A stretch of DNA of 64,000 nucleotides, from contig JBGAON010000003.1 in assembly GCA_044221725.1 (NCBI GenBank), positions 1 to 64,000 on the forward strand, read 5' to 3'. Position 1 is the stretch's first letter. The number at the start of each line of letters is the position of its first letter. The notes under the pieces were generated by a model. The model was not told the origin of the DNA. It worked only from the letters and a program-made list of their open reading frames with translations, and made no database searches. Position numbers and translations under genes: made by a program. Source of the stretch: Elusimicrobiota bacterium (GTDB taxonomy: Bacteria; Elusimicrobiota; Elusimicrobia; F11). Positions 1 through 64,000 of the stretch are shown here, one piece after another.

Positions 1-65
1 AACACCAACCGTATAGCCCCAGCTTTGAACTCATCCGTAAAAATCCGCCGCGGACGGCGGGACAT
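1..65 (-). CDS. IS3-family transposase OrfA, N-terminus (partial)
   Basis: Manual translation from ATG 65 gives MSRRPRRIFTDEFKAGAIRLV, matching the RRxF(T/S)xEFKxxAVxLV pattern of HTH_Tnp_1. Not in the ORF track because it is truncated. Confidence 0.8.
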   Translation of the reverse strand, partial: MSRRPRRIFTDEFKAGAIRLV

Positions 66-140
66 CTTCCTATCCTGTATTTCCATTGTGGACATCATAT
101 ACCACTCTCCTTATGTGTCCACCAAATCGGGTCAATCCCA
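1..140 (-). mobile_element. IS3-family insertion sequence, left end (element continues beyond window start)
   Basis: The minus strand from 140 reads TGGGATTGACCCGATTTGGTGGACAC, a TG-start IS3-type terminal repeat (115-140). An orfA start follows at 65. Confidence 0.8.
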
Positions 141-162
141 CAAGAGGCCATTTCATTCGAAA

Positions 163-185
163 GTGATGGCAGAGTGTATGGGAAA
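163..185 (+). repeat. Tandem arm-like motif pair GTG-ATGGCAGA / GTGTATGGGAAA
   Basis: Same TGTATGG motif as at 5381-5404, 8086-8109 and 9352-9375. The first copy has a 1-nt deletion. Confidence 0.5.
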
Positions 186-308
186 GCACAATGCAATGGT
201 CGCTGGGGTGCAGGTATTGATGGGGGGCGTACAGGCGTGCAATTGGTCTATGGTTATAGACGGAAATATGCGAACAAATTCCTTTTAGGACTATTCGGAG
301 GGCAATAT

Positions 309-728
309 ATGCGATTTGCAATAACAATAATTCTTCTAACGTTTTCTTCTGTATGTAGAGCGGAATCAAAGGCAGAAACCCAGATCAAAAATTCGTTCTT
401 AACTCTGAGTGCTTTTGAATGCTCGGCCATTGCTCCAAATGACAAAGAGATAGAGCGGCTATTCGTGCTCGGTCTAAACGCAGGTCGGGAATTCATCGCG
501 TATGCAAATTCTCATGCTGATACATATGGGAAGGAACTTCATCCACATGTTGCTGTCCTATGGAATTTGACTAGTGGGCCATCCCCTGATTTTATTCTGG
601 GGCAAATTTATGCTGATCGAGTGGACGATGTTTATAAACAAAAGGATCCGTTGTCAGATGATGCTGTTTGGAAAATCAAAAAGGAAAATATGTATCGGGA
701 GAAAAACTGCGCCTTGCTTGGTAGGTGA
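309..728 (+). CDS. Hypothetical exported protein
   Basis: Within ORF 174..728. ATG 309 gives a signal-peptide-like start MRFAITIILLTFSSVCRA. No family recognised. Confidence 0.6.
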   Translation: MRFAITIILLTFSSVCRAESKAETQIKNSFLTLSAFECSAIAPNDKEIERLFVLGLNAGREFIAYANSHADTYGKELHPHVAVLWNLTSGPSPDFILGQIYADRVDDVYKQKDPLSDDAVWKIKKENMYREKNCALLGR

Positions 729-776
729 AAAATTATCATTGGATATACCAGCTCCGTGACCAGGCTCTAAAAATTC

Positions 777-1703
777 ATGCCTACAAATAGCAAAGAGTCG
801 AGATGGTTCTTTTCTCCTAAACATGGATTGTTCCTGCCGATGAAGATTACAGACATGCAACGAAAAGGTATTGATTCCTTCGAAAGCATCGCTCTTGTTG
901 GCGAAAAAATGTTGGCATTTTTCCAGCAGCAGAATATCCAGGAGAAGGACGGATCCGATTTATCTAGTCTCGTTGCGAACTCGCGAAAGCTGGCAGACGC
1001 TTGGAAAAATAAATCAATTGCATCGGAACATCATGAATTGATTTGGGATTTGCTCACTATTCAACGAGTTGCCCCTGCTATTGTGTCGTTAGACGGCATA
1101 TCCGGCATTAAGCAACTTTTAATAAAGCTCGCTACAGGACCCTTAAGTATGAATCGACGTGAACCTTCGGTAGCTAAAGATACTTTTTGGGAAGTTGAAG
1201 TTTGGTATCGAGCAAAACGATCGGATTTGAACGCTGACTTAAAAGAGCCTGATGTTATTTGGCAGGAAGACGGGATGACAACCGGCGTTGCCTGTAAAAA
1301 GGTGTATTCCGAAAAAAACGTAAAAGATCCCTTATATAGAGCAACGGTACAGATTCGAAATTATTCTGGATTTGGTTTTGCCGCATTCAATTTGGACGAG
1401 TTAATTCCTCAAGGTCAAATGCTAGAGGTTGATCGCCCAGACGATACGGTGAAAGAGCTCAATAGGATTAATAGCGAATTTCTTCAAAGGCATAATGATG
1501 ATTTTGTTGAGCAGTTCGAAAATCAACGGGTTAGCGGGGCCCTTGTTAGCTGCTCATGTCTTGTGCACGCGCGAAGTGAAAACCTTTATTATCTGGGGAA
1601 TCAATGGAATATTTGGAGTCACCCAAAGTTAAATTCTGAACATAAAAACAGAATTGAACGATTCAAAAATGCTTTGCAGCAATCTTGGTCGAATAACCCA
1701 TAA
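777..1703 (+). CDS. Hypothetical protein, possible PD-(D/E)xK restriction-endonuclease-like fold
   Basis: 308-aa AT-rich ORF with FWEVEV...EPDVIW...GVACKK, resembling an E...PD...(D/E)xK arrangement with Ala at the acidic position. True start may be ATG 840. Confidence 0.55.
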   Translation: MPTNSKESRWFFSPKHGLFLPMKITDMQRKGIDSFESIALVGEKMLAFFQQQNIQEKDGSDLSSLVANSRKLADAWKNKSIASEHHELIWDLLTIQRVAPAIVSLDGISGIKQLLIKLATGPLSMNRREPSVAKDTFWEVEVWYRAKRSDLNADLKEPDVIWQEDGMTTGVACKKVYSEKNVKDPLYRATVQIRNYSGFGFAAFNLDELIPQGQMLEVDRPDDTVKELNRINSEFLQRHNDDFVEQFENQRVSGALVSCSCLVHARSENLYYLGNQWNIWSHPKLNSEHKNRIERFKNALQQSWSNNP

Positions 1704-1809
1704 GTTCTTCACAGAACCACATTTCTCCGTCGATGATTTGATAAGATTGCAATCCCTCAATAGCAACTCCCTCCGGTAAACAAATCTCCCCCTCCGAAAG
1801 GAAGGTCTC

Positions 1810-2343
1810 ATGAAAGCCATCGCAACATCAGCACATGTAGAGAAATTGATCCACGTAATCCGAAACCAAACCGTCATGTTCGATTCCGACCTGGCTAGGC
1901 TCTATGGAGTCACAACTGGCAATCTTAATCTTGCCGTCAAGCGAAATCGGGAACGCTTCCCCGCAGATTTCATGTTTGCGTTGACGGAAGTGGAGAGCAA
2001 ATCTTTGGTCTTGCAATTTGCAATATCAAACGGTCGGGGAGGACGGCGGACACCACCAAATGTATTCACGGAACAGGGCGTCGCTATGTTGTCATCGGTC
2101 TTGAACAGCCGTCGGGCCATTCAAGTCAACATCCAAATCATGCGGGCTTTCACCAGGCTTAAAGGATTTCATACCTCGTATGAAAATCTCCGCAAAGAGA
2201 TTCGAAAGATGCGAGGCAAATATGACAAGCAATTCGCGGTTGTTTTCGACGCGATTAATAGCCTTCTGGATGGTCCTAAAAAGCATTTCAAAATAAAAGG
2301 ATTCACTGAGTCGGCTTCGTCGAGGCCCCCGATAAAGGTGTAA
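1810..2343 (+). CDS. ORF6N domain DNA-binding protein
   Basis: IRNQTVMFDSDLARLYGV...AVKRNRERFPADFMF...GGRR..P..FTEQGVAMLSSVLNS is the typical ORF6N signature. Confidence 0.9.
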   Translation: MKAIATSAHVEKLIHVIRNQTVMFDSDLARLYGVTTGNLNLAVKRNRERFPADFMFALTEVESKSLVLQFAISNGRGGRRTPPNVFTEQGVAMLSSVLNSRRAIQVNIQIMRAFTRLKGFHTSYENLRKEIRKMRGKYDKQFAVVFDAINSLLDGPKKHFKIKGFTESASSRPPIKV

Positions 2344-2362
2344 TAGCACCATCAAAATCATC
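2342..2362 (+). repeat. 21-bp direct repeat, copy A (AATAGCACCATCAAAATCATC)
   Basis: 20/21 identical to 5323-5343. Confidence 0.75.
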
Positions 2363-2498
2363 TATATGATGCCGATCATATTGAGTTGACACTGCAAATG
2401 AGAACATCTTCATGAATTTAAGCACAGCGTTTGAAAATAGGTCCGTCCGGCCTGTCATGAACGGGGGTGCGCAAATTTTTAGATAGAAGGAGGGATTT

Positions 2499-4499
2499 AT
2501 GAAAAACAGAATCATTGGTTGTCAGCGGCAACTATTCATGCCTTTGATGGGATTCATAATGACGGCGCTGGCCCTAAACATACCCTATGTCATCGCCGCT
2601 GAACGTCCAAAACCGGCGGAGAAAACCACTCAAGAGGTCAATGCCCAGCTTTTTACAGAGCTTCCTTTCTCCGATAAGACCAGTTTTGAATTGGCCCATC
2701 GGGGATTCATAGCTCCGTTGTCGCCAGCGGTAATTAAAGGGAAGCAAGGCAACCCGATATGGGACCCCGCAAAGTACGCCTTTATTAAGGAAGGAGACAC
2801 GGCTCCGGCTACCGTGAACCCGAGCTTGTGGCGGCAATCCCAGTTGCTGAATATTTCAGGCCTTTTCAAAGTCACCGACGGTATATATCAAGTTCGCAAC
2901 CAAGATCTTTCCAACATGACCATCGTCGAAGGTAAAAAGGGGCTCACGATATTTGACCCTCTAATTTCTGTGGAAACGGCCAAAGCAGCGCTGGCCCTTT
3001 ATTTCCAACACCGGCCCAAGAAACCTGTTGTTGCGGTGGTCTATACGCACAGCCATGTGGATCACTATGGCGGCGTGCGGGGCGTTGTGGATCAAGCGGA
3101 TGTGGATGCGAAAAAAGTTGCCGTTTTTGCTCCCTCTGGTTTTTTGGAAGCCGCGGTGGCCGAAAACGTGATGGCCGGAACCGCTATGAGCCGGCGCGCC
3201 AGTTATATGTACGGAAACCTCTTGCCGCCCAGCCCCACCGGTCAGGTGGGAGCGGGTCTCGGCACCACGACATCCGCCGGCACGGTTACATTGATCCCAC
3301 CGACCGACATCATCGAAAAAACCGGCGAGATCCGCGTTATCGATGGATTGACGTATGAGTTTTTGATGGCGCCCGGGAGTGAAGCTCCATCCGAGATGCT
3401 GTGTTATATCAAGGAAAAGAAAGCGATCAACGCCGCGGAAGATGCAACGCACACGCTGCACAACACGTATTCGCTCCGAGGCGCCAAGATCCGCGATCCT
3501 CTGGCCTGGTCCAAATACTTAAATCAAGCGTTGAAGATGTGGGGAAACGAGGTGGAAGTGTTATTCGCTATGCACCATTGGCCAGTTTGGGGACAAGAAG
3601 CCATTGTGAAGCACCTGTCGCTTCAGCGGGATATGTATCGCTACATCAATGATGAAACGCTTCGATTGGCCAACCACGGTTACACCATGGACGAGATCGC
3701 AGAACAGGTACAGTTGCCGCAAGAAATTGCCAACCATTTTTCAAATCGCGGTTATTACGGGTCATTGAGCCACGACGTCAAAGCCACCTACGTTCTCTAC
3801 CTCGGATGGTTTATCGGTAATCCCGCAACATTGTATGTGTTGCCACCGGAAGAAGCATCAAAACATTATGTTGAGATGATGGGCGGCATGAAAGGGCTGC
3901 TCAAAAAAGCGAAAAAATCCTACGAGAAAGGCGAGTATCGCTGGGTCGCCGAAGTGGTGAACCATGCAGTGTTCGCCGATCCGAGCAATCAGGAGGCGAA
4001 AAATCTACAGGCCGATGCTCTTGAGCAGTTGGGGTACCAGTCAGAAAGCGGTCCTTGGCGTAATTTCTATTTGACCGGAGCCAAGGAGTTAAGAGAGGGT
4101 GTAGCCAAACTTCCCACGCCGAACACGTCGAGCCCGGATACGGTAAAGGCCATGAGTCTGGATCTGTTTTTCGATTTTCTGGCCATGAGACTAAATGGCC
4201 CGAAGGCAGCAGGCAAGCGCATTGTGCTGAATTTCGACTTCACGGATCTAAAGCAGAAGTACAGCCTCGAAATGGTGAATGGCGTGTTGAACCACACGGA
4301 GGGGTTGGAGGCGAAAAACGCCGATGCAACCATTACGCTGACGCGAGACACGCTGAATAAGATCGTATTGAAGGAGACCACGCTGACAGATGCAATAACC
4401 GCTGGGAGCGTCAAGGTCAAGGGCAGCGAAGGCAAGCTGGAAGAGATGCTTTCTTATCTTGATAGTTTCGACTTCTGGTTCAATATCGTTACCCCATAA
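2499..4499 (+). CDS. Alkyl/aryl sulfatase (MBL fold, SdsA1/YjcS family) with dimerisation and SCP2-like C-terminal domains
   Basis: THSHVDHYGG metal motif, HNTYSLRGAKIRD, NRGYYGS, a signal peptide and C-terminal FWFNIVTP. Confidence 0.92.
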   Translation: MKNRIIGCQRQLFMPLMGFIMTALALNIPYVIAAERPKPAEKTTQEVNAQLFTELPFSDKTSFELAHRGFIAPLSPAVIKGKQGNPIWDPAKYAFIKEGDTAPATVNPSLWRQSQLLNISGLFKVTDGIYQVRNQDLSNMTIVEGKKGLTIFDPLISVETAKAALALYFQHRPKKPVVAVVYTHSHVDHYGGVRGVVDQADVDAKKVAVFAPSGFLEAAVAENVMAGTAMSRRASYMYGNLLPPSPTGQVGAGLGTTTSAGTVTLIPPTDIIEKTGEIRVIDGLTYEFLMAPGSEAPSEMLCYIKEKKAINAAEDATHTLHNTYSLRGAKIRDPLAWSKYLNQALKMWGNEVEVLFAMHHWPVWGQEAIVKHLSLQRDMYRYINDETLRLANHGYTMDEIAEQVQLPQEIANHFSNRGYYGSLSHDVKATYVLYLGWFIGNPATLYVLPPEEASKHYVEMMGGMKGLLKKAKKSYEKGEYRWVAEVVNHAVFADPSNQEAKNLQADALEQLGYQSESGPWRNFYLTGAKELREGVAKLPTPNTSSPDTVKAMSLDLFFDFLAMRLNGPKAAGKRIVLNFDFTDLKQKYSLEMVNGVLNHTEGLEAKNADATITLTRDTLNKIVLKETTLTDAITAGSVKVKGSEGKLEEMLSYLDSFDFWFNIVTP

Positions 4500-4502
4500 T
4501 TT

Positions 4503-5282
4503 ATGAAAGGGAATTGCGGTGTCCTTTTGGCATTGGGTTTAACGCTGTTCGCGCCGGCTTGGGCGGATGAAAATAATGCCGCCCAAGCCAATAATCCATT
4601 GGCCAATATGGTGGCGTTCAACGTTCAGCAGTATTTCATCGGGGAACTGACTGAGTCCGACGAGTCGGCCAACCAGTTTTGGTTGCGTTATGCTCAACCG
4701 TTCCGCGCATTCGATGGGAACTGGCTGTTGCGGGCGTCTTTGCCTATTAATAGTTTCCCGACGGGACCAAATAAAACGGAAACAGGCATTAGCGACTTAA
4801 ACTTGTTCACGTCTTATCTGTTCGACACCGGCAATCCCTCCGTGAGCTTTGGTTTTGGGCCCCAACTGACGCTACCGACCGCAACCAATCACAATCTGGG
4901 TTCTGAAAAATGGTCTGCTGGCTTGGTGAACGTATTGTTCAACGCCAAATCGAAAATTGTTCAGTTCGGTTATTTGCTCACGTGGCAGGCGAGTTTTGCG
5001 GGAGAGGACGACCGCGCCGATGTGAACGTCGGGGCTTTCCAGCCATTCCTTTTTTATCAATTGGGTAAAGGGCGTTACCTGCGGGCAGCGCCGATCTGGA
5101 ATTATAATTTCGAGAACGATTCTTACGGTGTTCCTCTTGGTGTGGGTATTGGACAAGTGATTCCAATGGCCAAGACTGTTTTCAATGTTTTTGTGGAGCC
5201 CCAGGTATCCGTTGCGGACCGCGGCCCCAGTCAACCGCAGTGGCAGATCTTCTTCGGCTTTAATATGCAGTTCTTGAAATGA
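4503..5282 (+). CDS. Putative outer-membrane beta-barrel (ANNPLA-type family often found next to sulfatases)
   Basis: Signal peptide, AQANNPLA motif, amphipathic strands and C-terminal FGFNMQF. Starts 3 nt after the sulfatase stop. Confidence 0.7.
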
Positions 5283-5322
5283 AGTAGATGGCCTTGACGC
5301 TGATTATGGTTCAGTGGAATGC

Positions 5323-5343
5323 AATAGCACTATCAAAATCATC
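5323..5343 (+). repeat. 21-bp direct repeat, copy B (AATAGCACTATCAAAATCATC)
   Basis: 20/21 identical to 2342-2362. The pair brackets the sulfatase and barrel genes. Confidence 0.75.
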
Positions 5344-5380
5344 GGTACTATGGCAGGTAGGGGTCGATCATCGCCCCATT

Positions 5381-5482
5381 TTGTATGGGAAATTGTATGG
5401 GAAAAAGGGTGGTTTTCCGTCGATGTGTCATAGTCCGTGGGATGCGATTACGATGGTTCCTCGCCCTTCAACTGGCACATAA
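5381..5482 (+). repeat. att-like junction 1: TTGTATGGGAAA x2 followed by gene tail SPWDAITMVPRPSTGT*
   Basis: Perfect 12-bp tandem at 5381-5404. The core agt ccg tgg gat gcg att acg atg gtt cct cgc cct starts at 5432, 39 nt after the start of the second motif. Stop at 5480-5482. Confidence 0.75.
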
Positions 5483-5607
5483 GTGCAGTAACTCTTGACG
5501 GAAATGATGACCGTAAATGAGTCGCGATCATCAATGTTAAATTCTCCATGTCTCGCCTTATTTCAAGCGGGACAACCCCTCAAGAATATTGAGGAGGTAA
5601 ATCACAA

Positions 5608-6278
5608 ATGAAAAATCTCACAAAGAAAGTCGGTCACTTTAACCTTAAAGAAGCGCCTCACGGGAAGGGAGCTGATAAATTACTTCAAGACATTCGAGCT
5701 CTTATCGAAAGCGCCCGTCGACATGTTGCACGCGTCGCCGATTCAAGTTTGGTCATGCTCCATTGGCATGTGGGCAAGAGAATCCGTGAAGATATTTTGA
5801 AGGAGAAGAGAGCCGAATATGGAAAGGGAATAATTGCGACATTGTCGCAACGATTGGGATGGAGTCACTTTGTCGAATTATTGCCTATCGAGGACTCACT
5901 AAAACGCGATTTTTATGCCGAAATGAGCACCTACTTTTTTATCATCGGAAGCTCAGACGTCTGGTTGCCATCGAACTCAAACTGGACAAATTCAAAGCCG
6001 AGTTCAAAGGCCAAATGGAACTGTATTTGCGTTGGTTGACGAAACATGAACAAGAGCCGAATGAAGAACCGCCTCTTGGTCTCATTTTGTGCGCCGGGAA
6101 ATCCGACGAACAAGTGGAACTTTTGGAATTGGAAAAAAGCGGTATCCGCGTGGCGGAATATATGACGGAGCTACCGCCACGTAAGCTGCTCGAAAGAAAA
6201 TTGCACAAAGCCATTCAACTCGCGCGTGAACGGCTGGCTCTCGCCCAAAAACAATCGAATGAGCGGAAAAGAAATTGA
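5608..6278 (+). pseudogene. YhcG/DUF1016 PD-(D/E)xK nuclease pseudogene (internal deletions plus frameshift)
   Basis: The N-part (HWHVGKRI...RAEYGK...LGWSHFVELL...RDFYAEM) is in the frame of 5608. The C-part (LLFYHRKLRRLVAIELK...GQMELYLRWL...PPLGLILC) is in the frame of 5859. The central region is missing. Confidence 0.85.
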
Positions 6279-6361
6279 AACTTCACAAGGTGTCTGGGAA
6301 GTGAAACGTTCTCGATTCGCGCACCGGGCCGCTGCACGATTAACAAGATGGGGTCGAACAA

Positions 6362-6380
6362 CTGCCACAGGTTGTGGCAG
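6362..6380. promoter_or_regulatory. Perfect 8-3-8 palindrome CTGCCACA-GGT-TGTGGCAG, candidate operator
   Basis: Lies immediately upstream of the likely helicase start (ATG 6395 or 6401). Confidence 0.5.
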
Positions 6381-6394
6381 AAATAAATGACCAT

Positions 6395-8014
6395 ATGACG
6401 ATGGTTGGCTCCCAATCAAAGTTTGTCTCGACGGGCACATCCAGCCGCACATTGGAATGGACCGAAGCTTTTTCGCATGCCTTCGACCTGATGGAGAACA
6501 GCAACAAGTCCCTTTTCATCACAGGAAAGGCGGGAACTGGAAAGTCGACACTGCTTCAATATTTTCGTGACCATACGAAAAAGGAGGTGGTGGTTCTGGC
6601 TCCGACGGGTGTAGCGGCGGTCAACATTAAAGGACAGACGATTCACTCATTCTTTCGCTTCAAACCGGACATCACGCCTGAAAAAGTAAATTCCATCAAG
6701 CTCAACCGTCGACAAAAACTGCTTTATAAGAAAATCAATACGCTCGTGATTGATGAGATTTCGATGGTCCGAGCTGATCTGTTGGACTGTGTGGATCGTT
6801 TCTTACGCCTTCATGGCCGAACACCAAGTGCTCCATTCGGTGGTCTTCAATTAATTGCGATTGGGGATCTCTATCAGCTCCCTCCTGTTGTCACATCTCG
6901 CGAGCAGGATATCTTCCGCTCGTATTATGAAAGCCCTTATTTTTTTGATGCTCGTGTGTTCAGCACGAATGGCAATGGATCATCAGGGATCCAATTGGAG
7001 TTGGTGGAATTAGAGAAAATATACCGACAGAAGGACGACGTTTTCATCGGTCTCCTGAATGCAATTAGGAATAACTCAGTTCAACCAGACCATTTGAAAA
7101 TGTTGGACGCTCGTCTTCAGCCGACCTTCAAGCCCAAAAAGAGCGATTTCTTTATTTATCTCACCACTAAAAACGACATGGCGGATGCCATAAATGAAGA
7201 GCGATTGAGAGAACTTCCAAACGGGATTCATCGGTACGAAGGCCGAATAGAAGGTGAATTCGATCGCAAGAATTTCCCAACACAGGAGGTTCTGGAGCTA
7301 AAAGAAAGCGCCCAAGTTATGCTCTTGAATAACCATCCTAAGGGACTTTGGGTGAATGGCACCATCGGTGTGGTTCAAAAAATTCATAAGCATCAAGGAG
7401 AACCAGATTCCATTGAAGTGAAGCTGGCGGACGGATCAACGGCCTGGGTCGAGCCTTACACGTGGGAAATGTTTCACACCACCTTTAATGCCGAGCACGG
7501 GCGGTTGGAATCGGAAACGATCGGCAGTTTTACTCAATATCCGCTTCGCCTTGCTTGGGCGGTGACCATTCACAAAAGCCAGGGGAAAACGTTTCCGCGT
7601 GTGATCGTCGATATCGGCAGTGGGACGTTTTCCCATGGACAGGTTTACGTCGCTTTAAGCCGTTGCACCAGCCTGGAGGGACTCGTTCTCATCAAGCCGA
7701 TTTTGAAAAGGCATATTTTTATGGACTGGCGTGTGGTGCGTTTTATGACACGGTTCCAATACCGTATCTCAGATGAAGCCATGCCCTTGAAAAACAAAAC
7801 TGAAATCGTTGATAGAGCTATCCATGAGAAAAAAGATTTGGAAATCATTTATCTCAAGTCCAACGATGAGAAATCCCACCGGCGAATTCGGCCGGAGCGG
7901 CGGGGAGCTATGGAATATATGGGAAAAACCTTCGAAGGACTTGAAGCTTACTGCCACGAACGGAAAGAAACCCGCGTTTTTCGTCTTGACCGAATTCTCA
8001 AGATCTTAGGTTGA
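6395..8014 (+). CDS. Pif1/RecD-like SF1B helicase fused to a C-terminal WYL domain
   Basis: Helicase motifs GKAGTGKS, DEISM, GDLYQLPPV, PLRLAWAVTIHKSQG and GQVYVALSR. The tail AIHEKKDLEIIY...RRIRP...EAYCHERKETRVFRLDRI is WYL-like. Track start is GTG 6374. Confidence 0.88.
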   Translation: MTMVGSQSKFVSTGTSSRTLEWTEAFSHAFDLMENSNKSLFITGKAGTGKSTLLQYFRDHTKKEVVVLAPTGVAAVNIKGQTIHSFFRFKPDITPEKVNSIKLNRRQKLLYKKINTLVIDEISMVRADLLDCVDRFLRLHGRTPSAPFGGLQLIAIGDLYQLPPVVTSREQDIFRSYYESPYFFDARVFSTNGNGSSGIQLELVELEKIYRQKDDVFIGLLNAIRNNSVQPDHLKMLDARLQPTFKPKKSDFFIYLTTKNDMADAINEERLRELPNGIHRYEGRIEGEFDRKNFPTQEVLELKESAQVMLLNNHPKGLWVNGTIGVVQKIHKHQGEPDSIEVKLADGSTAWVEPYTWEMFHTTFNAEHGRLESETIGSFTQYPLRLAWAVTIHKSQGKTFPRVIVDIGSGTFSHGQVYVALSRCTSLEGLVLIKPILKRHIFMDWRVVRFMTRFQYRISDEAMPLKNKTEIVDRAIHEKKDLEIIYLKSNDEKSHRRIRPERRGAMEYMGKTFEGLEAYCHERKETRVFRLDRILKILG

Positions 8015-8085
8015 GCGATCAGCTATTACTGCAACCGCAAATATTGACGGTGCAATAACGGAGATTCATGAAAAAGGCTCAAAAC

Positions 8086-8181
8086 TTGTACGCCAGTTTG
8101 TATGTCAAATGGGGTCGTTTCTCAACGGAAGCATACTGTCCGTGGGACGCTATCTCCATGGTTCCGCGCCCTCAACCCTGA
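8086..8181 (+). repeat. att-like junction 2: TTGTACGCCAGT/TTGTATGTCAAA followed by gene tail YCPWDAISMVPRPQP*
   Basis: Tandem 12-mers at 8086-8109. The core tgt ccg tgg gac gct atc tcc atg gtt ccg cgc cct starts at 8137, again 39 nt after the second motif start. Stop at 8179-8181. Confidence 0.75.
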
Positions 8182-8208
8182 AAATTACGCCTGAGCGGCT
8201 CGGATTAG

Positions 8209-8244
8209 AAAAACTTAAGGACGGTTTTTGCGCCTAAGTTTTTT
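8209..8244. terminator. Probable bidirectional intrinsic terminator
   Basis: Imperfect hairpin AAAAACTTAAGG...CCTAAGTTTTTT with A and T tracts, between junction 2 and the convergent HTH gene. Confidence 0.5.
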
Positions 8245-8277
8245 GTCGCCTTAGCTACGTCCCCGCCATGTTGAATG

Positions 8278-8769
8278 TTACCGCGCCCACGGCGTTCCGA
8301 TTTTTACCGCATCCAGTTGCAAGGCTTTGGCGATTTTGAGCAGCGTTGTGCGCTGAGGCATGGAACTAGAATTAAAGAAGCGAGAAAGGGACGGTTGGGG
8401 GATGCCGGTTAATTCGGAAAGACGTTTCACCCCGCCGGCTTTGTCCACTTCCACCAAAAGAGAATCTTTAAAGGCGCGAATGTCCTTTGCTACTGATTCC
8501 AAGTCATTGAAGCGAATATAAGGGCCCTCTTCTTTCTCTTGTTTCGCACAATCATCGATCATGTCCTGGATGTCAGCGACAATTTCATCCCGCTCTTTGT
8601 TATCAGTCTCGTTGATCCAGAGTTTCATGAGATCATAGACGCCCTCGAATTCGGTGGCGGTGTTCACTGCGGCGGCAATGAATTCGGCCGAGAGGCCGCT
8701 TTTTTTCATCGCTCCAGCGATTTCATACAGTTCCATTTGAAGGGTGGGGGCCAGCGCTTGGTTTTTCAT
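8278..8769 (-). CDS. XRE/Cro-type HTH protein, putative antitoxin with N-terminal extension
   Basis: C-terminal GGVKRLSELTGIPQPSLSRFF...TLLKIAKAL helix-turn-helix. Overlaps the upstream gene by ATGA. Confidence 0.75.
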   Translation of the reverse strand: MKNQALAPTLQMELYEIAGAMKKSGLSAEFIAAAVNTATEFEGVYDLMKLWINETDNKERDEIVADIQDMIDDCAKQEKEEGPYIRFNDLESVAKDIRAFKDSLLVEVDKAGGVKRLSELTGIPQPSLSRFFNSSSMPQRTTLLKIAKALQLDAVKIGTPWAR

Positions 8770-9143
8770 GATAATCTCCCTCGCTCGGTGAATCGACCGA
8801 GACGAATCAATTGCAAATGAGTTTTAAATCGAGCCAACATGCGGGCTTCTTTCTTTGGATCCAGTTTCACGTAGGCCTCACACAAATACGCCATTCCGAG
8901 AAGTCCAACTGGAAGGCGGATTTGAACCTTTCCATTTCCCATTTGATGCCACTTCATTTTGTACCCGTCCTGAATTTCCGGCGACCAAAAATTGTCCTGA
9001 GAAAATTTCGGATGGTTAGGATAAACCTTTAAAAGCAACACATCGGGCCGAATTTTTCCGCGATACTCCTGGGCCGAAAACGCACCCTCCGCCTTCAACT
9101 CCAGATAGGAATTCAAGCCCCACTCTGTGATAACGATTTCCAT
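8766..9143 (-). CDS. Putative RelE/HigB-like toxin
   Basis: About 125 aa, basic. The tail IRLPV...YLCEAYVK...EARMLAR resembles RelE/Gp49-like tails. Toxin-first order, coupled to an HTH gene. Track start is 9155. Confidence 0.5.
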   Translation of the reverse strand: MEIVITEWGLNSYLELKAEGAFSAQEYRGKIRPDVLLLKVYPNHPKFSQDNFWSPEIQDGYKMKWHQMGNGKVQIRLPVGLLGMAYLCEAYVKLDPKKEARMLARFKTHLQLIRLGRFTERGRLS

Positions 9144-9181
9144 GCCTATCTCCACTTGGAGGGATCTGTTTTACTCTTAGT

Positions 9182-9199
9182 TAACATATATAACATATA
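9182..9199. promoter_or_regulatory. TAACATATA x2 direct repeat in the toxin/HTH promoter region
   Basis: Perfect 9-bp tandem about 40 nt upstream of the toxin ATG; candidate autoregulatory site. Confidence 0.35.
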
Positions 9200-9351
9200 T
9201 ACCTTAATTTCAAGGCCTTATTTTTGAGCTGAAATATAAAGCTGTTTTGGTGTCATTCCCTGGGAAGCGGCTTGTTAGAATTGCCATCATGTGACTGCAC
9301 CATCGAATTCTGTGGCAAAGATAGTGACACATGCCGAATTGGAGTGAAAAA

Positions 9352-9644
9352 GTGTATGGCAGAATGTATGGCAAGGTTTTGAAAAACGCGCTTTGCCTGA
9401 TAAAACTCTCGCCATTAGTGAGAGAAATAAAAATCCCAGCATTAGGTGATAGCACCCCCGAAAGGTAAGTTGAACATTTCAGATAGACTGCTTTGGAATG
9501 AAATCACTTGTATGGCAAAATGATGCGATGTTTCAGAAAATCGTTTCGAAAGAGTTGAGAGTGATTCGATATCAAAAATGTTTCTGTCCGTGGGATGCGA
9601 TCACGATGGTTCGCGTCCCATTTTGTGGCAATCACGCGTTGTGA
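9352..9644 (+). repeat. att-like junction 3: GTGTATGGCAGA/ATGTATGGCAAG, TTGTATGGCAAA, then gene tail FCPWDAITMV
   Basis: Motifs at 9352-9375 and 9508-9519. The core tgt ccg tgg gat gcg atc acg atg gtt is at 9585-9611. It is followed by cgcgtccc, which is PRP (ccg cgt ccc) with one C deleted. Confidence 0.72.
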
Positions 9645-9709
9645 CTCAAATCGGAAACCTCGCCTGTGACGGGTTGATTTTCGCGCGTTCACCGGTACGC
9701 TTGTAACAA

Positions 9710-10123
9710 ATGTCCGATACCTGTCCAACAGCATGCTCAGCGGTTTCACGCCAACGCTCTTCGGCGCTGAAGTTTGCGTTAGCCGTGTTTCTTTCGCTTA
9801 TTGTTCCGACCCACCAGATTCCCAATCGGCGCTTTATCATGCTTGCACGCTGGCAGCACGGAGCGAAACAGGCGTCGACGCTCACGAAAAATTCTTTCGC
9901 GTCGTATCATCTGCGAAAGGTGCTGCGGGTTTTTCAACGTTGTCGGCCGTGCATACTTCAAGTGAAAAAAGCGATTCGGCCGCGTTTCGAGATATTATCC
10001 GCCGCTCACATTCCACCGCTGCTCACCGTGGAATATGGGACTCTGTGCAAATTACAAATCCCTCACAGAAGCTCGTTCTTTTCGTTTTCTCTTACCGGTC
10101 GTTCTCCACCTTCTCTCCTCTAA
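9710..10123 (+). CDS. Possible leader/monitoring peptide ending in RSPP
   Basis: N-terminal hydrophobic stretch ALKFALAVFLSLIV and C-terminal LTGRSPPSLL*. Start uncertain. Confidence 0.4.
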   Translation: MSDTCPTACSAVSRQRSSALKFALAVFLSLIVPTHQIPNRRFIMLARWQHGAKQASTLTKNSFASYHLRKVLRVFQRCRPCILQVKKAIRPRFEILSAAHIPPLLTVEYGTLCKLQIPHRSSFFSFSLTGRSPPSLL

Positions 10124-10245
10124 TCATTCCTCGTCGTTAAAAACTAATCCGTCGGAAGACCACAAATAGGTTTTTCGCGCGCTCTGTTTCAACACACCCG
10201 GGAGGCGCGGTTACCAGAACAAGATCCATTACGAGGTGCATTCGT

Positions 10246-12255
10246 ATGTCATTTGCCAAAAAAGGTTCAAGCGGAGATACCGCCGCTGGTGCGGGCTTGG
10301 ATTGGGTAAACAAATATTATCAGTCTCTGTTCTCCAGCATCCTTGCGGGAGCCGCCATTCTCTACGCATGCTTGAACCCGCTTTTCCGGACGGGTTTTTT
10401 TAATGACGATGCGATCTACGTGATCGTGGCCAGAAAATTGTGGAGAGCAGCGGAGGAGTACCCGCATCTTGGCATCAAGCCAGATTACCCTCTTCCCGGC
10501 TTGCCGTTGATTCTGGCGCCTTTGGCACGAATTGTCGCGCCCCAATGGACACTTTTGGAATGGTTGTCGGTCATGGCAACGCTGTTGTCCGCTTTCTTTC
10601 TTGGACGATGGATCCGGAAATGGTTGTCGGCAGCAGAAACGCTGGCGGTAATGGCCCTCTATGCCTTCAACCCGGTCGTCGCAAAGTTTTCGGGCGTTGT
10701 TATGCCGGCACCCTATTACACGTTATTTTCGGTCGCCAGTTTTTTTCTGCTCAGTAGGCTTTTGGAGAAACCCAGTGCCTCAAGCGCGATGATGTTGGGA
10801 TTTGTGTTGGGGTGGGGAAGTTTGGTTCGTCCCGAAGGGATCTTGCTAGTGATCAGCGTTTTGGCCGCTTTGCTCCTCGCGCATTACCGGAAAGATTTGT
10901 TGCTAGTGATGATGGTCCCGTTGTTGGGTTGGTTGCTGTTCGTTCTGTTTTGGTTTCAGTCTCAGCGAACCTTGGGTTCGGAATTTGGGAAAGATCTTCG
11001 GGCGTTGGTCGCCTACTGGATCGAGAATTTTGTTCCTGGCATCGCGTTCTCGGTTAACCTTCCAAAGGTTTTTCTTTTCGACACGTGGTGGGCGTTGCGA
11101 TTTGTTCCGATGTTTGTCGCAAACCTCTTTACCGTGGCGTTTATGCTGGTCTCTTCGGTGGCCGCTTTGATTGGCTTTCGGGCTCTGTGGCGAGATCGTT
11201 CAGCGAATCAAATCACTCTTTCGGCGGTCGGCTTATTTTGTGTGTCCTATTTTCTGATTCATGTGTTTTGGCATGTCGCTTTGCCAAGATATTTTATCCC
11301 ACTCTTTCCGTTCGTTCTCATTATCGTTATCCGCGGAGCCAGCAAGATTCGATTTTTTTCCGACCGCCACCACGGATGGGTGATGACGTTAACCTTGTTT
11401 GTGCTTTTCTGTACCTACGCGTACGAGAACGGATACGGAATTTATCAGGCGCTCGTCGTGCGACAACCGATGAACGCCCCTCCGTGGCGGAGCATCGAAT
11501 GGATCAAACAGCATGTGGGCGTCGATGCCAAAATCACCAGCAATATTGAACCGAGCATTGAGTTGTACGCGGGCCGGCACGCGGTTCATGGGATCAACGC
11601 GACAAACGCGGACCTGTATTTCTATCTTCTGATGAAATTCGACGTTGACTATGTGGTTTACCGGCAATTGGATACGGTCACTCCCGGCGTCGGGAACACG
11701 GTCGACCCGAATATTATGTTGGCCAGAAAAATCCGTTGGTTTCGAATGTATCCCGAACGGTTCAAAACGGTTTTTTTTGATGCTCACGAGCGGACGCGCG
11801 TCTGCCAAATTGGCGATGACGCCGATTACAGAAAAGCTTTTGAAAAATTTATCGATGCGGTCCGAAAATTTGACACCGGCCGCTATGAAGATGCTTTCGA
11901 TTCGGTGAACGCGGCGCTGGCAATCGAACCAAAGCTCGGATGCGCGCAAAATCTTTTGGGTGCTCTGATGCTCATCAGAGGTGATTCAATAAACGCCGAA
12001 CGCGCCTTTCTGAAAGCTGCCGACGACCTTCCCGATTCTCCGAATTCGCAGCTCAACTTGGCCACGTTGTTTTACAAACAGGGAAAAGTTGAACGTTCGG
12101 AAGCGTGCTTGGAAAAGGTCCTGCAAGTGGCCAAAGCGAACGGCGAGGAGGCGGAATTTATGCGAACGATCAAAACGCTGCGCACCAAATGGTCGCGCGG
12201 AGGCGCCACGCTTTTCATTGATTCACCATCTCCCGAAACGTATCAACAGATTTGA
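10246..12255 (+). CDS. GT-C fold (ArnT/PMT-like) membrane glycosyltransferase with C-terminal TPR
   Basis: FNDDAIY acidic loop after TM1, about 11 hydrophobic segments, VRPEG, RYFIPLFP and TPR-like helices (AQNLLGAL, QLNLATLFY). Confidence 0.75.
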   Translation: MSFAKKGSSGDTAAGAGLDWVNKYYQSLFSSILAGAAILYACLNPLFRTGFFNDDAIYVIVARKLWRAAEEYPHLGIKPDYPLPGLPLILAPLARIVAPQWTLLEWLSVMATLLSAFFLGRWIRKWLSAAETLAVMALYAFNPVVAKFSGVVMPAPYYTLFSVASFFLLSRLLEKPSASSAMMLGFVLGWGSLVRPEGILLVISVLAALLLAHYRKDLLLVMMVPLLGWLLFVLFWFQSQRTLGSEFGKDLRALVAYWIENFVPGIAFSVNLPKVFLFDTWWALRFVPMFVANLFTVAFMLVSSVAALIGFRALWRDRSANQITLSAVGLFCVSYFLIHVFWHVALPRYFIPLFPFVLIIVIRGASKIRFFSDRHHGWVMTLTLFVLFCTYAYENGYGIYQALVVRQPMNAPPWRSIEWIKQHVGVDAKITSNIEPSIELYAGRHAVHGINATNADLYFYLLMKFDVDYVVYRQLDTVTPGVGNTVDPNIMLARKIRWFRMYPERFKTVFFDAHERTRVCQIGDDADYRKAFEKFIDAVRKFDTGRYEDAFDSVNAALAIEPKLGCAQNLLGALMLIRGDSINAERAFLKAADDLPDSPNSQLNLATLFYKQGKVERSEACLEKVLQVAKANGEEAEFMRTIKTLRTKWSRGGATLFIDSPSPETYQQI

Positions 12256-12292
12256 TGAGATCCCCAGTGAGCCGAACGTTCGTGGAGCAATT

Positions 12293-14644
12293 ATGAAACC
12301 TTTGCGGTTATCCATCGCAACCGCTCTTCTGTCGCTCAGTTTGTTGTTGTGGGAAATTCTTCTCACGCGGCTTTTTAGCGTGCTGCTCTATTATTACTTC
12401 GCTTTTGTGGTTTTGTCGCTGGCCATGCTGGGGCTCACGGTCGGAGCGATATCGGTTTTGAACGCCGATGTCCCGGAAGAAAAACTTCCGATGGTCTTGG
12501 CGCGGCACGCTCTTTGGACCAGTCTCGGAATGATGGTGGGGATTTTCGCGGTGGTTGGTCTCGGTGCGACAATAACGTTGCGGAGCGCCGTGGGGCGAAT
12601 GATTTTGTTGTTTGCCTTATCATTCCCTCCTTTCCTGTCAGCAGGAAAATTTCTTTGTTTGGTTCTGAGCAGAAAAAAGAATATTTCCCTGTTTTACGCC
12701 GCGGACTTGTTCGGCGCCGCGTTGGGATGTCTTCTGGTGGGAGGACTTCTTTTTTATTTCGGCGGGGCCGGTGCGATTTGCGCAGCCGCGGTTCCTGCGG
12801 CTGTTGCTTCGGCGATTTTGTCGAAACGGCGAAATTTCTGGCGGATATCGATGATCGGGCTCGTCTGTATCGGTACGCTTGTTCTTGCAAAAAACCCGAG
12901 TGGGCGTTTTCAATTGCATTCGGGAGCGGGGTATCCTCCGACACGCCCGCTTTTTGAACGTTGGAATGCTTTTTCGCGAATCGCGGTTTTCAAATATCCG
13001 ATCTCATTGAATTGGGGAATTTCACCTCTGCTCGATAAGACGTTCCCGCCCGCGGAGCAATTGCAACTCGAGGTGGACTGTGGTTCGATGACGCCACTCA
13101 CCCGTTTTGATGGAAACGTGGAAAGGCTGTCCTATTTGAAGAAAGACATCACGGCTTTCGCGCACTATCTGCGCCCGCGGAGCAAGGTGCTGATTATTGG
13201 GCCCGGCGGTGGACGTGACGTTTTGGCGGCGCTTGTTTTCGGCCAGCCCGACATTCGCGCCGCGGAAATCAATCCCGCCATTATCGAAGCGGTGAATGGT
13301 CGCTTCGGCGATTTTACCGGACATCTTGATCGGTTTGCGAACGTGCGATTCGTGAACTCCGAGGGCCGAAATTATGTCGAGCGTTCGCATGAACTCTTCG
13401 GAATTATTCAGCTTTCTCTGGTCGATACCTGGTCGGCCAGCGCCGCGGGTGCTTATGCTTTTATCGAAAACGGGCTTTATACCATCGAATCGTGGAAATC
13501 TTTGTTGTCTCATTTGGCGCCCGGCGGCGTGCTGTCATTGACACGCTGGTACTACGCATCGGAACAGTGGCCCGTTCATATTTTCCGGGCCTGTGTGTTG
13601 GGCATGGAGACGCTTCGCCAGATGGGCGTTTCTTCTCCCGAGCGTTGTATTGTGGTGTTGCGATTACCAAAAACACAACCCGACCGATCGTACGTCGGAA
13701 CGGTCATGATTTCACCGCAGCCTTTTACAGAAAATGATTTGACCGTTTTGGCCAACGAATGCCGCGCCTCCGGCTGCGAGATTGCCTACAGCTGGAAAAC
13801 AGCTGCGGATTCTGTTTTGGCGTTATTGATTCAATCGTCTGACTCCGCGGAATTTATTTCCACATTTCCACTGGATATATCGGCTCCCACGGACGATCGA
13901 CCGTATTTCCAATTTCATGACCGACTTTTTTCCAATGGCGATCGAGTGCCGTCCGAGAACAAGCAAGTAACGCCCGGTGGGTACATTCTAAAACTGTTGC
14001 TTTTCGTTGTTGCGATTCTGAGCGTGTTGTTGATCGCGGTTCCGGCCGTCATTTTGATGCGGCGAAAAGCCGTCTGGTCTCGAGAAACCGTGGCTTTTTC
14101 CGGCTATTTTGCGCTGATCGGACTGGCCTACTTCTTTGTTGAGTTGGCGTTGATTCAACGGTTCGGTCTGTTTCTCGGGCATCCAAGTTATGGGTTTACC
14201 GTGATTTTGTTTGGCCTTCTTTTTTCCAGTGCTTGCGGAAGCGTGATTTCCGACAGGCTTCATCCGAAATGGGCGGCCGCCATTCTTGTTGCTGCGCTGG
14301 CGCTTTTCCCTGTTGCGGGGGTTTCCGTCTTGTCGGTGGCCTCGAACGCCGGCGTGTTCACCCGAATCGTGCTAACGCTTGTCTTTGTGTGGCCGCTCGG
14401 TTTTCTTATGGGGACTTTTCTGCCGTGGGGATTGGCCGCCGCGCAAGTTCGTCAAGCGCCGTTCGTCCGTTGGTATTGGGCGGTTAATGGAGCCATGTCC
14501 GTTTTCGGTGCTGTTCTTGGAATGACGTGTCTCATCGCGTTCGGCGAGGCACGCACGCTTTCGTTGGCCGCTGCTTTTTATGCGGTCAGTGGAATTATTT
14601 TAATTCGCTTCATGGGAGAGGAACGACGACATGCCACGAATTGA
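12293..14644 (+). CDS. Polytopic membrane protein with a central class I SAM/dcSAM-binding (spermidine-synthase-like) domain
   Basis: N- and C-terminal TM bundles; LYAADLFGAALG, IIGPGGGRDV, AEINP, SEGR, SLVDTW and PTDDRPYF. ATG 12293 preferred over track start 12089. Confidence 0.8.
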   Translation: MKPLRLSIATALLSLSLLLWEILLTRLFSVLLYYYFAFVVLSLAMLGLTVGAISVLNADVPEEKLPMVLARHALWTSLGMMVGIFAVVGLGATITLRSAVGRMILLFALSFPPFLSAGKFLCLVLSRKKNISLFYAADLFGAALGCLLVGGLLFYFGGAGAICAAAVPAAVASAILSKRRNFWRISMIGLVCIGTLVLAKNPSGRFQLHSGAGYPPTRPLFERWNAFSRIAVFKYPISLNWGISPLLDKTFPPAEQLQLEVDCGSMTPLTRFDGNVERLSYLKKDITAFAHYLRPRSKVLIIGPGGGRDVLAALVFGQPDIRAAEINPAIIEAVNGRFGDFTGHLDRFANVRFVNSEGRNYVERSHELFGIIQLSLVDTWSASAAGAYAFIENGLYTIESWKSLLSHLAPGGVLSLTRWYYASEQWPVHIFRACVLGMETLRQMGVSSPERCIVVLRLPKTQPDRSYVGTVMISPQPFTENDLTVLANECRASGCEIAYSWKTAADSVLALLIQSSDSAEFISTFPLDISAPTDDRPYFQFHDRLFSNGDRVPSENKQVTPGGYILKLLLFVVAILSVLLIAVPAVILMRRKAVWSRETVAFSGYFALIGLAYFFVELALIQRFGLFLGHPSYGFTVILFGLLFSSACGSVISDRLHPKWAAAILVAALALFPVAGVSVLSVASNAGVFTRIVLTLVFVWPLGFLMGTFLPWGLAAAQVRQAPFVRWYWAVNGAMSVFGAVLGMTCLIAFGEARTLSLAAAFYAVSGIILIRFMGEERRHATN

Positions 14645-16631
14645 AAAACCAAATTGGGTTGAGCGGTGTTACAAAACGATCTTCTATTCGATCATAGCGA
14701 CCGCGGCGATGCTGTATGTGTTCCTTAATCCGCAGTACAAGACCGGCATTTATAACGACGACGCGGTTTATGTGATTGCCGCGCGAGATTTGTTGAACAC
14801 ATCCGGGTTGTTCCCTCAAATAAAACCCGATTATCCTTTGCCCGGATTACCGCTGTTGCTTTTCCCTTTGGCCAAGCTCGTCGATCCGTATTGGAATTAT
14901 TTGGAATTGTTGTCGAGCTTGGTGACGGTGTTGTGCGTCTATTTGATCGGAAAATGGACCCGGAAATGGCTGTCGCCAGGCGAATCGCTGGTGGTTGTTT
15001 CGTTGTTTGCTTTCAATCCGGTTGTCTGTAAATACTCCGGCGTTCTTATGTCCGAACCGTATTATTTAACGGCTGTTTTGGGGAGCTTCCTGTTGCTAAG
15101 AGGATTCCTCGACGAAGCGACCGTCCCGAAAGGTTTGGGGCTCGGCTTTCTGTTGGGATGGGCGAGTCTGCTTCGGCCCGAGGGAATCGTGGTGTTGATC
15201 TGTGTTGGTGCCACCGTGATCGTGGCCCGCAAAAAAAACACGCGTGTCGGTATCGTGATGATCCCGTTGATTTTTTGGTTTTTCTTGTTGGTCATGTGGT
15301 CTCTAACGCGTTCGTCGGGTCACACGGAGTTCGGCCGCGATATCACTTCTCTCATCAAATACTGGCCTCAACATTTCGCTTCGGAAGCACGTTTTACGTT
15401 TAAATTCGCACGGGTTTTGTTCATCAATACGGTAATGGCGCTACAAATTCCTCCGCACCCGATTTCGTTCTATGTTCGTTTCGCGATAATCGTCTGCTGC
15501 CTGGCGGGACTGATAAAGGGGTTCCGCGGTGTATGGAGGGAAAATACGAACGAACACGCCGAGCTTCTGGCCGTCGCCTTGTTCTGTGGCATATACTTTT
15601 TGATCCATTTGTTTTGGCACGTTGCCATCCGCCGCTATTTCATTCCTATTCTGCCGTTTGTTCTCGTCTTCATGACCCGCGGGTTTGCGGAAATCTCTGC
15701 GCACGTGAGAGAGCGAAGAAAATGGATGCGGCCCGTTTTTGTCTTTTTGTTTTTTGTTCCGTATGTGGTCAGCAATTCCTACGCGGTCTTCGAGACGTTT
15801 GTCGCTTTGGATCCGATGAAATCCCCGCCGCTTCGGACGCTTCAGTGGTTGAGAGAAAACACCGCTTCCGGAACAAAGGTGTTTAGCATCATCGCGCCGA
15901 ATGTCTCTCTGTACGCAAAAAGGTTCGCAACATGCGAAGTGAACGTCAATAGGGCCGAAGAATTTCAGTTGTTTTTGATCCGCAACTCCTTCGGATATAT
16001 TGTTGACCGAGAAGTGGAGTTGGTGGCACCCACCGTGGGCTCGACCATAAATCACAACAAGGGGTGGGCTCGCATTCGTAAGTGGATTCATCAATACCCA
16101 CACCGATTTCAGCCGATTTTCTCTGATGCCTCGGAGCGGACAAACATCTATCGCGTTATTCCCGATGATCGGTTTGTCCGAGCGTACGAAAAGTTTAACG
16201 AGGCCTCTCGCCATTACGCGACCGGCGATTATGAACAAGCCTATTGGAAGGTCAGCGAATCGCAGGCGATTGACGCCGACATCGGAACCGCAGCGAACTT
16301 GCTGGGAGCGCTGTATCTCATGGCGAACGATTCTGCAAACGCGGAGCGGCTTTTCCGAAGGGCCATGGCGCTCGATCCGGATTTTCCGCTCCCGATGGTC
16401 AATCTGGCGACGGTTTATCATCGGAATGGAAAAAATGAGAAGGCACTCGAATACATAAAAAAAGGATTGGAAATCAGCAAATCGAATGGGGAGGAAAAAG
16501 CCTTCAATCAAAATATTCTGAAACTGCAGCGGCAGTGGGATCAGGGGAACGCCATGCTTTTCATTGATTCACCCTCGTCCCGCGTTGGGAAAGAATCCAC
16601 CGATCGGCGCAACGGGCGGAGGCGTGCGTAG
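14631..16631 (+). CDS. GT-C fold membrane glycosyltransferase with C-terminal TPR (paralogue of 10246..12255)
   Basis: Shared blocks: NDDAVY, IKPDYPLPGLPL, RKWLS, AFNPVV, RPEGI, FWHVA, NLLGAL and LFIDSPS. Confidence 0.75.
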   Translation: MPRIEKPNWVERCYKTIFYSIIATAAMLYVFLNPQYKTGIYNDDAVYVIAARDLLNTSGLFPQIKPDYPLPGLPLLLFPLAKLVDPYWNYLELLSSLVTVLCVYLIGKWTRKWLSPGESLVVVSLFAFNPVVCKYSGVLMSEPYYLTAVLGSFLLLRGFLDEATVPKGLGLGFLLGWASLLRPEGIVVLICVGATVIVARKKNTRVGIVMIPLIFWFFLLVMWSLTRSSGHTEFGRDITSLIKYWPQHFASEARFTFKFARVLFINTVMALQIPPHPISFYVRFAIIVCCLAGLIKGFRGVWRENTNEHAELLAVALFCGIYFLIHLFWHVAIRRYFIPILPFVLVFMTRGFAEISAHVRERRKWMRPVFVFLFFVPYVVSNSYAVFETFVALDPMKSPPLRTLQWLRENTASGTKVFSIIAPNVSLYAKRFATCEVNVNRAEEFQLFLIRNSFGYIVDREVELVAPTVGSTINHNKGWARIRKWIHQYPHRFQPIFSDASERTNIYRVIPDDRFVRAYEKFNEASRHYATGDYEQAYWKVSESQAIDADIGTAANLLGALYLMANDSANAERLFRRAMALDPDFPLPMVNLATVYHRNGKNEKALEYIKKGLEISKSNGEEKAFNQNILKLQRQWDQGNAMLFIDSPSSRVGKESTDRRNGRRRA

Positions 16632-16653
16632 AAATGGCGGGGTTGATCCGAAA

Positions 16654-16673
16654 TATGGACTATTTTATCCATA
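16654..16673. promoter_or_regulatory. Inverted repeat TATGGA-CTATTTTA-TCCATA, candidate Rrf2 operator
   Basis: 6-8-6 AT-rich palindrome directly upstream of the operon that contains the Rrf2 gene. Confidence 0.5.
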
Positions 16674-16691
16674 ATGTGTAAAAGCGACCAC

Positions 16692-18515
16692 ATGTCGGAT
16701 CAAATTCACTCATTTCATATTCCGGTGATGGGTATTGGTCACTCGATCGATACCCCTATTCGTGTTGCTCCGTTTGGCATCTCGTCCGTCGTTTCTTTGG
16801 TAGACGATCTGTTGCTGGAAAAGCTTCGCGCCTATTATTCGGAGAAAAACCATTTGCCTTTCGAGAGGATTCCAACAGATTTGGTTGACGGAAGAGCGCG
16901 GCGCATTGCCGCTTATCTGGACATGGCGAGCGCGCTCGTGTCCAAAAAATTGGCCGCCGTCCGGCAGCAGCCTTTTTTTGAGGCGAACGACAAACAGACC
17001 TATTTTGAGCTTCTTCCCAATGAGAGCCCTCTCAAGAAAGATTATCTGCGATTCGTCTCCTTGGCGAAGGGTCCTGAGCATGACGCGTTGGCGCAGTCGC
17101 TTTCTGAACGCATGCGTCCCGGTTCGATCGACGTTAATATCATGGTGAAACTGGATCGGACGATCTATGACCGCAACGGTCATCCTCTCGACGATGATTT
17201 TTCGGATGCAAAAACAGCGCTGCGTGGGTTCGCGATCAGCGGTCTAAAGTCCTCTGTCATATTTTCCGCTGGCATGAATCCGAAGCTTTTCAGTTACTTG
17301 GCGCGCTTTCGAGATTTTTATCGCGACGCGTTTGGAGAATTTAAGAAAAAGATTGTGCTGAAGGTCAGTGATTTCCGGTCCGCCATGACGCAGAGTAAGT
17401 TCTTGGCCAAAAGAGGGTTGGAAGTGTCCGAGTACCGCATTGAGTCGGGTCTTAATTGCGGCGGGCACGCGTTTCCGTCGCGCGGTCAGCTTCTTCCTTC
17501 GATCCTAAACGAATTTAAGGAACGCTGGAATGAACTTACCGACAACGTTCGGCCGCTCATTCGTGGTTATTACGACAAAATGAAGTGGCCGTACAATTCT
17601 TCCGTCAAAGCGGAACCGGTCATGACGGTCCAAGGCGGCATTGGGACGTCGGGCGAGGCGCAAAGACTCCAAGACGAATTCGGTGTCGCACGGACAGGGT
17701 GGGGAAGCCCGTTCCTCCTCGTCCCTGAAGCGACAAACGTCGACGATCCCACGCGTCGTCTTCTGCAGCAGGCCACGGACGACGAACTGTATCTCAGCAA
17801 TGCGTCGCCGTTAGGAATTCCTTTCAATACGCTGAGAGGAACGAAGTCGCATCGGAAAACGTTGGAACGGATCAACCGAAACGCCCCGGGCTCGCCGTGT
17901 CCAAAGGGTTTTGCTGTAACGAACACGGAATTTTCGGAGAGACCCATTTGCGTGGCGTCACGTCAGTATCAGAAGAAAAAGTTGGAACAAATCGACGGAA
18001 TGGAATTGGAAGAGCCGGCCAAAGAAAGGCTTCGAAAAGATGTCGTTGAGAAAATGTGCATCTGTGACCATCTCGGGCATGGCGTGCTCGTGAAGTTGGG
18101 CATTTTGGCCGAAGACAGTGCTGCGCAAGCCATTTGTCCGGGCCCGAACATCGCATGGTTTGACCGGACCTACACGTTAAAGGAAATGATTGATCACATT
18201 TATGGGCGAGGCCCCTCTCTGGTCCCCGGTCATCGGCCGCATATGTTTGCAAAAGAAATTGTGATGAACGTTGATTACTTCAAATCGTTGCTCGACCGTC
18301 CCTACGATGAGCGACGTTTTGAAGAGCTTCTTGAATATAAGAGAAATCTGGATCACGGCATGAACTTAAGTTTGGAAATTTCGAGAAAAACAGCGTTCCC
18401 AGACGAGAACTTGGTTTCTATCGGTCCGATCGTCGACGAACAGATGACTCGTTTGAACCGCATGTGGGACGAATATTTGACACGAACCAAGGGCTGTCGG
18501 ATTTCGGCACAGTAA
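16692..18515 (+). CDS. Conserved-looking uncharacterised protein, possible FMN TIM barrel (nitronate-monooxygenase-like) with a Cys-rich C-terminus
   Basis: FHIPVMG, ESGLNCGGHAF, VQGGIGT and GWGSPFL echo the EGxxAGGH / AGGI / GTxF motifs. Cys residues in CPKG, IC, CICDHLG and CPGP. Track start is 16674. Confidence 0.6.
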   Translation: MSDQIHSFHIPVMGIGHSIDTPIRVAPFGISSVVSLVDDLLLEKLRAYYSEKNHLPFERIPTDLVDGRARRIAAYLDMASALVSKKLAAVRQQPFFEANDKQTYFELLPNESPLKKDYLRFVSLAKGPEHDALAQSLSERMRPGSIDVNIMVKLDRTIYDRNGHPLDDDFSDAKTALRGFAISGLKSSVIFSAGMNPKLFSYLARFRDFYRDAFGEFKKKIVLKVSDFRSAMTQSKFLAKRGLEVSEYRIESGLNCGGHAFPSRGQLLPSILNEFKERWNELTDNVRPLIRGYYDKMKWPYNSSVKAEPVMTVQGGIGTSGEAQRLQDEFGVARTGWGSPFLLVPEATNVDDPTRRLLQQATDDELYLSNASPLGIPFNTLRGTKSHRKTLERINRNAPGSPCPKGFAVTNTEFSERPICVASRQYQKKKLEQIDGMELEEPAKERLRKDVVEKMCICDHLGHGVLVKLGILAEDSAAQAICPGPNIAWFDRTYTLKEMIDHIYGRGPSLVPGHRPHMFAKEIVMNVDYFKSLLDRPYDERRFEELLEYKRNLDHGMNLSLEISRKTAFPDENLVSIGPIVDEQMTRLNRMWDEYLTRTKGCRISAQ

Positions 18516-18526
18516 ATAAGGAACGC

Positions 18527-19003
18527 ATGTTTCGACTCTATTCAAAAGGTTGTGAATACGCGATCCGCGGGCTTATGCATTTTCCGAATGACATGGACTC
18601 TTTTGTGAGAATTGAAGACATCAGTGCGCGCGCCCACGTGCCCGAACATTTCACAAGAAAGATGTTCCAAGTTTTGGTTCAGAAAGGCATCTTGATCGCT
18701 GTTCCGGGCCCCCGGGGCGGATACAAACTCGCGCGCGAACCGTTGGAAATTTCTTTGCTGGAAATTATCGAGCTTATCGATGGCGTTGAGCCTCTCGGAG
18801 AATGCGTGCTGGGTCTTCCGGTCTGCAGCGACCGCGCTCCATGTGCGCTCCATCATGCTTGGTCCGATGCGAAGAAAGTTTTGTTGCCGGAGTTTAAGCA
18901 CACATCGGTCGCCGACCTTTTCAAGTCGAGCGAAAGAGATCGGTTGATGAGGAAAAAGGGACGGAATCACAAAAGGAGCAGGAAACACCATGCACAAAGT
19001 TGA
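18527..19003 (+). CDS. Rrf2-family transcriptional regulator (Fe-S type)
   Basis: YSKGCEYAIR, GPRGGY and a three-Cys motif CVLGLPVCSDRAPCALH. Confidence 0.92.
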   Translation: MFRLYSKGCEYAIRGLMHFPNDMDSFVRIEDISARAHVPEHFTRKMFQVLVQKGILIAVPGPRGGYKLAREPLEISLLEIIELIDGVEPLGECVLGLPVCSDRAPCALHHAWSDAKKVLLPEFKHTSVADLFKSSERDRLMRKKGRNHKRSRKHHAQS

Positions 19004-19427
19004 ATCGATTGCAGAATTTTTTGAACGCGATCATCGTGAAATTGACGCGATCTTTGAAAAGCTCACTTTCCAAGACAGCAAAAAGGATCTGTCTTTCTTT
19101 AATGAGTTCGATAAACGGCTTGAGCGGCATATTCTGTGGGAGGAGAGCATCCTTTTCCCGGCCGTTGCCGAGGTAAATCCGATGATCGGACAAGGGCCGG
19201 TGCGGATAATGAACATGGAGCACGAGGCTATCCGCCACACCAAAGCGAAAGCGCACCGCGCGTTCGAGGACGGAGATTTGCATCAGGCGCGCGAAAATTG
19301 CGAGGCGGTTCGGTCGATGCTTGAGCAGCACAATATGAAGGAGGAGCACATCCTTTACCCAGCCTGCGATCACGGACTTGATGCGAAGGTGGTTGCCGGA
19401 ATTTTGGAAAAGATAAGCGCGTCTTGA
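18990..19427 (+). CDS. Hemerythrin-like (HHE) domain protein
   Basis: DH...LERHILWEESILFP...EH...HNMKEEHILYP. Confidence 0.9.
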   Translation: MHKVESIAEFFERDHREIDAIFEKLTFQDSKKDLSFFNEFDKRLERHILWEESILFPAVAEVNPMIGQGPVRIMNMEHEAIRHTKAKAHRAFEDGDLHQARENCEAVRSMLEQHNMKEEHILYPACDHGLDAKVVAGILEKISAS

Positions 19428-19438
19428 ATCGCTAGCGG

Positions 19439-20545
19439 ATGACAAAGACACGTGACGTTATCGTTATTGGCGGCGGAATTATCGGCGCTTGTTGCGCTTA
19501 CCAATTGGCGAAGAAAGGCGCTAACGTCACTCTTTTAGAGAAGCGGCATTTCGGTTCGGGAGCGTCGGGAAGCTCGGCCGCGATGCTTGAATGTCAGACC
19601 CATGCGTATCGGGGCGATGTCTTTCTCTCGATAGCAAGGCCGAGCCTGGCGCTCTTTGCGGATCTCCACAAGGAAATCAAAGAGGCAACCGGCATCGATT
19701 TTGAATACGAAGCGTGCGGCATTTTGAATTTGGCGATGTCAGAAGAAGAAGCGATATTTCTTAAGATGTGCGTACGCGATCAGGCAAAGAACGGTTTTCA
19801 TGCCGAATGGTTGAGCGCGGAACAAGTGGCAGAAAAATTTCCGGTCATTGAGCCTGATTACATCGGGGCCGCGCTCTACCATGATGACGGCCAGGTTAAC
19901 GGTGAAAAATTCCTTCAAGCTGTTCTCGAAGCCGCGCGTCGCAGAGGTGCTACGCTTCATGAAAATACAGGAACGATTGTTTTAAAACGAGACGGAGGCC
20001 GAACCACCGCGGCCAGCGCGGACAATTTCTTTCAGGCCGACTCTTACGTGGTGGCGGCAGGCGCTTGGAGCGACGAGGTTTTAGCGGCGCTTCCCTTTTC
20101 GACGGGCATCAGTCCGATCCGTGGACAATTGGCCTATTACGACACGCCACCTTCTTATCTTAAATCTCCAATCTTCACGCTTGAGCAAGGCTACATCGTT
20201 CCGAAAAGAAGCGGTTATTCTTTGATTGGAACGACCGTGGAAAAATGCGGATTCGATGAATCAACGACGGATCAAGCACGCGACGAGCTCGTAAAAAAAG
20301 GACGGCGATTGGTGCCGGGGCTTTCGCGGCGTTCCATGCGCGGAACCTCCGCGGGTCTGCGGCCGAAGCCGCCTGGCGACCATCCTATTATCGGCCCCAT
20401 TCCCACCAACCCCAACGTGTTTGTCGCTTCGGGCCATTACCGAAATGGAATGTTGCTGGCGCCCATCACGGCCGAGATAATCGCTGCGCTTGTCTGCGAA
20501 GAACGCCCGCCGGTCGATATCCGGCCTTTTGCGCCAGCAGCTTAG
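19439..20545 (+). CDS. FAD-dependent glycine-oxidase-like (ThiO/DadA family) oxidoreductase
   Basis: GGGIIG, AAGAWS, PIRGQ, AGLRP and GHYRNGMLLAP. Confidence 0.85.
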   Translation: MTKTRDVIVIGGGIIGACCAYQLAKKGANVTLLEKRHFGSGASGSSAAMLECQTHAYRGDVFLSIARPSLALFADLHKEIKEATGIDFEYEACGILNLAMSEEEAIFLKMCVRDQAKNGFHAEWLSAEQVAEKFPVIEPDYIGAALYHDDGQVNGEKFLQAVLEAARRRGATLHENTGTIVLKRDGGRTTAASADNFFQADSYVVAAGAWSDEVLAALPFSTGISPIRGQLAYYDTPPSYLKSPIFTLEQGYIVPKRSGYSLIGTTVEKCGFDESTTDQARDELVKKGRRLVPGLSRRSMRGTSAGLRPKPPGDHPIIGPIPTNPNVFVASGHYRNGMLLAPITAEIIAALVCEERPPVDIRPFAPAA

Positions 20546-20548
20546 CCG

Positions 20549-21193
20549 ATGGACCGATTTCTCCAAACTTTAAATTTCTTTAAAGGTCTTCCTTCCGAAT
20601 CTCTCGTTTCTCTTTTTCCAAAAAAAATTTCGAAGGACGAGTATATCTTCAACGAAGGCGATTCTCCGGACGCGGTGTTCCTTCTCAAATCCGGCCTCGT
20701 GAAAACGTTGCGATACACCTCCCACGATGAAACCTCCACCATCGATTACATCACGCCCGGTCTCCTGTTCGGCATGATCGCTGTACTGGACAATAAAAAA
20801 TACCCGGTGAGCGCCGTCGCGGTGCGCGATTGCGAAGTCTACCGGCTCTCCGCCGCCGTGTTCCAAGATTGCATGAACCGTTCCCCGGAATTCAGGAAAG
20901 AAATATTTCGTCAGGTTGGGAATCATCTTCGAAATTCGCAGGCCCTCCGAACGCTCATGCAAGAGCCCGTCGAGCGTCGCATTGCCCACATTCTGAATTA
21001 CTTGTTCGAAACAATGGGTTCGGAGATTCAATTGCTGCGGGAAGATATCGCGGCCATGGCCGGCTGCACGGAAAGCACGGCGGTCCGGATCCTGATCGAT
21101 TTCCGGAAGAAAAAAATCATCCAGACCGGGTGGAAGAAGTTCAAAATTGTCTCGTTGGACAAGCTAAAAAGGCTTCTTTCGGACGAAAAATAA
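20549..21193 (+). CDS. Crp/Fnr-family regulator (Dnr/NnrR/HcpR-like, no N-terminal Fnr Cys cluster)
   Basis: cNMP-fold IFNEGD...LLKSGLVK and HTH REDIAAMAGCTESTAVR. Confidence 0.88.
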   Translation: MDRFLQTLNFFKGLPSESLVSLFPKKISKDEYIFNEGDSPDAVFLLKSGLVKTLRYTSHDETSTIDYITPGLLFGMIAVLDNKKYPVSAVAVRDCEVYRLSAAVFQDCMNRSPEFRKEIFRQVGNHLRNSQALRTLMQEPVERRIAHILNYLFETMGSEIQLLREDIAAMAGCTESTAVRILIDFRKKKIIQTGWKKFKIVSLDKLKRLLSDEK

Positions 21194-21205
21194 ATCTCAA
21201 AAAAG

Positions 21206-21248
21206 TTGTTCCAGCGCATTTTTTTCGGTGGGTTGCCGGTGATATAGT
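21206..21248 (+). promoter_or_regulatory. Candidate Crp/Fnr-class box TTGTT-CCAG-CGCAT plus extended -10 TGaTATAGT for nnrS
   Basis: The box centre (21212.5) lies about 41.5 nt upstream of the start expected from -10 TATAGT (21243-21248), which is class II activator geometry. Confidence 0.45.
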
Positions 21249-21254
21249 GGCGGC

Positions 21255-22499
21255 ATGAAGACCGAGAATCCAAAAACACCGTCAGGGGTAACGTCCAGCA
21301 TTCCTTTCCCTCGACGCGACGAGCAGTTCTCGTGGTGGCGCACGCTTCCGTTTAATCCATTTCGGCTGTTCTTTCCTTTCGGCATCGTGTTCGGCGTTAT
21401 CGGCGTGGGCCACTGGGTCCTTTGGAGCGTGGGATGGAAGATTCCGAACATTGCTTTGGCCCACGCGTCGTTGCAGACACAAGGCTTTCTTTCGGCGTTT
21501 GTCGTGGGTTTTCTCATGACGGCTTTTCCTCGTTTTTCCGGAACGTGGCCTGCGAAGAAATTGGAAATTGCCGTTACGTTGATCGCTGCCACGTCGTTTC
21601 TCGTGGCGACGCTCGAGCATCACTGGCTGGCCGCGCAGCTGTTCTATCTTGCGTTGATGGGGACTCTTGTCTTATTCGCTGCGAGCCGGGTACCGCATCG
21701 AATGAAACCTCTGCCTTCGTCATTTCTTTTATTGGGCTTCGGTTTCTTGCATGCATTGCTTGGCCCGGCATTGATTGTGGTAAGTCGCTTCGGCATTTCC
21801 AACTTTGCGCTTTTCTCGTCGGGACGACAAATGGTGCAGGTTGGGTTCATGCTCTGCATGGTGCTTGGCGTCACCGGCAAACTGGCGCCGTTTCTTTTCG
21901 GCTATGTAGATGACCCCGAGAGCGAGGCGGACCGGCCATCGCCTCTTCGCACAGGGAAAATTGCTGTTGCGCTGCACGGCCTAACGGGCGCGGGAATTCT
22001 TGTGAGTTTTTTTCTCGACAATCTTAATCCGACGATCGGCGCTGGATTGAGGGCCGTTCTCGCCACAATGCACTTGTTCACGTTTGCGCGCATCGGCCGG
22101 CCCTTGAGAAAGAAAACCACGCTCATGTATTTTTTTTACATCTCAACCTGGATGATTCCGCTCGGATTATGGGGCGGATTTTTCTGGCCTTCTTTTCGCA
22201 TCGCCACTCTGCACGTTGTGTTCCTGGGCGGATTCAGTCTCATGATCTTTTCGTTTGGCATGCTCATTGTTCTCAGTCATTCGGCAAAGGCGGCTCTTCT
22301 TAATAGTCGTTTGATTCCGATGCGCGTGATCGGCGTGTCGGTGCTTGTCGCGCTCGCTTTCCGGTTGTTGGCGGAGCTGGTTCCAAGCCGGTACATGCTC
22401 ATGATCCATATGTCGTCGGGGCTTTGGGTCTTGGCCGCTTTAATATGGGGCGGCGTTACGTTGCCCAAAATTTTGAGTCGAATCAATCCGCAGCATTGA
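21255..22499 (+). CDS. nnrS: NnrS family membrane protein
   Basis: PFRLFFP, HA...GF...VGFLMTAFPRF, LH...GG and about 12 TM segments; NO-related context. Confidence 0.85.
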   Translation: MKTENPKTPSGVTSSIPFPRRDEQFSWWRTLPFNPFRLFFPFGIVFGVIGVGHWVLWSVGWKIPNIALAHASLQTQGFLSAFVVGFLMTAFPRFSGTWPAKKLEIAVTLIAATSFLVATLEHHWLAAQLFYLALMGTLVLFAASRVPHRMKPLPSSFLLLGFGFLHALLGPALIVVSRFGISNFALFSSGRQMVQVGFMLCMVLGVTGKLAPFLFGYVDDPESEADRPSPLRTGKIAVALHGLTGAGILVSFFLDNLNPTIGAGLRAVLATMHLFTFARIGRPLRKKTTLMYFFYISTWMIPLGLWGGFFWPSFRIATLHVVFLGGFSLMIFSFGMLIVLSHSAKAALLNSRLIPMRVIGVSVLVALAFRLLAELVPSRYMLMIHMSSGLWVLAALIWGGVTLPKILSRINPQH

Positions 22500-22509
22500 G
22501 GTGAGAACC

Positions 22510-23013
22510 ATGAAAATTACTGACCGGTTTGTTGGCGATCACAAAACGTTTCGGAAGCTGATCAAGGATATTTCCCAGATCGCTGGGAAGAAACCCGACG
22601 AGTGGGACGCCAAGCGGCTCATTCGACTCGCCGAACTCTTCAAAGATCATTTGATCCTTCATGCTTGGGGCGAGGAAACATTCTATTACCCGGCCGTGAA
22701 AAACAAAATTCCCGTCGGTGGCCCGCTCATTAACAAAGCTTACATGGATCATTTGGATGATGATCACCGGACCATCGACCGGCTCGTTGATGAATTGGAG
22801 CGGCAAGTCAAAGAAACGCCCATTTCCGTTCAGTGGCCCAACACGTATCAAACGTTTATATCGGGTTTGGCGGACCACATGAACAAGGAGGAAAACGAGG
22901 TTTTTCCATTTTCCGAAGGTCTGCTTGGAAAAGAAGGTCTCGAGGAATTATCGAAGGAACTCGAAAGGCGTCGGAAGGAAGCGCCGCCCATTCGGCGGCA
23001 CAGTTCCTTTTAG
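22510..23013 (+). CDS. Hemerythrin-like (HHE) domain protein
   Basis: DH...LHAWGEETFYYP...DH...HMNKEENEVFP. Track start is GTG 22501. Confidence 0.88.
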   Translation: MKITDRFVGDHKTFRKLIKDISQIAGKKPDEWDAKRLIRLAELFKDHLILHAWGEETFYYPAVKNKIPVGGPLINKAYMDHLDDDHRTIDRLVDELERQVKETPISVQWPNTYQTFISGLADHMNKEENEVFPFSEGLLGKEGLEELSKELERRRKEAPPIRRHSSF

Positions 23014-23021
23014 GAAATGCG

Positions 23022-23378
23022 ATGAAACGGTATCGAAATAATTTGAGCGTTGTGCTGATTGTTGTTTCGGTGATCTTCGGCATGGGCGCCAGTGCCATGG
23101 CTCAGAACTGGTCGCCGGAAGACATGGAAACATGGAAGAAAGCGGTGAAGCGTGTTGTGACGACACCGCCGTGCTGCGGCGCTTGCTCGGTTCTCAGCAT
23201 GAACGAAGGGCGCAAGGCCTACAAATATATTTCCGGAGAGGACAAATCGGACGACGCACAAAAAATCTATAAGGATCATGAAAAAAAACTATTGGACGCA
23301 TTCCGCTATTTCAATCCAAACCGATATCAATATTGGTTTGAAAAATCATCAAAGGAGGAAGCAAGCAATGAAAAGTAA
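23022..23378 (+). CDS. Hypothetical exported protein with a CCGAC motif
   Basis: ATG 23022 after AGGA, signal peptide ending AMA, and overlap with the nirK start. Confidence 0.6.
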   Translation: MKRYRNNLSVVLIVVSVIFGMGASAMAQNWSPEDMETWKKAVKRVVTTPPCCGACSVLSMNEGRKAYKYISGEDKSDDAQKIYKDHEKKLLDAFRYFNPNRYQYWFEKSSKEEASNEK

Positions 23379-24372
23379 ATTGGCATTATTCTTAAGTCTT
23401 CTGGTATTGCCGCTTTTTGGTTGGGCGGCGCCATCACAACCAACGGAAACCGCGACGCTGACATGGGCGCCGAACGTTCCGCCGGCCATCACACGGAAGA
23501 AACCCGCGGTCGTTAAGGTCGCCTTGACCACCGAAGAAAAAGTGGGCGATCTGATGGACGGCATCGACAATGGAACGAAGTACAAGTTCTGGACTTTCAA
23601 CGGTCATGTGCCGGGTCCTTTCATTCGTGTGCGCGTCGGCGACACGATCGAAGTGACGCTCACCAATCCCAAAGAAAATGGAATGGTCCACAACGTTGAC
23701 TTCCATGCGGTCACCGGGCCCGGCGGAGGAGCGGCCATCACGTCGGTTGCTCAAGGCGAATCGAAAACGGCCCGCTTCAAAATGCTGAATCCGGGTCTTT
23801 ACACCTATCACTGCGCGGCACCGCCGGTTCCCGATCATATCGCGAACGGCATGTACGGTCTGATTCTTGTCGAACCAGAGAAAGGGTTGCCCAAAGTTGA
23901 TCGCGAGTATTATGTGATGCAGAGCGAGTTCTATACGAAAGGCGAATTCGGTGATGAGGGGTTGCAAGAGTATTCACCTGAAAAAGGCGCGGCCGAGAAG
24001 CCGACCTATGTCGTGTTTAACGGGAAGGTCGGTTCGCTTCAAGGCGCCAACGCGCTGAAAGCGAATGTCGGCGAGAACATCCGCGTCTATTTTGGAAACA
24101 TCGGCCCAAATCTCATCTCATCGTTCCACATCATCGGAACGATTTTTGATCGCGTGTATCGAGAGGGTTCTCTTTCCGATCCAACACACAACGTTCAAAC
24201 CACCGTTGTTCCGGCGGGAAGCGCCGCGATTGCCGAGTTGAGAACGCCGGTTCCGGGCAACTTCACGCTGGTCGATCATTCGATCTTCCGGATTCAGAAG
24301 GGAGCTCTCGGCACGTTAACGGTTACGGGAGCCGCAGCCCCGGACATCTATAGCGCCGTTGAGAAAAAGTAA
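23368..24372 (+). CDS. nirK: Copper-containing nitrite reductase (AniA-like)
   Basis: HNVDFHAVTG, YHCAAPPVPDHIANGMYG, SSFHIIG and VDH Cu ligands; signal peptide; RBS AGGAGG. Confidence 0.95.
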   Translation: MKSKLALFLSLLVLPLFGWAAPSQPTETATLTWAPNVPPAITRKKPAVVKVALTTEEKVGDLMDGIDNGTKYKFWTFNGHVPGPFIRVRVGDTIEVTLTNPKENGMVHNVDFHAVTGPGGGAAITSVAQGESKTARFKMLNPGLYTYHCAAPPVPDHIANGMYGLILVEPEKGLPKVDREYYVMQSEFYTKGEFGDEGLQEYSPEKGAAEKPTYVVFNGKVGSLQGANALKANVGENIRVYFGNIGPNLISSFHIIGTIFDRVYREGSLSDPTHNVQTTVVPAGSAAIAELRTPVPGNFTLVDHSIFRIQKGALGTLTVTGAAAPDIYSAVEKK

Positions 24373-24387
24373 TTGGAGGTTCGAACC

Positions 24388-25116
24388 ATGAAAAAAATAT
24401 CAAGCGCACTTGCCGCCGTCGGTCTCATAGCGGCTGTTGGATTCGCGGCGCGATCGTTTACCTACGGGGCTGATGCAGGTTCGGTCCTCAAGGGAAGCGT
24501 TGTCTTCAAAGGGACGGTTCCTGCGCCCGCGAAGATCAAGACAACCGCCGATCCGATGTGTCAGCAAATGCATCCGCAGGGCATCATGAACGAAGAGTAT
24601 ATCGTCGGAAAGACGGGCGGCCTCAAGAATGTCTTCGTGTACGTGAAGCAGGGGCTCGAAGGGAAAAACTTTCCCGCTCCGACCACAATGGCCACCATCA
24701 CACAGAAAGGCTGTCAGTACACGCCGCATGTCGTCGGCGTGCAGGCAAACCAGCCGCTGGAAATTACCAATGATGATGCGACCCTTCACAACGTCAATGC
24801 TCAGGCGAAGAACAATCCGGGGTTTAACTTTGCCCAGCCGGTCCAAGGGATGAAAAACATCAAAAAGTTCGAAAAGACCGAAGTGATGGTGCCGTTCATC
24901 TGCAACATCCATCCTTGGATGAAGTCGTATATCGGCGTCGTGGATCATCCGTTCTTTGCGGTGAGCAACGATGCGGGCCAGTTCGAGATCAAAGGCCTGC
25001 CCGCTGGAACCTACGTGCTGGAAGCCTGGCACGAGAAGCTGGGGACGTCGCAGCAAAAAGTGACCGTGAAGGCCGGAGAATCAAAGGCCGTCTCTTTCAC
25101 GTTTACGAAATCTTAA
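24388..25116 (+). CDS. Exported cupredoxin-like protein with a carboxypeptidase-regulatory-like (Ig) domain
   Basis: HNVN...CNIHPWM type-1-Cu-like ligand set and an IKGLPAGTYVLEAWHE tail. Confidence 0.75.
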   Translation: MKKISSALAAVGLIAAVGFAARSFTYGADAGSVLKGSVVFKGTVPAPAKIKTTADPMCQQMHPQGIMNEEYIVGKTGGLKNVFVYVKQGLEGKNFPAPTTMATITQKGCQYTPHVVGVQANQPLEITNDDATLHNVNAQAKNNPGFNFAQPVQGMKNIKKFEKTEVMVPFICNIHPWMKSYIGVVDHPFFAVSNDAGQFEIKGLPAGTYVLEAWHEKLGTSQQKVTVKAGESKAVSFTFTKS

Positions 25117-25126
25117 GAAGGCCGAA

Positions 25127-25159
25127 GAGGGATGGCACGGTGCGTCCGTGCCATCCCTC
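25127..25159. other. Perfect 14-bp stem-loop GAGGGATGGCACGG-TGCGT-CCGTGCCATCCCTC
   Basis: Intergenic with no U-tract; likely an mRNA stability or processing hairpin. Confidence 0.7.
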
Positions 25160-25188
25160 CTGGCTGTGCACGCACGAAAGGAGGCGGG

Positions 25189-26517
25189 ATGAAAAATTCG
25201 GGGGGCTGGATTACCGCGGTTGCACTGGGCGGATTTCTGATTATTGGCGGTAACATCGTTTTTGCGGAAGGCACGCCATCGCCGTCGCAAGTTGTGTTCG
25301 GCGGTGAAGTGCGGATACGTCCGGAGTACCGGAGCAATGCGGATTTCAACAAAGATGTGCGCGACACCAATTCGTTTACTGGCTCGCGTATTCGGCTCAG
25401 CGCGCTGGTTCAGGCGGACCCCGATATTTCGGCGAAAATTACCTTTCAAGATTCGAGAAACTGGGGTGAGGAATCGAGCGCGACAGGCCTTACCAATTCC
25501 GGGCCGCACGCGATCGACATTCATGAAGGTTACGTGGAATTCAAACGCTTTCTGAAAAGCCCGTTCTCCCTGCGGGCGGGGCGGCAAGAACTTGTATACG
25601 GAGATCAGCGATTGATCGGTAACTTCAATTGGAGCAATCAAGCGCGTGCGTTTGATGCTTTCAAGGTGATGTATCCGAGCCGTTTGGCGGACGTGGATAT
25701 ATGGACCGCGAAACGGAAAGAAAACGACGGCACGGTCGCCGGAAACCCCAATTCCGACCGCGACTTTTCCGGTCTCTATTCCACGTGGAAAACGCTTGTT
25801 CCGCGCAGCGTCGTGGATTTCTACGCGCTTCAGGACCGTGAAGGCGACACAACAACCGTGGCCAAAGCAAAAAATATTTTCACGGTCGGCACACGTATCG
25901 CCGGAAAGATTTCGGCCATCGACTATTCCGCCGAATTGCCGTATCAATTCGGCGATAATGGAACCGTCGTCGGAGTTTCCTCTTCGGACGTCAATGTTTC
26001 GGCTTATGCGTTCGCGGCCAAAGGCGGTTACACCTTCCACGGATCACGCGAGGTGCGTGTCGGCATCGAATACGATTACGCATCGGGAGACGATAACGCC
26101 AGTGACACCACGTCCAAAACGTTCAACAATCTTTATCCGACCAATCATCCCTACTACGGCTACATGGACTATCAAGGTTGGCGAAACATGAGCGCTTGGA
26201 ACGTGAACGTTAGCGGGAAACCTGGGAGTTCGACGTTCCTGTATGCAGGTTACTGGGATTTTCGATTGGCTCAGGAACACGACGGGTGGTACAACGCTAG
26301 CGGCAGTTCCGCCGGTGCCGCTCGAGCCGCTTCTGCGACCAATTCGGAAAAGCATGTCGGCAACGAACTGGATTTGTTGGCGAGGTACATATACGATCCG
26401 CGCGTCACGTTTGAAGCCGGATACAGCCATTTTTTTGAAGGCGCGTTTATCAACAACAAGATCGCCAATGCTGGCGGGTCCGATTGGACGTATGTGATGA
26501 TGACCGCGAAATTCTAG
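25189..26517 (+). CDS. Alginate-export (AlgE-like) outer-membrane porin
   Basis: GEVRIRPE, GRQELVYGDQRLIG..WSN..RAFDA, TFNNLYPTNH.YYGYMD and terminal Phe; RBS AGGAGG. Confidence 0.85.
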   Translation: MKNSGGWITAVALGGFLIIGGNIVFAEGTPSPSQVVFGGEVRIRPEYRSNADFNKDVRDTNSFTGSRIRLSALVQADPDISAKITFQDSRNWGEESSATGLTNSGPHAIDIHEGYVEFKRFLKSPFSLRAGRQELVYGDQRLIGNFNWSNQARAFDAFKVMYPSRLADVDIWTAKRKENDGTVAGNPNSDRDFSGLYSTWKTLVPRSVVDFYALQDREGDTTTVAKAKNIFTVGTRIAGKISAIDYSAELPYQFGDNGTVVGVSSSDVNVSAYAFAAKGGYTFHGSREVRVGIEYDYASGDDNASDTTSKTFNNLYPTNHPYYGYMDYQGWRNMSAWNVNVSGKPGSSTFLYAGYWDFRLAQEHDGWYNASGSSAGAARAASATNSEKHVGNELDLLARYIYDPRVTFEAGYSHFFEGAFINNKIANAGGSDWTYVMMTAKF

Positions 26518-26552
26518 ATTCTTAAGTCGCAGGAAAGAACCGAACGGCCACA

Positions 26553-27011
26553 ATGAGTGACGCGACGATAACAACGTTTTATTCGCAGGACCACGAGCAG
26601 CTCGACCGTCTATTCGAGCGTTTCCAAGCCTTGAAAGCAACGGCGCCTGATGAGGCGCTCGAAACATTGCGGAAATTTCGTCACGGCCTTGAACAACATA
26701 TGGCATGGGAAGAGGCGATTTTGTTTTCTAACTATGATCAGAAACAACGAGCCGAGGATGGTTTAACCGCGCAGCTTCTTCTTGAACACGGACAGATTCG
26801 GGACCGGCTGGAAGCAATCGAGGCGAAATTGCGAAACGGTGATACATATACAAACGAAGAAGAGGAACGCTTTTCCAAAATTCTCGCTTCTCATAACCGG
26901 ACAGAAGAGAACGAGTTCTATGTCAAACTTGATCGTTTTTTAACGGATGATGAGCGAATGGAAATTTTTAATTTGATGCGATTGTCCGCGTGGCCCGGCC
27001 CTTCCGTTTAA
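26553..27011 (+). CDS. Hemerythrin-like (HHE) domain protein
   Basis: DHEQLD...LEQHMAWEEAILF...EH...HNRTEENEFY. Confidence 0.88.
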   Translation: MSDATITTFYSQDHEQLDRLFERFQALKATAPDEALETLRKFRHGLEQHMAWEEAILFSNYDQKQRAEDGLTAQLLLEHGQIRDRLEAIEAKLRNGDTYTNEEEERFSKILASHNRTEENEFYVKLDRFLTDDERMEIFNLMRLSAWPGPSV

Positions 27012-28993
27012 CTTTCGTTGAGAAGCTTCCGCGCTTTTTCCAGTTCGCTGGGATTGCCGAGCATGATCAAAACGTCGTCCACGAGCAGTTCCGTGTCAGG
27101 TCCCGGATTCGCAATATGATTTCCCTCACGGTAAATGGCTACCAGCGTCGCGCCGGTTTGCTCGCGCAACCTGATTTCGCGGACGGTTTTGCGGTGCGCG
27201 ATCGATTCGCTCGATAAGGTTACTTGGTCCGTAATGTCCGTGAGGATTGTGCGGTCGCCGGACCGTAACACCGCTTGGCGTGTCGGTTCGCTCGTGGCGA
27301 GACCAAAAATTTGGTCCAGTGCGCTTTCCAGCAGCTCTTTGCCGACCGTTATTTTCTTTCGAAACGCAAAGCTCACGAACACAAACAGAAACGCCATCGC
27401 GTAGAGAAGTCGGGGATCACCAACGTAAGGCGCGGCGAGCACCACGATGAGAATTTCAAGAAGGGATACCGTCAACGCGTCGAGAGCGTTGTAGAACGCG
27501 TTCACATTAATGAGATGCAACAAGTGTTTGCTGCGCGTGACCAGCAAAAGAAGGATGTGATTCGAATACTTCGAGATGGCCAGGAAAAGTGGCAGGCAAA
27601 CGAGCGCAGAGAGCCCCCACACAGCGAGCGACGTTTCTAAGGATGGCGGTATGAAACCGAGCACGGTTTTGGACAACGCGAGGATCGCCACAAAAATTGC
27701 GAGATACGTTCCGAGTCGCACCAGATACTTTGAAAAAATTTCCGTTTTCTGTCCGTAATGATGCGCGGACTTGACTTCAAGCCACGCGTGATAACCATCA
27801 AGCTTTGCTCGAAATCCCGCCGGTGTAACCGCAAGTAAAAAATCCACCGCGTGATCCGATCGCTGTATGAGGTACGGCGTCGCTAAGGTGGTGAGTGACG
27901 AAACCGTGATCGCGAGCGGATACAAAAAATCGCTGGTTACCTTCAGCGAAACACCGAGGCTCGCGATAACGAAAGAGAATTCACCGATTTGGGCGAGGCT
28001 CATGCCGACGCGCGAGGCTGTCTTAATGTCGTATCCCGCCAGAAAAGAACCAACGGTTCCACTGAAGACTTTTCCGATGATCGTGACGACCGTCACGATC
28101 GCGATGGCCCCTTTGTATTCCCATAACAATCGAGGTTGAATCAGCATACCGGCCGATACGAAGAAGATGGCACTAAACATGTCGCGAATCGGATGGATCC
28201 ATTCTTCAATTTCGTGAATCTCGTTGGACGCGGCGAGGATGGCACCGGCCAAAAAGGCTCCGAGCGCCACGGACAATTGGAAATAATGCGCCACCAGCGC
28301 TCCACTTAAACAAATGCCGAGCGTAACGATTCCGAGAACTTCTTTCGCTTTAAATTTCGCGACCCAGTGAACGAAACGGGGAACAATGAGCAGGCCCAAA
28401 ACCAAGAACAAAATGATGAAAAGTATCACGCGCGCAAACGAGCTCACGACAATTTTCAAATCGGGGCCGCTCTGAGTTCCCAGGCCGGACAGAATCGATA
28501 AAATTACAACGGCCACAATATCTTCGAGCACCAGGATTCCGAACACAACCTGCACAAACTTCTCCTGCATCATTTTGAAATCCATAAGGACTTTCACAAT
28601 GATGGTGGTGCTGCTTACGCACAAGATCGCGCCAAGAAAGACGCTATCCGTCTTTTTCCATCCGAACGCTTGACCGAGGGCGAATCCAATGGCCAACATG
28701 CTGATAACCTCAAGCAACGTTGCTAAGCCGGCCGACGTCCCCACTTTTCGAATCTTTGGAAGATTGAATTCGAGACCCAATGAAAACAATAAGAACACGA
28801 GACCCAGTTCGGCCATCGTGTGAATGCTTTGAAGGTTCGTGATCGTCGCGAAGGGCGGCGTGTAAGGACCGACAAGAAGTCCCGCCACAAGATAACCGAT
28901 CACGACCGGCTGTTGAAACCGGTGGCACAAAAGTGTCATTGCGCCGGCCACCAACATCACGACCGCGAGATCCTGCAACAAATGCGTTTCCAT
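27008..28993 (-). CDS. CPA2-family cation:proton antiporter with C-terminal TrkA-C (RCK_C) domain
   Basis: LFSLGLEF, SSTTII, LVLED, FFVSAG, QIGEFSFV and tail LREQTGATLVAIYR...NPGP. Confidence 0.9.
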   Translation of the reverse strand: METHLLQDLAVVMLVAGAMTLLCHRFQQPVVIGYLVAGLLVGPYTPPFATITNLQSIHTMAELGLVFLLFSLGLEFNLPKIRKVGTSAGLATLLEVISMLAIGFALGQAFGWKKTDSVFLGAILCVSSTTIIVKVLMDFKMMQEKFVQVVFGILVLEDIVAVVILSILSGLGTQSGPDLKIVVSSFARVILFIILFLVLGLLIVPRFVHWVAKFKAKEVLGIVTLGICLSGALVAHYFQLSVALGAFLAGAILAASNEIHEIEEWIHPIRDMFSAIFFVSAGMLIQPRLLWEYKGAIAIVTVVTIIGKVFSGTVGSFLAGYDIKTASRVGMSLAQIGEFSFVIASLGVSLKVTSDFLYPLAITVSSLTTLATPYLIQRSDHAVDFLLAVTPAGFRAKLDGYHAWLEVKSAHHYGQKTEIFSKYLVRLGTYLAIFVAILALSKTVLGFIPPSLETSLAVWGLSALVCLPLFLAISKYSNHILLLLVTRSKHLLHLINVNAFYNALDALTVSLLEILIVVLAAPYVGDPRLLYAMAFLFVFVSFAFRKKITVGKELLESALDQIFGLATSEPTRQAVLRSGDRTILTDITDQVTLSSESIAHRKTVREIRLREQTGATLVAIYREGNHIANPGPDTELLVDDVLIMLGNPSELEKARKLLNES

Positions 28994-29013
28994 GCGTGCC
29001 TTCGTTTTATCAC

Positions 29014-29038
29014 AAACTTTATTTTTAGGCTCGCGTAA
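29014..29038 (+). promoter_or_regulatory. ECF-type stress promoter AAACTT-N14-CGTAA (tal)
   Basis: Member of a 15-site recurring motif. Confidence 0.7.
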
Positions 29039-29052
29039 TAAAAGTAACGACC

Positions 29053-30180
29053 ATGAATCGATTACTCGAACTCAATAACGTTGGGCAAAGCGTATGGCTG
29101 GATTTTCTTGCGCGCAGTTACATTCGGCAAGGAAATCTCAAGAAACTCGTGATGGAAGACGGCGTCAGCGGCGTGACATCCAATCCGACGATTTTTGAAA
29201 AGGCAATTCTTGAAGAATCAACCTATGACGAAGCCATACGGCGCTATCTCGACGAGGGGCGCACCGCGGCTCAAGCGTTCGAAGCCATTGCGATTGAAGA
29301 TGTTCAGCAAGCGTGCGACATTCTAAGGCCGGTGTTTGAGCGAACCAAAGGCAATGATGGTTTTGTGTCGATCGAGGTCAGTCCAACGGTGGCGACCAAC
29401 ACGGTTGCAACGCTCGAAGAAGCGGCCCGACTCTACCGCGGAGTGAATCGACCAAATGCGATGGTCAAAATTCCGGCCACCGATGCGGGCATTCCGGCGA
29501 TTCAAGAAGCCATCAGTAATGAAATTAATATCAACGTGACGCTGATTTTCTCGTTGGAGCGGTATCAACAGGTGATTGGGGCGTGGCTCGGGGGGCTCAA
29601 GCAATTGGGCGATCGGGGCGGGAATATTGCGAACGTTACGTCGGTGGCGAGCTTTTTTGTGAGCCGGGTGGACACACTGGTGGACAAGCTGTTGGATGAA
29701 AAGATTAAGCAGACGAACGACGATCAGAAACGAACTCTTGAGTCCCTGAAAGGCAAGGCGGCCGTGGCCAATGCGCGTCAGGCGTATCAAATTTTTGAAA
29801 AGTTATCGCTCAATCCGGCGTTCAAGGCGCTTGAAGCAAAAGGGGCGCGGCTCCAGCGGCCGTTGTGGGCCAGTACGAGTTCGAAAAATCCCGCGTACCG
29901 CGACGTGATGTATGTGGAGAAATTGATCGGTCCCCACACCGTGAACACCATGCCCTTAAAAACAATGGAAGCGTTTAAAGATCACGGTGAAATAAAGCCA
30001 ACCATTTCTGAAAACCCCAACGAGTCGAAACAAATTCTCGACAGCTTGGAGCGAGCGGGGATCCGAATGCAGGTTGTCGGCGAAGAGCTTGAAAAAGAAG
30101 GTGTGCGTTTGTTTTCAGATTCTTATGCAAAGGTTGTTGAGAGTATTGGTCGAAAGCGCGAAAGGATCGGCGCAATCTAA
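29053..30180 (+). CDS. tal: Transaldolase
   Basis: WLDFL, GVTSNPTIF, MVKIPAT, NVTLIFS, ASFFVSRVD and RPLWAST. Confidence 0.95.
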   Translation: MNRLLELNNVGQSVWLDFLARSYIRQGNLKKLVMEDGVSGVTSNPTIFEKAILEESTYDEAIRRYLDEGRTAAQAFEAIAIEDVQQACDILRPVFERTKGNDGFVSIEVSPTVATNTVATLEEAARLYRGVNRPNAMVKIPATDAGIPAIQEAISNEININVTLIFSLERYQQVIGAWLGGLKQLGDRGGNIANVTSVASFFVSRVDTLVDKLLDEKIKQTNDDQKRTLESLKGKAAVANARQAYQIFEKLSLNPAFKALEAKGARLQRPLWASTSSKNPAYRDVMYVEKLIGPHTVNTMPLKTMEAFKDHGEIKPTISENPNESKQILDSLERAGIRMQVVGEELEKEGVRLFSDSYAKVVESIGRKRERIGAI

Positions 30181-30193
30181 AACGCGTTCGAGG

Positions 30194-30739
30194 CTATTTT
30201 TGGGGAGCTCGCTTCCACAGCACATCAATGTCGACCGGAGCCTCGTCTTTGATGGCGACGCCCATGAGCGATGGTCGATCGACACCGTGGCGGCTCAATA
30301 GCAGAGGAATGGTGCCTTTTACGCGAAAGGCATCGGCGGATTGGTCCGACACATCAAACCCAACGTCTTTGTAAGTTGTCTGTTTCCCACCGAATTCGAC
30401 CGTGAGATCGGTTTTAAAGGAGTTCTTGGGAGGTGCTTTGATTTGGACGCGCACCGACACCATGGGAAATTCTCCGCCGTGCACCGCTTGAATCATGTGC
30501 AAATCTCGGTTTTGATCGCCCGAGTCGAACGTTTTCACCGGTACCGCGACGAGAAAGTTGCATCCGTCGGCTTCGCAAACACCTTTCCCTTTCGCCGCTT
30601 CTGTCTTCCCAATCGTGTTATGAAACGGATGGTCCGCGTGGTAACGGATCACCGATTTTTCAACGAGCCAGATACTGTCGCCGGCCCAGGCTGCGGCAGC
30701 GGTCGCGAACAAGATGAACAACGCGAACCCCTTGTTCAT
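30194..30739 (-). CDS. YceI-family exported protein
   Basis: Signal peptide and the VPVKTFDSGDQNRDLHM YceI signature. Confidence 0.85.
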   Translation of the reverse strand: MNKGFALFILFATAAAAWAGDSIWLVEKSVIRYHADHPFHNTIGKTEAAKGKGVCEADGCNFLVAVPVKTFDSGDQNRDLHMIQAVHGGEFPMVSVRVQIKAPPKNSFKTDLTVEFGGKQTTYKDVGFDVSDQSADAFRVKGTIPLLLSRHGVDRPSLMGVAIKDEAPVDIDVLWKRAPQK

Positions 30740-31452
30740 TGGCCATCTCCTTTGCCGCCGAAGGGAATCACCATGATGGCCAGCGACGTGTAGAAAGCGA
30801 CGGCAGCGGTTGTTGCAAACGCGGGCTTGAGTCCGCTCGGCTGCTCACCGTTGTCGAGCTTCTTTTTGTCTTGCATGCCGAGAATCATGGTGCCGACCAT
30901 GGCCGGGAAGTGAATGAACGCGAGCCACTTGTGAATTTTCGTGCGGCCCGATTTCTTTTCGCCTTCAACGTGGGGGGCAAAAATTGAAAAGCCGGCCGTC
31001 GTGAAATAAAGCACGCCGGTCGTGATACCGAGGGCCTCGTGTTTTTCGCGACTGTCTTTCGAAGCTTGATCGCTTCCTCCGCCGGCGCCGCCCGCGCTCG
31101 AAAGCGCCACGGCCATTGCAACGGCGGTGGTAAGTCCGAGGATCTGATGGATCTTCAACATCTTTGTTCGTTTGTTGAGCGTTCTCTGAAATTTTTCATC
31201 GCCGGTGGTGTCCGTTTTTGAAAATCCCAAATCGTCCATGTTGATGGACGTGTCGTTTGCTTGAGCGACCCGCGTCGGGACAAGTTCAAGCCGATTGTTC
31301 GGAGCCTCGGCCAATAGAAGCGGTGGGTCCCCTGCCGCATTTTCGGAGAGAGAGTTGTCCGACTTTTCGAATACGGGGACGTATCCGAACGAACGCATCG
31401 GACACAACAATATCGGTATTGTTAACAGCAACGACAGGAGTCTCGTAACCAT
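30736..31452 (-). CDS. Hypothetical membrane protein with His-bearing TM helices
   Basis: Signal peptide, then four hydrophobic segments (KIHQILG, KHEALG, KIHKWLAFIHF). ATGA-coupled to YceI. Track start is 31503. Confidence 0.6.
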   Translation of the reverse strand: MVTRLLSLLLTIPILLCPMRSFGYVPVFEKSDNSLSENAAGDPPLLLAEAPNNRLELVPTRVAQANDTSINMDDLGFSKTDTTGDEKFQRTLNKRTKMLKIHQILGLTTAVAMAVALSSAGGAGGGSDQASKDSREKHEALGITTGVLYFTTAGFSIFAPHVEGEKKSGRTKIHKWLAFIHFPAMVGTMILGMQDKKKLDNGEQPSGLKPAFATTAAVAFYTSLAIMVIPFGGKGDGQ

Positions 31453-31483
31453 AATGATCCCGATCATATCACGGAACAAAAGC

Positions 31484-31508
31484 GAACTTGCAACTGCACC
31501 CATCGTAA
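31484..31508 (+). promoter_or_regulatory. ECF-type stress promoter GAACTT-N14-CGTAA (HAD-ROK)
   Basis: Recurring motif. Confidence 0.75.
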
Positions 31509-31515
31509 GGAGGAT

Positions 31516-32220
31516 GTGGAAACCGAACAGATTTCGTTATTCTGCTTCGATTACGATGAAACGGTGGCCGTGGACGGCATTGTATCGCCGCTGGTGCTGG
31601 AGGCTCTGCGAAAACTAAAGGCATCGGGCCGGAAGCTGGTGCTTGTGACGGGACGAATAATGCCCGATTTGCTGCGGAAATTTACCGGTATAAAATTGTG
31701 TGATCTTATCGTCGCCGAAAACGGCGGCACGCTGTACAACCCCGAAACTCTCGAAGAGAAATCGCTTACCGCATCTCCGCCGGATCAATTTGTTAAAGCG
31801 CTCGAAGCGGAATACGTGCCGTTTTACATCGGCCGCACGATCGTGGCCAGCAAGGTGCCACACGAAAAAATCATATTGCGCGTAATCCGCATGCTCGGCA
31901 TCGAGTATCAGATTATTTTTAACAAAGGATCGTTGATGATGCTGCCTTCCGGTGTGAACAAAGCAACCGGATTAATGGCGGCCTTGGCCGCCTTGCGTGT
32001 GCCCACAAAATCCGTTGCCGGCATCGGCGACGGAGAAAACGATCACGCGTTTCTTTCGATGTGTGGATTAAGCGCCGCCGTTCAAAATGCCGTGCCGAGC
32101 CTTAAATCCGAAGTGGATCTCGTGACAACCCAAGACAATGGCGCCGGTGTGACCGAGTTTATTGGACTGATTCTTTCCAACACATTGGTCCGATCCGCGC
32201 GGCATTTTGGAAAACGGTAA
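31516..32220 (+). CDS. HAD-superfamily (Cof/IIB-like) phosphatase
   Basis: DYDET, VTGR, GVNKATG and GDGENDH. Confidence 0.9.
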   Translation: METEQISLFCFDYDETVAVDGIVSPLVLEALRKLKASGRKLVLVTGRIMPDLLRKFTGIKLCDLIVAENGGTLYNPETLEEKSLTASPPDQFVKALEAEYVPFYIGRTIVASKVPHEKIILRVIRMLGIEYQIIFNKGSLMMLPSGVNKATGLMAALAALRVPTKSVAGIGDGENDHAFLSMCGLSAAVQNAVPSLKSEVDLVTTQDNGAGVTEFIGLILSNTLVRSARHFGKR

Positions 32221-33191
32221 TGCCGAAACGGGCAACGGTGGGTATTGATATTGGGGGGACAAAAACGCTTTTCGCACTGTTTGACGAGAAATTCGGACTC
32301 ATCGAGGAAATAAAAGAGAAAACGCGCGCCACAAAAGGCGAAAAGAATTTTTCGGCGATGTTGGCCGACGCGCTGGGCGCTCTCGTTAAGACCGCAAAGA
32401 AAAAAGACCTCGCTATTTTGGCGGTGGGGGTTGGTTGCACCGGCACCGTTGACACGAAGACGGGCGAAGTCAAAAAGAGTCCGCACATTCCTTTCCTTGA
32501 GAAATATCCGCTGAAGAGCCGGTTGAACAAACTGGCGAGCGCCAACGTTCGTATCGTGAACGATGTTCAGGCGGGTTTGTATGGCGAGCATCAGCTCGGC
32601 ATCGCGAAAGGGCTTCGGCACGTCATTGGTATCTTTATCGGCACCGGAATTGGCGGCGCCATCATTATCGACGGGCATCTGCATCTCGGAGCCAAAGGAC
32701 ACGCTGGGAATATTGGTCATTATTCGACTCATTCGCCACCCGCGGGTGAAATACCCGGTAACAGCATCTTAAATGAGGTCGTGAGCCGACCCGCGATTGC
32801 GGCCGAAGCGGCGATGTTGGCCTCTCGGCATCAGGCGCCAAATTTTCTCAAGAATGTCGGCACGGACGTTTCGAAGATTACGAGTGCCGATTTGGCGCTG
32901 GCCATTGCGCAAGGGGACAAGAACATAGAACAGGTGATTCGGAATCGATCACGTCTTGTTGGCAATGCGCTTTCCAATATCGTGGATTTCCTTAATCCCG
33001 AGATGATTGTGTTGGGGGGCGGACTCGTCGAAGCAATGCCTGCGTTAATTCGCCAAGAAGTGGAAGCCGGCGTCAAAGCAACATCCACCAAAGAAGCGTT
33101 CGATGGATTGGAAATTGCTGTGGCCAAGCTTGGGAATCACGCGGTCACAACCGGCGCCGCAAAGCTGGCGAGTGACGTGGCGCTGAACTGA
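32220..33191 (+). CDS. ROK-family sugar kinase (glucokinase-like)
   Basis: GIDIGGTK, VND, GTGIGG, AGNIGH and LGGG. Confidence 0.9.
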   Translation: MPKRATVGIDIGGTKTLFALFDEKFGLIEEIKEKTRATKGEKNFSAMLADALGALVKTAKKKDLAILAVGVGCTGTVDTKTGEVKKSPHIPFLEKYPLKSRLNKLASANVRIVNDVQAGLYGEHQLGIAKGLRHVIGIFIGTGIGGAIIIDGHLHLGAKGHAGNIGHYSTHSPPAGEIPGNSILNEVVSRPAIAAEAAMLASRHQAPNFLKNVGTDVSKITSADLALAIAQGDKNIEQVIRNRSRLVGNALSNIVDFLNPEMIVLGGGLVEAMPALIRQEVEAGVKATSTKEAFDGLEIAVAKLGNHAVTTGAAKLASDVALN

Positions 33192-33209
33192 TTCTCGAAA
33201 AGAACGTAT
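33185..33209 (+). promoter_or_regulatory. ECF-type stress promoter GAACTG-N14-CGTAT (SRPBCC operon)
   Basis: Recurring motif overlapping the ROK stop. Confidence 0.65.
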
Positions 33210-33245
33210 TAAATTTGGACGAAAATCTTTTTTGGGAGCCATGTT

Positions 33246-33845
33246 ATGCGACACCAACACACCGTTGTATCCGATACGCCCGGACCTCAGGCGTCAAAAA
33301 AAGAAAGCGTGAGTGGCGTTCGCCCGCTTTCGAGAAGCGGTGAGCCTCTCGAGGCTCCTTTCGCGAACGGGATACGACTGGAGGAAGCGATCACGATCGG
33401 ACGACCTCTCCCCGAGCTGTATTCTTACTGGCGCGATTTTCGAAATCTCCCCAGCTTTTGCAAGTACCTTGAGCACGTCGAGTTCATCGACGAAAAGCGG
33501 TCGCGTTGGACCGCGATCGGGCCCGCCGACAAACCGTTGACATGGGAAGCGGCCATTATAGAGGAGACGCCGAACGAGCTCATTAGCTGGCGCTCGTTCG
33601 AAGGATCCTCTTTTCAGAACGCTGGCTCGGTTCGTTTCAAAAAGGCGCCCGCGGATCGCGGGACAGAAATCAATCTTACGTTTGCTTATTCTCCGCCGGC
33701 CGGCCCGTTGGGTTCGCTGGTTGCAAAACTCAGTGGGAAGGATCCGGCGTACATTTTGCACGAGGAATTGCGGCGGTTTAAGCAACTGATGGAAACGGGT
33801 GAAATTCCAACGACCGACGGGCAGCCGTCGCTCGAGAACCAATAG
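33246..33845 (+). CDS. SRPBCC/polyketide-cyclase-like protein
   Basis: YWRDFRNLP, ISWRS, GSVRF..AP..RGTE and LRRFKQLMETGEIPT. Confidence 0.88.
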   Translation: MRHQHTVVSDTPGPQASKKESVSGVRPLSRSGEPLEAPFANGIRLEEAITIGRPLPELYSYWRDFRNLPSFCKYLEHVEFIDEKRSRWTAIGPADKPLTWEAAIIEETPNELISWRSFEGSSFQNAGSVRFKKAPADRGTEINLTFAYSPPAGPLGSLVAKLSGKDPAYILHEELRRFKQLMETGEIPTTDGQPSLENQ

Positions 33846-33854
33846 GGGAAATGT

Positions 33855-35033
33855 ATGCGCGCCACGTGTTGGTACGGGAAAAAAGACATGCGATCGGTTC
33901 GAACGACCGATCCAAAAATATTGAATCCTCGGGATGCCATCATCCGTGTGACGTTGACCGCCATCTGCGGATCCGATCTGCATTTGTATAACGCGAAGAT
34001 CCCGACCTTAAAGAAGGGCGATATTCTCGGTCACGAATTTATGGGAGAAGTGGTGGAAGTTGGATCGGCGATCAAAAATTTAAATATTGGTGATCGCGTG
34101 GTGATCCCGTTTCATATCTCGTGCGGCGCCTGTTTCTTCTGCAAGCACGAATTGTATTCGCTTTGCGACAATTCAAATCCGAACATGGTGATGGAAGAAG
34201 CGATGTACGGCCACGGAAACGCGGCCGCTTTTGGATACGCGCACATGTACGGAGGCTACGCCGGTGGCCAAGCGGAATACGTGCGCGTCCCGTTTGCGGA
34301 TGTGGGAGCACTGAGGATTCCGTCTGGAGTTCCGGATGAAAAGGTTTTGTTTCTTTCGGACATTTTCCCGACCGGTTTTATGGCGGCCGAGAATTGCAAC
34401 ATTCAGCCGGGGGATACGGTTGCCGTGTGGGGATGCGGACCCGTCGGGCAATTTGCGATTCGAAGCGCGTACTTGCTCGGTGCGGAGCGCGTGATTGCTA
34501 TTGATAACGTGCCCGAACGATTGGCGATGGCCAAAGATTACGGTCGCGCTAATATTTTGAATCACGACGATGTTGACATTCAAGATGCGCTGCTCGAGAT
34601 GACGGGTGGACGCGGCCCGGATGCGTGCATCGACGCGGTCGGCATGGAAGGGCACGGTGACAGCGGCGTTGGTGGGGCCTATGATGCCATTAAGAGTGCC
34701 GTGAAACTCGAAACCGATCGGCCGTACGCGCTGAGGCAAGCGATTCAAGCCTGCCGAAGCGGCGGGACGGTGTCGGTGCCCGGTGTTTATGGCGGGTTTA
34801 TCGATAAATTCCCGTTCGGCGCAATTTTTTCAAAATCGCTCACTATCAAATCCGGGCAAACCCACGTGCACCGTTACATGAAAGGTTTGTTGGATTTGGT
34901 GCTCGAAGGAAAAATCGATCCGAGTTTTGTGATCACGCGCCGCGTGGCTCTTTCGGAAGCTCCGGACGCGTACAAAAGATTTAACGATAAGGAACCCGGC
35001 TGGACAAAAGTCGTGCTCGTTCCGAACCATTGA
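33855..35033 (+). CDS. Zn-dependent alcohol/formaldehyde dehydrogenase-like (YbdR-like)
   Basis: [29 protein letters not shown] and GCGPVG. Confidence 0.92.
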
Positions 35034-35065
35034 GAATTTACGAATCAAAAAAACTAGGAGGCCTT

Positions 35066-35371
35066 ATGAAAAAGTTATTTGCTGCCGCAACGATGGGTGT
35101 GTTTCTCACCGGAGCAGTCCCTTCGCTCCACGCGAACCACTGGGACAAAAATCCCCAAGAACGGCAAAAGCACATGAACGACAAAATCGAAAAGATGACG
35201 AAGGAATTTAATCTTACGCCGGATCAGCAATCGAAAGTCCGAGCGGCTATGCAAAACAAGATGGAAAAAATGGAATCTGCCGAGCGGGAGTTTCATAACG
35301 AAGTAAAAGGCGTCTTAAACGCGGATCAAATGAAAAAATTCGATGAGAAAATGGAAGAGAAAATGAAATAA
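35066..35371 (+). CDS. Small exported Spy/CpxP-like (LTxxQ) protein
   Basis: RBS AGGAGG, signal peptide, LTPDQQ and LNADQ motifs, Met/Lys/Glu-rich. Confidence 0.65.
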   Translation: MKKLFAAATMGVFLTGAVPSLHANHWDKNPQERQKHMNDKIEKMTKEFNLTPDQQSKVRAAMQNKMEKMESAEREFHNEVKGVLNADQMKKFDEKMEEKMK

Positions 35372-35377
35372 AAGTCC

Positions 35378-35830
35378 GTGGAAAAGGACAAGGTTCCGAT
35401 TTCAAAGGCGGGGGAGTTTCTGCTGGACGAATGCCGGATGGTGTTGCCCGGTATTCAGGCTCTGTTTGGGTTTCAACTTGTCGCGGTGTTTAATAACCGG
35501 TTTAACTCGGTTCTGACGCATGCCCAACAGCTCATCCATTATTGTTCAATCGCACTGGTGGCCACGGCCGTGGCGCTGGTGATGGCGCCCGCTGCGTACC
35601 ATCGACAAACGCACATAAATGAGGTCACCGAGAAATTCCTTGTTGTCGCTAGCCGGTTGCTTTTGTTGAGCATGGGGCCGCTCATGATGGGCATTTCATT
35701 GGATTTTTATTTGATCGGCGTTACGATTTTCGAAAACCAAGCGCTCAGTGTTGTTTGTTCGGTGTTGCTGTTTTTTGTGTTCGTCGCGTTATGGTTTGTA
35801 TTGCCGCGATGGCGGAAAGGTCCGACGTAA
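35378..35830 (+). CDS. DUF6328-like membrane protein
   Basis: LDECRMVLPGIQALFGFQL...APAAYHR...LWFVLP. Confidence 0.8.
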   Translation: MEKDKVPISKAGEFLLDECRMVLPGIQALFGFQLVAVFNNRFNSVLTHAQQLIHYCSIALVATAVALVMAPAAYHRQTHINEVTEKFLVVASRLLLLSMGPLMMGISLDFYLIGVTIFENQALSVVCSVLLFFVFVALWFVLPRWRKGPT

Positions 35831-35889
35831 AACGGGTTTTTCAATTCGTCGCCACTTTCTTTCGCGTGAACGTCGAAGTCGGCTTTTCA

Positions 35890-36993
35890 TTAGCGCGACA
35901 TTTCTGACGCGTTAATAAATTTCGGTTTGTCGACCGGTGGCAGTTTCTTCTTTTGCGATGGTTCGGCGGACGGCTTTTCCGGAATGTCCCGCAACGAAAT
36001 CTTTTTGCCGGTTTTAGCCGCTTCGTATATGGCGCGTATGATTTTCACGTCGTTCAAACCTTCTTGGCCCGACGGCTCCGGTTCTTGGTTTTTAAGAATG
36101 CAGTCCGAGAAATAAATGAGTTCGGCCGCGAATTGGTCGTGTTTGCCGAATTTTTTGCGCGTGGTCTTTTCGTTTATCGTGAGCTCGTAGGCCAACGGTT
36201 CCGCGTACTCGTACGAGGGATTCATTCGCAGGGACCCTTTGGTTCCCACGATCTCAAAAGCGCCGGTATCGCTCGCACCGAAACTGCTGATGAAGGTGGC
36301 GAAGCGGTCTGCGGGAAAGCGCAGCAAAACGCTGGTCATTTCATCCACTTCTTTAAAGCGCGAATATTTGCCGCCCGTTGAAAAAGCCTGCACCTCGAGC
36401 GGCTCGTCGCGGAACAGATATCGTGCTGCGTTCACGCAATAAACGCCAAGATCCCAAACGGATCCGCCTCCGAGACCGGCTTTCAGTCGGATATCTCCTT
36501 CTTTGACCTGTCGCGAAAAAAGCGAACCGAAAAAGCGAACGTCGCCGAGTTTTCCGTTCTTCACGAGTTTGATGGCTTCGAGGTTGGCTTCGTCAAAATG
36601 CAAACGGTAAGCGATCATGAGTTTTACTTTGTTTTTCTTGGCGGCCGCGATCATGTCACGGCATTCTTTTTCGCTGGTGGCCATCGGCTTTTCGCATAAC
36701 ACGTGCAATCCCGCATCGGCTGCTGCAATCGCGTATGGGGCGTGCAGGGAATTTGGCAGAGCGATGTAGACCGCATCGGCCACACCGGATTTCAGAAATG
36801 TGTCGTAGTGGTCGTAATCCGTAACGTTTGGAACGCGATACTTTTTGCCAAGCAACTCTTGCTTTTTCGCGTTGCCCGAAATGAGCGCGGTCAAGCGGGA
36901 GTTTTTTGCGTGTTTAAAACTTGGAAGCACGGCCGCCTGCGCGATGTAGCCGAGTCCCACCACGCCGTAACGGATGACGTTGGTAGATGCCAT
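35890..36993 (-). CDS. Gfo/Idh/MocA oxidoreductase (glucose-fructose oxidoreductase-like)
   Basis: GVVGLG, LPNSLH, HVLCEKP, AYRLHF and GGGSVWDLGVYC. Confidence 0.92.
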   Translation of the reverse strand: MASTNVIRYGVVGLGYIAQAAVLPSFKHAKNSRLTALISGNAKKQELLGKKYRVPNVTDYDHYDTFLKSGVADAVYIALPNSLHAPYAIAAADAGLHVLCEKPMATSEKECRDMIAAAKKNKVKLMIAYRLHFDEANLEAIKLVKNGKLGDVRFFGSLFSRQVKEGDIRLKAGLGGGSVWDLGVYCVNAARYLFRDEPLEVQAFSTGGKYSRFKEVDEMTSVLLRFPADRFATFISSFGASDTGAFEIVGTKGSLRMNPSYEYAEPLAYELTINEKTTRKKFGKHDQFAAELIYFSDCILKNQEPEPSGQEGLNDVKIIRAIYEAAKTGKKISLRDIPEKPSAEPSQKKKLPPVDKPKFINASEMSR

Positions 36994-37169
36994 TATTTTT
37001 TTCGGGGGACTTTCGCCCCGGACTTCCGTGCTTCGGACAGCCCGATGGCAATGGCTTGTTTCCGGTTCTTAACTTTTTTGCCCGAGCGACCGGATTTGAG
37101 TTTGCCCTCTTTGTACTCGTGCATCACGCGTTCCACTTTTTTTCCGGCCTTTTTTCCGTATCTCGCCAT
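36993..37169 (-). CDS. Small basic DUF6496-like protein (58 aa, below the track cutoff)
   Basis: MARYGKKAGKKVERVMHEYKEGKLKSGRSGKKVKNRKQAIAIGLSEARKSGAKVPRKK; RBS GAGGAGG; TAATG coupling to the Gfo gene. Confidence 0.88.
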   Translation of the reverse strand: MARYGKKAGKKVERVMHEYKEGKLKSGRSGKKVKNRKQAIAIGLSEARKSGAKVPRKK

Positions 37170-37200
37170 CGCTTTTCCTCCTCAGGATTTTCACTCCCTT

Positions 37201-37225
37201 GTACGCGCCGGGTTTAAAAAAGTTT
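37201..37225 (-). promoter_or_regulatory. ECF-type stress promoter AAACTT-N14-CGTAC (DUF6496-Gfo)
   Basis: Recurring motif; divergent pair with 37231-37255. Confidence 0.65.
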
Positions 37226-37230
37226 ATTTC

Positions 37231-37255
37231 CAACTCTTTATACGGTAACGCGTAT
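37231..37255 (+). promoter_or_regulatory. ECF-type stress promoter CAACTC-N14-CGTAT (YhfW-like)
   Basis: Recurring motif with a weaker -35. Confidence 0.55.
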
Positions 37256-37262
37256 CTATGGC

Positions 37263-38783
37263 ATGAGCACAGTTTGGGACGGCGTCCCGGTACCCCGATT
37301 TCCTTCTCTCCAGCAAGATGTTTCGGCCGACGTGTGCGTTGTTGGCTGCGGAATTGCTGGGCTGACCACCGCCTACCTGCTCCTGAAAGAAGGCAAGAGC
37401 GTCGTTCTCCTCGATGAGAAAAATCTCGGTCGCGGGGAAACGGGACTTACGAGCGCGCACCTGTCGAATGCGCTTGACGACCGGTATTACGCGCTTGAAA
37501 AGATTCACGGTGAACACGGAGCCAGACTGGCCGCCGAAAGCCACACCGCGGCCATCAACCGAATTGAACGGATCGCTCACGACGAAAATATTTCGTGTGA
37601 ATTCGCTCGTGTTGACGGTTATTTGTTCGCAGGGCGAAAAGAGCTGGAGCCGACATTGGAAGCAGAGTTCCACGCCGCGCGTCGCGCGGGAATATTTACC
37701 ATTGAGTGGGCCAACGCGGCGCCGTGGAAAGAATTTGACACCGGCAAATGTTTGCGGTTCCCCAACCAGGCGCAATTTCATCCGTTGAAATATTTGTTCG
37801 GGCTCGCGCAAACCGTAAAGAAAATGGGAGGACAGATTTACACGAATTCGCGTGCGGTGGAGTGTCACGGCGGCGCGTCGACGTCGGTGTTGTTAAAACA
37901 AGGCTCGATGGTACGGGCCAAAGCAATTGTTTTGGCCACGAATGTTCCCATCAACAACAGAGTCGCGATCCACACGAAACAAGTAGCGTACCGCACCTAT
38001 GTTATAGGTGTTCGAATTCCACACGGCAGTATTGAGCGCGCGCTCTATTGGGACAACGAAGATCCGTATCATTACGTCCGCTTGGAAAGCGACCCAAAAC
38101 ATTCCGCCGATGAGATTCTCATCGTGGGGGGAGAAGACCATCGAACCGGTGAGCCGGTGGACTACGAAAATCGATACGACCGCCTTGAAGCTTGGGCGCG
38201 CAGCCGTTTCCCGTTTGCGAAAGCGATCGAATACAAGTGGTCCGGCCAGATCATCGAGCCGGTGGATGGGCTTGCGTTCATCGGACGAAATCCGGCCGAT
38301 CATGACAACGTTTTTATCATCACCGGCGATTCAGGAAATGGCCTCACGCATGGCACGATCGGCGGAATGCTGATCACCGATCTCATTATGGAGCGCGAAA
38401 ATCCGTGGCGTGATCTTTACAACCCTTCGCGGCTGCCGCTTCACACGATCAAAGATTACGTGAAGCAGAACGCCGACGTTCTTCCGAAATACACGGAATG
38501 GGTGACGCCCGGAGAGATCAAATCCGAGTCTTATATCGAGCCCGGCACCGGAAAAATTATTCGCCGTGGCGCCCAAAAAATTGCCGCGTATCGTGACAAA
38601 GACGGCAAATTGCGTGAGCTCTCCGCGGTGTGTCCGCATCTGGGATGCATTGTCCACTGGAATTCCGCGGAACAAACGTGGGATTGTCCGTGCCACGGCT
38701 CTCGCTTCGATCCCGAAGGAACCGTTGTGAACGGTCCCGCCAACTCCAACCTTCACCCGATTCACGCCGAACTAAAAAAGTAA
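37263..38783 (+). CDS. FAD-dependent oxidoreductase with C-terminal Rieske domain (YhfW-like)
   Basis: VGCGIAGLT and QAQFHP; Rieske motifs CPHLGC and CPCHGSRF. Confidence 0.92.
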   Translation: MSTVWDGVPVPRFPSLQQDVSADVCVVGCGIAGLTTAYLLLKEGKSVVLLDEKNLGRGETGLTSAHLSNALDDRYYALEKIHGEHGARLAAESHTAAINRIERIAHDENISCEFARVDGYLFAGRKELEPTLEAEFHAARRAGIFTIEWANAAPWKEFDTGKCLRFPNQAQFHPLKYLFGLAQTVKKMGGQIYTNSRAVECHGGASTSVLLKQGSMVRAKAIVLATNVPINNRVAIHTKQVAYRTYVIGVRIPHGSIERALYWDNEDPYHYVRLESDPKHSADEILIVGGEDHRTGEPVDYENRYDRLEAWARSRFPFAKAIEYKWSGQIIEPVDGLAFIGRNPADHDNVFIITGDSGNGLTHGTIGGMLITDLIMERENPWRDLYNPSRLPLHTIKDYVKQNADVLPKYTEWVTPGEIKSESYIEPGTGKIIRRGAQKIAAYRDKDGKLRELSAVCPHLGCIVHWNSAEQTWDCPCHGSRFDPEGTVVNGPANSNLHPIHAELKK

Positions 38784-38816
38784 CCATTCGTTCGACCGGA
38801 GTGTCAGATCTTCGGT

Positions 38817-39758
38817 ATGGACAGTCGCTTGCGCATCGTTTCGTTCTCGGTTGTTGCTGCAATTTCTCTATCGCAGGTGATGAGCCTATTCGCTTTTACG
38901 GGAACCGACGGGGCAGCCTTTCTTAATATTCCGGTGGGGGGGCGTCCGGCCGCCCTTGGAGGCGCTTACACGGCCCTCGCCGATGACGCTTACGCTCCGA
39001 TTTTCAATGCGGGTGGACTTGGATTCGTGCCGTCGTCGCAACTAAGTCTCATGCACCTTTCGTACATCGATTCGGTTTCCTACGAGTTCGCAAGTTTCGT
39101 GCATCCGTTCTCGGCCGGGCACAGTATCGGTTTGTCGGTTCAAAACTTGCGAACCGGTAGTATCCCGTCGACCGATGCGAACGGCAATGCCAACGGAGAT
39201 TTCTCAAGTTCATCGTTCGCTTACTCGCTCGCCTACGGACAAACCATCGGAAAAATATTTTCGTTGGGTCTCGCCGCGAAATTAATTCAGTCCAGCATTG
39301 CAAGCGAATCGGCGAGCGCTTCGGCCGTCGATATCGGTGCGATGCTGCGGCCATCGGACGTGTTCGGATTGGGCGCGGCTGTCACGAACATTGGGTCGGA
39401 AATTAAATTTGTTGATCAGTCCGATCCGCTGCCGCTTACTTTTCGGCTTGGCGGATTTTATCGTCCGACAAATCACTGGGTGTTGGCGCTGCAGGGCAGT
39501 CATGCTCGCAGCGACTCCACGGACGGACAGGCGGGTTTGGAGTACAGTCCGGTCGAAATGTTTGCTTTCCGTTTTGGTTACCGGACGGAGACAGTCGACA
39601 AAATTGATGGTCTCACCGGATTTACGACGGGCGTCGGTGTACGGGTGGCGGGACAACAGTTCGATTACGCGTGGGCACCGCTTGGCGATCTCGGCAACAC
39701 CCAATATTTTTCCCTTTTATTTCAATGGGGTCTTAAGGAGCCGGGGGACGAACCATGA
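38817..39758 (+). CDS. PorV/PorQ-like (UPF0164) outer-membrane beta-barrel
   Basis: AAFLNIPVGGRPAALGGAYTALADDA...NAGGL, DPLPLTFRLG and DYAWAPLGDLG. Confidence 0.82.
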   Translation: MDSRLRIVSFSVVAAISLSQVMSLFAFTGTDGAAFLNIPVGGRPAALGGAYTALADDAYAPIFNAGGLGFVPSSQLSLMHLSYIDSVSYEFASFVHPFSAGHSIGLSVQNLRTGSIPSTDANGNANGDFSSSSFAYSLAYGQTIGKIFSLGLAAKLIQSSIASESASASAVDIGAMLRPSDVFGLGAAVTNIGSEIKFVDQSDPLPLTFRLGGFYRPTNHWVLALQGSHARSDSTDGQAGLEYSPVEMFAFRFGYRTETVDKIDGLTGFTTGVGVRVAGQQFDYAWAPLGDLGNTQYFSLLFQWGLKEPGDEP

Positions 39759-41230
39759 GAAAACATGTTTGGTTCTCTTTATTAGCGACGATGGTGCCCG
39801 TTTCTCTCGCGACACCGCTCGAGGTCAGCAGTTGGTTGTCGTATCAGATTCAACATGAAGAGACCCTCAATCTGTACGCGCAGCAATTCACATCGGTCTG
39901 TGTATTCGCCTACGATTTCGATACGAGTGACAATTTGCGGCCCGCGCGTCCATGGGTTGATTCCGCGCTGGCGCGCCTGGTTTCCAACGAGCGCCCGGGG
40001 CAACCGATCTTCGTTACGATTGTGAACGACATCGAGTCGGATCCGCCCCGGCAACACAACGGAGAAATCATTTTACGGATCTTGTCGGACCCGCAAAAGC
40101 GTGCCGAGCACATTCGCCAGATTGTCGCTTTGAGCGCCCACGCGGACGGCGTCGATATCGATTACGAATCTTTGCTCCAAGGCACGCGCCCGTATTTCAC
40201 GCAATTTATTCAGGAATTGCGGGCCGCGTTGCCCGCGGGAAAAAAACTGTCGGTCGTTTGCCAGCCGAAGACCGATAACTCCGACGGGCCGCGCGGACAA
40301 GTTTTCGATTGGCCGGCCATTCATCCGTACGTGGACATCATGAAGATCATGACGTATTACTACGCGTACGGAGCAAGTTCTCCGGGCCCTTCGGCGCCAC
40401 TCGATAAAGTGCGGGCGGTCACGCAATTGGCCATCAGCGAAATCCCCAGAGAAAAATTGCATGTTGTCTTGACGCAATTCGGATGGAATTGGCCGGACGG
40501 TCAAAATGGAGAGTTCCTTTCCTTCGACCAAGCGATGCGGATCGCCCAAGCGCACGGCGTCACGCCGGTGCGTGATCCGGTATCGCAGTACTTGCGCGTG
40601 GACTACAACGATGGTGGGACTCCGCATCAGATTTGGGTTCCTGACGCGACGAGTCTTCGCTCGCAAATCGATGTCATCCAAAGCTTGGGCGTTAACAAGA
40701 TCGACGTCTGGGAATTGGGCGTGGGGGATCAAGAGTTTTGGAAATGGATTGCGGCAAACACGGTAAATCCCAACGGGAATCCAGCGCCCACGCCAACGCC
40801 AACCCCGACACCCACACCGACTCCAACACCGACACCGACGCCGCCACCGTCGGATCCAACGCCGACCCCGACACCTCCGCCGCCATCGGATCCATCCGAA
40901 CCTGCGCCGCAACGACCAACAGCTCCGGTTTCGACACCGGTGACCACGATTTCATCAAGCTTGGACGAGGCGCGCGTGTTCCCGAATCCGTGGCGATCGA
41001 ATGAACACGCCTCGATGTCGATTCATTTCGATCGGCTTACCACCGATGCCGATATAAAAATATTTACGGTGGCCGCTCAATGGGTGACGACGTTGCATTC
41101 ATCGAACGGAACAGCAACGTGGAATCTTAAAAATGATTCTGGAGAATCGGTGGCGTCCGGCTGTTATTTCTTTCTTGTGACCGATTCCGCCGGAAATAGT
41201 CGCACCGGCAAGGTCGCTGTCATCAAATAG
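39755..41230 (+). CDS. GH18 glycoside hydrolase with Pro-Thr linker and C-terminal T9SS-like/FlgD-Ig sorting domain
   Basis: DGVDIDYE (DxDxE), IMTY and WELG; PT repeat; tail VFPNPW...IKIFTV...WNLKNDSGESVASGCY...GKVAVIK. Confidence 0.82.
   Translation: MRKHVWFSLLATMVPVSLATPLEVSSWLSYQIQHEETLNLYAQQFTSVCVFAYDFDTSDNLRPARPWVDSALARLVSNERPGQPIFVTIVNDIESDPPRQHNGEIILRILSDPQKRAEHIRQIVALSAHADGVDIDYESLLQGTRPYFTQFIQELRAALPAGKKLSVVCQPKTDNSDGPRGQVFDWPAIHPYVDIMKIMTYYYAYGASSPGPSAPLDKVRAVTQLAISEIPREKLHVVLTQFGWNWPDGQNGEFLSFDQAMRIAQAHGVTPVRDPVSQYLRVDYNDGGTPHQIWVPDATSLRSQIDVIQSLGVNKIDVWELGVGDQEFWKWIAANTVNPNGNPAPTPTPTPTPTPTPTPTPTPPPSDPTPTPTPPPPSDPSEPAPQRPTAPVSTPVTTISSSLDEARVFPNPWRSNEHASMSIHFDRLTTDADIKIFTVAAQWVTTLHSSNGTATWNLKNDSGESVASGCYFFLVTDSAGNSRTGKVAVIK
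40787..40893 (+). repeat. Coding (Pro-Thr)n hexanucleotide repeat, flexible linker
   Basis: Degenerate CCN ACN units encoding PTPTPT...PPPSDP. Confidence 0.85.
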
Positions 41231-41239
41231 GTTTATGCA

Positions 41240-41264
41240 GAACCAAGCGGTTTCGCACTCGTAA
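41240..41264 (+). promoter_or_regulatory. ECF-type stress promoter GAACCA-N14-CGTAA (ku)
   Basis: Recurring motif; ATG is 7 nt downstream with no SD. Confidence 0.7.
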
Positions 41265-41271
41265 TAAAACC

Positions 41272-42096
41272 ATGGCACGTCCGATTTGGAAAGGCCACAT
41301 ATCGTTTGGTCTTGTGAGCATTCCGGTAACGCTCTTCTCTGCGGAAGAACGTTCCGAGCTTCATTTTCATCTGGTCGACAGTCGCAACAACGCGCGCGTG
41401 CGCTACGAGCGCATCAATGAAGCGACCGGTGAAGAAGTGCCGTGGAACGCCGTCGCGAAGGCCTACGAGTATGACGACAACAATTTCGTTTTGTTGAAAG
41501 ACGAAGATTTCAAGAAGGCCGATGTGAAAGTCACCAACTCGATCGATATCACCGACTTCATCGATCGCAAAAATCTCGATTGCATGTATTTCGATAAGCC
41601 CTATGTGTTGGTCCCTGAGAAGAAATCCGAGAAGGGCTACGTGTTGCTGCGGGAGATTTTGGAGCGCACAAACAAAGTTGGAATTGCGCTCGTGGTCATT
41701 CGTACGCGCCAGTACGTGTCGGCGCTTATGCCACGCGAAAACGCTCTCGTATTGAATTTGTTGCGCTACGAGCAAGAGATGCGCAAGTTGTCCGACTTTG
41801 ATCTGCCCACGGGAAAAATCGAAAAATTTCGCATTTCAAAAAAAGAAATCGAAATGGCCGAGAAGTTTGTCGAAAGCCTCACCGCTCAGTGGGAGCCCGC
41901 GAAATACAAGGACGAATACCGCTCCACGTTGCTCAAGTGGATCAAAGAGAAAATAAAAAGCGGAGATACCGAACATAAAACGGAAAAAGAGGAAGAAGAG
42001 AAGCCGATGGATACCAGCAAGGTGGACATCGTTGAGCTACTTCGAAAGAGCATGCGGCACCAGAAAGACCACCATCTTGCTGGTTCTCGAAACTAG
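41272..42096 (+). CDS. ku: NHEJ DNA end-binding protein Ku
   Basis: RPIWKGHISFGLVSIPV, YFDKPY, GYVLLRE and YKDEYR. Confidence 0.95.
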   Translation: MARPIWKGHISFGLVSIPVTLFSAEERSELHFHLVDSRNNARVRYERINEATGEEVPWNAVAKAYEYDDNNFVLLKDEDFKKADVKVTNSIDITDFIDRKNLDCMYFDKPYVLVPEKKSEKGYVLLREILERTNKVGIALVVIRTRQYVSALMPRENALVLNLLRYEQEMRKLSDFDLPTGKIEKFRISKKEIEMAEKFVESLTAQWEPAKYKDEYRSTLLKWIKEKIKSGDTEHKTEKEEEEKPMDTSKVDIVELLRKSMRHQKDHHLAGSRN

Positions 42097-42119
42097 TGTT
42101 TAACATTGGAGGAGAATTC

Positions 42120-42290
42120 ATGGACACGAAATCTGTTCGAAAGAAGAAGAAAAATCTTACGCACCGCGACGACACGCCGCTCGGAACCGAATTCCCGGAA
42201 CAGCGCAATGAGCCCGACCGCGGCGATGACAAACGCGGTCCACTGGAAGAAGAGAACGAGGGTGGCATCGTGATCGACGAGGAAAAATAG
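42120..42290 (+). CDS. Small charged hypothetical protein (56 aa)
   Basis: RBS GGAGGAG before ATG 42120; basic N-terminus and acidic C-terminus. Confidence 0.5.
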   Translation: MDTKSVRKKKKNLTHRDDTPLGTEFPEQRNEPDRGDDKRGPLEEENEGGIVIDEEK

Positions 42291-42293
42291 ATT

Positions 42294-44753
42294 TTATTCG
42301 GGGAGTGTTTGGCGCGTTTGGAAAAATCCCCGCCAAGCGTCGCCTTGGTGTTCCAGGCGTTCGATGACCGATGTCAAACTGAAGTTCAAAGGTTTCAAAT
42401 CCGTTGTTAGCTCGTCCCACGCGATCGGCATCGAGATGGGGGCCCCCACGCGGGCCCGTGTGGAATACGCACACACGGATGTCGCTCCCCGCCCGTTTCG
42501 AAAATAATCGAGGAAAATCTTTCCCGCCCGTTTCGCTTTGCTCATTGTTGCGAGAACTCTGTTCGGCTCCTGTTTCACAATGTCGTTCGCGATCTTTGCC
42601 GCGTATTCTTTGAAAGCATTCCATTCCTGTACGGGTGTCACCGGCACGACGACGTGCAAGCCTTTTCCTCCGGTCGTTTTTACAAAGCTCATGAGGCCTT
42701 CGTCCGCTAGGCGGTCGCGCACGAGCTTCGCAATCGAAATCAATTCTTTAAACGGCACATCGGGCGCAGGGTCCAGATCGAAAATCAGGCGGTCTGGCTT
42801 CTCGATGTTTTTCTCGGTGGCCGGCCAAGGATGAAACTCGAGCACGCCGAGTTGCACGAGCGACACCAGTCCTTTCGCGTCGTCAATTAAGATGTAAGGC
42901 GCGGTCTTATCTTTCTCTTTGATATCAATTTCGCGCACGGCCTTTGGCGATGACTCCGTGAAGTGTTTCTGAAAAAAGCAGGCCTTCCCTTCTCCGTTCG
43001 GGCAGCGCACGAGCGACATCGGACGGCCTTTCAAATGAGGAATCATCCATGGCGCCACGCGCTCGTAGTATTCGCAAATATCGCGTTTCGTTAAGCCCTG
43101 TTCCGAGTAAAGAATTTTGTCCGGATGCGTGAGCTTTACGCCCGCGACAGTGCCTTTGGACGGCTCTGCTCGCGCGGGGTCGGGTTGCGCTTGCGGGAGC
43201 GCGCGTTCGACGCCCACCTCTTTTGCCTTTTTGTCTTCCCGCAGTCCTTTAAACACCGGATGACGCAGCACGTTGTCGGACGTCCATCCCGAGAAAATTA
43301 CCTCGCAAACGAGTTCGGGCTTTACCCAGGATACATGGCGGCCCAGTTTGTCTTGGATTTTTTCGTGAAACGGACTCGATTTTTCGACGCGTGCCTCGAG
43401 TTCCCGAAAAACGCTTTTTAGCGACGTGTCCGTAAAACCCGTGCCCACGTGTCCGTTGTAAACGAGCTCGCCTTTTTCGTTGTACGTTCCAAGCAGCAGC
43501 GATCCAAAGAACTGGCGGCTTTTTTTGGGTTCGGTGAACCCTCCGATCACAAACTCTTGTTCGTGCACGCATTTGACTTTGACCCAGTCGCGCGAGCGCC
43601 GTTGCACATAGGGGCTGTCGATTTTTTTCGAAATGATGCCTTCGAGCGCGTAGTGGCACGCGTTTTTAAAAACGTCACCGCCGCTTCCTTCGATATGCTC
43701 GCTCAAGCGGACATTCTCGAGCGATGCCGACGCGAGGACCTCTTTCAATTTTTGCTTTCGTTCGATGAGCGGCGTACGCCCCAAATCCATGCCGTCCCAA
43801 AAAGGCATATCAAACACGTAATACACGAGCCTCTTGTCCGTGGAATTCTTTAGCGCGTTCTGCAGCGCTTGAAAATCCGTGGTTCCGTCCTCGCGTTGAA
43901 CGACCACTTCGCCATCAAGGATCGTGTTGTCGAGCGCCAATTTTTGGATTTCGTCGGCGATACGCCGAAAATAATTTGTCCACACTTGGCCGTTGCGCGT
44001 CACGAGCCGAACCTTTCCGTCTTCAATAAACGCGAGAAGGCGATATCCATCAAATTTGATTTCGTGAATCCAATCTCTGCCGATGGGCGCTTGTTCAACA
44101 AGAGTGGCCAATTGCGGCTTAAACGACGTCGGAAATACACTTTTCTTTGCGGAGGCCGGTTTCTTCGGTTGCGCCGCTCGTTTTGAAACGTGATCGGCGA
44201 TTTCGTTCATGGAGCGGCCGGTCGTGACACTTTCTTGATATTTTTCGACGATACCGTCGCGCGTCGACGCGTAACCGTCCTTTTCTTTAACAAGCAGCCA
44301 ATTCTTGCCTTCTTCGGACGCGGCACCGTGCATGCGAATCAGCGCCCAGGTGCCGTGCAAACGTTTTCCCTGAAGCTCGAACACGAGGTGTCCTTTCGCG
44401 TAGCCGGCGTGCGGGTCTCCGATCGGTTTCCAAGATCCGGTGTCCCACAGCATGACGGTGCCGCCGCCGTATTCGCCCTTTGGAATGGTGCCCTCGAAGG
44501 ACCCGTACTCGAGCGGATGATCCTCGACGTGGACCGCGAGTCGCTTGTCGTTGGGGTTCGTGCTTGGGCCTTTCGGAACAGCCCAGCTTTTCAGAACGCC
44601 GTCCAACGCAAGACGAAAATCATAATGAAGTCGACTCGCCGCGTGTTTTTGAATGAGGTAGAGCGTCGAGTCTTTCGGTGATGGACTCCCCTTGGGCTCG
44701 GCGGTCTTTTTGAAGTCACGTTTGCGTTGATATTCACGGAGATTCGTCTTCAT
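42294..44753 (-). CDS. ligD: DNA ligase D (phosphoesterase-ligase-polymerase)
   Basis: PE: QKHAASRLHYDFRL, SWAVPKG. Ligase: EIKFDGYR, EGIISK, WVKVK. Polymerase: FDLDP, KTTGGKGLH. Confidence 0.96.
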   Translation of the reverse strand: MKTNLREYQRKRDFKKTAEPKGSPSPKDSTLYLIQKHAASRLHYDFRLALDGVLKSWAVPKGPSTNPNDKRLAVHVEDHPLEYGSFEGTIPKGEYGGGTVMLWDTGSWKPIGDPHAGYAKGHLVFELQGKRLHGTWALIRMHGAASEEGKNWLLVKEKDGYASTRDGIVEKYQESVTTGRSMNEIADHVSKRAAQPKKPASAKKSVFPTSFKPQLATLVEQAPIGRDWIHEIKFDGYRLLAFIEDGKVRLVTRNGQVWTNYFRRIADEIQKLALDNTILDGEVVVQREDGTTDFQALQNALKNSTDKRLVYYVFDMPFWDGMDLGRTPLIERKQKLKEVLASASLENVRLSEHIEGSGGDVFKNACHYALEGIISKKIDSPYVQRRSRDWVKVKCVHEQEFVIGGFTEPKKSRQFFGSLLLGTYNEKGELVYNGHVGTGFTDTSLKSVFRELEARVEKSSPFHEKIQDKLGRHVSWVKPELVCEVIFSGWTSDNVLRHPVFKGLREDKKAKEVGVERALPQAQPDPARAEPSKGTVAGVKLTHPDKILYSEQGLTKRDICEYYERVAPWMIPHLKGRPMSLVRCPNGEGKACFFQKHFTESSPKAVREIDIKEKDKTAPYILIDDAKGLVSLVQLGVLEFHPWPATEKNIEKPDRLIFDLDPAPDVPFKELISIAKLVRDRLADEGLMSFVKTTGGKGLHVVVPVTPVQEWNAFKEYAAKIANDIVKQEPNRVLATMSKAKRAGKIFLDYFRNGRGATSVCAYSTRARVGAPISMPIAWDELTTDLKPLNFSLTSVIERLEHQGDAWRGFFQTRQTLPE

Positions 44754-44761
44754 TTAAATTT

Positions 44762-44786
44762 TTACGCGGCTTCGTTTCAAAAGTTC
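44762..44786 (-). promoter_or_regulatory. ECF-type stress promoter GAACTT-N14-CGTAA (ligD)
   Basis: Recurring motif; ATG is 8 nt downstream with no SD. Confidence 0.75.
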
Positions 44787-44793
44787 TTGTTGA

Positions 44794-44819
44794 GAACCTT
44801 TTGTCCCAGCTTAACGTAC
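44794..44819 (+). promoter_or_regulatory. ECF-type stress promoter GAACCT-N15-CGTAC (DUF748)
   Basis: Recurring motif, divergent from the ligD promoter. Confidence 0.6.
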
Positions 44820-44827
44820 CGAAATGT

Positions 44828-45904
44828 ATGAAGGTGAGCCGCTTAAAGAAAATATGGTGGTTTCTGGTTATCCCGATCATTTTGTTGGTTGTTGCGCGGC
44901 TCTGTCTTTCGCCGTTTCTTAAGTGGTACGTTAACCGAACGCTCGACAAAATTCCCGGTTATTACGGGAAAATCGAAAACGTGCGCGTGCATTTGTGGCG
45001 CGGCGCCTATGAAATTGACGAGCTTAAACTGCTGAAAGTGAAGGGCCAGGAGCGCGTTCCGTTTTTCTCGCTGCGACACGCCGATCTTTCCATTCAATGG
45101 CGCGAACTGTTTCACGGCGCGTTGGTGGGAAAAATTATATTGGAGAAGCCGGATCTCAATTTTATTGTCGCTCCCTCCGCGGAAGAAAGTCAAACCTCAA
45201 TAGATGAAAGCTGGCAGGACCGCGTGCAAGAGTTGTTTCCGGTAGACATTAATTATTTTCACATTGAGAATGGCTCGATTCACTTTCAAAACCTCGCAGC
45301 CAATCCCCCGGTGGACGTTTATATGACCGATTTTTCCGCGACGGCAGAAAACCTTTCAAACAGCCGCAAGCGCTACGAGAAATTGATGGCAACGCTGGTG
45401 GCGCATGGAAAGGTGATGCAACAAGGTGTGTTTGATTTTAACGTGAAGTTTAATCCGTTCGAGACGCAGCCCACGTTTCAACTGCAAGCGGTGATCAATC
45501 AGTTGCGGCTGCCGGCGGTCAATTCGTTTTTAAAACATTACGCCGGTGTCGAAGCAAAAAAGGGCACCATCAACCTGTATTCCGAAATGGCCGCCAAAGA
45601 GGGGGGCTTCCGCGGATACGCGAAGCCTTTTATGCACGACCTGGAGTTCGCGAGCTTTCCGGAGAAGGATTTGAAATTCTCCGAGAAGGTTAAAGGTATG
45701 TTCGCTAATTTCGCAGCGTGGTTGCTTAAAAATCCCAAGAAACAATCCGATGCATCCAAAATAGAGTTCTCGGGTCGCTTTGACGCGCCGAAGATCCGCA
45801 CGTGGGAAGCCATCAAATTTGCGTTTCACCACGCCTATGTTCAGGCGCTATCACCGCGGCTCGAACACACGATCACCGAGAATACCGGAAAGCCCAAGAA
45901 ATAA
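44828..45904 (+). CDS. DUF748/AsmA-like membrane-anchored protein
   Basis: N-terminal TM; YVNRTL..IPGY.G, LWRGAY, DLSIQWRELFHG and GYAKP. Confidence 0.75.
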   Translation: MKVSRLKKIWWFLVIPIILLVVARLCLSPFLKWYVNRTLDKIPGYYGKIENVRVHLWRGAYEIDELKLLKVKGQERVPFFSLRHADLSIQWRELFHGALVGKIILEKPDLNFIVAPSAEESQTSIDESWQDRVQELFPVDINYFHIENGSIHFQNLAANPPVDVYMTDFSATAENLSNSRKRYEKLMATLVAHGKVMQQGVFDFNVKFNPFETQPTFQLQAVINQLRLPAVNSFLKHYAGVEAKKGTINLYSEMAAKEGGFRGYAKPFMHDLEFASFPEKDLKFSEKVKGMFANFAAWLLKNPKKQSDASKIEFSGRFDAPKIRTWEAIKFAFHHAYVQALSPRLEHTITENTGKPKK

Positions 45905-45908
45905 CGTC

Positions 45909-46574
45909 TTACAACTGTCCCGCTTCCGCCGCTTTCTTTAGTTTGTCGTTCGCAAAGATCGCCACTTCGACGCGCCGATTCGCCTGGCGTCCGATCGCCG
46001 TGTTGTTGTCGGCCACGGGATTGTCTTCGCCATGGCCCACCGCCATAATGCGGGTCGGGTCGACGTTCTGAGTTTTCAAATAGGTTGATACGGCGTTTGC
46101 TCGATTTTCCGACAACGCGCGGTTGTATTGCGCGTTTCCGGTCGAATCCGTGTTGCCTTCCACAAGAACCTGCGTGTCTTTGTATTTGTTCATGGTTTTC
46201 GCCAGCTCGTTCAAGTTCGCCGCGGCGACCGGTTGGAGCTGCGCCGAATCGGAGGTGAACAAGATGCCCGAGTTAAATGTGATTTTGATTCCTTCCCCGA
46301 CGCGTTCGACTTTTGCGTTTTTCAAATCACGGCGCAGATCTTCCGCTTGTTTGTCCATATAGTGGCCGATGCTCGCCCCGGTAATTCCGCCGATGGTGGC
46401 TCCGAGAATAGCACCAACGGCCGTGTTCCCGGCCTGTTTGCCGATCACGCCGCCGATGGCGCCGCCGGCTCCCGCGCCAATCACGCCGCCTTTCGTTGTG
46501 CGGTTCATGCTCGAGCAACTTGTTAGAAATGGAATCAAGATCCCGCTCAACACAAATGTCTGGACTGTTTTCAT
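45909..46574 (-). CDS. OmpA-domain lipoprotein with glycine zipper (YiaD-like)
   Basis: Lipobox LTSC; GGVIGAGAGGAIGG; YMDKQ; NTDSTG, LSENRA and NRRVE. Confidence 0.9.
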   Translation of the reverse strand: MKTVQTFVLSGILIPFLTSCSSMNRTTKGGVIGAGAGGAIGGVIGKQAGNTAVGAILGATIGGITGASIGHYMDKQAEDLRRDLKNAKVERVGEGIKITFNSGILFTSDSAQLQPVAAANLNELAKTMNKYKDTQVLVEGNTDSTGNAQYNRALSENRANAVSTYLKTQNVDPTRIMAVGHGEDNPVADNNTAIGRQANRRVEVAIFANDKLKKAAEAGQL

Positions 46575-46605
46575 GGTTTCACCTCGCAGTTTTCGTCTAG
46601 AAAAA

Positions 46606-46630
46606 CTACGCGGTATCACGAAAATGGTTC
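46606..46630 (-). promoter_or_regulatory. ECF-type stress promoter GAACCA-N14-CGTAG (OmpA lipoprotein)
   Basis: Recurring motif. Confidence 0.65.
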
Positions 46631-46639
46631 TAAACCGTT

Positions 46640-46664
46640 GAACTTTCAGAAATGACCATCGTAA
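46640..46664 (+). promoter_or_regulatory. ECF-type stress promoter GAACTT-N14-CGTAA (BON protein)
   Basis: Recurring motif. Confidence 0.75.
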
Positions 46665-46703
46665 AGGTGGTTAACCGCTCGACTTGAGCGAATGGAGGAA
46701 ATT

Positions 46704-47492
46704 ATGAAGAGATTGAATTCCAGCATAATGGGATTGGCCGTGCTCATTGGAGCTTCCACGGTAATGGCCGCGGACATGGACAACCAAATCGAGAATAGTT
46801 TCAAAAATTCTTACACGTACAAGACGTATTTGAAAGACGACAGTATCAGCATGGATTCAAAGAACGGCGTTGTTACATTAAAAGGCAAAGTGGTTGATGC
46901 GTCGCATCGCTCGTTGGCCGAAGAAACGGCGGCTGAACTTCCCGGTGTGAAAAAAGTAGACAACCAGTTGGCTTACGGCGGGGATAAAGCCAATGACAGC
47001 TCGGACACCTGGCTCGCCACGAAAATCAAGTCAACGCTTCTGTTCCATAAAAACGTGAGCGCCACAAGCACGCAAGTGGACGTGAAGAACGGTGTGGCAT
47101 TTCTGAAAGGAACGGCAGAAAACGAAGCGCAAAAAGATTTAACGGCGGAGTACGCGAGATCGGTAGAAGGCGTGAAAGACGTAAAAAACGACATCACGGT
47201 TAACCCGCCGAACAACGCCAACAATGCCGGCAATACCGCGTCGGTAAACGACAATCGCAGTATCGGCGAGACGATCGATGACTCCTCCATTACCGCGCAG
47301 GTGAAACTGACGCTCATGTATCACAAATCCACAAGCGCCATGCGCACCAGCGTGAAAACGAAAGATGGTGTCGTAACGCTTCGTGGAAAAGCTCAGAACC
47401 CGGCGGAGAGAGACCTCGTAACGAAACTCGTGAGCGACGTGAAAGGCGTAAAAAGCGTCAACAACGAAATGACGGTCGAGAACAAAGCCTAG
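46704..47492 (+). CDS. Exported triple-BON-domain protein (OsmY-like)
   Basis: Three GVVTL/GVAFL...GVK.V.N units and a signal peptide. Confidence 0.9.
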   Translation: MKRLNSSIMGLAVLIGASTVMAADMDNQIENSFKNSYTYKTYLKDDSISMDSKNGVVTLKGKVVDASHRSLAEETAAELPGVKKVDNQLAYGGDKANDSSDTWLATKIKSTLLFHKNVSATSTQVDVKNGVAFLKGTAENEAQKDLTAEYARSVEGVKDVKNDITVNPPNNANNAGNTASVNDNRSIGETIDDSSITAQVKLTLMYHKSTSAMRTSVKTKDGVVTLRGKAQNPAERDLVTKLVSDVKGVKSVNNEMTVENKA

Positions 47493-47518
47493 GTCGTCGG
47501 GGCCGGGATGACGGATTT

Positions 47519-49501
47519 TTATTCGTAGCGCAGCGCTTCGATTGGCGACAAAAGCGACGCTTTTCGGGCGGGCCAGAAGCCGAACACGATTCCGGTGCTC
47601 GCCGAAAAAACGAAGGCGAGCAACACCGAGTCGATCGAAACAACGGCGGCCCAGCCCGCGAGCGTCGACATCACGAACGAAACGCTTGAGCCGAGAAGGA
47701 TCCCCATAAGTCCACCGACGAGCGAGAGCGCTCCGGCTTCAATCAAAAATTGGGTAAGAATCGCGCGTCGCGTGGCGCCCACCGCCTTTCGCAAACCGAT
47801 CTCGCGTGTGCGCTCGCTGACCGACACGAGCATGATGTTCATGATGCCAATGCCGCCAACCAACAGCGAAATTGCCGCCACAATTCCGAGCAACAGTGTG
47901 AACGTCTGCGTGGTGCCAGCCAACGCCGCTTGAATATCGGCCATGTTGCGGATCGTAAAATCGTTTTCTTTAAAGGCCGGCAACCGGTGACGACGCCGCA
48001 TCAATGTTTCAATGTCGGTCATCACATTCGGGATATAGTGGCCTGACTCACATTCAATTGCGATTGTGTTTAAATATTTTTTACCGAGCACGCGTTTCAT
48101 CGCGGTGTTAAGCGGCATCACGATCACATCATCCTGATCGCGGAAGCCACCGGCTCCTTTCACCGGCAACACGCCGATCACGAGAAAGTTGATTCGGTTG
48201 ATCTTGATGGTTTGGCCAACCGGGTTTTCGTTTCCGAACAAGTTGTTCACAACGGTTTGTCCCAGCAAAGCAACGCGCGCCAGCGATTGATTTTCCTGAT
48301 CCGTATAAAATCGGCCGAAATAGGGGGATGCGTTGCGCATGGGCGCGTACAGCGGCGTGGTTCCGGTCGCCGACGTGTTGACGTTCTTGTCTTTGTAAAC
48401 GACTTGCACGGAACCATTGACATTTCCGTCGACGTGCAGCACGTGAGGGATTTTCTGAATATCTTTCACATCTTCCATGGTCAGGCGACTGTAATTGCCA
48501 AGTTCGCCGCGGACGCCCTGACTGGAGGGGGCTTCGGGCATAAGCATCAACAGGTTTGAGCCGAGACTGGACAAGCGTGCTTCGATGGCTTGCTGCGCGC
48601 CTTTGCCGATGGCGAGCATGGCGATCACAGCGCCCACACCAATTAAAATTCCGAGCACCGACAGGCCGCTGCGCACTTTATTGGCGGACATGGCCCGGAT
48701 GGCCGATATTAGGTGCTCACGAAATTCGGCAATGCGTGACCACACTGTGTCTTTCGCAGCGGCATTTCCTTTTCCGCGTGCTGTGGTGTTCGGTTCATGC
48801 GAGACACCGCGCGATGGTTTTTGGTTTTTGTTTATTTCGTCCGACACAATCTCGCCGTCTTTTAGCCGAATGATGCGTTTCGCGTGTTCGGCAATGTCCG
48901 GCTCGTGCGTCACCATCACAATCGTGATGCCGCTTTTGTTCAACGATTTGAGCTTTTGCAAAATTTCTTCGGCCTGGTCCGACGCAAGATTGCCCGTTGG
49001 TTCATCCGCAAAAACAATGCGAGGCTGGTTCACGAGCGAGCGCGCGATCGCTACGCGTTGTTGCTGTCCGCCCGAAAGTTGATTTGGCTTGTGGTCCATA
49101 CGGTCCGCGAGGCCGACATCTCTCAAAAGCTCTTTCGCGCGTTCCTGTCGGTCGGCCACCGCCGAATAAATCATCGGCAAAATGACGTTGTCGAGCGCCG
49201 ATGTGCGCGCCAGCAAATTGAACATCTGAAAAATAAAACCGATGGTTTGCGAGCGAATAATGGCGCCTTCGTCATCTGACAAACGCGATACATCTTTACC
49301 GAGGAGGAGATATTTGCCGGACGTCGGCCGGTCCAGCAGTCCGAGGATTTGCATCAGCGTCGATTTGCCGGAGCCGGACGGGCCCATGATCGCCACGAAC
49401 TCGCCTTCGTCGATTGTGAGGTTAATGTGTTTAAGGACTTTCAGTTCCGCCCCAGCGACCTCATAAGACCGCGTGATATTTTCTAATTCGATCAGAGGCA
49501 T
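47519..49501 (-). CDS. macB: MacB-type ABC transporter (ATPase-permease fusion)
   Basis: GPSGSGKS, LSGGQQQR, ADEPTG, GGIGIMNIMLVSVSERTREIG and PIEALRYE. Confidence 0.92.
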   Translation of the reverse strand: MPLIELENITRSYEVAGAELKVLKHINLTIDEGEFVAIMGPSGSGKSTLMQILGLLDRPTSGKYLLLGKDVSRLSDDEGAIIRSQTIGFIFQMFNLLARTSALDNVILPMIYSAVADRQERAKELLRDVGLADRMDHKPNQLSGGQQQRVAIARSLVNQPRIVFADEPTGNLASDQAEEILQKLKSLNKSGITIVMVTHEPDIAEHAKRIIRLKDGEIVSDEINKNQKPSRGVSHEPNTTARGKGNAAAKDTVWSRIAEFREHLISAIRAMSANKVRSGLSVLGILIGVGAVIAMLAIGKGAQQAIEARLSSLGSNLLMLMPEAPSSQGVRGELGNYSRLTMEDVKDIQKIPHVLHVDGNVNGSVQVVYKDKNVNTSATGTTPLYAPMRNASPYFGRFYTDQENQSLARVALLGQTVVNNLFGNENPVGQTIKINRINFLVIGVLPVKGAGGFRDQDDVIVMPLNTAMKRVLGKKYLNTIAIECESGHYIPNVMTDIETLMRRRHRLPAFKENDFTIRNMADIQAALAGTTQTFTLLLGIVAAISLLVGGIGIMNIMLVSVSERTREIGLRKAVGATRRAILTQFLIEAGALSLVGGLMGILLGSSVSFVMSTLAGWAAVVSIDSVLLAFVFSASTGIVFGFWPARKASLLSPIEALRYE

Positions 49502-49502
49502 G

Positions 49503-50498
49503 TTACCGCCCGCCACTTCTCCCGGACCCTCCGCCGGATCCGCCGCGCTGTTGTTGCGATCGATTTCCCATCGTGAGCGGACTGGTCTGTGGCCCTTTCT
49601 GCACCGCATATTTTTTTGAGGACAAAAGAATCGTGTCTCCGGCGTTCAATCCGGAAGTTACCTCGATGTTCGGCCCACTTTCGATGCCCGTCTCAATAAC
49701 TTTCGGAACCGGTTTGTTTTTTTCGCCAGGAACGAGAACACGTTTTTCACCATCGCGATCTTGCACGGCCGTCGAGGGAATGAGCACCACGTTTTCTTTT
49801 TGACGCACAATGAGACTGACGTTGGCCGTCATTTGCGAACGGAAGAACGGCGGGATTTTTTTGGGCTCAATTTTTACATCGTACGTGATGACGTTCGATA
49901 CGTTTTTTCCTTCGTGCAAAATTTGAAACACTTTTCCGTCGATATTTTGGTCGGCGTATGCGTCCAGTGTGATGCGCGCCGACATGTTCATTTTCACCTT
50001 CCCAATATCCGCTTCGTCCACTTGAGCAACCACAATCAGCTTGTCCGACATCGCGAACAACACGGTAGAGGCGTCAACGGTTTGGCCGATCACAATGTTG
50101 CGCAAAATGATCACACCCGATAACGGGGCCAGCACCGGTGTCGGTTTGTACGCGTCTTGCCAATATTTGTATTCGTCGGGGCCTTGTGCGCGCGCCGCAT
50201 CCAAGATGGCGGCGCGGTCGCTCGAAGAAAGCCAGGCAAGAATGTCGCCGGCTTTGACGGTGGCGCCTTCATCAAAAAGCAGTTTCTCAATGCGGCCTGG
50301 GATCGGTGGCTTAATCTCGACACGATTTAGCGGCGATACTTCGCCGGTCGCTTCGACGGTTTCCTCTATATCGCCGGTCGTTGCTGTGATGGTTTGCATT
50401 TCCAACCGCGGGTCGCGGCTTTTCTTTGAGATCCTCCACGCGGCGGCGCTCGCAATCGCGAGCACGACGATAAGTATCAACGGCCATTTCTTTTTCAT
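49503..50498 (-). CDS. macA: MacA-type periplasmic adaptor (efflux MFP)
   Basis: N-terminal TM; GDIEETVEATG, APLSG and VDEADIGKV. Confidence 0.88.
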   Translation of the reverse strand: MKKKWPLILIVVLAIASAAAWRISKKSRDPRLEMQTITATTGDIEETVEATGEVSPLNRVEIKPPIPGRIEKLLFDEGATVKAGDILAWLSSSDRAAILDAARAQGPDEYKYWQDAYKPTPVLAPLSGVIILRNIVIGQTVDASTVLFAMSDKLIVVAQVDEADIGKVKMNMSARITLDAYADQNIDGKVFQILHEGKNVSNVITYDVKIEPKKIPPFFRSQMTANVSLIVRQKENVVLIPSTAVQDRDGEKRVLVPGEKNKPVPKVIETGIESGPNIEVTSGLNAGDTILLSSKKYAVQKGPQTSPLTMGNRSQQQRGGSGGGSGRSGGR

Positions 50499-51751
50499 AG
50501 AGGTTTTTGCAACTCCTTTCCTAAGGCTTTCATCCATTGGGCTTCGGCAACGACGGCGTCGCGCTGAGCACGCACCAACGTTTGTTCAAACGTCACACGT
50601 GTGGTCACGATCTGTTCCCAATTTTCGTACGTTAAGAGTCCATTCGAATAGCGGATATCGGCTTCGCCGTTTTGTTGGCGCGATGCTTCGAGAAATGCGG
50701 TTTGCACGGTCACTTGATCCTCGGCACCGACAAGATTCGCCCACACTGTTTCAAAGTTGCTGAGAACTTGGTTTCGGGTGGAGCGAAGATTTTGCTCGGC
50801 GCCTTCGAGTGCGCGTTTTGAGCCCGATACCGAATAGTACGCGGCGGTCGGACCTCCCGCGAACAGCGGATAACGGACGACGCCGGAGGCGGTCCAATTC
50901 ATTCCGGTGGGGAAGTAGTCGGGTCCTTGGTAAGAGCGATTGTAATTAGCGGACAGTGTGGGCCACAGAGCGCTTTTTGATTTTTGCACATTTGCAAGGG
51001 CGGTCTCCACGTTCGCTAGTTGAACCCGAACCGTCGGATGATTGTCCACAAGCGTTTTAAAATCTTGTCGCTCTTCGGTCGCGGTCGTGACCGTGAGCGT
51101 GCCCGTTCCAATATGCGCGACGAACTCATCTTCGCCCAGTTGATGACCAAGCTCTTGTTGGGCGGCCCGTAGGTCGCGGTACGACTGTTCCAAGTCTGCC
51201 TTTGCGCTTAGCAGCTCGGCTTTCGCACGCATCATGTTTCCTTTTGATTCACGTCCCGAGTTGTAGCGCAAGTTCACCATCTTTGAATTTCGGTCGCGGA
51301 TCTCGAGAATTGTCTTGGACACATCAATTTGTTTCTGCGCGTACAATAATTGTGTGAACGCCTGACGCAAACCAAACCGGGTATTTGAAGACACAACACG
51401 ATAATTCGCCACCGACCGTTCGTATTCCGCGGATGCCGCGTGGATGTTCGCAAACGCCGATTGATCAAAAATGTCCCATGTGGCCGAGGCGCCGGCGCCC
51501 CAGCGGCCGCTTCCATCATCGAAACGAAAACGGTTGTAGCTGGAGGAGAGATTGAGTTTTGGCATCACGCCGTTGTAGCTGCCTTTGTATTGCGCGCGGT
51601 TGGCTTCGACGCTGCGCTGGGCCGAAATTTGGTCGGGGTTGTTGTCGACGGCAATTCGCTCACAATCGTCCCAGGTTAATACCGGTTCCGCAGACGCGAC
51701 CGTGGATAAGATAGGAAGTGAGAGAAGAGCGAAAAATACGGATGGCTTCAT
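50495..51751 (-). CDS. TolC-family outer-membrane efflux protein
   Basis: Signal peptide and duplicated OEP repeats (NNPD...MPKLNL; NHP...WPTLSA); coupled to macA. Confidence 0.88.
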   Translation of the reverse strand: MKPSVFFALLSLPILSTVASAEPVLTWDDCERIAVDNNPDQISAQRSVEANRAQYKGSYNGVMPKLNLSSSYNRFRFDDGSGRWGAGASATWDIFDQSAFANIHAASAEYERSVANYRVVSSNTRFGLRQAFTQLLYAQKQIDVSKTILEIRDRNSKMVNLRYNSGRESKGNMMRAKAELLSAKADLEQSYRDLRAAQQELGHQLGEDEFVAHIGTGTLTVTTATEERQDFKTLVDNHPTVRVQLANVETALANVQKSKSALWPTLSANYNRSYQGPDYFPTGMNWTASGVVRYPLFAGGPTAAYYSVSGSKRALEGAEQNLRSTRNQVLSNFETVWANLVGAEDQVTVQTAFLEASRQQNGEADIRYSNGLLTYENWEQIVTTRVTFEQTLVRAQRDAVVAEAQWMKALGKELQKPL

Positions 51752-51759
51752 ATTACATA

Positions 51760-51784
51760 GACGTTCCAATCGATAAAAAGTGTC
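51760..51784 (-). promoter_or_regulatory. Second ECF-type promoter class GACAC-N16-CGTC (tolC-macAB)
   Basis: Minus strand reads TGACACTTTTTATCGATTGGAACGTCTA; a near-twin lies at 52362-52387. Confidence 0.6.
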
Positions 51785-51817
51785 AGATTTCTTTGACTTT
51801 AGGCAAAATGACGAACC

Positions 51818-52393
51818 ATGTCAGTCAGCAACGATTTGAATGTCGTTCGATCGGTTCGAAATGGAAACGTTGAGGATTACGCGTTGCTCGTACGCGAACA
51901 TCAATCTCGCGTCATTTCGTTCTGTTTCAACTTGCTAAGGAACATCGCCGAAGCGGAAGACGCTGCCCAAGACATTTTTGTGAAGGCTTATTCTTCGCTG
52001 GATCAATTTCGCGGCGAATCCTCATTTTCAACCTGGATCTGCCGGATCGCGCACAACCATTGCTTGGATATTTTGCGCCGAAAATCGCGTCAAAAAACGG
52101 ACTCTCTCGACCAATTGATGGAAGATCGGCCCGCGACCGCCGAGGCCCTGTTTGCCTCAACTCCGTCTCCTAATAATAAGGAGGAACGTTTCCTTCTCGA
52201 AGAAGCGCTCGCCTCCTTGGGCAACGACGCGCGCGAAATCCTTACGCTGCGGGAAGTGGGTGGTTTGACTTACGACGAGATTGCCGGGCAATTAAATTGC
52301 TCAATTGACGCGGTGAAATCGCGCCTCAAGCGCGCACGACAAGAGCTTCAGCAAAAAGCGCGACACTTTTTGGGTTCATCCAACGTCCAATAG
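51818..52393 (+). CDS. ECF (sigma-70 group 4) RNA polymerase sigma factor
   Basis: AEDAAQDIFVKAY, FSTWICRIAHN, LTYDEIA and VKSRLKRAR. Confidence 0.95.
   Translation: MSVSNDLNVVRSVRNGNVEDYALLVREHQSRVISFCFNLLRNIAEAEDAAQDIFVKAYSSLDQFRGESSFSTWICRIAHNHCLDILRRKSRQKTDSLDQLMEDRPATAEALFASTPSPNNKEERFLLEEALASLGNDAREILTLREVGGLTYDEIAGQLNCSIDAVKSRLKRARQELQQKARHFLGSSNVQ
52362..52387 (+). promoter_or_regulatory. Second ECF-type promoter class GACAC-N17-CGTC (anti-sigma operon, inside the sigma 3' end)
   Basis: GACACTTTTTGGGTTCATCCAACGTC shares GACACTTTTT and AACGTC with the tolC site. Confidence 0.55.
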
Positions 52394-52410
52394 ATAGCAA
52401 GGAGAAGAAT

Positions 52411-52845
52411 ATGAACCATGACCAAATAAGAGAACTCCTGTTTGATTATTACGATAACGAATTGCGGGGTGAAACCGCGGCGGAAGTGAAGTCGCACATC
52501 GCCGGTTGCCGTGAGTGCGCATCAAATATCCGGGGTTGGGCGTCGACCGCGAGGCTCGTATTCGACCCGGAGCGGCCGGCATCCGAGGTGTTTGTTCGAC
52601 GGGTGATGAACTGTGTGCGTCCGCAGCGCTCGGCGATTCCATGGCTGTTTCCGGCGTTATCGACACTCGCGTTCGCTGGTTTCCTTTTCGTGGTCCTCGG
52701 CTTTCACCGCGAAGAACCGCAGGTCTCGGTGGATTCGCTGCTGTTGTGTTCGAAAACCGAAACCGCACCGGTCGAATGGTTGCCGTCGTCCTCGGATTTG
52801 CCAAAGGACGATCAGGTATTGGATTACGCGTTGGGGGGAATATGA
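52411..52845 (+). CDS. Zinc-binding anti-sigma factor (zf-HC2/ZAS) with TM helix
   Basis: HIAGCREC (HxxxCxxC) and a single TM segment. Confidence 0.88.
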   Translation: MNHDQIRELLFDYYDNELRGETAAEVKSHIAGCRECASNIRGWASTARLVFDPERPASEVFVRRVMNCVRPQRSAIPWLFPALSTLAFAGFLFVVLGFHREEPQVSVDSLLLCSKTETAPVEWLPSSSDLPKDDQVLDYALGGI

Positions 52846-53222
52846 AGCCTGTTGTGAAATACGGTGTGGCCTTTTTTTTCGTTGGTTTGCTCGTCGGCGG
52901 CATTGTGGGACGTTGCTTGTCTCCCGGATTTTTTTATCGACGCCTGCCGGCGGAAAAGCGCCAAGAACGCACCCTAAAAAGATTTGGTTCGAAATTAAAT
53001 TTGAATCCCGAGCAAAGGGAAAGCATTCGCAAGATTCTTGCGTCGCGGCGTGAACAAATCGATGGACTGTTGACGGAGGTCCGTCCAAAGTTCGAAGCGA
53101 TTCGTAACGAGACCGCCGACGAAATCCGCAAACAACTGAACGGAGATCAGGTGCAGAAATACGATGAGATGCACAAGCGCTACATGGAGCGGTGGAAAAC
53201 GCGCTTTCTCACCGATAATTAA
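52842..53222 (+). CDS. Periplasmic Spy/CpxP/heavy-metal-sensor-like accessory protein
   Basis: ATGA-coupled start at 52842; TM anchor; LNLNPEQ and LNGDQ motifs. Confidence 0.7.
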   Translation: MKPVVKYGVAFFFVGLLVGGIVGRCLSPGFFYRRLPAEKRQERTLKRFGSKLNLNPEQRESIRKILASRREQIDGLLTEVRPKFEAIRNETADEIRKQLNGDQVQKYDEMHKRYMERWKTRFLTDN

Positions 53223-54442
53223 AGATAAACAACATCCTCGTTGCGATGAAACAGCGACAGGAACAGCAGCAAGTACCGCTGCAAATGCCCCGTTAACAAA
53301 AAGTTGTCGCGCACGTGCTCCTTCCCGTTTTGTCCCAATCGTTTCGCGTAATCCGGTGACTGCAACAATTGTTTCAGCGCGTACGCCGCTCCTTCGATCG
53401 AATGCGTGAGCAGTCCGGAATATTGATGCGTGATCTGCAACGGAATTCCGCCGACGGCGCCCGCGATCACAGGTTTTCCTTTCCACAGCGCTTCGGAGAC
53501 CGTTAGTCCAAATCCTTCCTTAATTGATTTCTGAAAAATCACGTTGCTCGCGCGTTGCAACGCGTTGATTTCAATGTTCGCCGTCGGTGGAAGATTCAAA
53601 ATATGAATATCGGGATCACCATCCGCGCGATTTTTTACCTCGGCGAGAACTTGCGCGCCTTCCGGGTCGTCGGTTGCCCCGCCGCCAGCCAAAATCAATT
53701 GGCAATCGACGTACGGCTTCGCCAGTCGGTACGCTTCGATGACGCCAAGCGGGTCTTTCAAATAGTCAAAACGCGAAATTTGCGTAACGATTGGTTTGTC
53801 GCGGGAGATTTGGAATTGGTCGAGTACCTTGTCAATGACGGACGGTTCGAGCTCCTTGTTTTTATCGCTCAGCGGATCAATGGACGGCGTGATGAGAACT
53901 TGCGGAATATCAAGTGCTTGGGCAAATGTCGGTGAAGAAAACACCGCGCTGTCGTATTGTTGCACGAGCGGCCGCAAGAAATCCCAAATCGCCGCGTTGG
54001 GATTTGAAAGATCGATGTGACAACGCCAAATCCAATGATTACCGAGTTCCTTTTTCTTTCTAATAAACCCGGCTGGTTGCGGGTCATGAATAAAAACGAT
54101 GTCGGCATCGAGCGATAAGGTTGCGAGGTTTTCGTCTTGGGTTTGGTCGTAGACATTTGTGTCCGCTTCGCCAAACTCCACGGGCGCGCCGTGCAGGCCG
54201 TTGTGCATTTTTTTCGTCACCGCGAAAAACTTTTCGCCGCCCTTGATCACGTCCCAGCGCGCGTCGATGTTCAATTCCTTCATCAGCGGAACCATACGGT
54301 TTAGGATTTCGGCCACGCCGCCTCCCACCGCCGTGGAATTCACGTGCAGTACTTTCTTGCCTTTCAGCTTTTCAGCGATCAATTGAAGGTCATCAATGAC
54401 CGCCTGGCCGACAATGGGTGCGTAATCAGTGAGCTGCACCAA
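53219..54442 (-). CDS. treT: Trehalose glycosyltransferring synthase (GT4, TreT)
   Basis: HVNSTAVGGGVAEIL, IHDPQP, WRCHID, ISRFD..KDP and EGFGLTVSEALWK. Confidence 0.9.
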   Translation of the reverse strand: MVQLTDYAPIVGQAVIDDLQLIAEKLKGKKVLHVNSTAVGGGVAEILNRMVPLMKELNIDARWDVIKGGEKFFAVTKKMHNGLHGAPVEFGEADTNVYDQTQDENLATLSLDADIVFIHDPQPAGFIRKKKELGNHWIWRCHIDLSNPNAAIWDFLRPLVQQYDSAVFSSPTFAQALDIPQVLITPSIDPLSDKNKELEPSVIDKVLDQFQISRDKPIVTQISRFDYLKDPLGVIEAYRLAKPYVDCQLILAGGGATDDPEGAQVLAEVKNRADGDPDIHILNLPPTANIEINALQRASNVIFQKSIKEGFGLTVSEALWKGKPVIAGAVGGIPLQITHQYSGLLTHSIEGAAYALKQLLQSPDYAKRLGQNGKEHVRDNFLLTGHLQRYLLLFLSLFHRNEDVVYL

Positions 54443-55127
54443 TGGCCCCGTTTGGTTGCAACGTTTTTAGCCGCGATGTTGCGAAAAACAGAATGCGTTC
54501 ACGCAAACTTTCGAGTGTTTGCGTGTAAGGATCAAGTTTGGAAATCGCCTTTGCGAGACTTTTCTCTCCCAGTTCGCTCTCCAACCATTTCGACAAATCG
54601 TTCGATTCTTTTCCAACGCGGAGGCGAGCCTGAAAGATGTGATGATAGAGCGATAGCGAGCCAATTTTTTTGATTCCCTCGATAAATTCGCTGAGTGTGC
54701 TGGCCTGATAGGACGTTGGAAGAACAAAACTCTGGGATTTCATCAAATGGAATTCGGCACCGTCCCACGCTTTGCTGGTCACCACGTTTTTGGAGAGATA
54801 GCGTTCGATCACCTCAACAATTTTGTCGGCCAATTCGCGGATGGTTGAGAAGCGAACCGTATCGATGGCCGCCAATTGTTCGCCCAATCGATGTTCTTGC
54901 AGCACATGCGAAACCCAGTACGCGAAATCATTCGGTGGTTCGGGCGAAAGGAATTGATGCTGCTTGAGAAAGTGGTGCGTGTGGTAATAGAAAACGGAGC
55001 CGGGAGCGGACTTTAAATGCGTCAGCAGTTCTGCGAGCGTGTGCGCTCGAAGCCCGGTTACTTCGACCAGGTCAAATTGCGTCACAAACCGAAATGGATG
55101 TTGCGCCCGAGTTTCCATTGCCAACAT
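54426..55127 (-). CDS. DUF5752-family protein (TreT-associated, OrfY-like)
   Basis: Duplicated units with SVFYYH/SLYHH, NDFAYW/NDLSKW and L...L..ID/DPY. Start at 55127 or 55118. Confidence 0.8.
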   Translation of the reverse strand: MLAMETRAQHPFRFVTQFDLVEVTGLRAHTLAELLTHLKSAPGSVFYYHTHHFLKQHQFLSPEPPNDFAYWVSHVLQEHRLGEQLAAIDTVRFSTIRELADKIVEVIERYLSKNVVTSKAWDGAEFHLMKSQSFVLPTSYQASTLSEFIEGIKKIGSLSLYHHIFQARLRVGKESNDLSKWLESELGEKSLAKAISKLDPYTQTLESLRERILFFATSRLKTLQPNGAIGAAH

Positions 55128-55138
55128 AGCCACCACCC

Positions 55139-55163
55139 ATACGGTGGCCGGCACGGAAAGTTC
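55139..55163 (-). promoter_or_regulatory. ECF-type stress promoter GAACTT-N14-CGTAT (DUF5752-treT)
   Basis: Recurring motif. Confidence 0.75.
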
Positions 55164-55172
55164 TGAGAATCC

Positions 55173-55197
55173 GAACCTATCCCAAGAAATTCCGTAT
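55173..55197 (+). promoter_or_regulatory. ECF-type stress promoter GAACCT-N14-CGTAT (glgX)
   Basis: Recurring motif. Confidence 0.7.
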
Positions 55198-55225
55198 TCA
55201 GGAGTGCCTGACAAAGGAGGCGCTC

Positions 55226-57448
55226 GTGCAACTGAAACCAGGAATGCCTTACCCTCTTGGTGCTGTTTGGAACGGGTTGGGGGTCAATTTCGCGCTTTAT
55301 TCCGAACACGCGGAAAAAATTGAGCTTTGTCTTTTCGATTCGCCCGACGCGACCAAAGAATCCAAACGCATCGAATTGCGAGAAAAAACCGACATGGTCT
55401 GGCATGGATTTCTGACGGATCTTCTGCCAGGCCAGCTTTATGGATACCGCATTTATGGACCGTACGATCCAAACGCGGGGCACCGCTTTAATCCAAACAA
55501 AGTTTTGTTGGATCCGTACGCGCGTGCGATCGGCCGTCCGGCCCAGCTCGTGAACGAATCGTTTGGATACGAAATTGGTCACGGAGATCTTGACTTATCG
55601 TTCGACAAACGTGACAACGCGGCGACCGCGCCGCTGGGTGTTGTCGTCGACACCGCGTTCACCTGGGGAAACGATGCGCCGCCGCACACGCCTTGGCACA
55701 AAACCGTAATTTACGAGACGCACGTGAAAGGCATGACCAAGCTTCATCCGCTTGTGCCCGAAAAATTGCGCGGCACCTACGCCGGTCTGTGCACCGATGC
55801 GGTGTTGTCCCATCTGAAATCGTTGGGCATTACGGCCATTGAACTTTTGCCCGTGCATTATCACGTTCCCGATAAATCGCTGCTGGACAAAGGGCTGTCC
55901 AATTATTGGGGTTACAATTCAATAGGCTTTTTTGCGCCGGATGTCCGGTTCGGTGCCGACAAGCGTGCCGATGAGTCGGTTCGCGAATTTAAAAGAATGG
56001 TCGCCACGTTTCACGCGGCCGGCATCGAAGTGATTCTTGATGTGGTTTACAACCACACGGCCGAAGGAAATCAAATGGGTCCCACGTTGTCGTTGCGCGG
56101 CATCGACAACGCTTCCTACTACCGGCTTTCACCGCAAGATGCACGGTATTACATGGACTTTACCGGCTGCGGCAACACGCTAAACATGGACAACCCGCGC
56201 GTTCTTCAACTGATCATGGACAGTTTGCGTTATTGGGTGCTTGATATGCACGTGGATGGTTTTCGGTTCGACTTGGCGAGCACACTCGCGCGCGAGCTGC
56301 ACGACGTGAACAAGCTCGGCGCCTTTTTCGACATCATTCACCAAGATCCGGTGCTCTCGCGTGTGAAATTAATTGCCGAGCCGTGGGATCTGGGCGAAGG
56401 TGGGTATCAGGTGGGGAATTTTCCAATCGGTTGGACCGAGTGGAACGGCAAATACCGCGACACGGTTCGCAGCTTCGTGAAGGGCGACGGTGGCGTCGTC
56501 TCGGAGTCGGCGACGCGGTTGTCGGGAAGCAGCGATTTGTACGAGACAAGTGGTCGGCGGCCGTACGCCAGCATCAATTTTGTGACGTGCCACGACGGCT
56601 TCACATTAAACGATGTGGTCAGCTACAACGAAAAACACAACGAAGCGAACGGCGAAAACAATCAAGACGGTGAAAACAACAACCGAAGTTGGAACTGCGG
56701 CGCCGAAGGACCCACGGACAACGCGGAAATTATCGCACTGCGCGAACGGCAGAAACGAAATTTCTTAGCGATCCTCATGTTTTCGCAGGGAGTTCCAATG
56801 TTGTGCGGCGGCGACGAGATTGGTCGCACGCAGAAAGGAAACAACAACGCGTATTGTCAAGACAACGAAATAAACTGGTTTGACTGGAATCTCACGCCCG
56901 ACAAGCAAGCGCTGCTCGAATGGACGCAGCGCGTGATCCGCATCCGGCTCAACCAGCCGGTGTTTCAGCGCCGCAAATTTTTTCAAGGTCGATCGATTCG
57001 CGGCAGCGGTATCAAAGACATTTCGTTTTTTGAGCCATCGGGCCAGGAAATGACCGATGAAGCATGGGCCACCGATTTCGTTCGTTGCTTGGGCGTGCGA
57101 TTGGCCGGAGACAACATTGATGAAGTCGACGCGAACGGACAGAAGATTTTTGGTGACACGCTTTTGTTTCTTGCGAACGCGCACCACGACGCGATTCCTT
57201 TTACTTTGCCGGTGACCGCTGGGCAAAAAACGTGGGAGTGTGTGTTGGATTCGTCGGAACCCGAAATCACGTCCCGTATGTGCAAATCGGAAGTGCCTTA
57301 CGAATTGAAAGGAAGATCGGTCGCGCTCTTAAAAGTTGCGATGCCCGCCAAGAGAGTTCAGGACGTTACTTCCAAAAAAGATATCGGCAGCGGATTGAAC
57401 AATTCGGAAACCCGAAGCACCCACTCGTTGTCGACCAGCGTCGCCTGA
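55226..57448 (+). CDS. glgX: Glycogen debranching enzyme GlgX/TreX (GH13)
   Basis: [37 protein letters not shown] and NNAYCQDN. Confidence 0.95.
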
Positions 57449-60246
57449 ACGACACGGCCCGTGAACACGTCTCGGAACAGGCCGAGCGGTGAAAATGTTT
57501 TATTGACGAAAATGTTTGTCGTTTGCCAGGTGTCGGGAAAACGCGGAGGCGCATTTTCTTCGCGAAGTGTTTGAAAGAATCGGCCCGTCGCCGTGATTGT
57601 GCGCTTGTTATCGAGATCGCGAGCAAACGCGCACACGTGCTTTTCACGGTCCCCTCGCACCTTGAGCGCGTAATACGCACCGTCGCGCATGAGCTGTTCC
57701 TCTCGTCGACGAAAGTTCAATAGCCGGTTCGTCACGTAAAGCTTTATTAATCCGTCCTTCAACGATGCGGCGAGCTCGTGCATCGTGCCCAAGGGATTGG
57801 TTTCGATTTTCTTCCGGTTGTCGGAAAGCCACTTGCGTGGCGTTTTGTAGTCAACGGCCGCGCGATTGTCGGGGTCGACCAGCGTGAAATTCCACATTTC
57901 GGATCCTTGATACAAGTCGGGAATTCCCGGTGACGTGAGTTTTAGCACCTGTTGCGATAATGAGTTTAGTAACCCCGATTCAATAATGGATTCGTGGAAC
58001 TCGCCGAATTCTTTTGGAAATCGATTGTCGTGTGTAGGCGACAGCGCCGCGCGCACGAAATGCGATAGGGCTTTTTCGTAATCCGCGTGCGGGTTGACCC
58101 AGCTTGAATGAACCTTCGCTTCCTTAAGCGCTTTCTGCATATAGTTCTCAATGCGGCTACAATATTTCTCCCACTCTTTTTCGTTCAGGTACGTCATGGG
58201 CCAGGTTCCAACGAGTGTTTGATAGAACAAATATTCCTCGTTCGCGTCGGGTGCAAAGCCATGGTTCAGTGCCATCTTGTGCACTTTGTTCGTCGTTTGC
58301 CATTGAAGAATGGCGCGGTACCATTTAATCGGAATTTCGGACAGCACATTGATGCGGGCGCGTACGTCTTCGCTGCGCTTCGTATCGTGCGTGGTGGTTG
58401 CCAGCATGGTGTGCGGCCACGTTTTTGCGCGCTCTTCGTTTTTCCGGTGGAAATCATCAAGCGATGTGCCAAATAAATCCGGTCGCCCGCCCACTTCATT
58501 TAGTGAGGCCAGCGGGAAATAACGGTAAAAAGCCGTGTCTTCGACGCCTTTCGCGGTCACCGGGCTCGTGAGCTGTTGAAATTTAATGATGAAATTTTGG
58601 CGCTCGGAAATTTGCGATGCGCTCAGGCCTTGCGGGTCGTTTCGCAGCAGCACACTTTCGATGAAATCGAAAATCGATTCGCTCATTGACGGATTTCTTT
58701 CTTTGGCTTCGCGCACCGCCGTTTGTATGGAGCGCCGATCTTCGTCGTCAATCGTGTCATCGGCTTTGCGGTAATAGCTGCGGTAGGTGGGGAAGCACGC
58801 GATCACTTCGCGCAGCGCGAAACGCAAACTGTCGAAAGTGAAGTCGCGCGACCAGCGGTGATGTTCCGAAATTCGGTCGAGATGCGAGGCCAATACGTTC
58901 AACTCGCTCGCCAAAGACACATGCATGACGACCCGCTTGCAGGCGAACGCGACATCTTTGAACGATCGCGAATGGCCCGTGAAACGACGATAGAGGTCGA
59001 AAAATTTTTCGATGTATCTCCTATCGACAAACAAACCGTTCAACTGGTTCATGAAGTCGTAACCGGTGGTGCCCTGAATTTTCCACTGTTCGCGAAGCTT
59101 CTCGTTCGGCATAAGAATTTTTTCAACGACAATATAAGGCGTGGATGCACCGCCGTTTTCAACGGGAATCATGCTTTTTTGCGCGAGCTCTTCGAGGTAG
59201 CCGGTGGGATCGGCAAGGCCATCGACGTGGTCGATTCGCAACCCGTTCACGTGTCCGTCGGCAATAAGCCGGAGCGTAAGGTTGTGCACGGCGTCGAACA
59301 CGTCCGCCTCTTCGACACGGACGGCGGCCAAAAAGTTGATGTCGAAAAACCGACGGTAATTTATTTCGTCGGCGGCAACGCGCCAATAACACAAGCGGTA
59401 AACCTGATCGTTCAACAGATTTTCCAATCCGTCGAAGCTGTGCGGATCGCCGGGGCTTCCGTTCAGTTTTTCGAGCGCGGAGTCGAGCGCTTTGCGAAAC
59501 CGTACGTTTGTTTTGAGCAAGGCCGCGAAACGTCGCCGGATCACTTCCTTCTCGCGGTAGCGTTCCCGTACTTTTTCTGGACGCGTGTCCGTTCGAAGCG
59601 GCAGGTAATCGACAGCGGTGCGCACGCTTTCGAATTCCAGCATATCCGGTTCGTTTGCGTTTTCACTGTTCAGCTCACTCGCCATAAGCCCGAGAATCAG
59701 AGACCACGAGCGGGGGGCAATCGGATAACGAGACGTTTCGTAGCGAGCGACAAACAAACCGTTTTCAAAAGCGAGAGCTATTTTTTGATCTTCGAGCGCC
59801 TTTCCGTATTGATCGCCGAGTTCGGGCAACAGGATCTTGTTCGCAAGGTCCACCTTGGGAGGATGCCAGTCAATGTCAAAATAACCGGCGTACGGTGAAC
59901 TCGGGCCGTTTTCGAGAACATCGTTCCACCATGGATTTACGGATTCGGTAATGCACATGTGGTTCGGAACCACATCAAGGATGAGGCCAATATTGTTTTT
60001 CTTGAGACTTTCAGCGAGCCGAGCGAAGCTGGTGTCCGACCCGATTTCTGGGTTTAGCTGCCGATGATCAACGACGTCATAGCCGTGCTCGCTCCCAGGC
60101 CGCGCTTTGAAGATCGGCGACGCGTAACAAGCGCCAATACCAAGATCATCAAAGTAATCGACCAAAGAGCGGGCATCATCGAAAGTGAAGTTCCGATTGA
60201 ATTGGAGGCGATAAGTGGAAGTGGGGACGAAAACATGGCTCGCCAT
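57358..60246 (-). CDS. treY: Malto-oligosyltrehalose synthase (GH13)
   Basis: [52 protein letters not shown] and THDTKRSED. Confidence 0.95.
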
Positions 60247-60395
60247 CAGACCACGTTACGTCCTTGAATAAGCCGGACGAGAATCGCAATGATGGCCAGC
60301 ACAAGTAACACATGAATAAAACCACCCATCGTGTACGAGGACACCAGTCCCAACAGCCACAGTATTACGAGGACAACCGCAATTGTGTAAAGCAT
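60246..60395 (-). CDS. lmo0937-family small membrane protein (49 aa, below the track cutoff)
   Basis: [62 protein letters not shown] coupling to treY. Confidence 0.9.
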
Positions 60396-60434
60396 ATAGA
60401 GCTCCTTTTGCCCCGATATTTTACGTCCCCCTCT

Positions 60435-60459
60435 TTACGCTTAATGAGTGGGAAAGTTC
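60435..60459 (-). promoter_or_regulatory. ECF-type stress promoter GAACTT-N14-CGTAA (lmo0937-treY), overlapping the treZ stop
   Basis: Recurring motif. Confidence 0.72.
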
Positions 60460-62312
60460 ATGGCAGTGAACAGAAATGATGAAGTGGACGGAAGATGCCA
60501 CTGGGTTTTGAACTGCGGTTTCTTGTCGGTGCCGCCGTAACGTCGATCTTCGCTCGACCAGGTTAAATGCCACGATTGGTTTTCCGGTGCGGCGATCAGC
60601 GGTTCGGAGCACGGGTCGAATATGAAGTCGGGCCCGAGATTCGTAACGAGCAATCGATCGCCGTGCTCGGAATCAAAAAATCGAATGAGAAACGCATGGG
60701 ATCCCAATACGGCTGTGTCCAATTGAAACCGGTCTTGGCGCTCGATCGCAGGGTCCGCTTTGCGCAGCGCGATCAGATCTTTGTGAAGCAGGTAAATATC
60801 TTTGTGGTCGTTCCGCTCGTTTAAGTTTAATTTTGCGGACCGGAACGTGCGTTCGTCGGTAGGTTTTGGGAACGCCCTCAATCGTTCGGGCGCCGCGTCG
60901 TCGATAAATTGCGTAACGAATTTTCGGCGTCCTTCGTTCACGGAATTCGCAAGGTCTCCCTGGTGATCGCAAAAAAACGGGAATGGGCTTGTGGCTCCAA
61001 ATTCTTGTCCCATAAAGATCAGTGGGGTCGTTGGTCCAAGAAAGAGCACCGCGGCCATCGCGCGGTAGGTTGCCGAACTTGTGAGCGCATGGATGCGATG
61101 GCCGCCCACGTCGATGGAAATCTGATCGTGGTTCTGCAGGTACGTGACGAAGGCCTCCGCCGGTTGGAACGTCACTGGTTTCCCGCGCGGTCCGTTCAAA
61201 AAGACCGAATGCTGCCCTTGGTACAAAAACATGTCTTTTGTTAACGAAGCGAATTCTTGTGGGGGGCCGGCAAAGTCCGAAAAATAGTTCTTGCGATTGC
61301 CCGTGAGCGCGACGCGCGCCGCGTGGTGAAAATCATCGTTCCAGACGCCATCCAACCCATACCCGCCTTCCTTGATGGAAGTAATGAGCCGAACGTCTTG
61401 CGTGTCGTTTTCGGCGATAAGAATCAGCGATTTCTCTGGCGCGACGGATCGCACGGCCTTCGAGATGTCGGCGAGAATATGAACCGGACTTTTGTCGTAA
61501 ATGTTCTGCGTAGCGTCGAGGCGAAGTCCGTCGAAATGGAATTCTCGGATCCAGTAGCACGCGTTCTGGATAAAAAAATTTCGAACGTGCTCGGAATTGG
61601 GGCCATCAAAATTGATCGAGTCTCCCCAATCGGTTGCTTTGTGTTTGACCATGTAGTCGTCGCTAAAGGAACCGAGGTAATTCCCGTCGGGGCCCAAGTG
61701 ATTGTAAACCACGTCCAAAATCACGCCCATCCCCAGACCGTGCGCCGCATCCACAAATTGCTTCACCGCATTCGGGTCGCCGTAGACGTGATAAGGCGCA
61801 AACATCCCAACGTTGTCGTAACCCCAGTTCCATCGCCCGGCGTTTTCATGCAACGGCATTATTTCGATTGTCGTGATCCCGAGTGTCTTTAATTCCTTTA
61901 GTTCTCTTTGTGCCGCCGCGAACGTGCCTTCCTGCGTGAAGGTGCCGATGTGCAGTTCGTAAATGATTTGGCCGTGCATGGACACACCGGACCATTGGTT
62001 GTCGCGCCATTGGTAGAAGGCCGGATCAATGACAACCGAGTCGCCATGGGGGCCCTCGGGCTGAAATCGCGAACACGGATCGGGTGTTTCTCCGTCACCG
62101 TTCAGTCTGTACCTGTAGCGCGTGCCCGCGCGGAGGTTTGTTACCACCGTTTGGAAATAACCATCGGATGACGGCGATAGCGGAACGATGGAGGAGGGCG
62201 GGTCCTTTAATACGAGGTCAACCGAGCGACATTTGGGGGCCCACACAAGAAATTGTGTGCCCTCGCGTTTGAAATTCGCACCGAGCCACAACTCTTGCTC
62301 CAATAATTTCAT
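60441..62312 (-). CDS. treZ: Malto-oligosyltrehalose trehalohydrolase (GH13)
   Basis: PDPCSRFQPEGPHG, YELHIGTFT, NWGYD, DVVYNHLGP, DGLRLDAT, WNDDFHH and QNHDQ. Confidence 0.93.
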   Translation of the reverse strand: MKLLEQELWLGANFKREGTQFLVWAPKCRSVDLVLKDPPSSIVPLSPSSDGYFQTVVTNLRAGTRYRYRLNGDGETPDPCSRFQPEGPHGDSVVIDPAFYQWRDNQWSGVSMHGQIIYELHIGTFTQEGTFAAAQRELKELKTLGITTIEIMPLHENAGRWNWGYDNVGMFAPYHVYGDPNAVKQFVDAAHGLGMGVILDVVYNHLGPDGNYLGSFSDDYMVKHKATDWGDSINFDGPNSEHVRNFFIQNACYWIREFHFDGLRLDATQNIYDKSPVHILADISKAVRSVAPEKSLILIAENDTQDVRLITSIKEGGYGLDGVWNDDFHHAARVALTGNRKNYFSDFAGPPQEFASLTKDMFLYQGQHSVFLNGPRGKPVTFQPAEAFVTYLQNHDQISIDVGGHRIHALTSSATYRAMAAVLFLGPTTPLIFMGQEFGATSPFPFFCDHQGDLANSVNEGRRKFVTQFIDDAAPERLRAFPKPTDERTFRSAKLNLNERNDHKDIYLLHKDLIALRKADPAIERQDRFQLDTAVLGSHAFLIRFFDSEHGDRLLVTNLGPDFIFDPCSEPLIAAPENQSWHLTWSSEDRRYGGTDKKPQFKTQWHLPSTSSFLFTAMNFPTH

Positions 62313-62319
62313 ACCCCCT

Positions 62320-62344
62320 ATACGGTTCAAAGTGATTCAAGTTC
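62320..62344 (-). promoter_or_regulatory. ECF-type stress promoter GAACTT-N14-CGTAT (treZ)
   Basis: Recurring motif; ATG is 7 nt downstream. Confidence 0.75.
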
Positions 62345-62353
62345 AAGTCCAAT

Positions 62354-62379
62354 GAACTTTTCAGACGGAGGGTTCGTAA
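62354..62379 (+). promoter_or_regulatory. ECF-type stress promoter GAACTT-N15-CGTAA (OMP-DGC operon)
   Basis: Recurring motif. Confidence 0.65.
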
Positions 62380-62416
62380 GCAAGGTGTCAGACAAAAGTT
62401 TACTGAGGAGGAGCTC

Positions 62417-62992
62417 ATGAGCAGATCTCGGCAATTGTTGGGTTTGTTGGCTCTCGCACTGTTAGCGACCTGCCCGTCGCTTTCTCGAGCCGATGATGCA
62501 GATGGCAACTGGAGTGCTGTTTCTTTCGGTCCGCGCGCCACGTATTTCAAACCGAAAGATGGTGACGGCGTATGGAGTGGAGGGGCGCAATTAAGAATTC
62601 GTCCGTGGAGATTTCTGGGATTTGAAGGGTCCGTTGACTACCGCCGCGAAAAGTTTGAATCGACGCGCGTTGATGTGTACCCGGTCCAGGCCTCTGTTCT
62701 GGCCTACATCCTTCCAATGCGGTCGGTGGATATATTTCTTTTGGGCGGTGGAGGATGGTATTACACGCATGTCGATCGTCCGTCTCCCGCGGATGACGAA
62801 ACGAAACATCGGTTTGGTGCGCACGCCGGCGCCGGGGTCGACATCTATTTGTCCCGCGCGTGGTCCATCGATGGAACGTACCGATATATTTGGCTCGAGA
62901 AATTTAATTCAACCGACGACAGCAATCTTCTCGACAAAGAACTGGACGACAGAGGCAGTCAAGTCACAATCGGGTTAAATTATCACTTCTAA
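62417..62992 (+). CDS. Small outer-membrane beta-barrel (OmpA/OmpW-like)
   Basis: Signal peptide, amphipathic strands and C-terminal GLNYHF; RBS GAGGAGGAG. Confidence 0.85.
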   Translation: MSRSRQLLGLLALALLATCPSLSRADDADGNWSAVSFGPRATYFKPKDGDGVWSGGAQLRIRPWRFLGFEGSVDYRREKFESTRVDVYPVQASVLAYILPMRSVDIFLLGGGGWYYTHVDRPSPADDETKHRFGAHAGAGVDIYLSRAWSIDGTYRYIWLEKFNSTDDSNLLDKELDDRGSQVTIGLNYHF

Positions 62993-62995
62993 ATA

Positions 62996-64000
62996 ATGGA
63001 ACAGTTACTCCATCAACTGGCACCCGGAAAGTCCAAAACTCTCCGGGTGCTTTTGATTGAAGACGATTTGGAAGATGCCGAATACGTTTTTCTAACGCTC
63101 TCTCCACACGACACCTTCGACATCAAGGTGTCGCACGCACAATCGCTCGAGGAAGCGCAAAAACTCATGTCGCCCGCCATCGACATCATTTTGTTGGATC
63201 TCTCGCTGCCGGGCAGTCGTGGGATCGAAACCTTTGAAAAGGTGAGCGAGTTTTCCGATAAAACGCCGATTCTCGTGATCACGGGTTTGAACGACGAACA
63301 AACGGCGAGTGAAACGCTGCGGCGCGGCGCGCAGGACTTTATCGTGAAAGGCCAGTTCAACCGCAATTCTCTTTTAAAAGCGATTCGTTTTGCGATTGAA
63401 CGAAACAAGTTGCGGATCGATCTCACGAATCTCACGCAAAAATTGAATACCGCGAATCAGCAGTTGGATCGGCTCGCCCACAACGATCATTTGACCGGGC
63501 TGTTGAACCGGCGTGGCCTCGAACAGGCGTTGTCGCGCGAAATTGCCTGGTCTCAGAGAAACGGTGGCAGTGTGATGGTGCTGCTCATCGATCTCGATGA
63601 CTTTAAACGGATTAACGATACGCTGGGCCACGCGGCCGGCGACAACGTTCTCAAAGAAATCGCACGGCGGATGCAAGGGCCGTTACGCATCACGGATTTT
63701 TCGGCGCGCATCGGCGGTGACGAGTTTCTTATTTTGTTGCCGGATACCGAGCCGGCCGAAGGTGTTCGGATCGCGGAGAAAGTTCGAAAAGCCATCTGCG
63801 ACGAGTTGTTCGTGGTCGGATCGACACGCCTGACGGTGACCGTCAGCGTTGGCGCAATACCAATTCCGGAGGGGACCACCTCCATTGACGATCTGCTGAT
63901 TGAAACGCACCACGCGCTTTATCAAAGCAAGCGCAGTGGCAAAAATAAGGTTAGTTTTGGCGGTGACGTCGCGCCGTTGAACGGTTCCGCGCCGGGGCCG
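62996..64000 (+). CDS. Response-regulator diguanylate cyclase (REC-GGDEF), truncated by the window end
   Basis: Manual translation: VLLIEDD...LLDLSLP...GAQDFIVK, then DHLTGLLNRR, DLDDFKRINDTLGH..GD, RITD I-site and RIGGDEF. No stop before 64000. Confidence 0.92.
   Translation, partial: MEQLLHQLAPGKSKTLRVLLIEDDLEDAEYVFLTLSPHDTFDIKVSHAQSLEEAQKLMSPAIDIILLDLSLPGSRGIETFEKVSEFSDKTPILVITGLNDEQTASETLRRGAQDFIVKGQFNRNSLLKAIRFAIERNKLRIDLTNLTQKLNTANQQLDRLAHNDHLTGLLNRRGLEQALSREIAWSQRNGGSVMVLLIDLDDFKRINDTLGHAAGDNVLKEIARRMQGPLRITDFSARIGGDEFLILLPDTEPAEGVRIAEKVRKAICDELFVVGSTRLTVTVSVGAIPIPEGTTSIDDLLIETHHALYQSKRSGKNKVSFGGDVAPLNGSAPGP

Follow-up and report, generated by a model that had tools for sequence, protein, structure and literature searches.

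Tandem units bounded by displaced tails of a ferredoxin gene in an Elusimicrobiota bacterium: a probable case of serial accretion at a protein-coding attachment site

Three copies of a short core sequence, 83% identical over 35 nt, were found at 5433, 8138 and 9586 (first G of the core; spacings of 2705 and 1448 nt) in the stretch of DNA analyzed here (the window; 64,000 nt of the Elusimicrobiota genome G000). A preceding sequence-only reading had noticed these copies and a second motif exactly 39 nt before two of them; arm-type motifs are indeed located at −51/−39 before copies 1 and 2, and at −233/−221 and −77 before copy 3. A genome scan identified a total of five cores, all in the same orientation and at one locus, which comprises an intact ferredoxin gene with the predicted C-terminal peptide (C2:302195–302470, in the contig numbering of this genome) and four tails. 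This confirms that the three window copies are displaced 3′ tails of the ferredoxin gene on C2. Shuffled cores (n = 5) gave 0 matches at ≤6 mismatches and 0–1 at ≤8; therefore, the copies are neither chance matches nor a dispersed genome-wide REP/MITE.

The contig that carries the ferredoxin gene joins the window at its end through an insertion sequence (IS), a label that we base on its termini: its counterpart in inverted orientation stands at the start of the last 160 nt of C2, and the sequence shows a target duplication of 3 nt. A contig of sequencing run X5, in which letters of C2 directly precede window position 139, represents an IS-free allele, and the La query matches C2 over its positions 1–280 (89%) and the window over 276–401 (80%). 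The array does not begin at 5381, where it had been thought to start; the unit that ends at copy 1 begins at the fourth tail, on C2, and the first 5.4 kb of the window are its cargo (Table 1).

Table 1. Units, att ends and cargo at the left end of the window.
Feature	Position	Strand	Remarks
IS end; interrupts left att end of first unit and breaks assembly	1..140		Window 2–140 identical to C1:1–139
Distal part of class-La left end	139..263	+	Arm pair 164/175; continues C2:332923–333203
Unit A cargo, first module: two unknown ORFs and ORF6N (PDC-S05-like) gene	309..2343	+	
Lone extra copy of inner-border motif of right ends	2339..2371	+	Repeat D10; top PWM score in genome
Unit A cargo, second module: alkyl sulfatase and 259-aa protein	2499..5282	+	Pfam
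Class-RA right end	5320..5432	+	15-6-15 inverted-repeat site 5320, arm pair 5382/5394; 80% to G002 RA ends
att core, tail 1 and truncated start of class-Lc left end	5433..5504	+	Left arms absent
Unit B cargo: split YhcG (PDC-S02-like) gene and Pif1-WYL helicase	5608..8014	+	No backbone match
Class-RC right end	8027..8137	+	Arm pair 8087/8099; 77–80% to G005 C114 right end
att core and ferredoxin tail 2	8138..8181	+	Left arms absent after it
Unit C cargo: candidate toxin and HTH antitoxin-like gene	8278..9155	-	HTH_3, HI1420 matches
Orphan distal part of class-RB right end, own core missing	9264..9390	+	82–87% to G002 RB ends
Degenerate right end of unit C: one arm motif at −77	9509..9517	+	
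att core, frameshifted tail 3 and truncated start of class-Lb left end	9586..9649	+	

The lone inner-border motif within the cargo of unit A is probably the scar of a fused unit. The alkyl sulfatase module that follows it shows 76% identity over 2.65 kb to C12:54259–56896 of the congener G002, where it lies between different end classes. The cargo of the two segments that had been flagged as cassettes (5433–8137 and 8138–9585) was largely read correctly: YhcG, which is in two pieces (DUF1016_N and YhcG_C), Pif1-WYL and the HTH gene stand, whereas the candidate toxin, a 129-aa ORF with no Pfam match, has a Gp49/RelE-like lead from the atlas. The Lc start behind copy 1 is 80–85% identical to left ends in G001, G005 and G007 over 62–70 nt only, and the orphan RB end contains an inverted-repeat site (9290) and an arm pair (9353/9365). 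Copy 3 was rejected as the original host tail because the sequence runs on directly as an Lb left end (9585–9649; 80–83% to Lb left ends of G002 C12 over 65 nt). A switch to housekeeping genes after copy 3, also proposed earlier, is unsupported, since many genes past this copy are homologous to element cargo in G002 and G036; judging from these homologies, accessory DNA goes on past copy 3.

Directly after the ferredoxin gene lies a 30.4-kb element with an integrase, a terminase, a primase and a second, XerD-like recombinase. The integrase, a lambda-like tyrosine recombinase (PF00589), is located 2.2 kb behind the gene, in line with the earlier expectation of an adjacent recombinase, and because it sits in the proximal element of the same array, it would act in cis and not from elsewhere. 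Besides the integrase, primase/helicase and terminase large subunit were matched, and a search with the head genes of the G001 element returned no match; with integrase, primase and packaging gene but a head set that is not full, the element resembles a PICI-like satellite. Donor elements in the family carry terminase, protease and major head genes, and head-gene sets are complete in several of them. The catalytic residues R191, K221, H281, R284, H307 and Y316 are invariant in all seven aligned integrases. The structural model suggests an N-terminal domain of three strands and a helix (residues 4–50, pLDDT 69–89), for which Pfam gave a weak match in one of four N-termini (E 0.14), and lambda integrase, aligned along its full length, is the best of the predicted fold matches. 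The ferredoxin-associated integrases form one clade (100/99), separate from tRNA-linked integrases.

Arm repeats flank the cores, as had been proposed. Putative left arm pairs are present near +280 in 5/5 integrase-bearing elements and putative right arm pairs at −48 or −75 in 4/5, and left-arm repeats lie about 275–290 nt behind the core at all six ferredoxin loci found in the family; these counts are biased upward by a seed list drawn from the arms themselves. The repeats are direct, are spread over about 450 nt and stand at constant distances to the left and right of the core. A larger share of columns is invariant in the arms than in the spacers, both in RA ends (14/17 vs 38/108) and in the RB ends of four integrase-less units (24/25 vs 95/150). 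Left and right end classes mostly pair, La with RA in four units and Lb with RB in three of four. Right ends contain, in addition, a 15-6-15 inverted repeat at their inner (cargo) border; action of the XerD-like recombinase on this site is unsupported, as the related C3 prophage has the gene and no high-scoring site.

The tails are under purifying selection at the protein level, as their mostly synonymous differences had suggested. Compared with the intact gene over 11 codons, copy 1 shows three synonymous and no non-synonymous changes and copy 2 five and one, and copy 3 is frameshifted. Among relatives, dN/dS ranges from 0.047 to 0.246 for 15 pairs of orphan tails of 73 codons. The long orphan tails are full-length in 11 of the 13 examined, and two tails in G023 are truncated; the pattern used to find tails was built on the peptide, which biases such counts upward. 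Replacement tails at the ferredoxin target measure 13–73 codons.

Twenty-six stretches, 18 of them closed integrase-less units, were searched by tblastn with the backbones of G000 and G001 and two G036 integrases; none of the closed units gave a match to an integrase or backbone fragment. All 18 have cores at both borders. Eight (window 139–5432 and seven in relatives) retain an arm pair at each end, placed at the offsets seen in integrase-bearing elements, an in-register arrangement found in ≤1% of random windows; one or both pairs are missing in the other ten. Integrase-less units stand in tandem with an integrase-bearing element at one target in G000, G002 and G036, each of which has an intact cognate integrase in cis; in the first two of these genomes, elements with an integrase lie nearer the gene than the units without one. 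G002 has 14 cores, including nine consecutive integrase-less units, and an integrase fragment behind the last core. In G023, G027 and G409, the unit adjoining the gene is integrase-less, and no cognate integrase was found in these genomes. The content between tails differs widely among relatives, as had been predicted, and the cargo consists of defence, stress and metabolic genes on both strands; the array is thus not one of defence cassettes only.

These features are best explained, in our judgment with good probability, by tandem accretion of phage and satellite elements at a ferredoxin attB, leaving CIME-like units. The small ferredoxin gene would serve as attB for elements that encode a tyrosine integrase of the lambda type, both temperate phages and elements resembling phage satellites, and crossover would occur at about the last Cys codon, where identity begins. 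Each attP would run from the right arm through the core and a substitute 3′ end for the gene to the left arm, so that integration would restore the protein and push earlier residents away. Residents would then lose integrase and phage backbone, often by one large deletion between two cargo zones, and keep their cargo and one or both att ends. In principle, both-armed units could be excised or re-integrated by a neighbor's integrase, whereas the one-armed units at 5433–8137 and 8138–9585 would leave only with an upstream element (cis-mobilization). Since their left arms are lost, these two segments look like relics, not free cassettes, and are poor candidates for excision of their own. The sequence-only interpretation is partly supported: its cassettes mobilized in trans do not agree with an integrase in cis and segments lacking left-arm pairs, and the idea may still apply to the both-armed units.

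Some evidence does fit non-autonomous lineages moved in trans, namely end clades that span species and gene-adjacent units in three genomes. A possible, though doubtful, alternative is that end pairs such as La–RA and Lb–RB represent dedicated integrase-less chassis that gather cargo and are moved in trans, between species, by phage integrase, the array being an integron-like store on lambda-type att sites. Between G000 and G002, the La ends of integrase-less units share 89% identity and the cargo is unrelated, whereas the host ferredoxin genes are 70% identical over 180 nt. Integrase-less left ends form two supported clades (La 100/97, Lb 100/99; each with one member whose status is unknown) without an integrase-bearing member, but the sample comprised only eight left ends from integrase-bearing elements, and La-like ends that do have an integrase, in G002 C23 and G004, adjoin the La clade. 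The pairing of end classes, the invariant arm columns, the eight units in register and the occurrence of the alkyl sulfatase module in two different chassis also favor this reading, as does G023 (99% complete), in which a both-armed 7.8-kb unit adjoins the gene and the best integrase match is 36% and tRNA-linked. Against it, no unit recurred in identical form at a second place or in a second genome, neither flagged window unit has left arms, and the units lack the large elements' conserved non-coding block and packaging genes, which leaves no evident route between cells except as passengers. We tentatively extend this reading to the both-armed units as heritable att-only cassette lineages that swap cargo and cycle beside the ferredoxin gene, moved by the integrase of passing phages, an integron-like capture system that we would not favor at present; such cycling would hold the replacement tails under selection, and the 15-6-15 inverted repeat could be a second site for cargo exchange.

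It is unlikely that the short units are inert relics only, that is, dead prophage remnants whose arms and tails are conserved through recent decay. Signs of decay, which speak for the accretion reading as well, are plain (the split YhcG, the frameshifted tail 3, the IS in the left arm, truncated tails and many half-sited units), no excision was seen in the contigs of four runs, and phage core genes are described as commonly lost in rapid, large deletions that spare useful cargo (PMC13626063). However, 8/18 units hold both arm pairs in register and intact integrases remain in cis in three genomes, and pure decay is not easily reconciled with 18/18 backbone-free units, integrase-free left-end clades or integrase-less gene-adjacent units in G023, G027 and G409, three points that also count against the decay step of the favored accretion account. 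A true integron or dispersed repeat is very improbable: although a recurring site separates short gene packets, a tyrosine recombinase lies upstream, and IntI4 is the second phmmer match of the integrase (best over residues 258–323 only, part of the catalytic domain), the integron hallmarks examined (an IntI-type enzyme and co-oriented cassettes behind a Pc promoter) are absent, there are five copies only at one locus, each site consists of a gene tail and direct arm repeats, cargo genes occur in both orientations, promoter-like sites are no commoner than in shuffles (2 vs 4.9), and the best full-length fold match of the modeled integrase, with its predicted N-terminal arm-type domain, is to lambda integrase.

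Searches for movement covered several sources. The contigs of four runs, which drop rare variants, contained neither a circle nor an attP junction nor a joint between two cores; a 2360-to-5412 joint in run X18 (27 letters on one side, depth 2.2) is too weak for use, and bins of run X5 covered the window to 5642 with few differences and not beyond, which is not evidence of absence. IMG/VR viral contigs yielded no tail match and no close integrase, only one distant one. Within the family, all six loci are occupied, relatives did not show the expected empty site, in which the gene would adjoin the DNA after 9644, and genes downstream of copy 3 showed no synteny in five relatives. Apparent empty sites were seen only in other families (G014, G024, G037 and G020), where the neighbor genes were named provisionally from their translations.

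In lambda, a three-domain integrase acts on a short core flanked on either side by arm repeats, some direct and some inverted. The present system shares the three domains, the short core and the two-sided arms with direct and inverted repeats (Xis, IHF sites and crossover were not identified here), and differs in the extra 15-6-15 inverted repeat. Accretion itself is a known route of island growth, here unusually long: CIMEs accumulate in tandem at the 3′ ends of fda, rpsI, rpmG and rplL in streptococci (PMC7563491, PMC5704250), with integrase-less units distal and integrase-bearing ones proximal (PMC7563491). In both systems, a single target holds a tandem series of integrase-bearing elements and of att-bounded, integrase-less cargo units of 1–13 kb, the most decayed lying farthest from the gene. 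Unlike in those accounts, the modules matched in donors here are those of phage heads and packaging and not ones known from conjugation, the target is inside the ferredoxin gene and needs a 13–73-codon replacement tail, nine integrase-less units stand in a row in G002 compared with two- or three-element composites in S. salivarius, and integrase-less ends form cross-species clades. The Dehalococcoides ssrA islands (PMC3146451) are likewise tandem behind one gene and often without an integration module, but use a tmRNA target, a serine recombinase and 20-nt repeats in place of a protein-coding target, tyrosine integrase and arm arrays. Tycheposons and PICI-like elements (bioRxiv 10.1101/2020.12.28.424599) also combine integrase, primase and packaging modules with cargo, and newcomers push older elements inward and leave partial target copies; tycheposons have tRNA targets, as opposed to a protein gene, and an integrase lineage of their own, whereas several donors here have complete head-gene sets and integrase-less units keep their att ends in register. 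The dusA-associated integrases (PMC4482086) are similarly tyrosine integrases of prophages and islands with one protein-coding target that is apparently restored, at the 5′ end there as against the ferredoxin 3′ end and long tandem stacks here. The literature search listed no report of an integrase family that targets ferredoxin, nor of comparable arrays in this phylum, although supplementary site tables of island-mapping papers could list this target; the ferredoxin 3′ end appears to be a new target.

For a phylum that has received little study, the locus provides a new family of integrases with a new target, the 3′ end of a ferredoxin gene, and its att sites are mapped closely enough to be tested. 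A protein-coding tail also keeps a record of a kind that tRNA targets do not offer: the dN/dS of the tail tells whether a lineage recently served beside the gene, so that the question of dead remnants or circulating passengers becomes testable. If its contigs join as we infer, the G002 array is well over 250 kb, and a large part of the accessory genome may come from this one site.

The ferredoxin array is a real feature of this genome. The three repeat copies described in the sequence-only reading are present in the window, as are the arm-like motifs (12-nt, TGTATGG-type) and their 39-nt spacing, and a genome-wide search identified five cores in a single orientation, the other two lying on contig C2 of the same genome; shuffled-core controls (n = 5) gave no match at six or fewer mismatches. 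The gene ending in the repeat that the same reading had predicted was found intact on C2, with one of these cores inside it. It encodes a 91-aa protein with 4Fe-4S dicluster Pfam matches, whose first cysteine motif, as read from the sequence, is without the fourth Cys normally found before Pro; the cluster set that it binds may be atypical. The window opens contig C5. Its first 140 nt are the end of an IS that is also found at the start of contig C1, and C2 terminates in the opposite terminus of this IS; the left att end runs into the IS on C2 and resumes in the window, and one contig from another study spans the C2-window junction in an IS-free allele. C2 and the window therefore form one array, in the order gene, 30-kb element, unit A (~5.4 kb), unit B (2.7 kb) and unit C (1.4 kb), the units being cargo segments without an integrase between att-like ferredoxin tails.

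The 30.4-kb element fills the stretch between the intact gene and the second C2 core and carries a restriction-modification pair, a tyrosine integrase, a terminase large subunit, a primase/helicase, a second XerD-like recombinase and cargo. The integrase retains six of six catalytic residues, and its predicted structure comprises an N-terminal domain of three strands and a helix, with full-length lambda integrase as the best fold match. Twelve integrases, namely those beside ferredoxin sites and a homologue in the relative G030 (contig C69, on which there is no core), group in one clade (100/99); three tRNA-linked relatives and a viral outgroup on a long branch fall outside it. Two integrase-bearing elements of the relative G002 have a common variant core, with several changes where the overlap region begins, which suggests a variant att site. 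A 115-nt direct repeat inside the 30-kb element occurs also in G002 elements, ahead of a cyclase-like gene, and is possibly a structured leader. A non-coding block of 120–270 nt adjoining the XerD-like module is 83–93% conserved across large elements and a second prophage on contig C3, is missing from short units, and may serve as an origin or as a packaging or regulatory site. The C3 prophage, of the same backbone family as the 30-kb element and more complete, lies within a few kb of a tRNA-Gln gene, carries no ferredoxin cores, and is a candidate helper of this satellite-like element.

Coordinates of the array and of related features (source genome unless a relative is named)
Feature	Location	Remarks
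Target ferredoxin gene	C2:302195-302470	core at C2:302427
Tyrosine integrase	C2:304707-305735	
Direct repeat	L002:7751-7865 and 11909-12023 (locus inside the 30-kb element)	89%
Non-coding block	C2:313590-313900 (L001:17590-17900)	
Second C2 core	C2:332881	
Left att end	C2:332923, then window 139	
Window cores, copies 1 to 3	5433, 8138, 9586	
Unit B	window 5433-8137	
Inverted repeat	window 5320-5355, 9290-9325, 2339-2374	
Membrane proteins right after last core	window 10246-16631	851 aa, between two related glycosyltransferase-TPR membrane proteins
Second prophage	C3:98300-138400	terminase, portal-like, protease, major head, XerD-like module
Both-armed integrase-less units (examples)	G002 C12:94628-96169 and 53639-57095	
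Long ORF	G002 C12:78193-87060	2955 aa, within a 30-kb integrase-less unit
Variant cores	G002 C2:22037 and C23:665	
Orphan 73-codon tail	G030 C54:5303 (L096)	in-frame 54-nt insertion, frame still open

Among 26 stretches examined, 18 are closed units without a tblastn match to any integrase or backbone protein; the eight with matches include one 4.5-kb unit with an integrase alone and one integrase fragment past the last G002 core. Left arm pairs are positioned at about +280 and right arm pairs at −48 or −75. Pairs occur at both ends in 8 of the 18 integrase-less units, compared with four of the five integrase-bearing elements scored; this scoring is descriptive, its seed list having been drawn from the arms themselves, and 43 and 30 of 5000 random windows scored as arm pairs. 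Left-end and right-end classes largely pair up within one unit, and in classes RA and RB the right end starts at a 15-6-15 inverted repeat that is imperfect but conserved (17 sites; mean of 7.35/15 matches at spacer 6 vs 2.4–4.5 at other spacers). This repeat, which marks the cargo-side border of right ends in the window and in G002, looks like a site for a recombinase or a repressor. Among the window's units, A retains both ends, but in this strain the IS interrupts its left arm region. Unit B is one-armed: its left end stops abruptly after ~65 nt, and its YhcG gene is split. In unit C the left arms are missing and two right ends, both partial, are present; copy 3 has a frameshifted tail and opens a further truncated left end. 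The segments initially flagged as cassettes (units B and C, which have lost their left arms) are thus the more decayed portion of the array. Cargo genes occupy both strands and include, across arrays, defence functions (restriction-modification, AbiE, DarTG, YhcG and toxin-antitoxin pairs) as well as alkyl sulfatase, catalase-peroxidase-like, nitroreductase, superoxide dismutase, zinc uptake and TonB genes.

Strong ferredoxin homologues were found in 22 of the 41 genomes searched, and at least two core copies in eight of the 41. By their record titles, the nearest matches to the tails appear to belong to Elusimicrobiota. A scan of all species, from which 80 loci were read, showed tails accompanied by arms or a cognate integrase in this phylum; elsewhere the matches were for the most part lone intact genes or due to chance. 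G002 contains 14 cores (three on its contig C2, ten on C12 and one on C23), and its array, the order of which we infer across contigs, continues past the gene with three phage-like elements (64, 89 and at least 22 kb), all carrying an integrase of their own, followed by nine consecutive integrase-less units of 1.5–30 kb. No empty site was found in the family, all six ferredoxin loci found being occupied; apparent empty sites were confined to other families.

In other families, the ferredoxin gene has a long C-terminus, of which each element carries a 73-codon replacement. Eleven of the 13 orphan 73-codon tails examined are full-length, one of these with an in-frame insertion, and the two truncated tails are both in the relative G023. 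The dN/dS ratio was 0.047–0.246 when six orphan tails from a single family were compared pairwise (15 pairs) and 0.04–0.62 over all 46 tail pairs having pS <0.6; across the full set of 136 tail pairs, uncorrected pN/pS had a median of 0.36. Short tails gave a pN/pS of 0.064 (19 sequences, five of them intact genes, in non-independent comparisons with the source gene; four frameshifted or degenerate tails were excluded). Detection by a peptide-based pattern biases these sets towards conservation; even so, the apparent selection fits the expected mechanism, in which the tail of an element would be tested each time that element adjoins the gene.

We consider it most likely, with reasonable confidence, that phages and satellites integrate one after another at the ferredoxin attB, that residents would then lose their backbones with cargo staying between one or both att ends, and that units would move chiefly by co-excision with a neighbour. 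This corresponds to the accretion and CIME (cis-mobilizable element) model (PMC5704250, PMC7563491). A bolder and rather doubtful proposal, compatible with accretion, is that both-armed units circulate as their own lineages. In its favour, left ends of integrase-less units fall into two supported clades, which include none of the eight integrase-bearing ends sampled, and in one pair, drawn from two species, the left ends share 89% identity vs 70% for the host genes; however, few ends were sampled, and La-like ends with an integrase branch beside the La clade. Also in its favour, backbone debris is absent from every closed integrase-less unit (18/18), and the gene-adjoining unit is integrase-less in the relatives G023, G027 and G409, where the best integrase matches are tRNA-linked and at 36–38%; among these three units, that of G023 alone has both arm pairs. 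Against circulation, no unit was met twice, packaging genes are missing from the units, and neither a circle nor a joint was seen in the read-derived or viral contigs searched. Judged by the tests made, the array is no integron.

Serial accretion at the ferredoxin gene, the reading that we prefer, also resembles what is described for the Dehalococcoides ssrA islands (PMC3146451) and for tycheposon islands (bioRxiv 10.1101/2020.12.28.424599). The published literature searched, supplements aside, contained nothing on the ferredoxin target or the integrase family; the novelty lies in a ferredoxin target whose replacement tail reaches 73 codons, in donors of phage type, in how long the stack is and in the clades into which the integrase-less ends fall.

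Follow-up and report, generated by a model that had tools for sequence, protein, structure and literature searches.

A sigma factor of the extracytoplasmic function (ECF) type, whose gene lies 3.75 kb beyond the end of the analyzed DNA (a stretch of 64 kb, here called the window), on the same contig (C5), probably reads a GAACTT-N14-CGTA motif and so switches on a cluster of stress genes together with its own operon. The motif is almost certainly a promoter, and it is very probably this sigma factor, not a paralog, that reads it. An uncultured lineage thereby gains a candidate for its master stress switch, along with the promoter of that switch and about 35 target promoters. If the C5 sigma reads the motif, what is likely an Elusimicrobiota bacterium would have a general-stress switch that can be named and tested. 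Our literature search found no paper on the sigma regulons of Elusimicrobiota.

Promoter motif in the stress gene cluster

The pattern given in the original prediction has 22 matches in the window. These include all 15 sites listed there, each present at its position, on its strand, and correctly oriented (Table 1); the other 7 matches lie within called genes. GAACTT-N14-CGTA is the consensus of the 15 sites. AAC and CGTA are separated by 16 nucleotides in 13 of them and by 17 in two (44794 and 62354), and leave-one-out matrix scores range from 9.7 to 22.1 bits. The −10 element CGTA is found in 15/15 sites, but it was a selection criterion for them. The motif had also been described as absent before the NO-cluster and MacAB genes, and indeed no core site precedes the NO-cluster genes tested or tolC-macAB, where upstream scores do not exceed 5.8 except for one match of 9.8 that has neither AAC nor CGT. 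A weaker candidate for a 16th site, with CGTT at −10, was missing from the original list.

The labels of the cluster genes were verified with Pfam and NCBIfam. The names YhfW and lmo0937, used originally, refer to the DAO+Rieske protein and to DUF5670, respectively.

Table 1. Motif sites and genes in the window and past its end (positions above 64000 are on the same contig, C5, in the same numbering)
Feature	Position	Strand	Context
Motif site	29014..29037	+	15 nt upstream of transaldolase (29053-30180)
Motif site	31484..31507	+	8 nt upstream of HAD hydrolase GTG (31516), ROK gene next; likely leaderless
Motif site	33185..33208	+	37 nt upstream of SRPBCC gene, then zinc ADH gene
Motif site	37202..37225	-	32 nt upstream of DUF6496 (36993-37169), then Gfo/Idh/MocA gene; back-to-back with 37231..37254
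Motif site	37231..37254	+	8 nt upstream of DAO+Rieske protein ATG (37263); likely leaderless
Weaker candidate 16th site (CGTT)	38769..38792	+	Score 7.8; before UPF0164 gene (38817)
Motif site	41240..41263	+	8 nt upstream of ku ATG (41272); likely leaderless
Motif site	44763..44786	-	9 nt upstream of ligD ATG (44753); likely leaderless; back-to-back with 44794..44818
Motif site (N17)	44794..44818	+	9 nt upstream of DUF748 ATG (44828); likely leaderless
Motif site	46607..46630	-	32 nt upstream of OmpA-family protein (ATG 46574); back-to-back with 46640..46663
Motif site	46640..46663	+	Upstream of triple-BON protein (46692/46704-47492)
ECF sigma of tolC-macAB module	51818..52393	+	With zf-HC2 anti-sigma
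Motif site	55140..55163	-	Upstream of DUF5752-treT; back-to-back with 55173..55196
Motif site	55173..55196	+	29 nt upstream of glgX (55226)
Motif site	60436..60459	-	40 nt upstream of DUF5670 (60246-60395), then treY
Motif site	62321..62344	-	8 nt upstream of treZ ATG (62312); likely leaderless; back-to-back with 62354..62378
Motif site (N17)	62354..62378	+	38 nt upstream of OMP beta-barrel gene (62417-62992)
REC-GGDEF-EAL gene	62996..64000	+	Start only; gene cut by window end
Dps-like ferritin	64707-65273	+	
Motif site	65265-65288	+	Upstream of DUF883 and holin-X genes
RseB/MucB-fold gene	66256-67263	-	
Anti-sigma	67256-67732	-	Likely membrane helix
ECF sigma, likely regulator	67750-68307	-	
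Motif site of sigma's own gene	68335-68358	-	Score 19.4

Enrichment and genome-wide extent

Comparison with shuffled DNA, proposed along with the original prediction, bears the motif out: the region from 29.0 to 62.4 kb has 19 matches versus 2.1 expected, and none of 100 dinucleotide shuffles gave more than 6. Of 32 called cluster genes, 11 are preceded by a sense match no more than 120 nt away, a count that omits genes dropped or mis-started by the simple gene caller, versus 0.13 in shuffles (maximum of 2 in 1,000). This enrichment is partly circular because the pattern was derived from these same sites. The count outside the cluster is not: there, 39 of 2,222 genes have a sense match, compared with 6.9 ± 3.2 in 30 shuffles (maximum of 17) and with 17 genes in the antisense control. 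The spacing is equally distinct, with 9 matches at 16 nt, 3 at 17 nt, and 0 or 1 at each of 12 other spacings inside the cluster, and 37, 24, and 6 to 16, respectively, outside it. Such enrichment in front of genes, for a two-part AAC...CGT motif of constant spacing, is what is expected of ECF (group 4) promoters.

The cluster extends beyond 64 kb, past the window end, and about 20 further promoters lie elsewhere in the genome. Of the proposed clustered regulon, the clustering of sites is real, but the cluster holds only a part of the regulon. Nor is it an island in the sense of foreign DNA: among 33-kb windows, its tetranucleotide distance falls on the 19th percentile, and its GC content is 52.7% versus 52.1%, and we rejected recent horizontal acquisition in view of this native composition.

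Raw counts of the exact pattern in whole genomes, set against a reversed control, separated the genomes poorly, being barely higher in the clade-A genomes G000 (this genome; 16 versus 13), G003 (22 versus 14), and G009 (12 versus 9) and lower in G005 (5 versus 19), G004 (3 versus 13), and G011 (5 versus 11). Only a tighter, clade-C pattern separated them.

Distance to start codons and transcript data

Six of the 15 sites end 8 to 9 nt before a start codon, a distance that suggests leaderless mRNAs for these genes. When motif occurrences followed by an ATG that opens at least 50 codons are sorted by distance, there are 4 cases at 7 nt, 13 at 8 nt, 6 at 9 nt, and 6 at 10 nt; CGTA alone gives no such peak. 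A search with a relaxed −35 element (AA[AGT]) gave no leaderless peak either, and hence no clade-B regulon was found. Our literature search revealed no paper on leaderless ECF stress regulons.

The lineage is found in wastewater runs. In four metatranscriptome runs of one study, the region from 44.2 to 64 kb is covered by short, shallow contigs (mean depth, ~0 to 6) that are too shallow to show transcription starts; they spread alike over motif and non-motif genes, and no induction is visible at that depth.

Candidate sigma factor operon

The original prediction had placed the regulator probably outside the window, and the ECF sigma gene found there carries the motif before its own start. Scored with the matrix from the 15 window sites, this site ranks second highest among the 30 non-cluster genes listed. 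The sigma gene is followed by genes for an anti-sigma factor and, at +2, an RseB-fold protein; a divergent SOD-family gene is at −1.

The anti-sigma factor is of a decayed zinc-finger type, with only a weak match to zf-HC2 and no RseA-family match in the family-model search. The HxxxCxxC zinc motif is absent in 6/6 clade-A anti-sigmas and present in 5/6 others aligned. The modeled complex of the sigma with the anti-sigma factor scored 0.72 (best control, 0.00), a mark reached by 116 of 157 solved pairs and by 2 of 215 mismatched pairs. The model runs agreed in at least 94% of contacts, with a partner pLDDT of 88, although the pass may be owed to likeness to solved complexes. BLAST of the third protein against E. 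coli RseB gave no significant match (identity, only about 13%), so that a fold search was needed: its fold model has nothing but RseB and MucB among the ten best PDB matches (best E value, 4.8e-14), and there is a weak, below-cutoff match to MucB_RseB_C. Taken together, the data support a regulator of the ECF type with an anti-sigma factor and an RseB-fold partner, not SigB, RpoS, or EcfG.

Distribution in related genomes

AAC-N16/17-CGTA was found upstream in 14 of 20 related sigma loci. Among clade-A sigma genes, it is directly upstream in 5 of 7, and in G004 it lies upstream of the co-directional gene in front. Such retention of the motif before the ECF sigma gene in orthologs is expected of an ECF promoter and regulon. 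Sites also cluster near the sigma gene, before like targets, in G003, G005, G009, and G004.

DUF5670 carries the motif upstream in all five clade-A genomes that hold the gene (15.5 to 22.6 bits; four of them out of sample) versus 0/9 loci from 7 other genomes without a clade-A sigma (at most 4.8), only one of which (G008) is from the same family. For DUF6496, the ratio is 3/3 with versus 0/2 without a clade-A sigma. This co-occurrence profile is not independent evidence because the genomes are kin. A Dps-like gene in G008, which has no clade-A sigma, has a site scoring 9.9 that lacks the AAC core.

Two other markers were tried and dropped. Ku is too rare, being found in 3 of 41 genomes, and its other two copies have no motif. 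For DUF5752, two weak matches and one fragment among the 22 loci were set aside, and of the 19 examined only the window copy has a site within 200 nt; the site in G003 is ~209 nt upstream, and many other DUF5752 loci sit within operons. When named genomes were scanned for the DNA pattern, a single distant relative emerged, which was uninformative. The Atlas neighbors are clusters of Armatimonadota, Binatota, and other phyla.

In other families, a sister sigma (clade C) is associated with a near-identical motif before recA and competence genes. The motif alone, therefore, does not say "stress."

Recognition residues and other candidate regulators

Region 4.2 of the C5 sigma is identical to that of E. 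coli RpoE at P166, G168, T169, R171, S172, R173, and F175. R171, S172, and F175 set the −35 bases (PMC7776599), and RpoE-group promoters carry GAACTTT (PMC7826278, part of the supplement). In region 2.4, the protein has D at RpoE position 84, within the DxxR motif, a feature tied to CGT recognition (PMC3397946). The predicted −35 and −10 recognition residues of the C5 sigma fit the motif.

The closest competitor is the clade-B paralog C1:139744, located behind degP, which might read these promoters either by itself or jointly with the C5 sigma. It is 53% identical to the C5 sigma, retains D84, and is accompanied by an anti-sigma and a MucB_RseB gene of its own as well as by a protease neighbor; paralogous ECFs can share one response, as do EcfG1 and EcfG2 (PMC8103513, in part). 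However, it has C in place of R171, and the clade-B upstream regions have GAAGAA instead of GAAC in G000 and G011, with scores of 3.0 to 7.2 in 4/4 loci. The regulon is present in G003 (91% complete) and G005 (83%), neither of which has a clade-B match at E ≤ 1e-45, whereas G007, with clade B only, has no DUF5670, DUF6496, or Dps-like match. We consider a role of this paralog unlikely.

Less likely again is the orphan ECF C3:659947, which belongs to a second cluster with a treZ-like gene, a debranching enzyme, and DUF2383. Its stress-type neighbors, the motif 28 nt upstream (17.2 bits), and an ortholog in G003 (54%) speak for it, but its residues do not fit, with N at position 84 and, within region 4.2, K171/A172/Y173. 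G004, G009, and G011 gave no match above 31% identity, although DUF5670 is preceded by the motif in G004 and G009. This gene is more simply seen as a downstream target.

It is slightly less probable still that the motif is an operator of another regulator or that control of the genes falls chiefly to the RpoS-like group 2 sigma C5:375227 (best model, rpoS_proteo; 265 bits, under the cutoff of 378.7). The seven back-to-back site pairs do look pseudo-palindromic, but their internal gaps vary, from 5 to 11 nt in G000 and, in relatives, from 4 to 40 nt, and the motif is bipartite, one-directional, of fixed N16/17 spacing, and placed with a peak at 8 to 9 nt before start codons. Besides, its presence tracks ECF clade A, and no site is found upstream of the RpoS-like gene (0.9).

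Finally, the ECF sigma inside the window, mid-cluster and with D84, was rejected as the regulator, its candidacy being close to negligible, because it lacks an upstream motif (score, −2.1) and has a non-matching −35 helix (S166, D168, A169, K171, and K175); a relative at 46% identity is found in G002, where the pattern is depleted. This sigma had gone unmentioned in the original prediction.

Proposed mechanism

With the C5 sigma as the regulator, the membrane anti-sigma factor, held by its RseB-fold partner, would keep the sigma captive. Once freed, the sigma would turn on its own operon, the stress-survival genes of the cluster, and about 20 further genes in the rest of the genome. Transcription would start 8 to 9 nt after CGTA, leaving 6 of the 15 window mRNAs leaderless. 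Release, the least tested step, would somewhat more likely than not occur when envelope or osmotic stress sets off regulated proteolysis, by analogy with RseA and MucA; the genome encodes one M50 protease and three trypsin-like proteases. Judging from gene content alone, we infer induction by desiccation or stationary phase.

A broader, tentative reading, which we hold to be somewhat short of even odds, is that a single Elusimicrobiota ECF family, made up of a SigE-like sigma, an RseB-fold partner, and a zinc-finger-derived anti-sigma, diverged into paralogs that kept nearly the same GAACTT...CGTA promoter, often with leaderless mRNAs, while running unrelated global programs. The clade with the zinc-less anti-sigma would have taken over the general stress response in the family of this bacterium, the sister clade in other families would run recA, comM, comEC, and mobile-element genes as a competence or DNA damage switch, and the −35 element of the clade-B copy would have shifted via the R171 change. 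If true, nature would here have exchanged entire regulons while the promoter code stayed nearly constant.

Comparison with known systems

Against NCBIfam models, the C5 sigma scores best with SigE (156 bits; cutoff, 265), followed by SigW (136 bits; cutoff, 209), with RpoE at 86 bits (cutoff, 236). Its best PDB sequence match is also SigE (E value, 1.4e-34). In a tree that has no SigE or SigW rows and shows long-branch joins among outgroups, it falls outside the RpoE branch.

The locus resembles the ECF02 systems AlgU-MucA-MucB of Pseudomonas and RpoE-RseA-RseB of E. coli in having genes for a sigma, a membrane anti-sigma, and an RseB/MucB-fold protein in a row, the last of these placed at +2 by the fold match, as well as in the −35 GAACTT(T) and the near-identical region 4.2. 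AlgU is required for treZ induction, and coregulated genes lie in one chromosomal block, PA2134-PA2192 (bioRxiv 10.1101/523126, in part). The differences are the −10 element (CGTA here and GTCT there), position 84 (D here and N there), the low RpoE score and separate branch, an anti-sigma without an RseA match, and the many targets that look leaderless here.

Actinobacterial SigE (ECF14), as in M. tuberculosis SigE-RseA, has a broad stress role (PMC7826278, from part 6 of the supplement). It shares with the C5 sigma the best NCBIfam model and PDB match and a zinc-finger-derived anti-sigma at +1, with HxxxCxxC kept in relatives outside clade A. However, the score is under the cutoff, clade A lacks the zinc ligands, the gene at +2 has the RseB fold and is not a trypsin-like peptidase, there is no O-methyltransferase at −1, and the listed ECF14 promoter, CTACTGG, does not match. 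By these features, the C5 sigma does not belong to ECF02 and probably not to ECF14 either.

SigW promoters have the AAC-N16-CGT spacing. B. subtilis SigW (ECF245) further resembles the C5 sigma in its −10 CGTA(T) and autoregulation (PMC7826278, supplement excerpts) and is the second-best model. In that ECF classification supplement (PMC7826278), neither the 20 GAAC passages nor the 6 with CGTA show the pairing of an RpoE-type −35 with a SigW-type −10. In contrast to the C5 sigma, SigW has a −35 TGAAAC, not GAACTT, its model cutoff is not reached, and its targets are cell envelope defense genes.

EcfG targets overlap in type with this cluster, including Ku/LigD and trehalose genes. EcfG (ECF15), of the EcfG-NepR-PhyR system, is an ECF sigma that serves as the master general-stress regulator in Alphaproteobacteria (PMC8103513, in part), and its promoter has GGAAC with CATT (PMC7826278, same excerpts). 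It works through a partner switch of NepR and PhyR, whereas the neighbors of the C5 sigma are a likely membrane anti-sigma and an RseB-fold gene.

The locus points to RseB-type control of a sigma factor outside Proteobacteria; an RseB-like protein has also been described in B. subtilis (PMC7769602, in part). The general idea is already known, as AlgU and EcfG show ECF sigmas running stress genes, and the mode of action of the C5 sigma is likely to be similar to that of AlgU-MucA-MucB in Pseudomonas.

Motif and gene cluster

The source genome (2.82 Mb in 5 contigs, 93.9% complete) is represented in the wastewater metatranscriptome runs of one study by sequence near-identical to the window region. 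A single, modest indication of its lineage comes from ribosomal protein uS3, for which the closest Atlas cluster belongs to Elusimicrobiota (score 0.95, versus 0.94 for the next, from other phyla). Pfam and NCBIfam upheld the gene labels, with TreY, TreZ, and GlgX scoring above their cut-offs and TreT below its own. All 15 promoter-like sites of the original prediction were recovered by pattern matching, each pointing to its named gene; the pattern matches 22 times in the window, with the remaining 7 matches located within genes. The consensus of the 15 sites consists of G (12 sites), AAC, and three T positions (11, 11, and 10 sites), with CGTA at AAC+16 in 13 sites and at AAC+17 in 2.

The expected enrichment over shuffled sequence was confirmed. 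Between 29.0 and 62.4 kb, the pattern matches 19 times (2.1 in shuffles), and a sense match lies upstream of 11 of the 32 called genes (0.13 in shuffles); both comparisons are partly circular. Of the 2,222 genes outside the cluster, 39 have a match, versus 6.9 ± 3.2 in shuffles, with enrichment at spacers 16 and 17 only. A scoring matrix trained on the 15 window sites selects 13 non-cluster genes at a score of at least 14 (2.5 in shuffles) and 52 at a score of at least 10 (31.5 in shuffles, an excess of ~20). The identified non-cluster targets include DUF4142, DUF2383, DUF883, cupin, and hemerythrin domain proteins, an MscS channel, an AI-2E transporter, and a pterin dehydratase. As originally stated, no core site is found upstream of tolC-macAB or of the NO-cluster genes tested. 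A second, looser gathering of motif-bearing genes, many encoding short proteins without a Pfam family, is found elsewhere in the genome (see the table).

The stress cluster extends beyond the window end, where a sigma operon follows the holin-X genes, along with a divergent SOD-family gene. Its DNA composition is native, and it is therefore better described as a gene cluster than as a recent island. The cluster is interrupted by the tolC-macA-macB operon, and its convergent glgX and treY reading frames share ~90 bases.

Features of the source genome discussed in the text (window coordinates run on along contig C5)
Feature	Coordinates	Remarks
Back-to-back site pairs	window 37202-37254, 44763-44818, 46607-46663, 55140-55196, 62321-62378	
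tolC-macA-macB operon	window 47519-53222	no motif; accompanied by divergent ECF, zf-HC2 anti-sigma, and LTXXQ-like genes
glgX	window 55226-57448	
treY	window 57358-60246	
Dps-like ferritin	C5:64707-65273	past window
Motif site	C5:65265-65288	past window; before DUF883 and holin-X genes
RseB-fold protein	C5:66256-67263	335 aa; downstream of sigma; fold model pLDDT 79
Candidate anti-sigma	C5:67256-67732	158 aa; downstream of sigma; one likely membrane helix, peak hydropathy 1.78
Candidate ECF sigma	C5:67750-68307	3.75 kb past window end
Site of candidate sigma	C5:68335-68358	27 nt upstream; 19.4 bits
RpoS-like group 2 sigma (L132)	C5:375227-376057	best model rpoS_proteo, below cut-off
Paralogous operon (L036)	C1:138398-141307	degP, ECF, anti-sigma, RseB
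Looser motif gathering	C1:150000-241000	
Second cluster (L035)	C3:653000-666000	

Candidate regulator

The genome has 10 Sigma70_r2 matches, and six ECF-type sigmas were compared. The prediction that the sigma gene lies outside the window agrees with the position of the C5 sigma, whose own site is the second highest scoring among 30 listed non-cluster genes. In an alignment, its region 4.2 is identical to that of Escherichia coli RpoE at 7 of 9 positions checked, including R171, S172, and F175, which determine −35 bases (PMC7776599). At RpoE position 84, it has an Asp within a DxxR motif, the type associated with CGT recognition (PMC3397946). The motif itself is real and well supported, and the C5 sigma is its candidate regulator.

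The C3:659947 sigma also has a site but carries N84 and a different helix, and it has no close ortholog in three genomes with relatives of the C5 sigma (G004, G009, and G011). The C1:139744 paralog has an R171C replacement and a GAAG-type upstream sequence. The ECF encoded within the window lacks a site, and its helix is different.

The L035 cluster, possibly part of a sigma cascade, encodes a motif-bearing orphan ECF alongside a poly-HAMP hybrid kinase, response regulators, a second treZ-like protein, a debranching enzyme, and DUF2383. In the L036 operon, which encodes the R171C sigma, the anti-sigma is missing ~26 residues spanning the zinc-finger segment.

Distribution in relatives

The C5 sigma forms a clade (clade A; tree support 98/92) with six genes from G003, G004, G005, G009, and G011. 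Upstream of 20 related sigma loci, AAC-N16/17-CGTA is found in 14, CGTC in 3, and neither in 3. Sites crowd near the clade A gene, with 7 exact matches on a 7.7-kb G005 contig and 5 on a 10.4-kb G003 contig, and precede similar targets, namely SOD, DUF883, Dps-like ferritin, DUF6496, DUF5670, DUF5752-treT, and glgX (named by sequence similarity, partly confirmed by further checks). Among these genomes, which are kin and hence not independent, DUF5670 shows the cleanest split: it has a site (15.5 to 22.6 bits) in all 5 clade A genomes having the gene, versus at most 4.8 bits in 7 genomes lacking clade A (9 loci). DUF6496 has the motif in 3 of 3 genomes with clade A versus 0 of 2 without. The split is less clean for the Dps-like gene, which scores 17.8 in G005, 9.9 in G003, 7.3 in the source genome (inside an operon), −3.9 in G018, and −3.1 in G027; in G008, it scores 9.9 with the AAC core absent. 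The pattern is depleted in G001 and G002, members of the same genus without a clade A match (12 versus 47 and 15 versus 64 in controls), but also in the clade A genomes G004 (12 versus 56) and G011 (12 versus 33), so that raw pattern counts prove little.

Contig C51 of G011 (L076) carries tandem clade A sigma genes, with the upstream motif at the second only. On contig C108 of G019 (L071), six sites surround another sigma of the same family and precede genes for response regulators, a kinase, and an exported protein, not classic stress genes.

A tighter motif, GGAACTWWT...TCGTA, is present in three other families; frequently 8 nt before the start codon, it precedes recA, comM, comEC, comF, ORF6N, SpoVG, DUF1016, integrase, and IS200-like transposase genes, as well as the gene of a sister ECF sigma (clade C). 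It occurs 27 times in G040 (0 in control) and 18 times in G034 (2 in control), versus 0 or 1 in G006, G018, and G023; targets were listed for 14 loci each in G040 and G034 (L148 to L175) and for L082 to L101 in G027. The upstream stretches checked for recA, comM, and comF of the source genome contain no site; thus, the gene sets served by one promoter core differ among families. Judging from its targets, the clade C set is a candidate competence or DNA-repair regulon.

Start-codon spacing and paired sites

At 6 of the 15 window sites (HAD, DAO+Rieske, ku, ligD, DUF748, and treZ), the start codon lies 8 or 9 nt past the site end. Genome-wide counts of ATG codons that follow the motif and open at least 50 codons are 13 at 8 nt, 6 each at 9 and 10 nt, 4 at 7 nt, and 0 to 3 at other distances; CGTA alone gives no such peak. 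In G003, the 8-nt spacing recurs before the DAO+Rieske ortholog and SDR, PLD, and epimerase genes. In a Thermoanaerobacter ECF promoter, CGTN was mapped at −13 to −10 (PMC3397946), which would place +1 of the 8- and 9-nt sites on or beside the start codon; by this analogy, the respective mRNAs are likely leaderless.

Five back-to-back pairs account for 10 of the 15 window sites. The genome has 7 such pairs with gaps of 5 to 11 nt, versus 0.18 by random placement, a null model blind to clustering. The −35 elements of the window pairs are 7 to 11 nt apart, a distance at which the usual footprint forbids two polymerases at once; relatives also show the paired layout.

Proposed mechanism and comparison with known systems

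All ten top PDB matches to the RseB-fold model are RseB/MucB. The sigma/anti-sigma complex model scores 0.72 versus 0.00 for the best control (contact agreement 94%, partner pLDDT 88), passing a threshold that was attained for 116 of 157 solved pairs and for 2 of 215 mismatched ones; similarity to solved complexes may account for this pass. The HxxxCxxC motif is missing in all 6 clade A anti-sigmas and retained in 5 of 6 others aligned. One M50 and three trypsin-like proteases are encoded in the genome; a weak site (10.0) precedes one DegP-like gene.

In the RseA/RseB and MucA/MucB systems, stress triggers RseB/MucB-gated proteolysis of a membrane anti-sigma. Most likely, the C5 system would act in the same way, with stress-induced cleavage of its membrane anti-sigma under control of the RseB-fold protein. 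The released sigma would amplify itself and transcribe genes for end-joining repair (Ku and LigD), glycogen-to-trehalose conversion (GlgX, TreY, TreZ, and TreT), iron and oxidant defense (Dps-like and SOD), and small envelope proteins. Elsewhere, Ku/LigD, BON, and DUF6496 are members of SigB, RpoS, or EcfG regulons. An RpoS-like group 2 sigma (L132) coexists with the ECF-run stress genes in the source genome.

Literature searches on sigma factors in Elusimicrobiota retrieved nothing relevant among the titles found. The GAACTT and CGTA pairing was not found among the motif passages in the portion of the PMC7826278 supplement covered, nor was “Elusimicrobia” found in the main text of that paper or in this portion. 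The C5 sigma falls outside ECF02, differing in the −10 element, anti-sigma family, and model score, and it is not a clean member of ECF14, although SigE is the closest described sequence. In its mode of action, it would resemble AlgU, which is required for treZ induction and whose coregulated genes are clustered at PA2134-PA2192, as described in bioRxiv 10.1101/523126.
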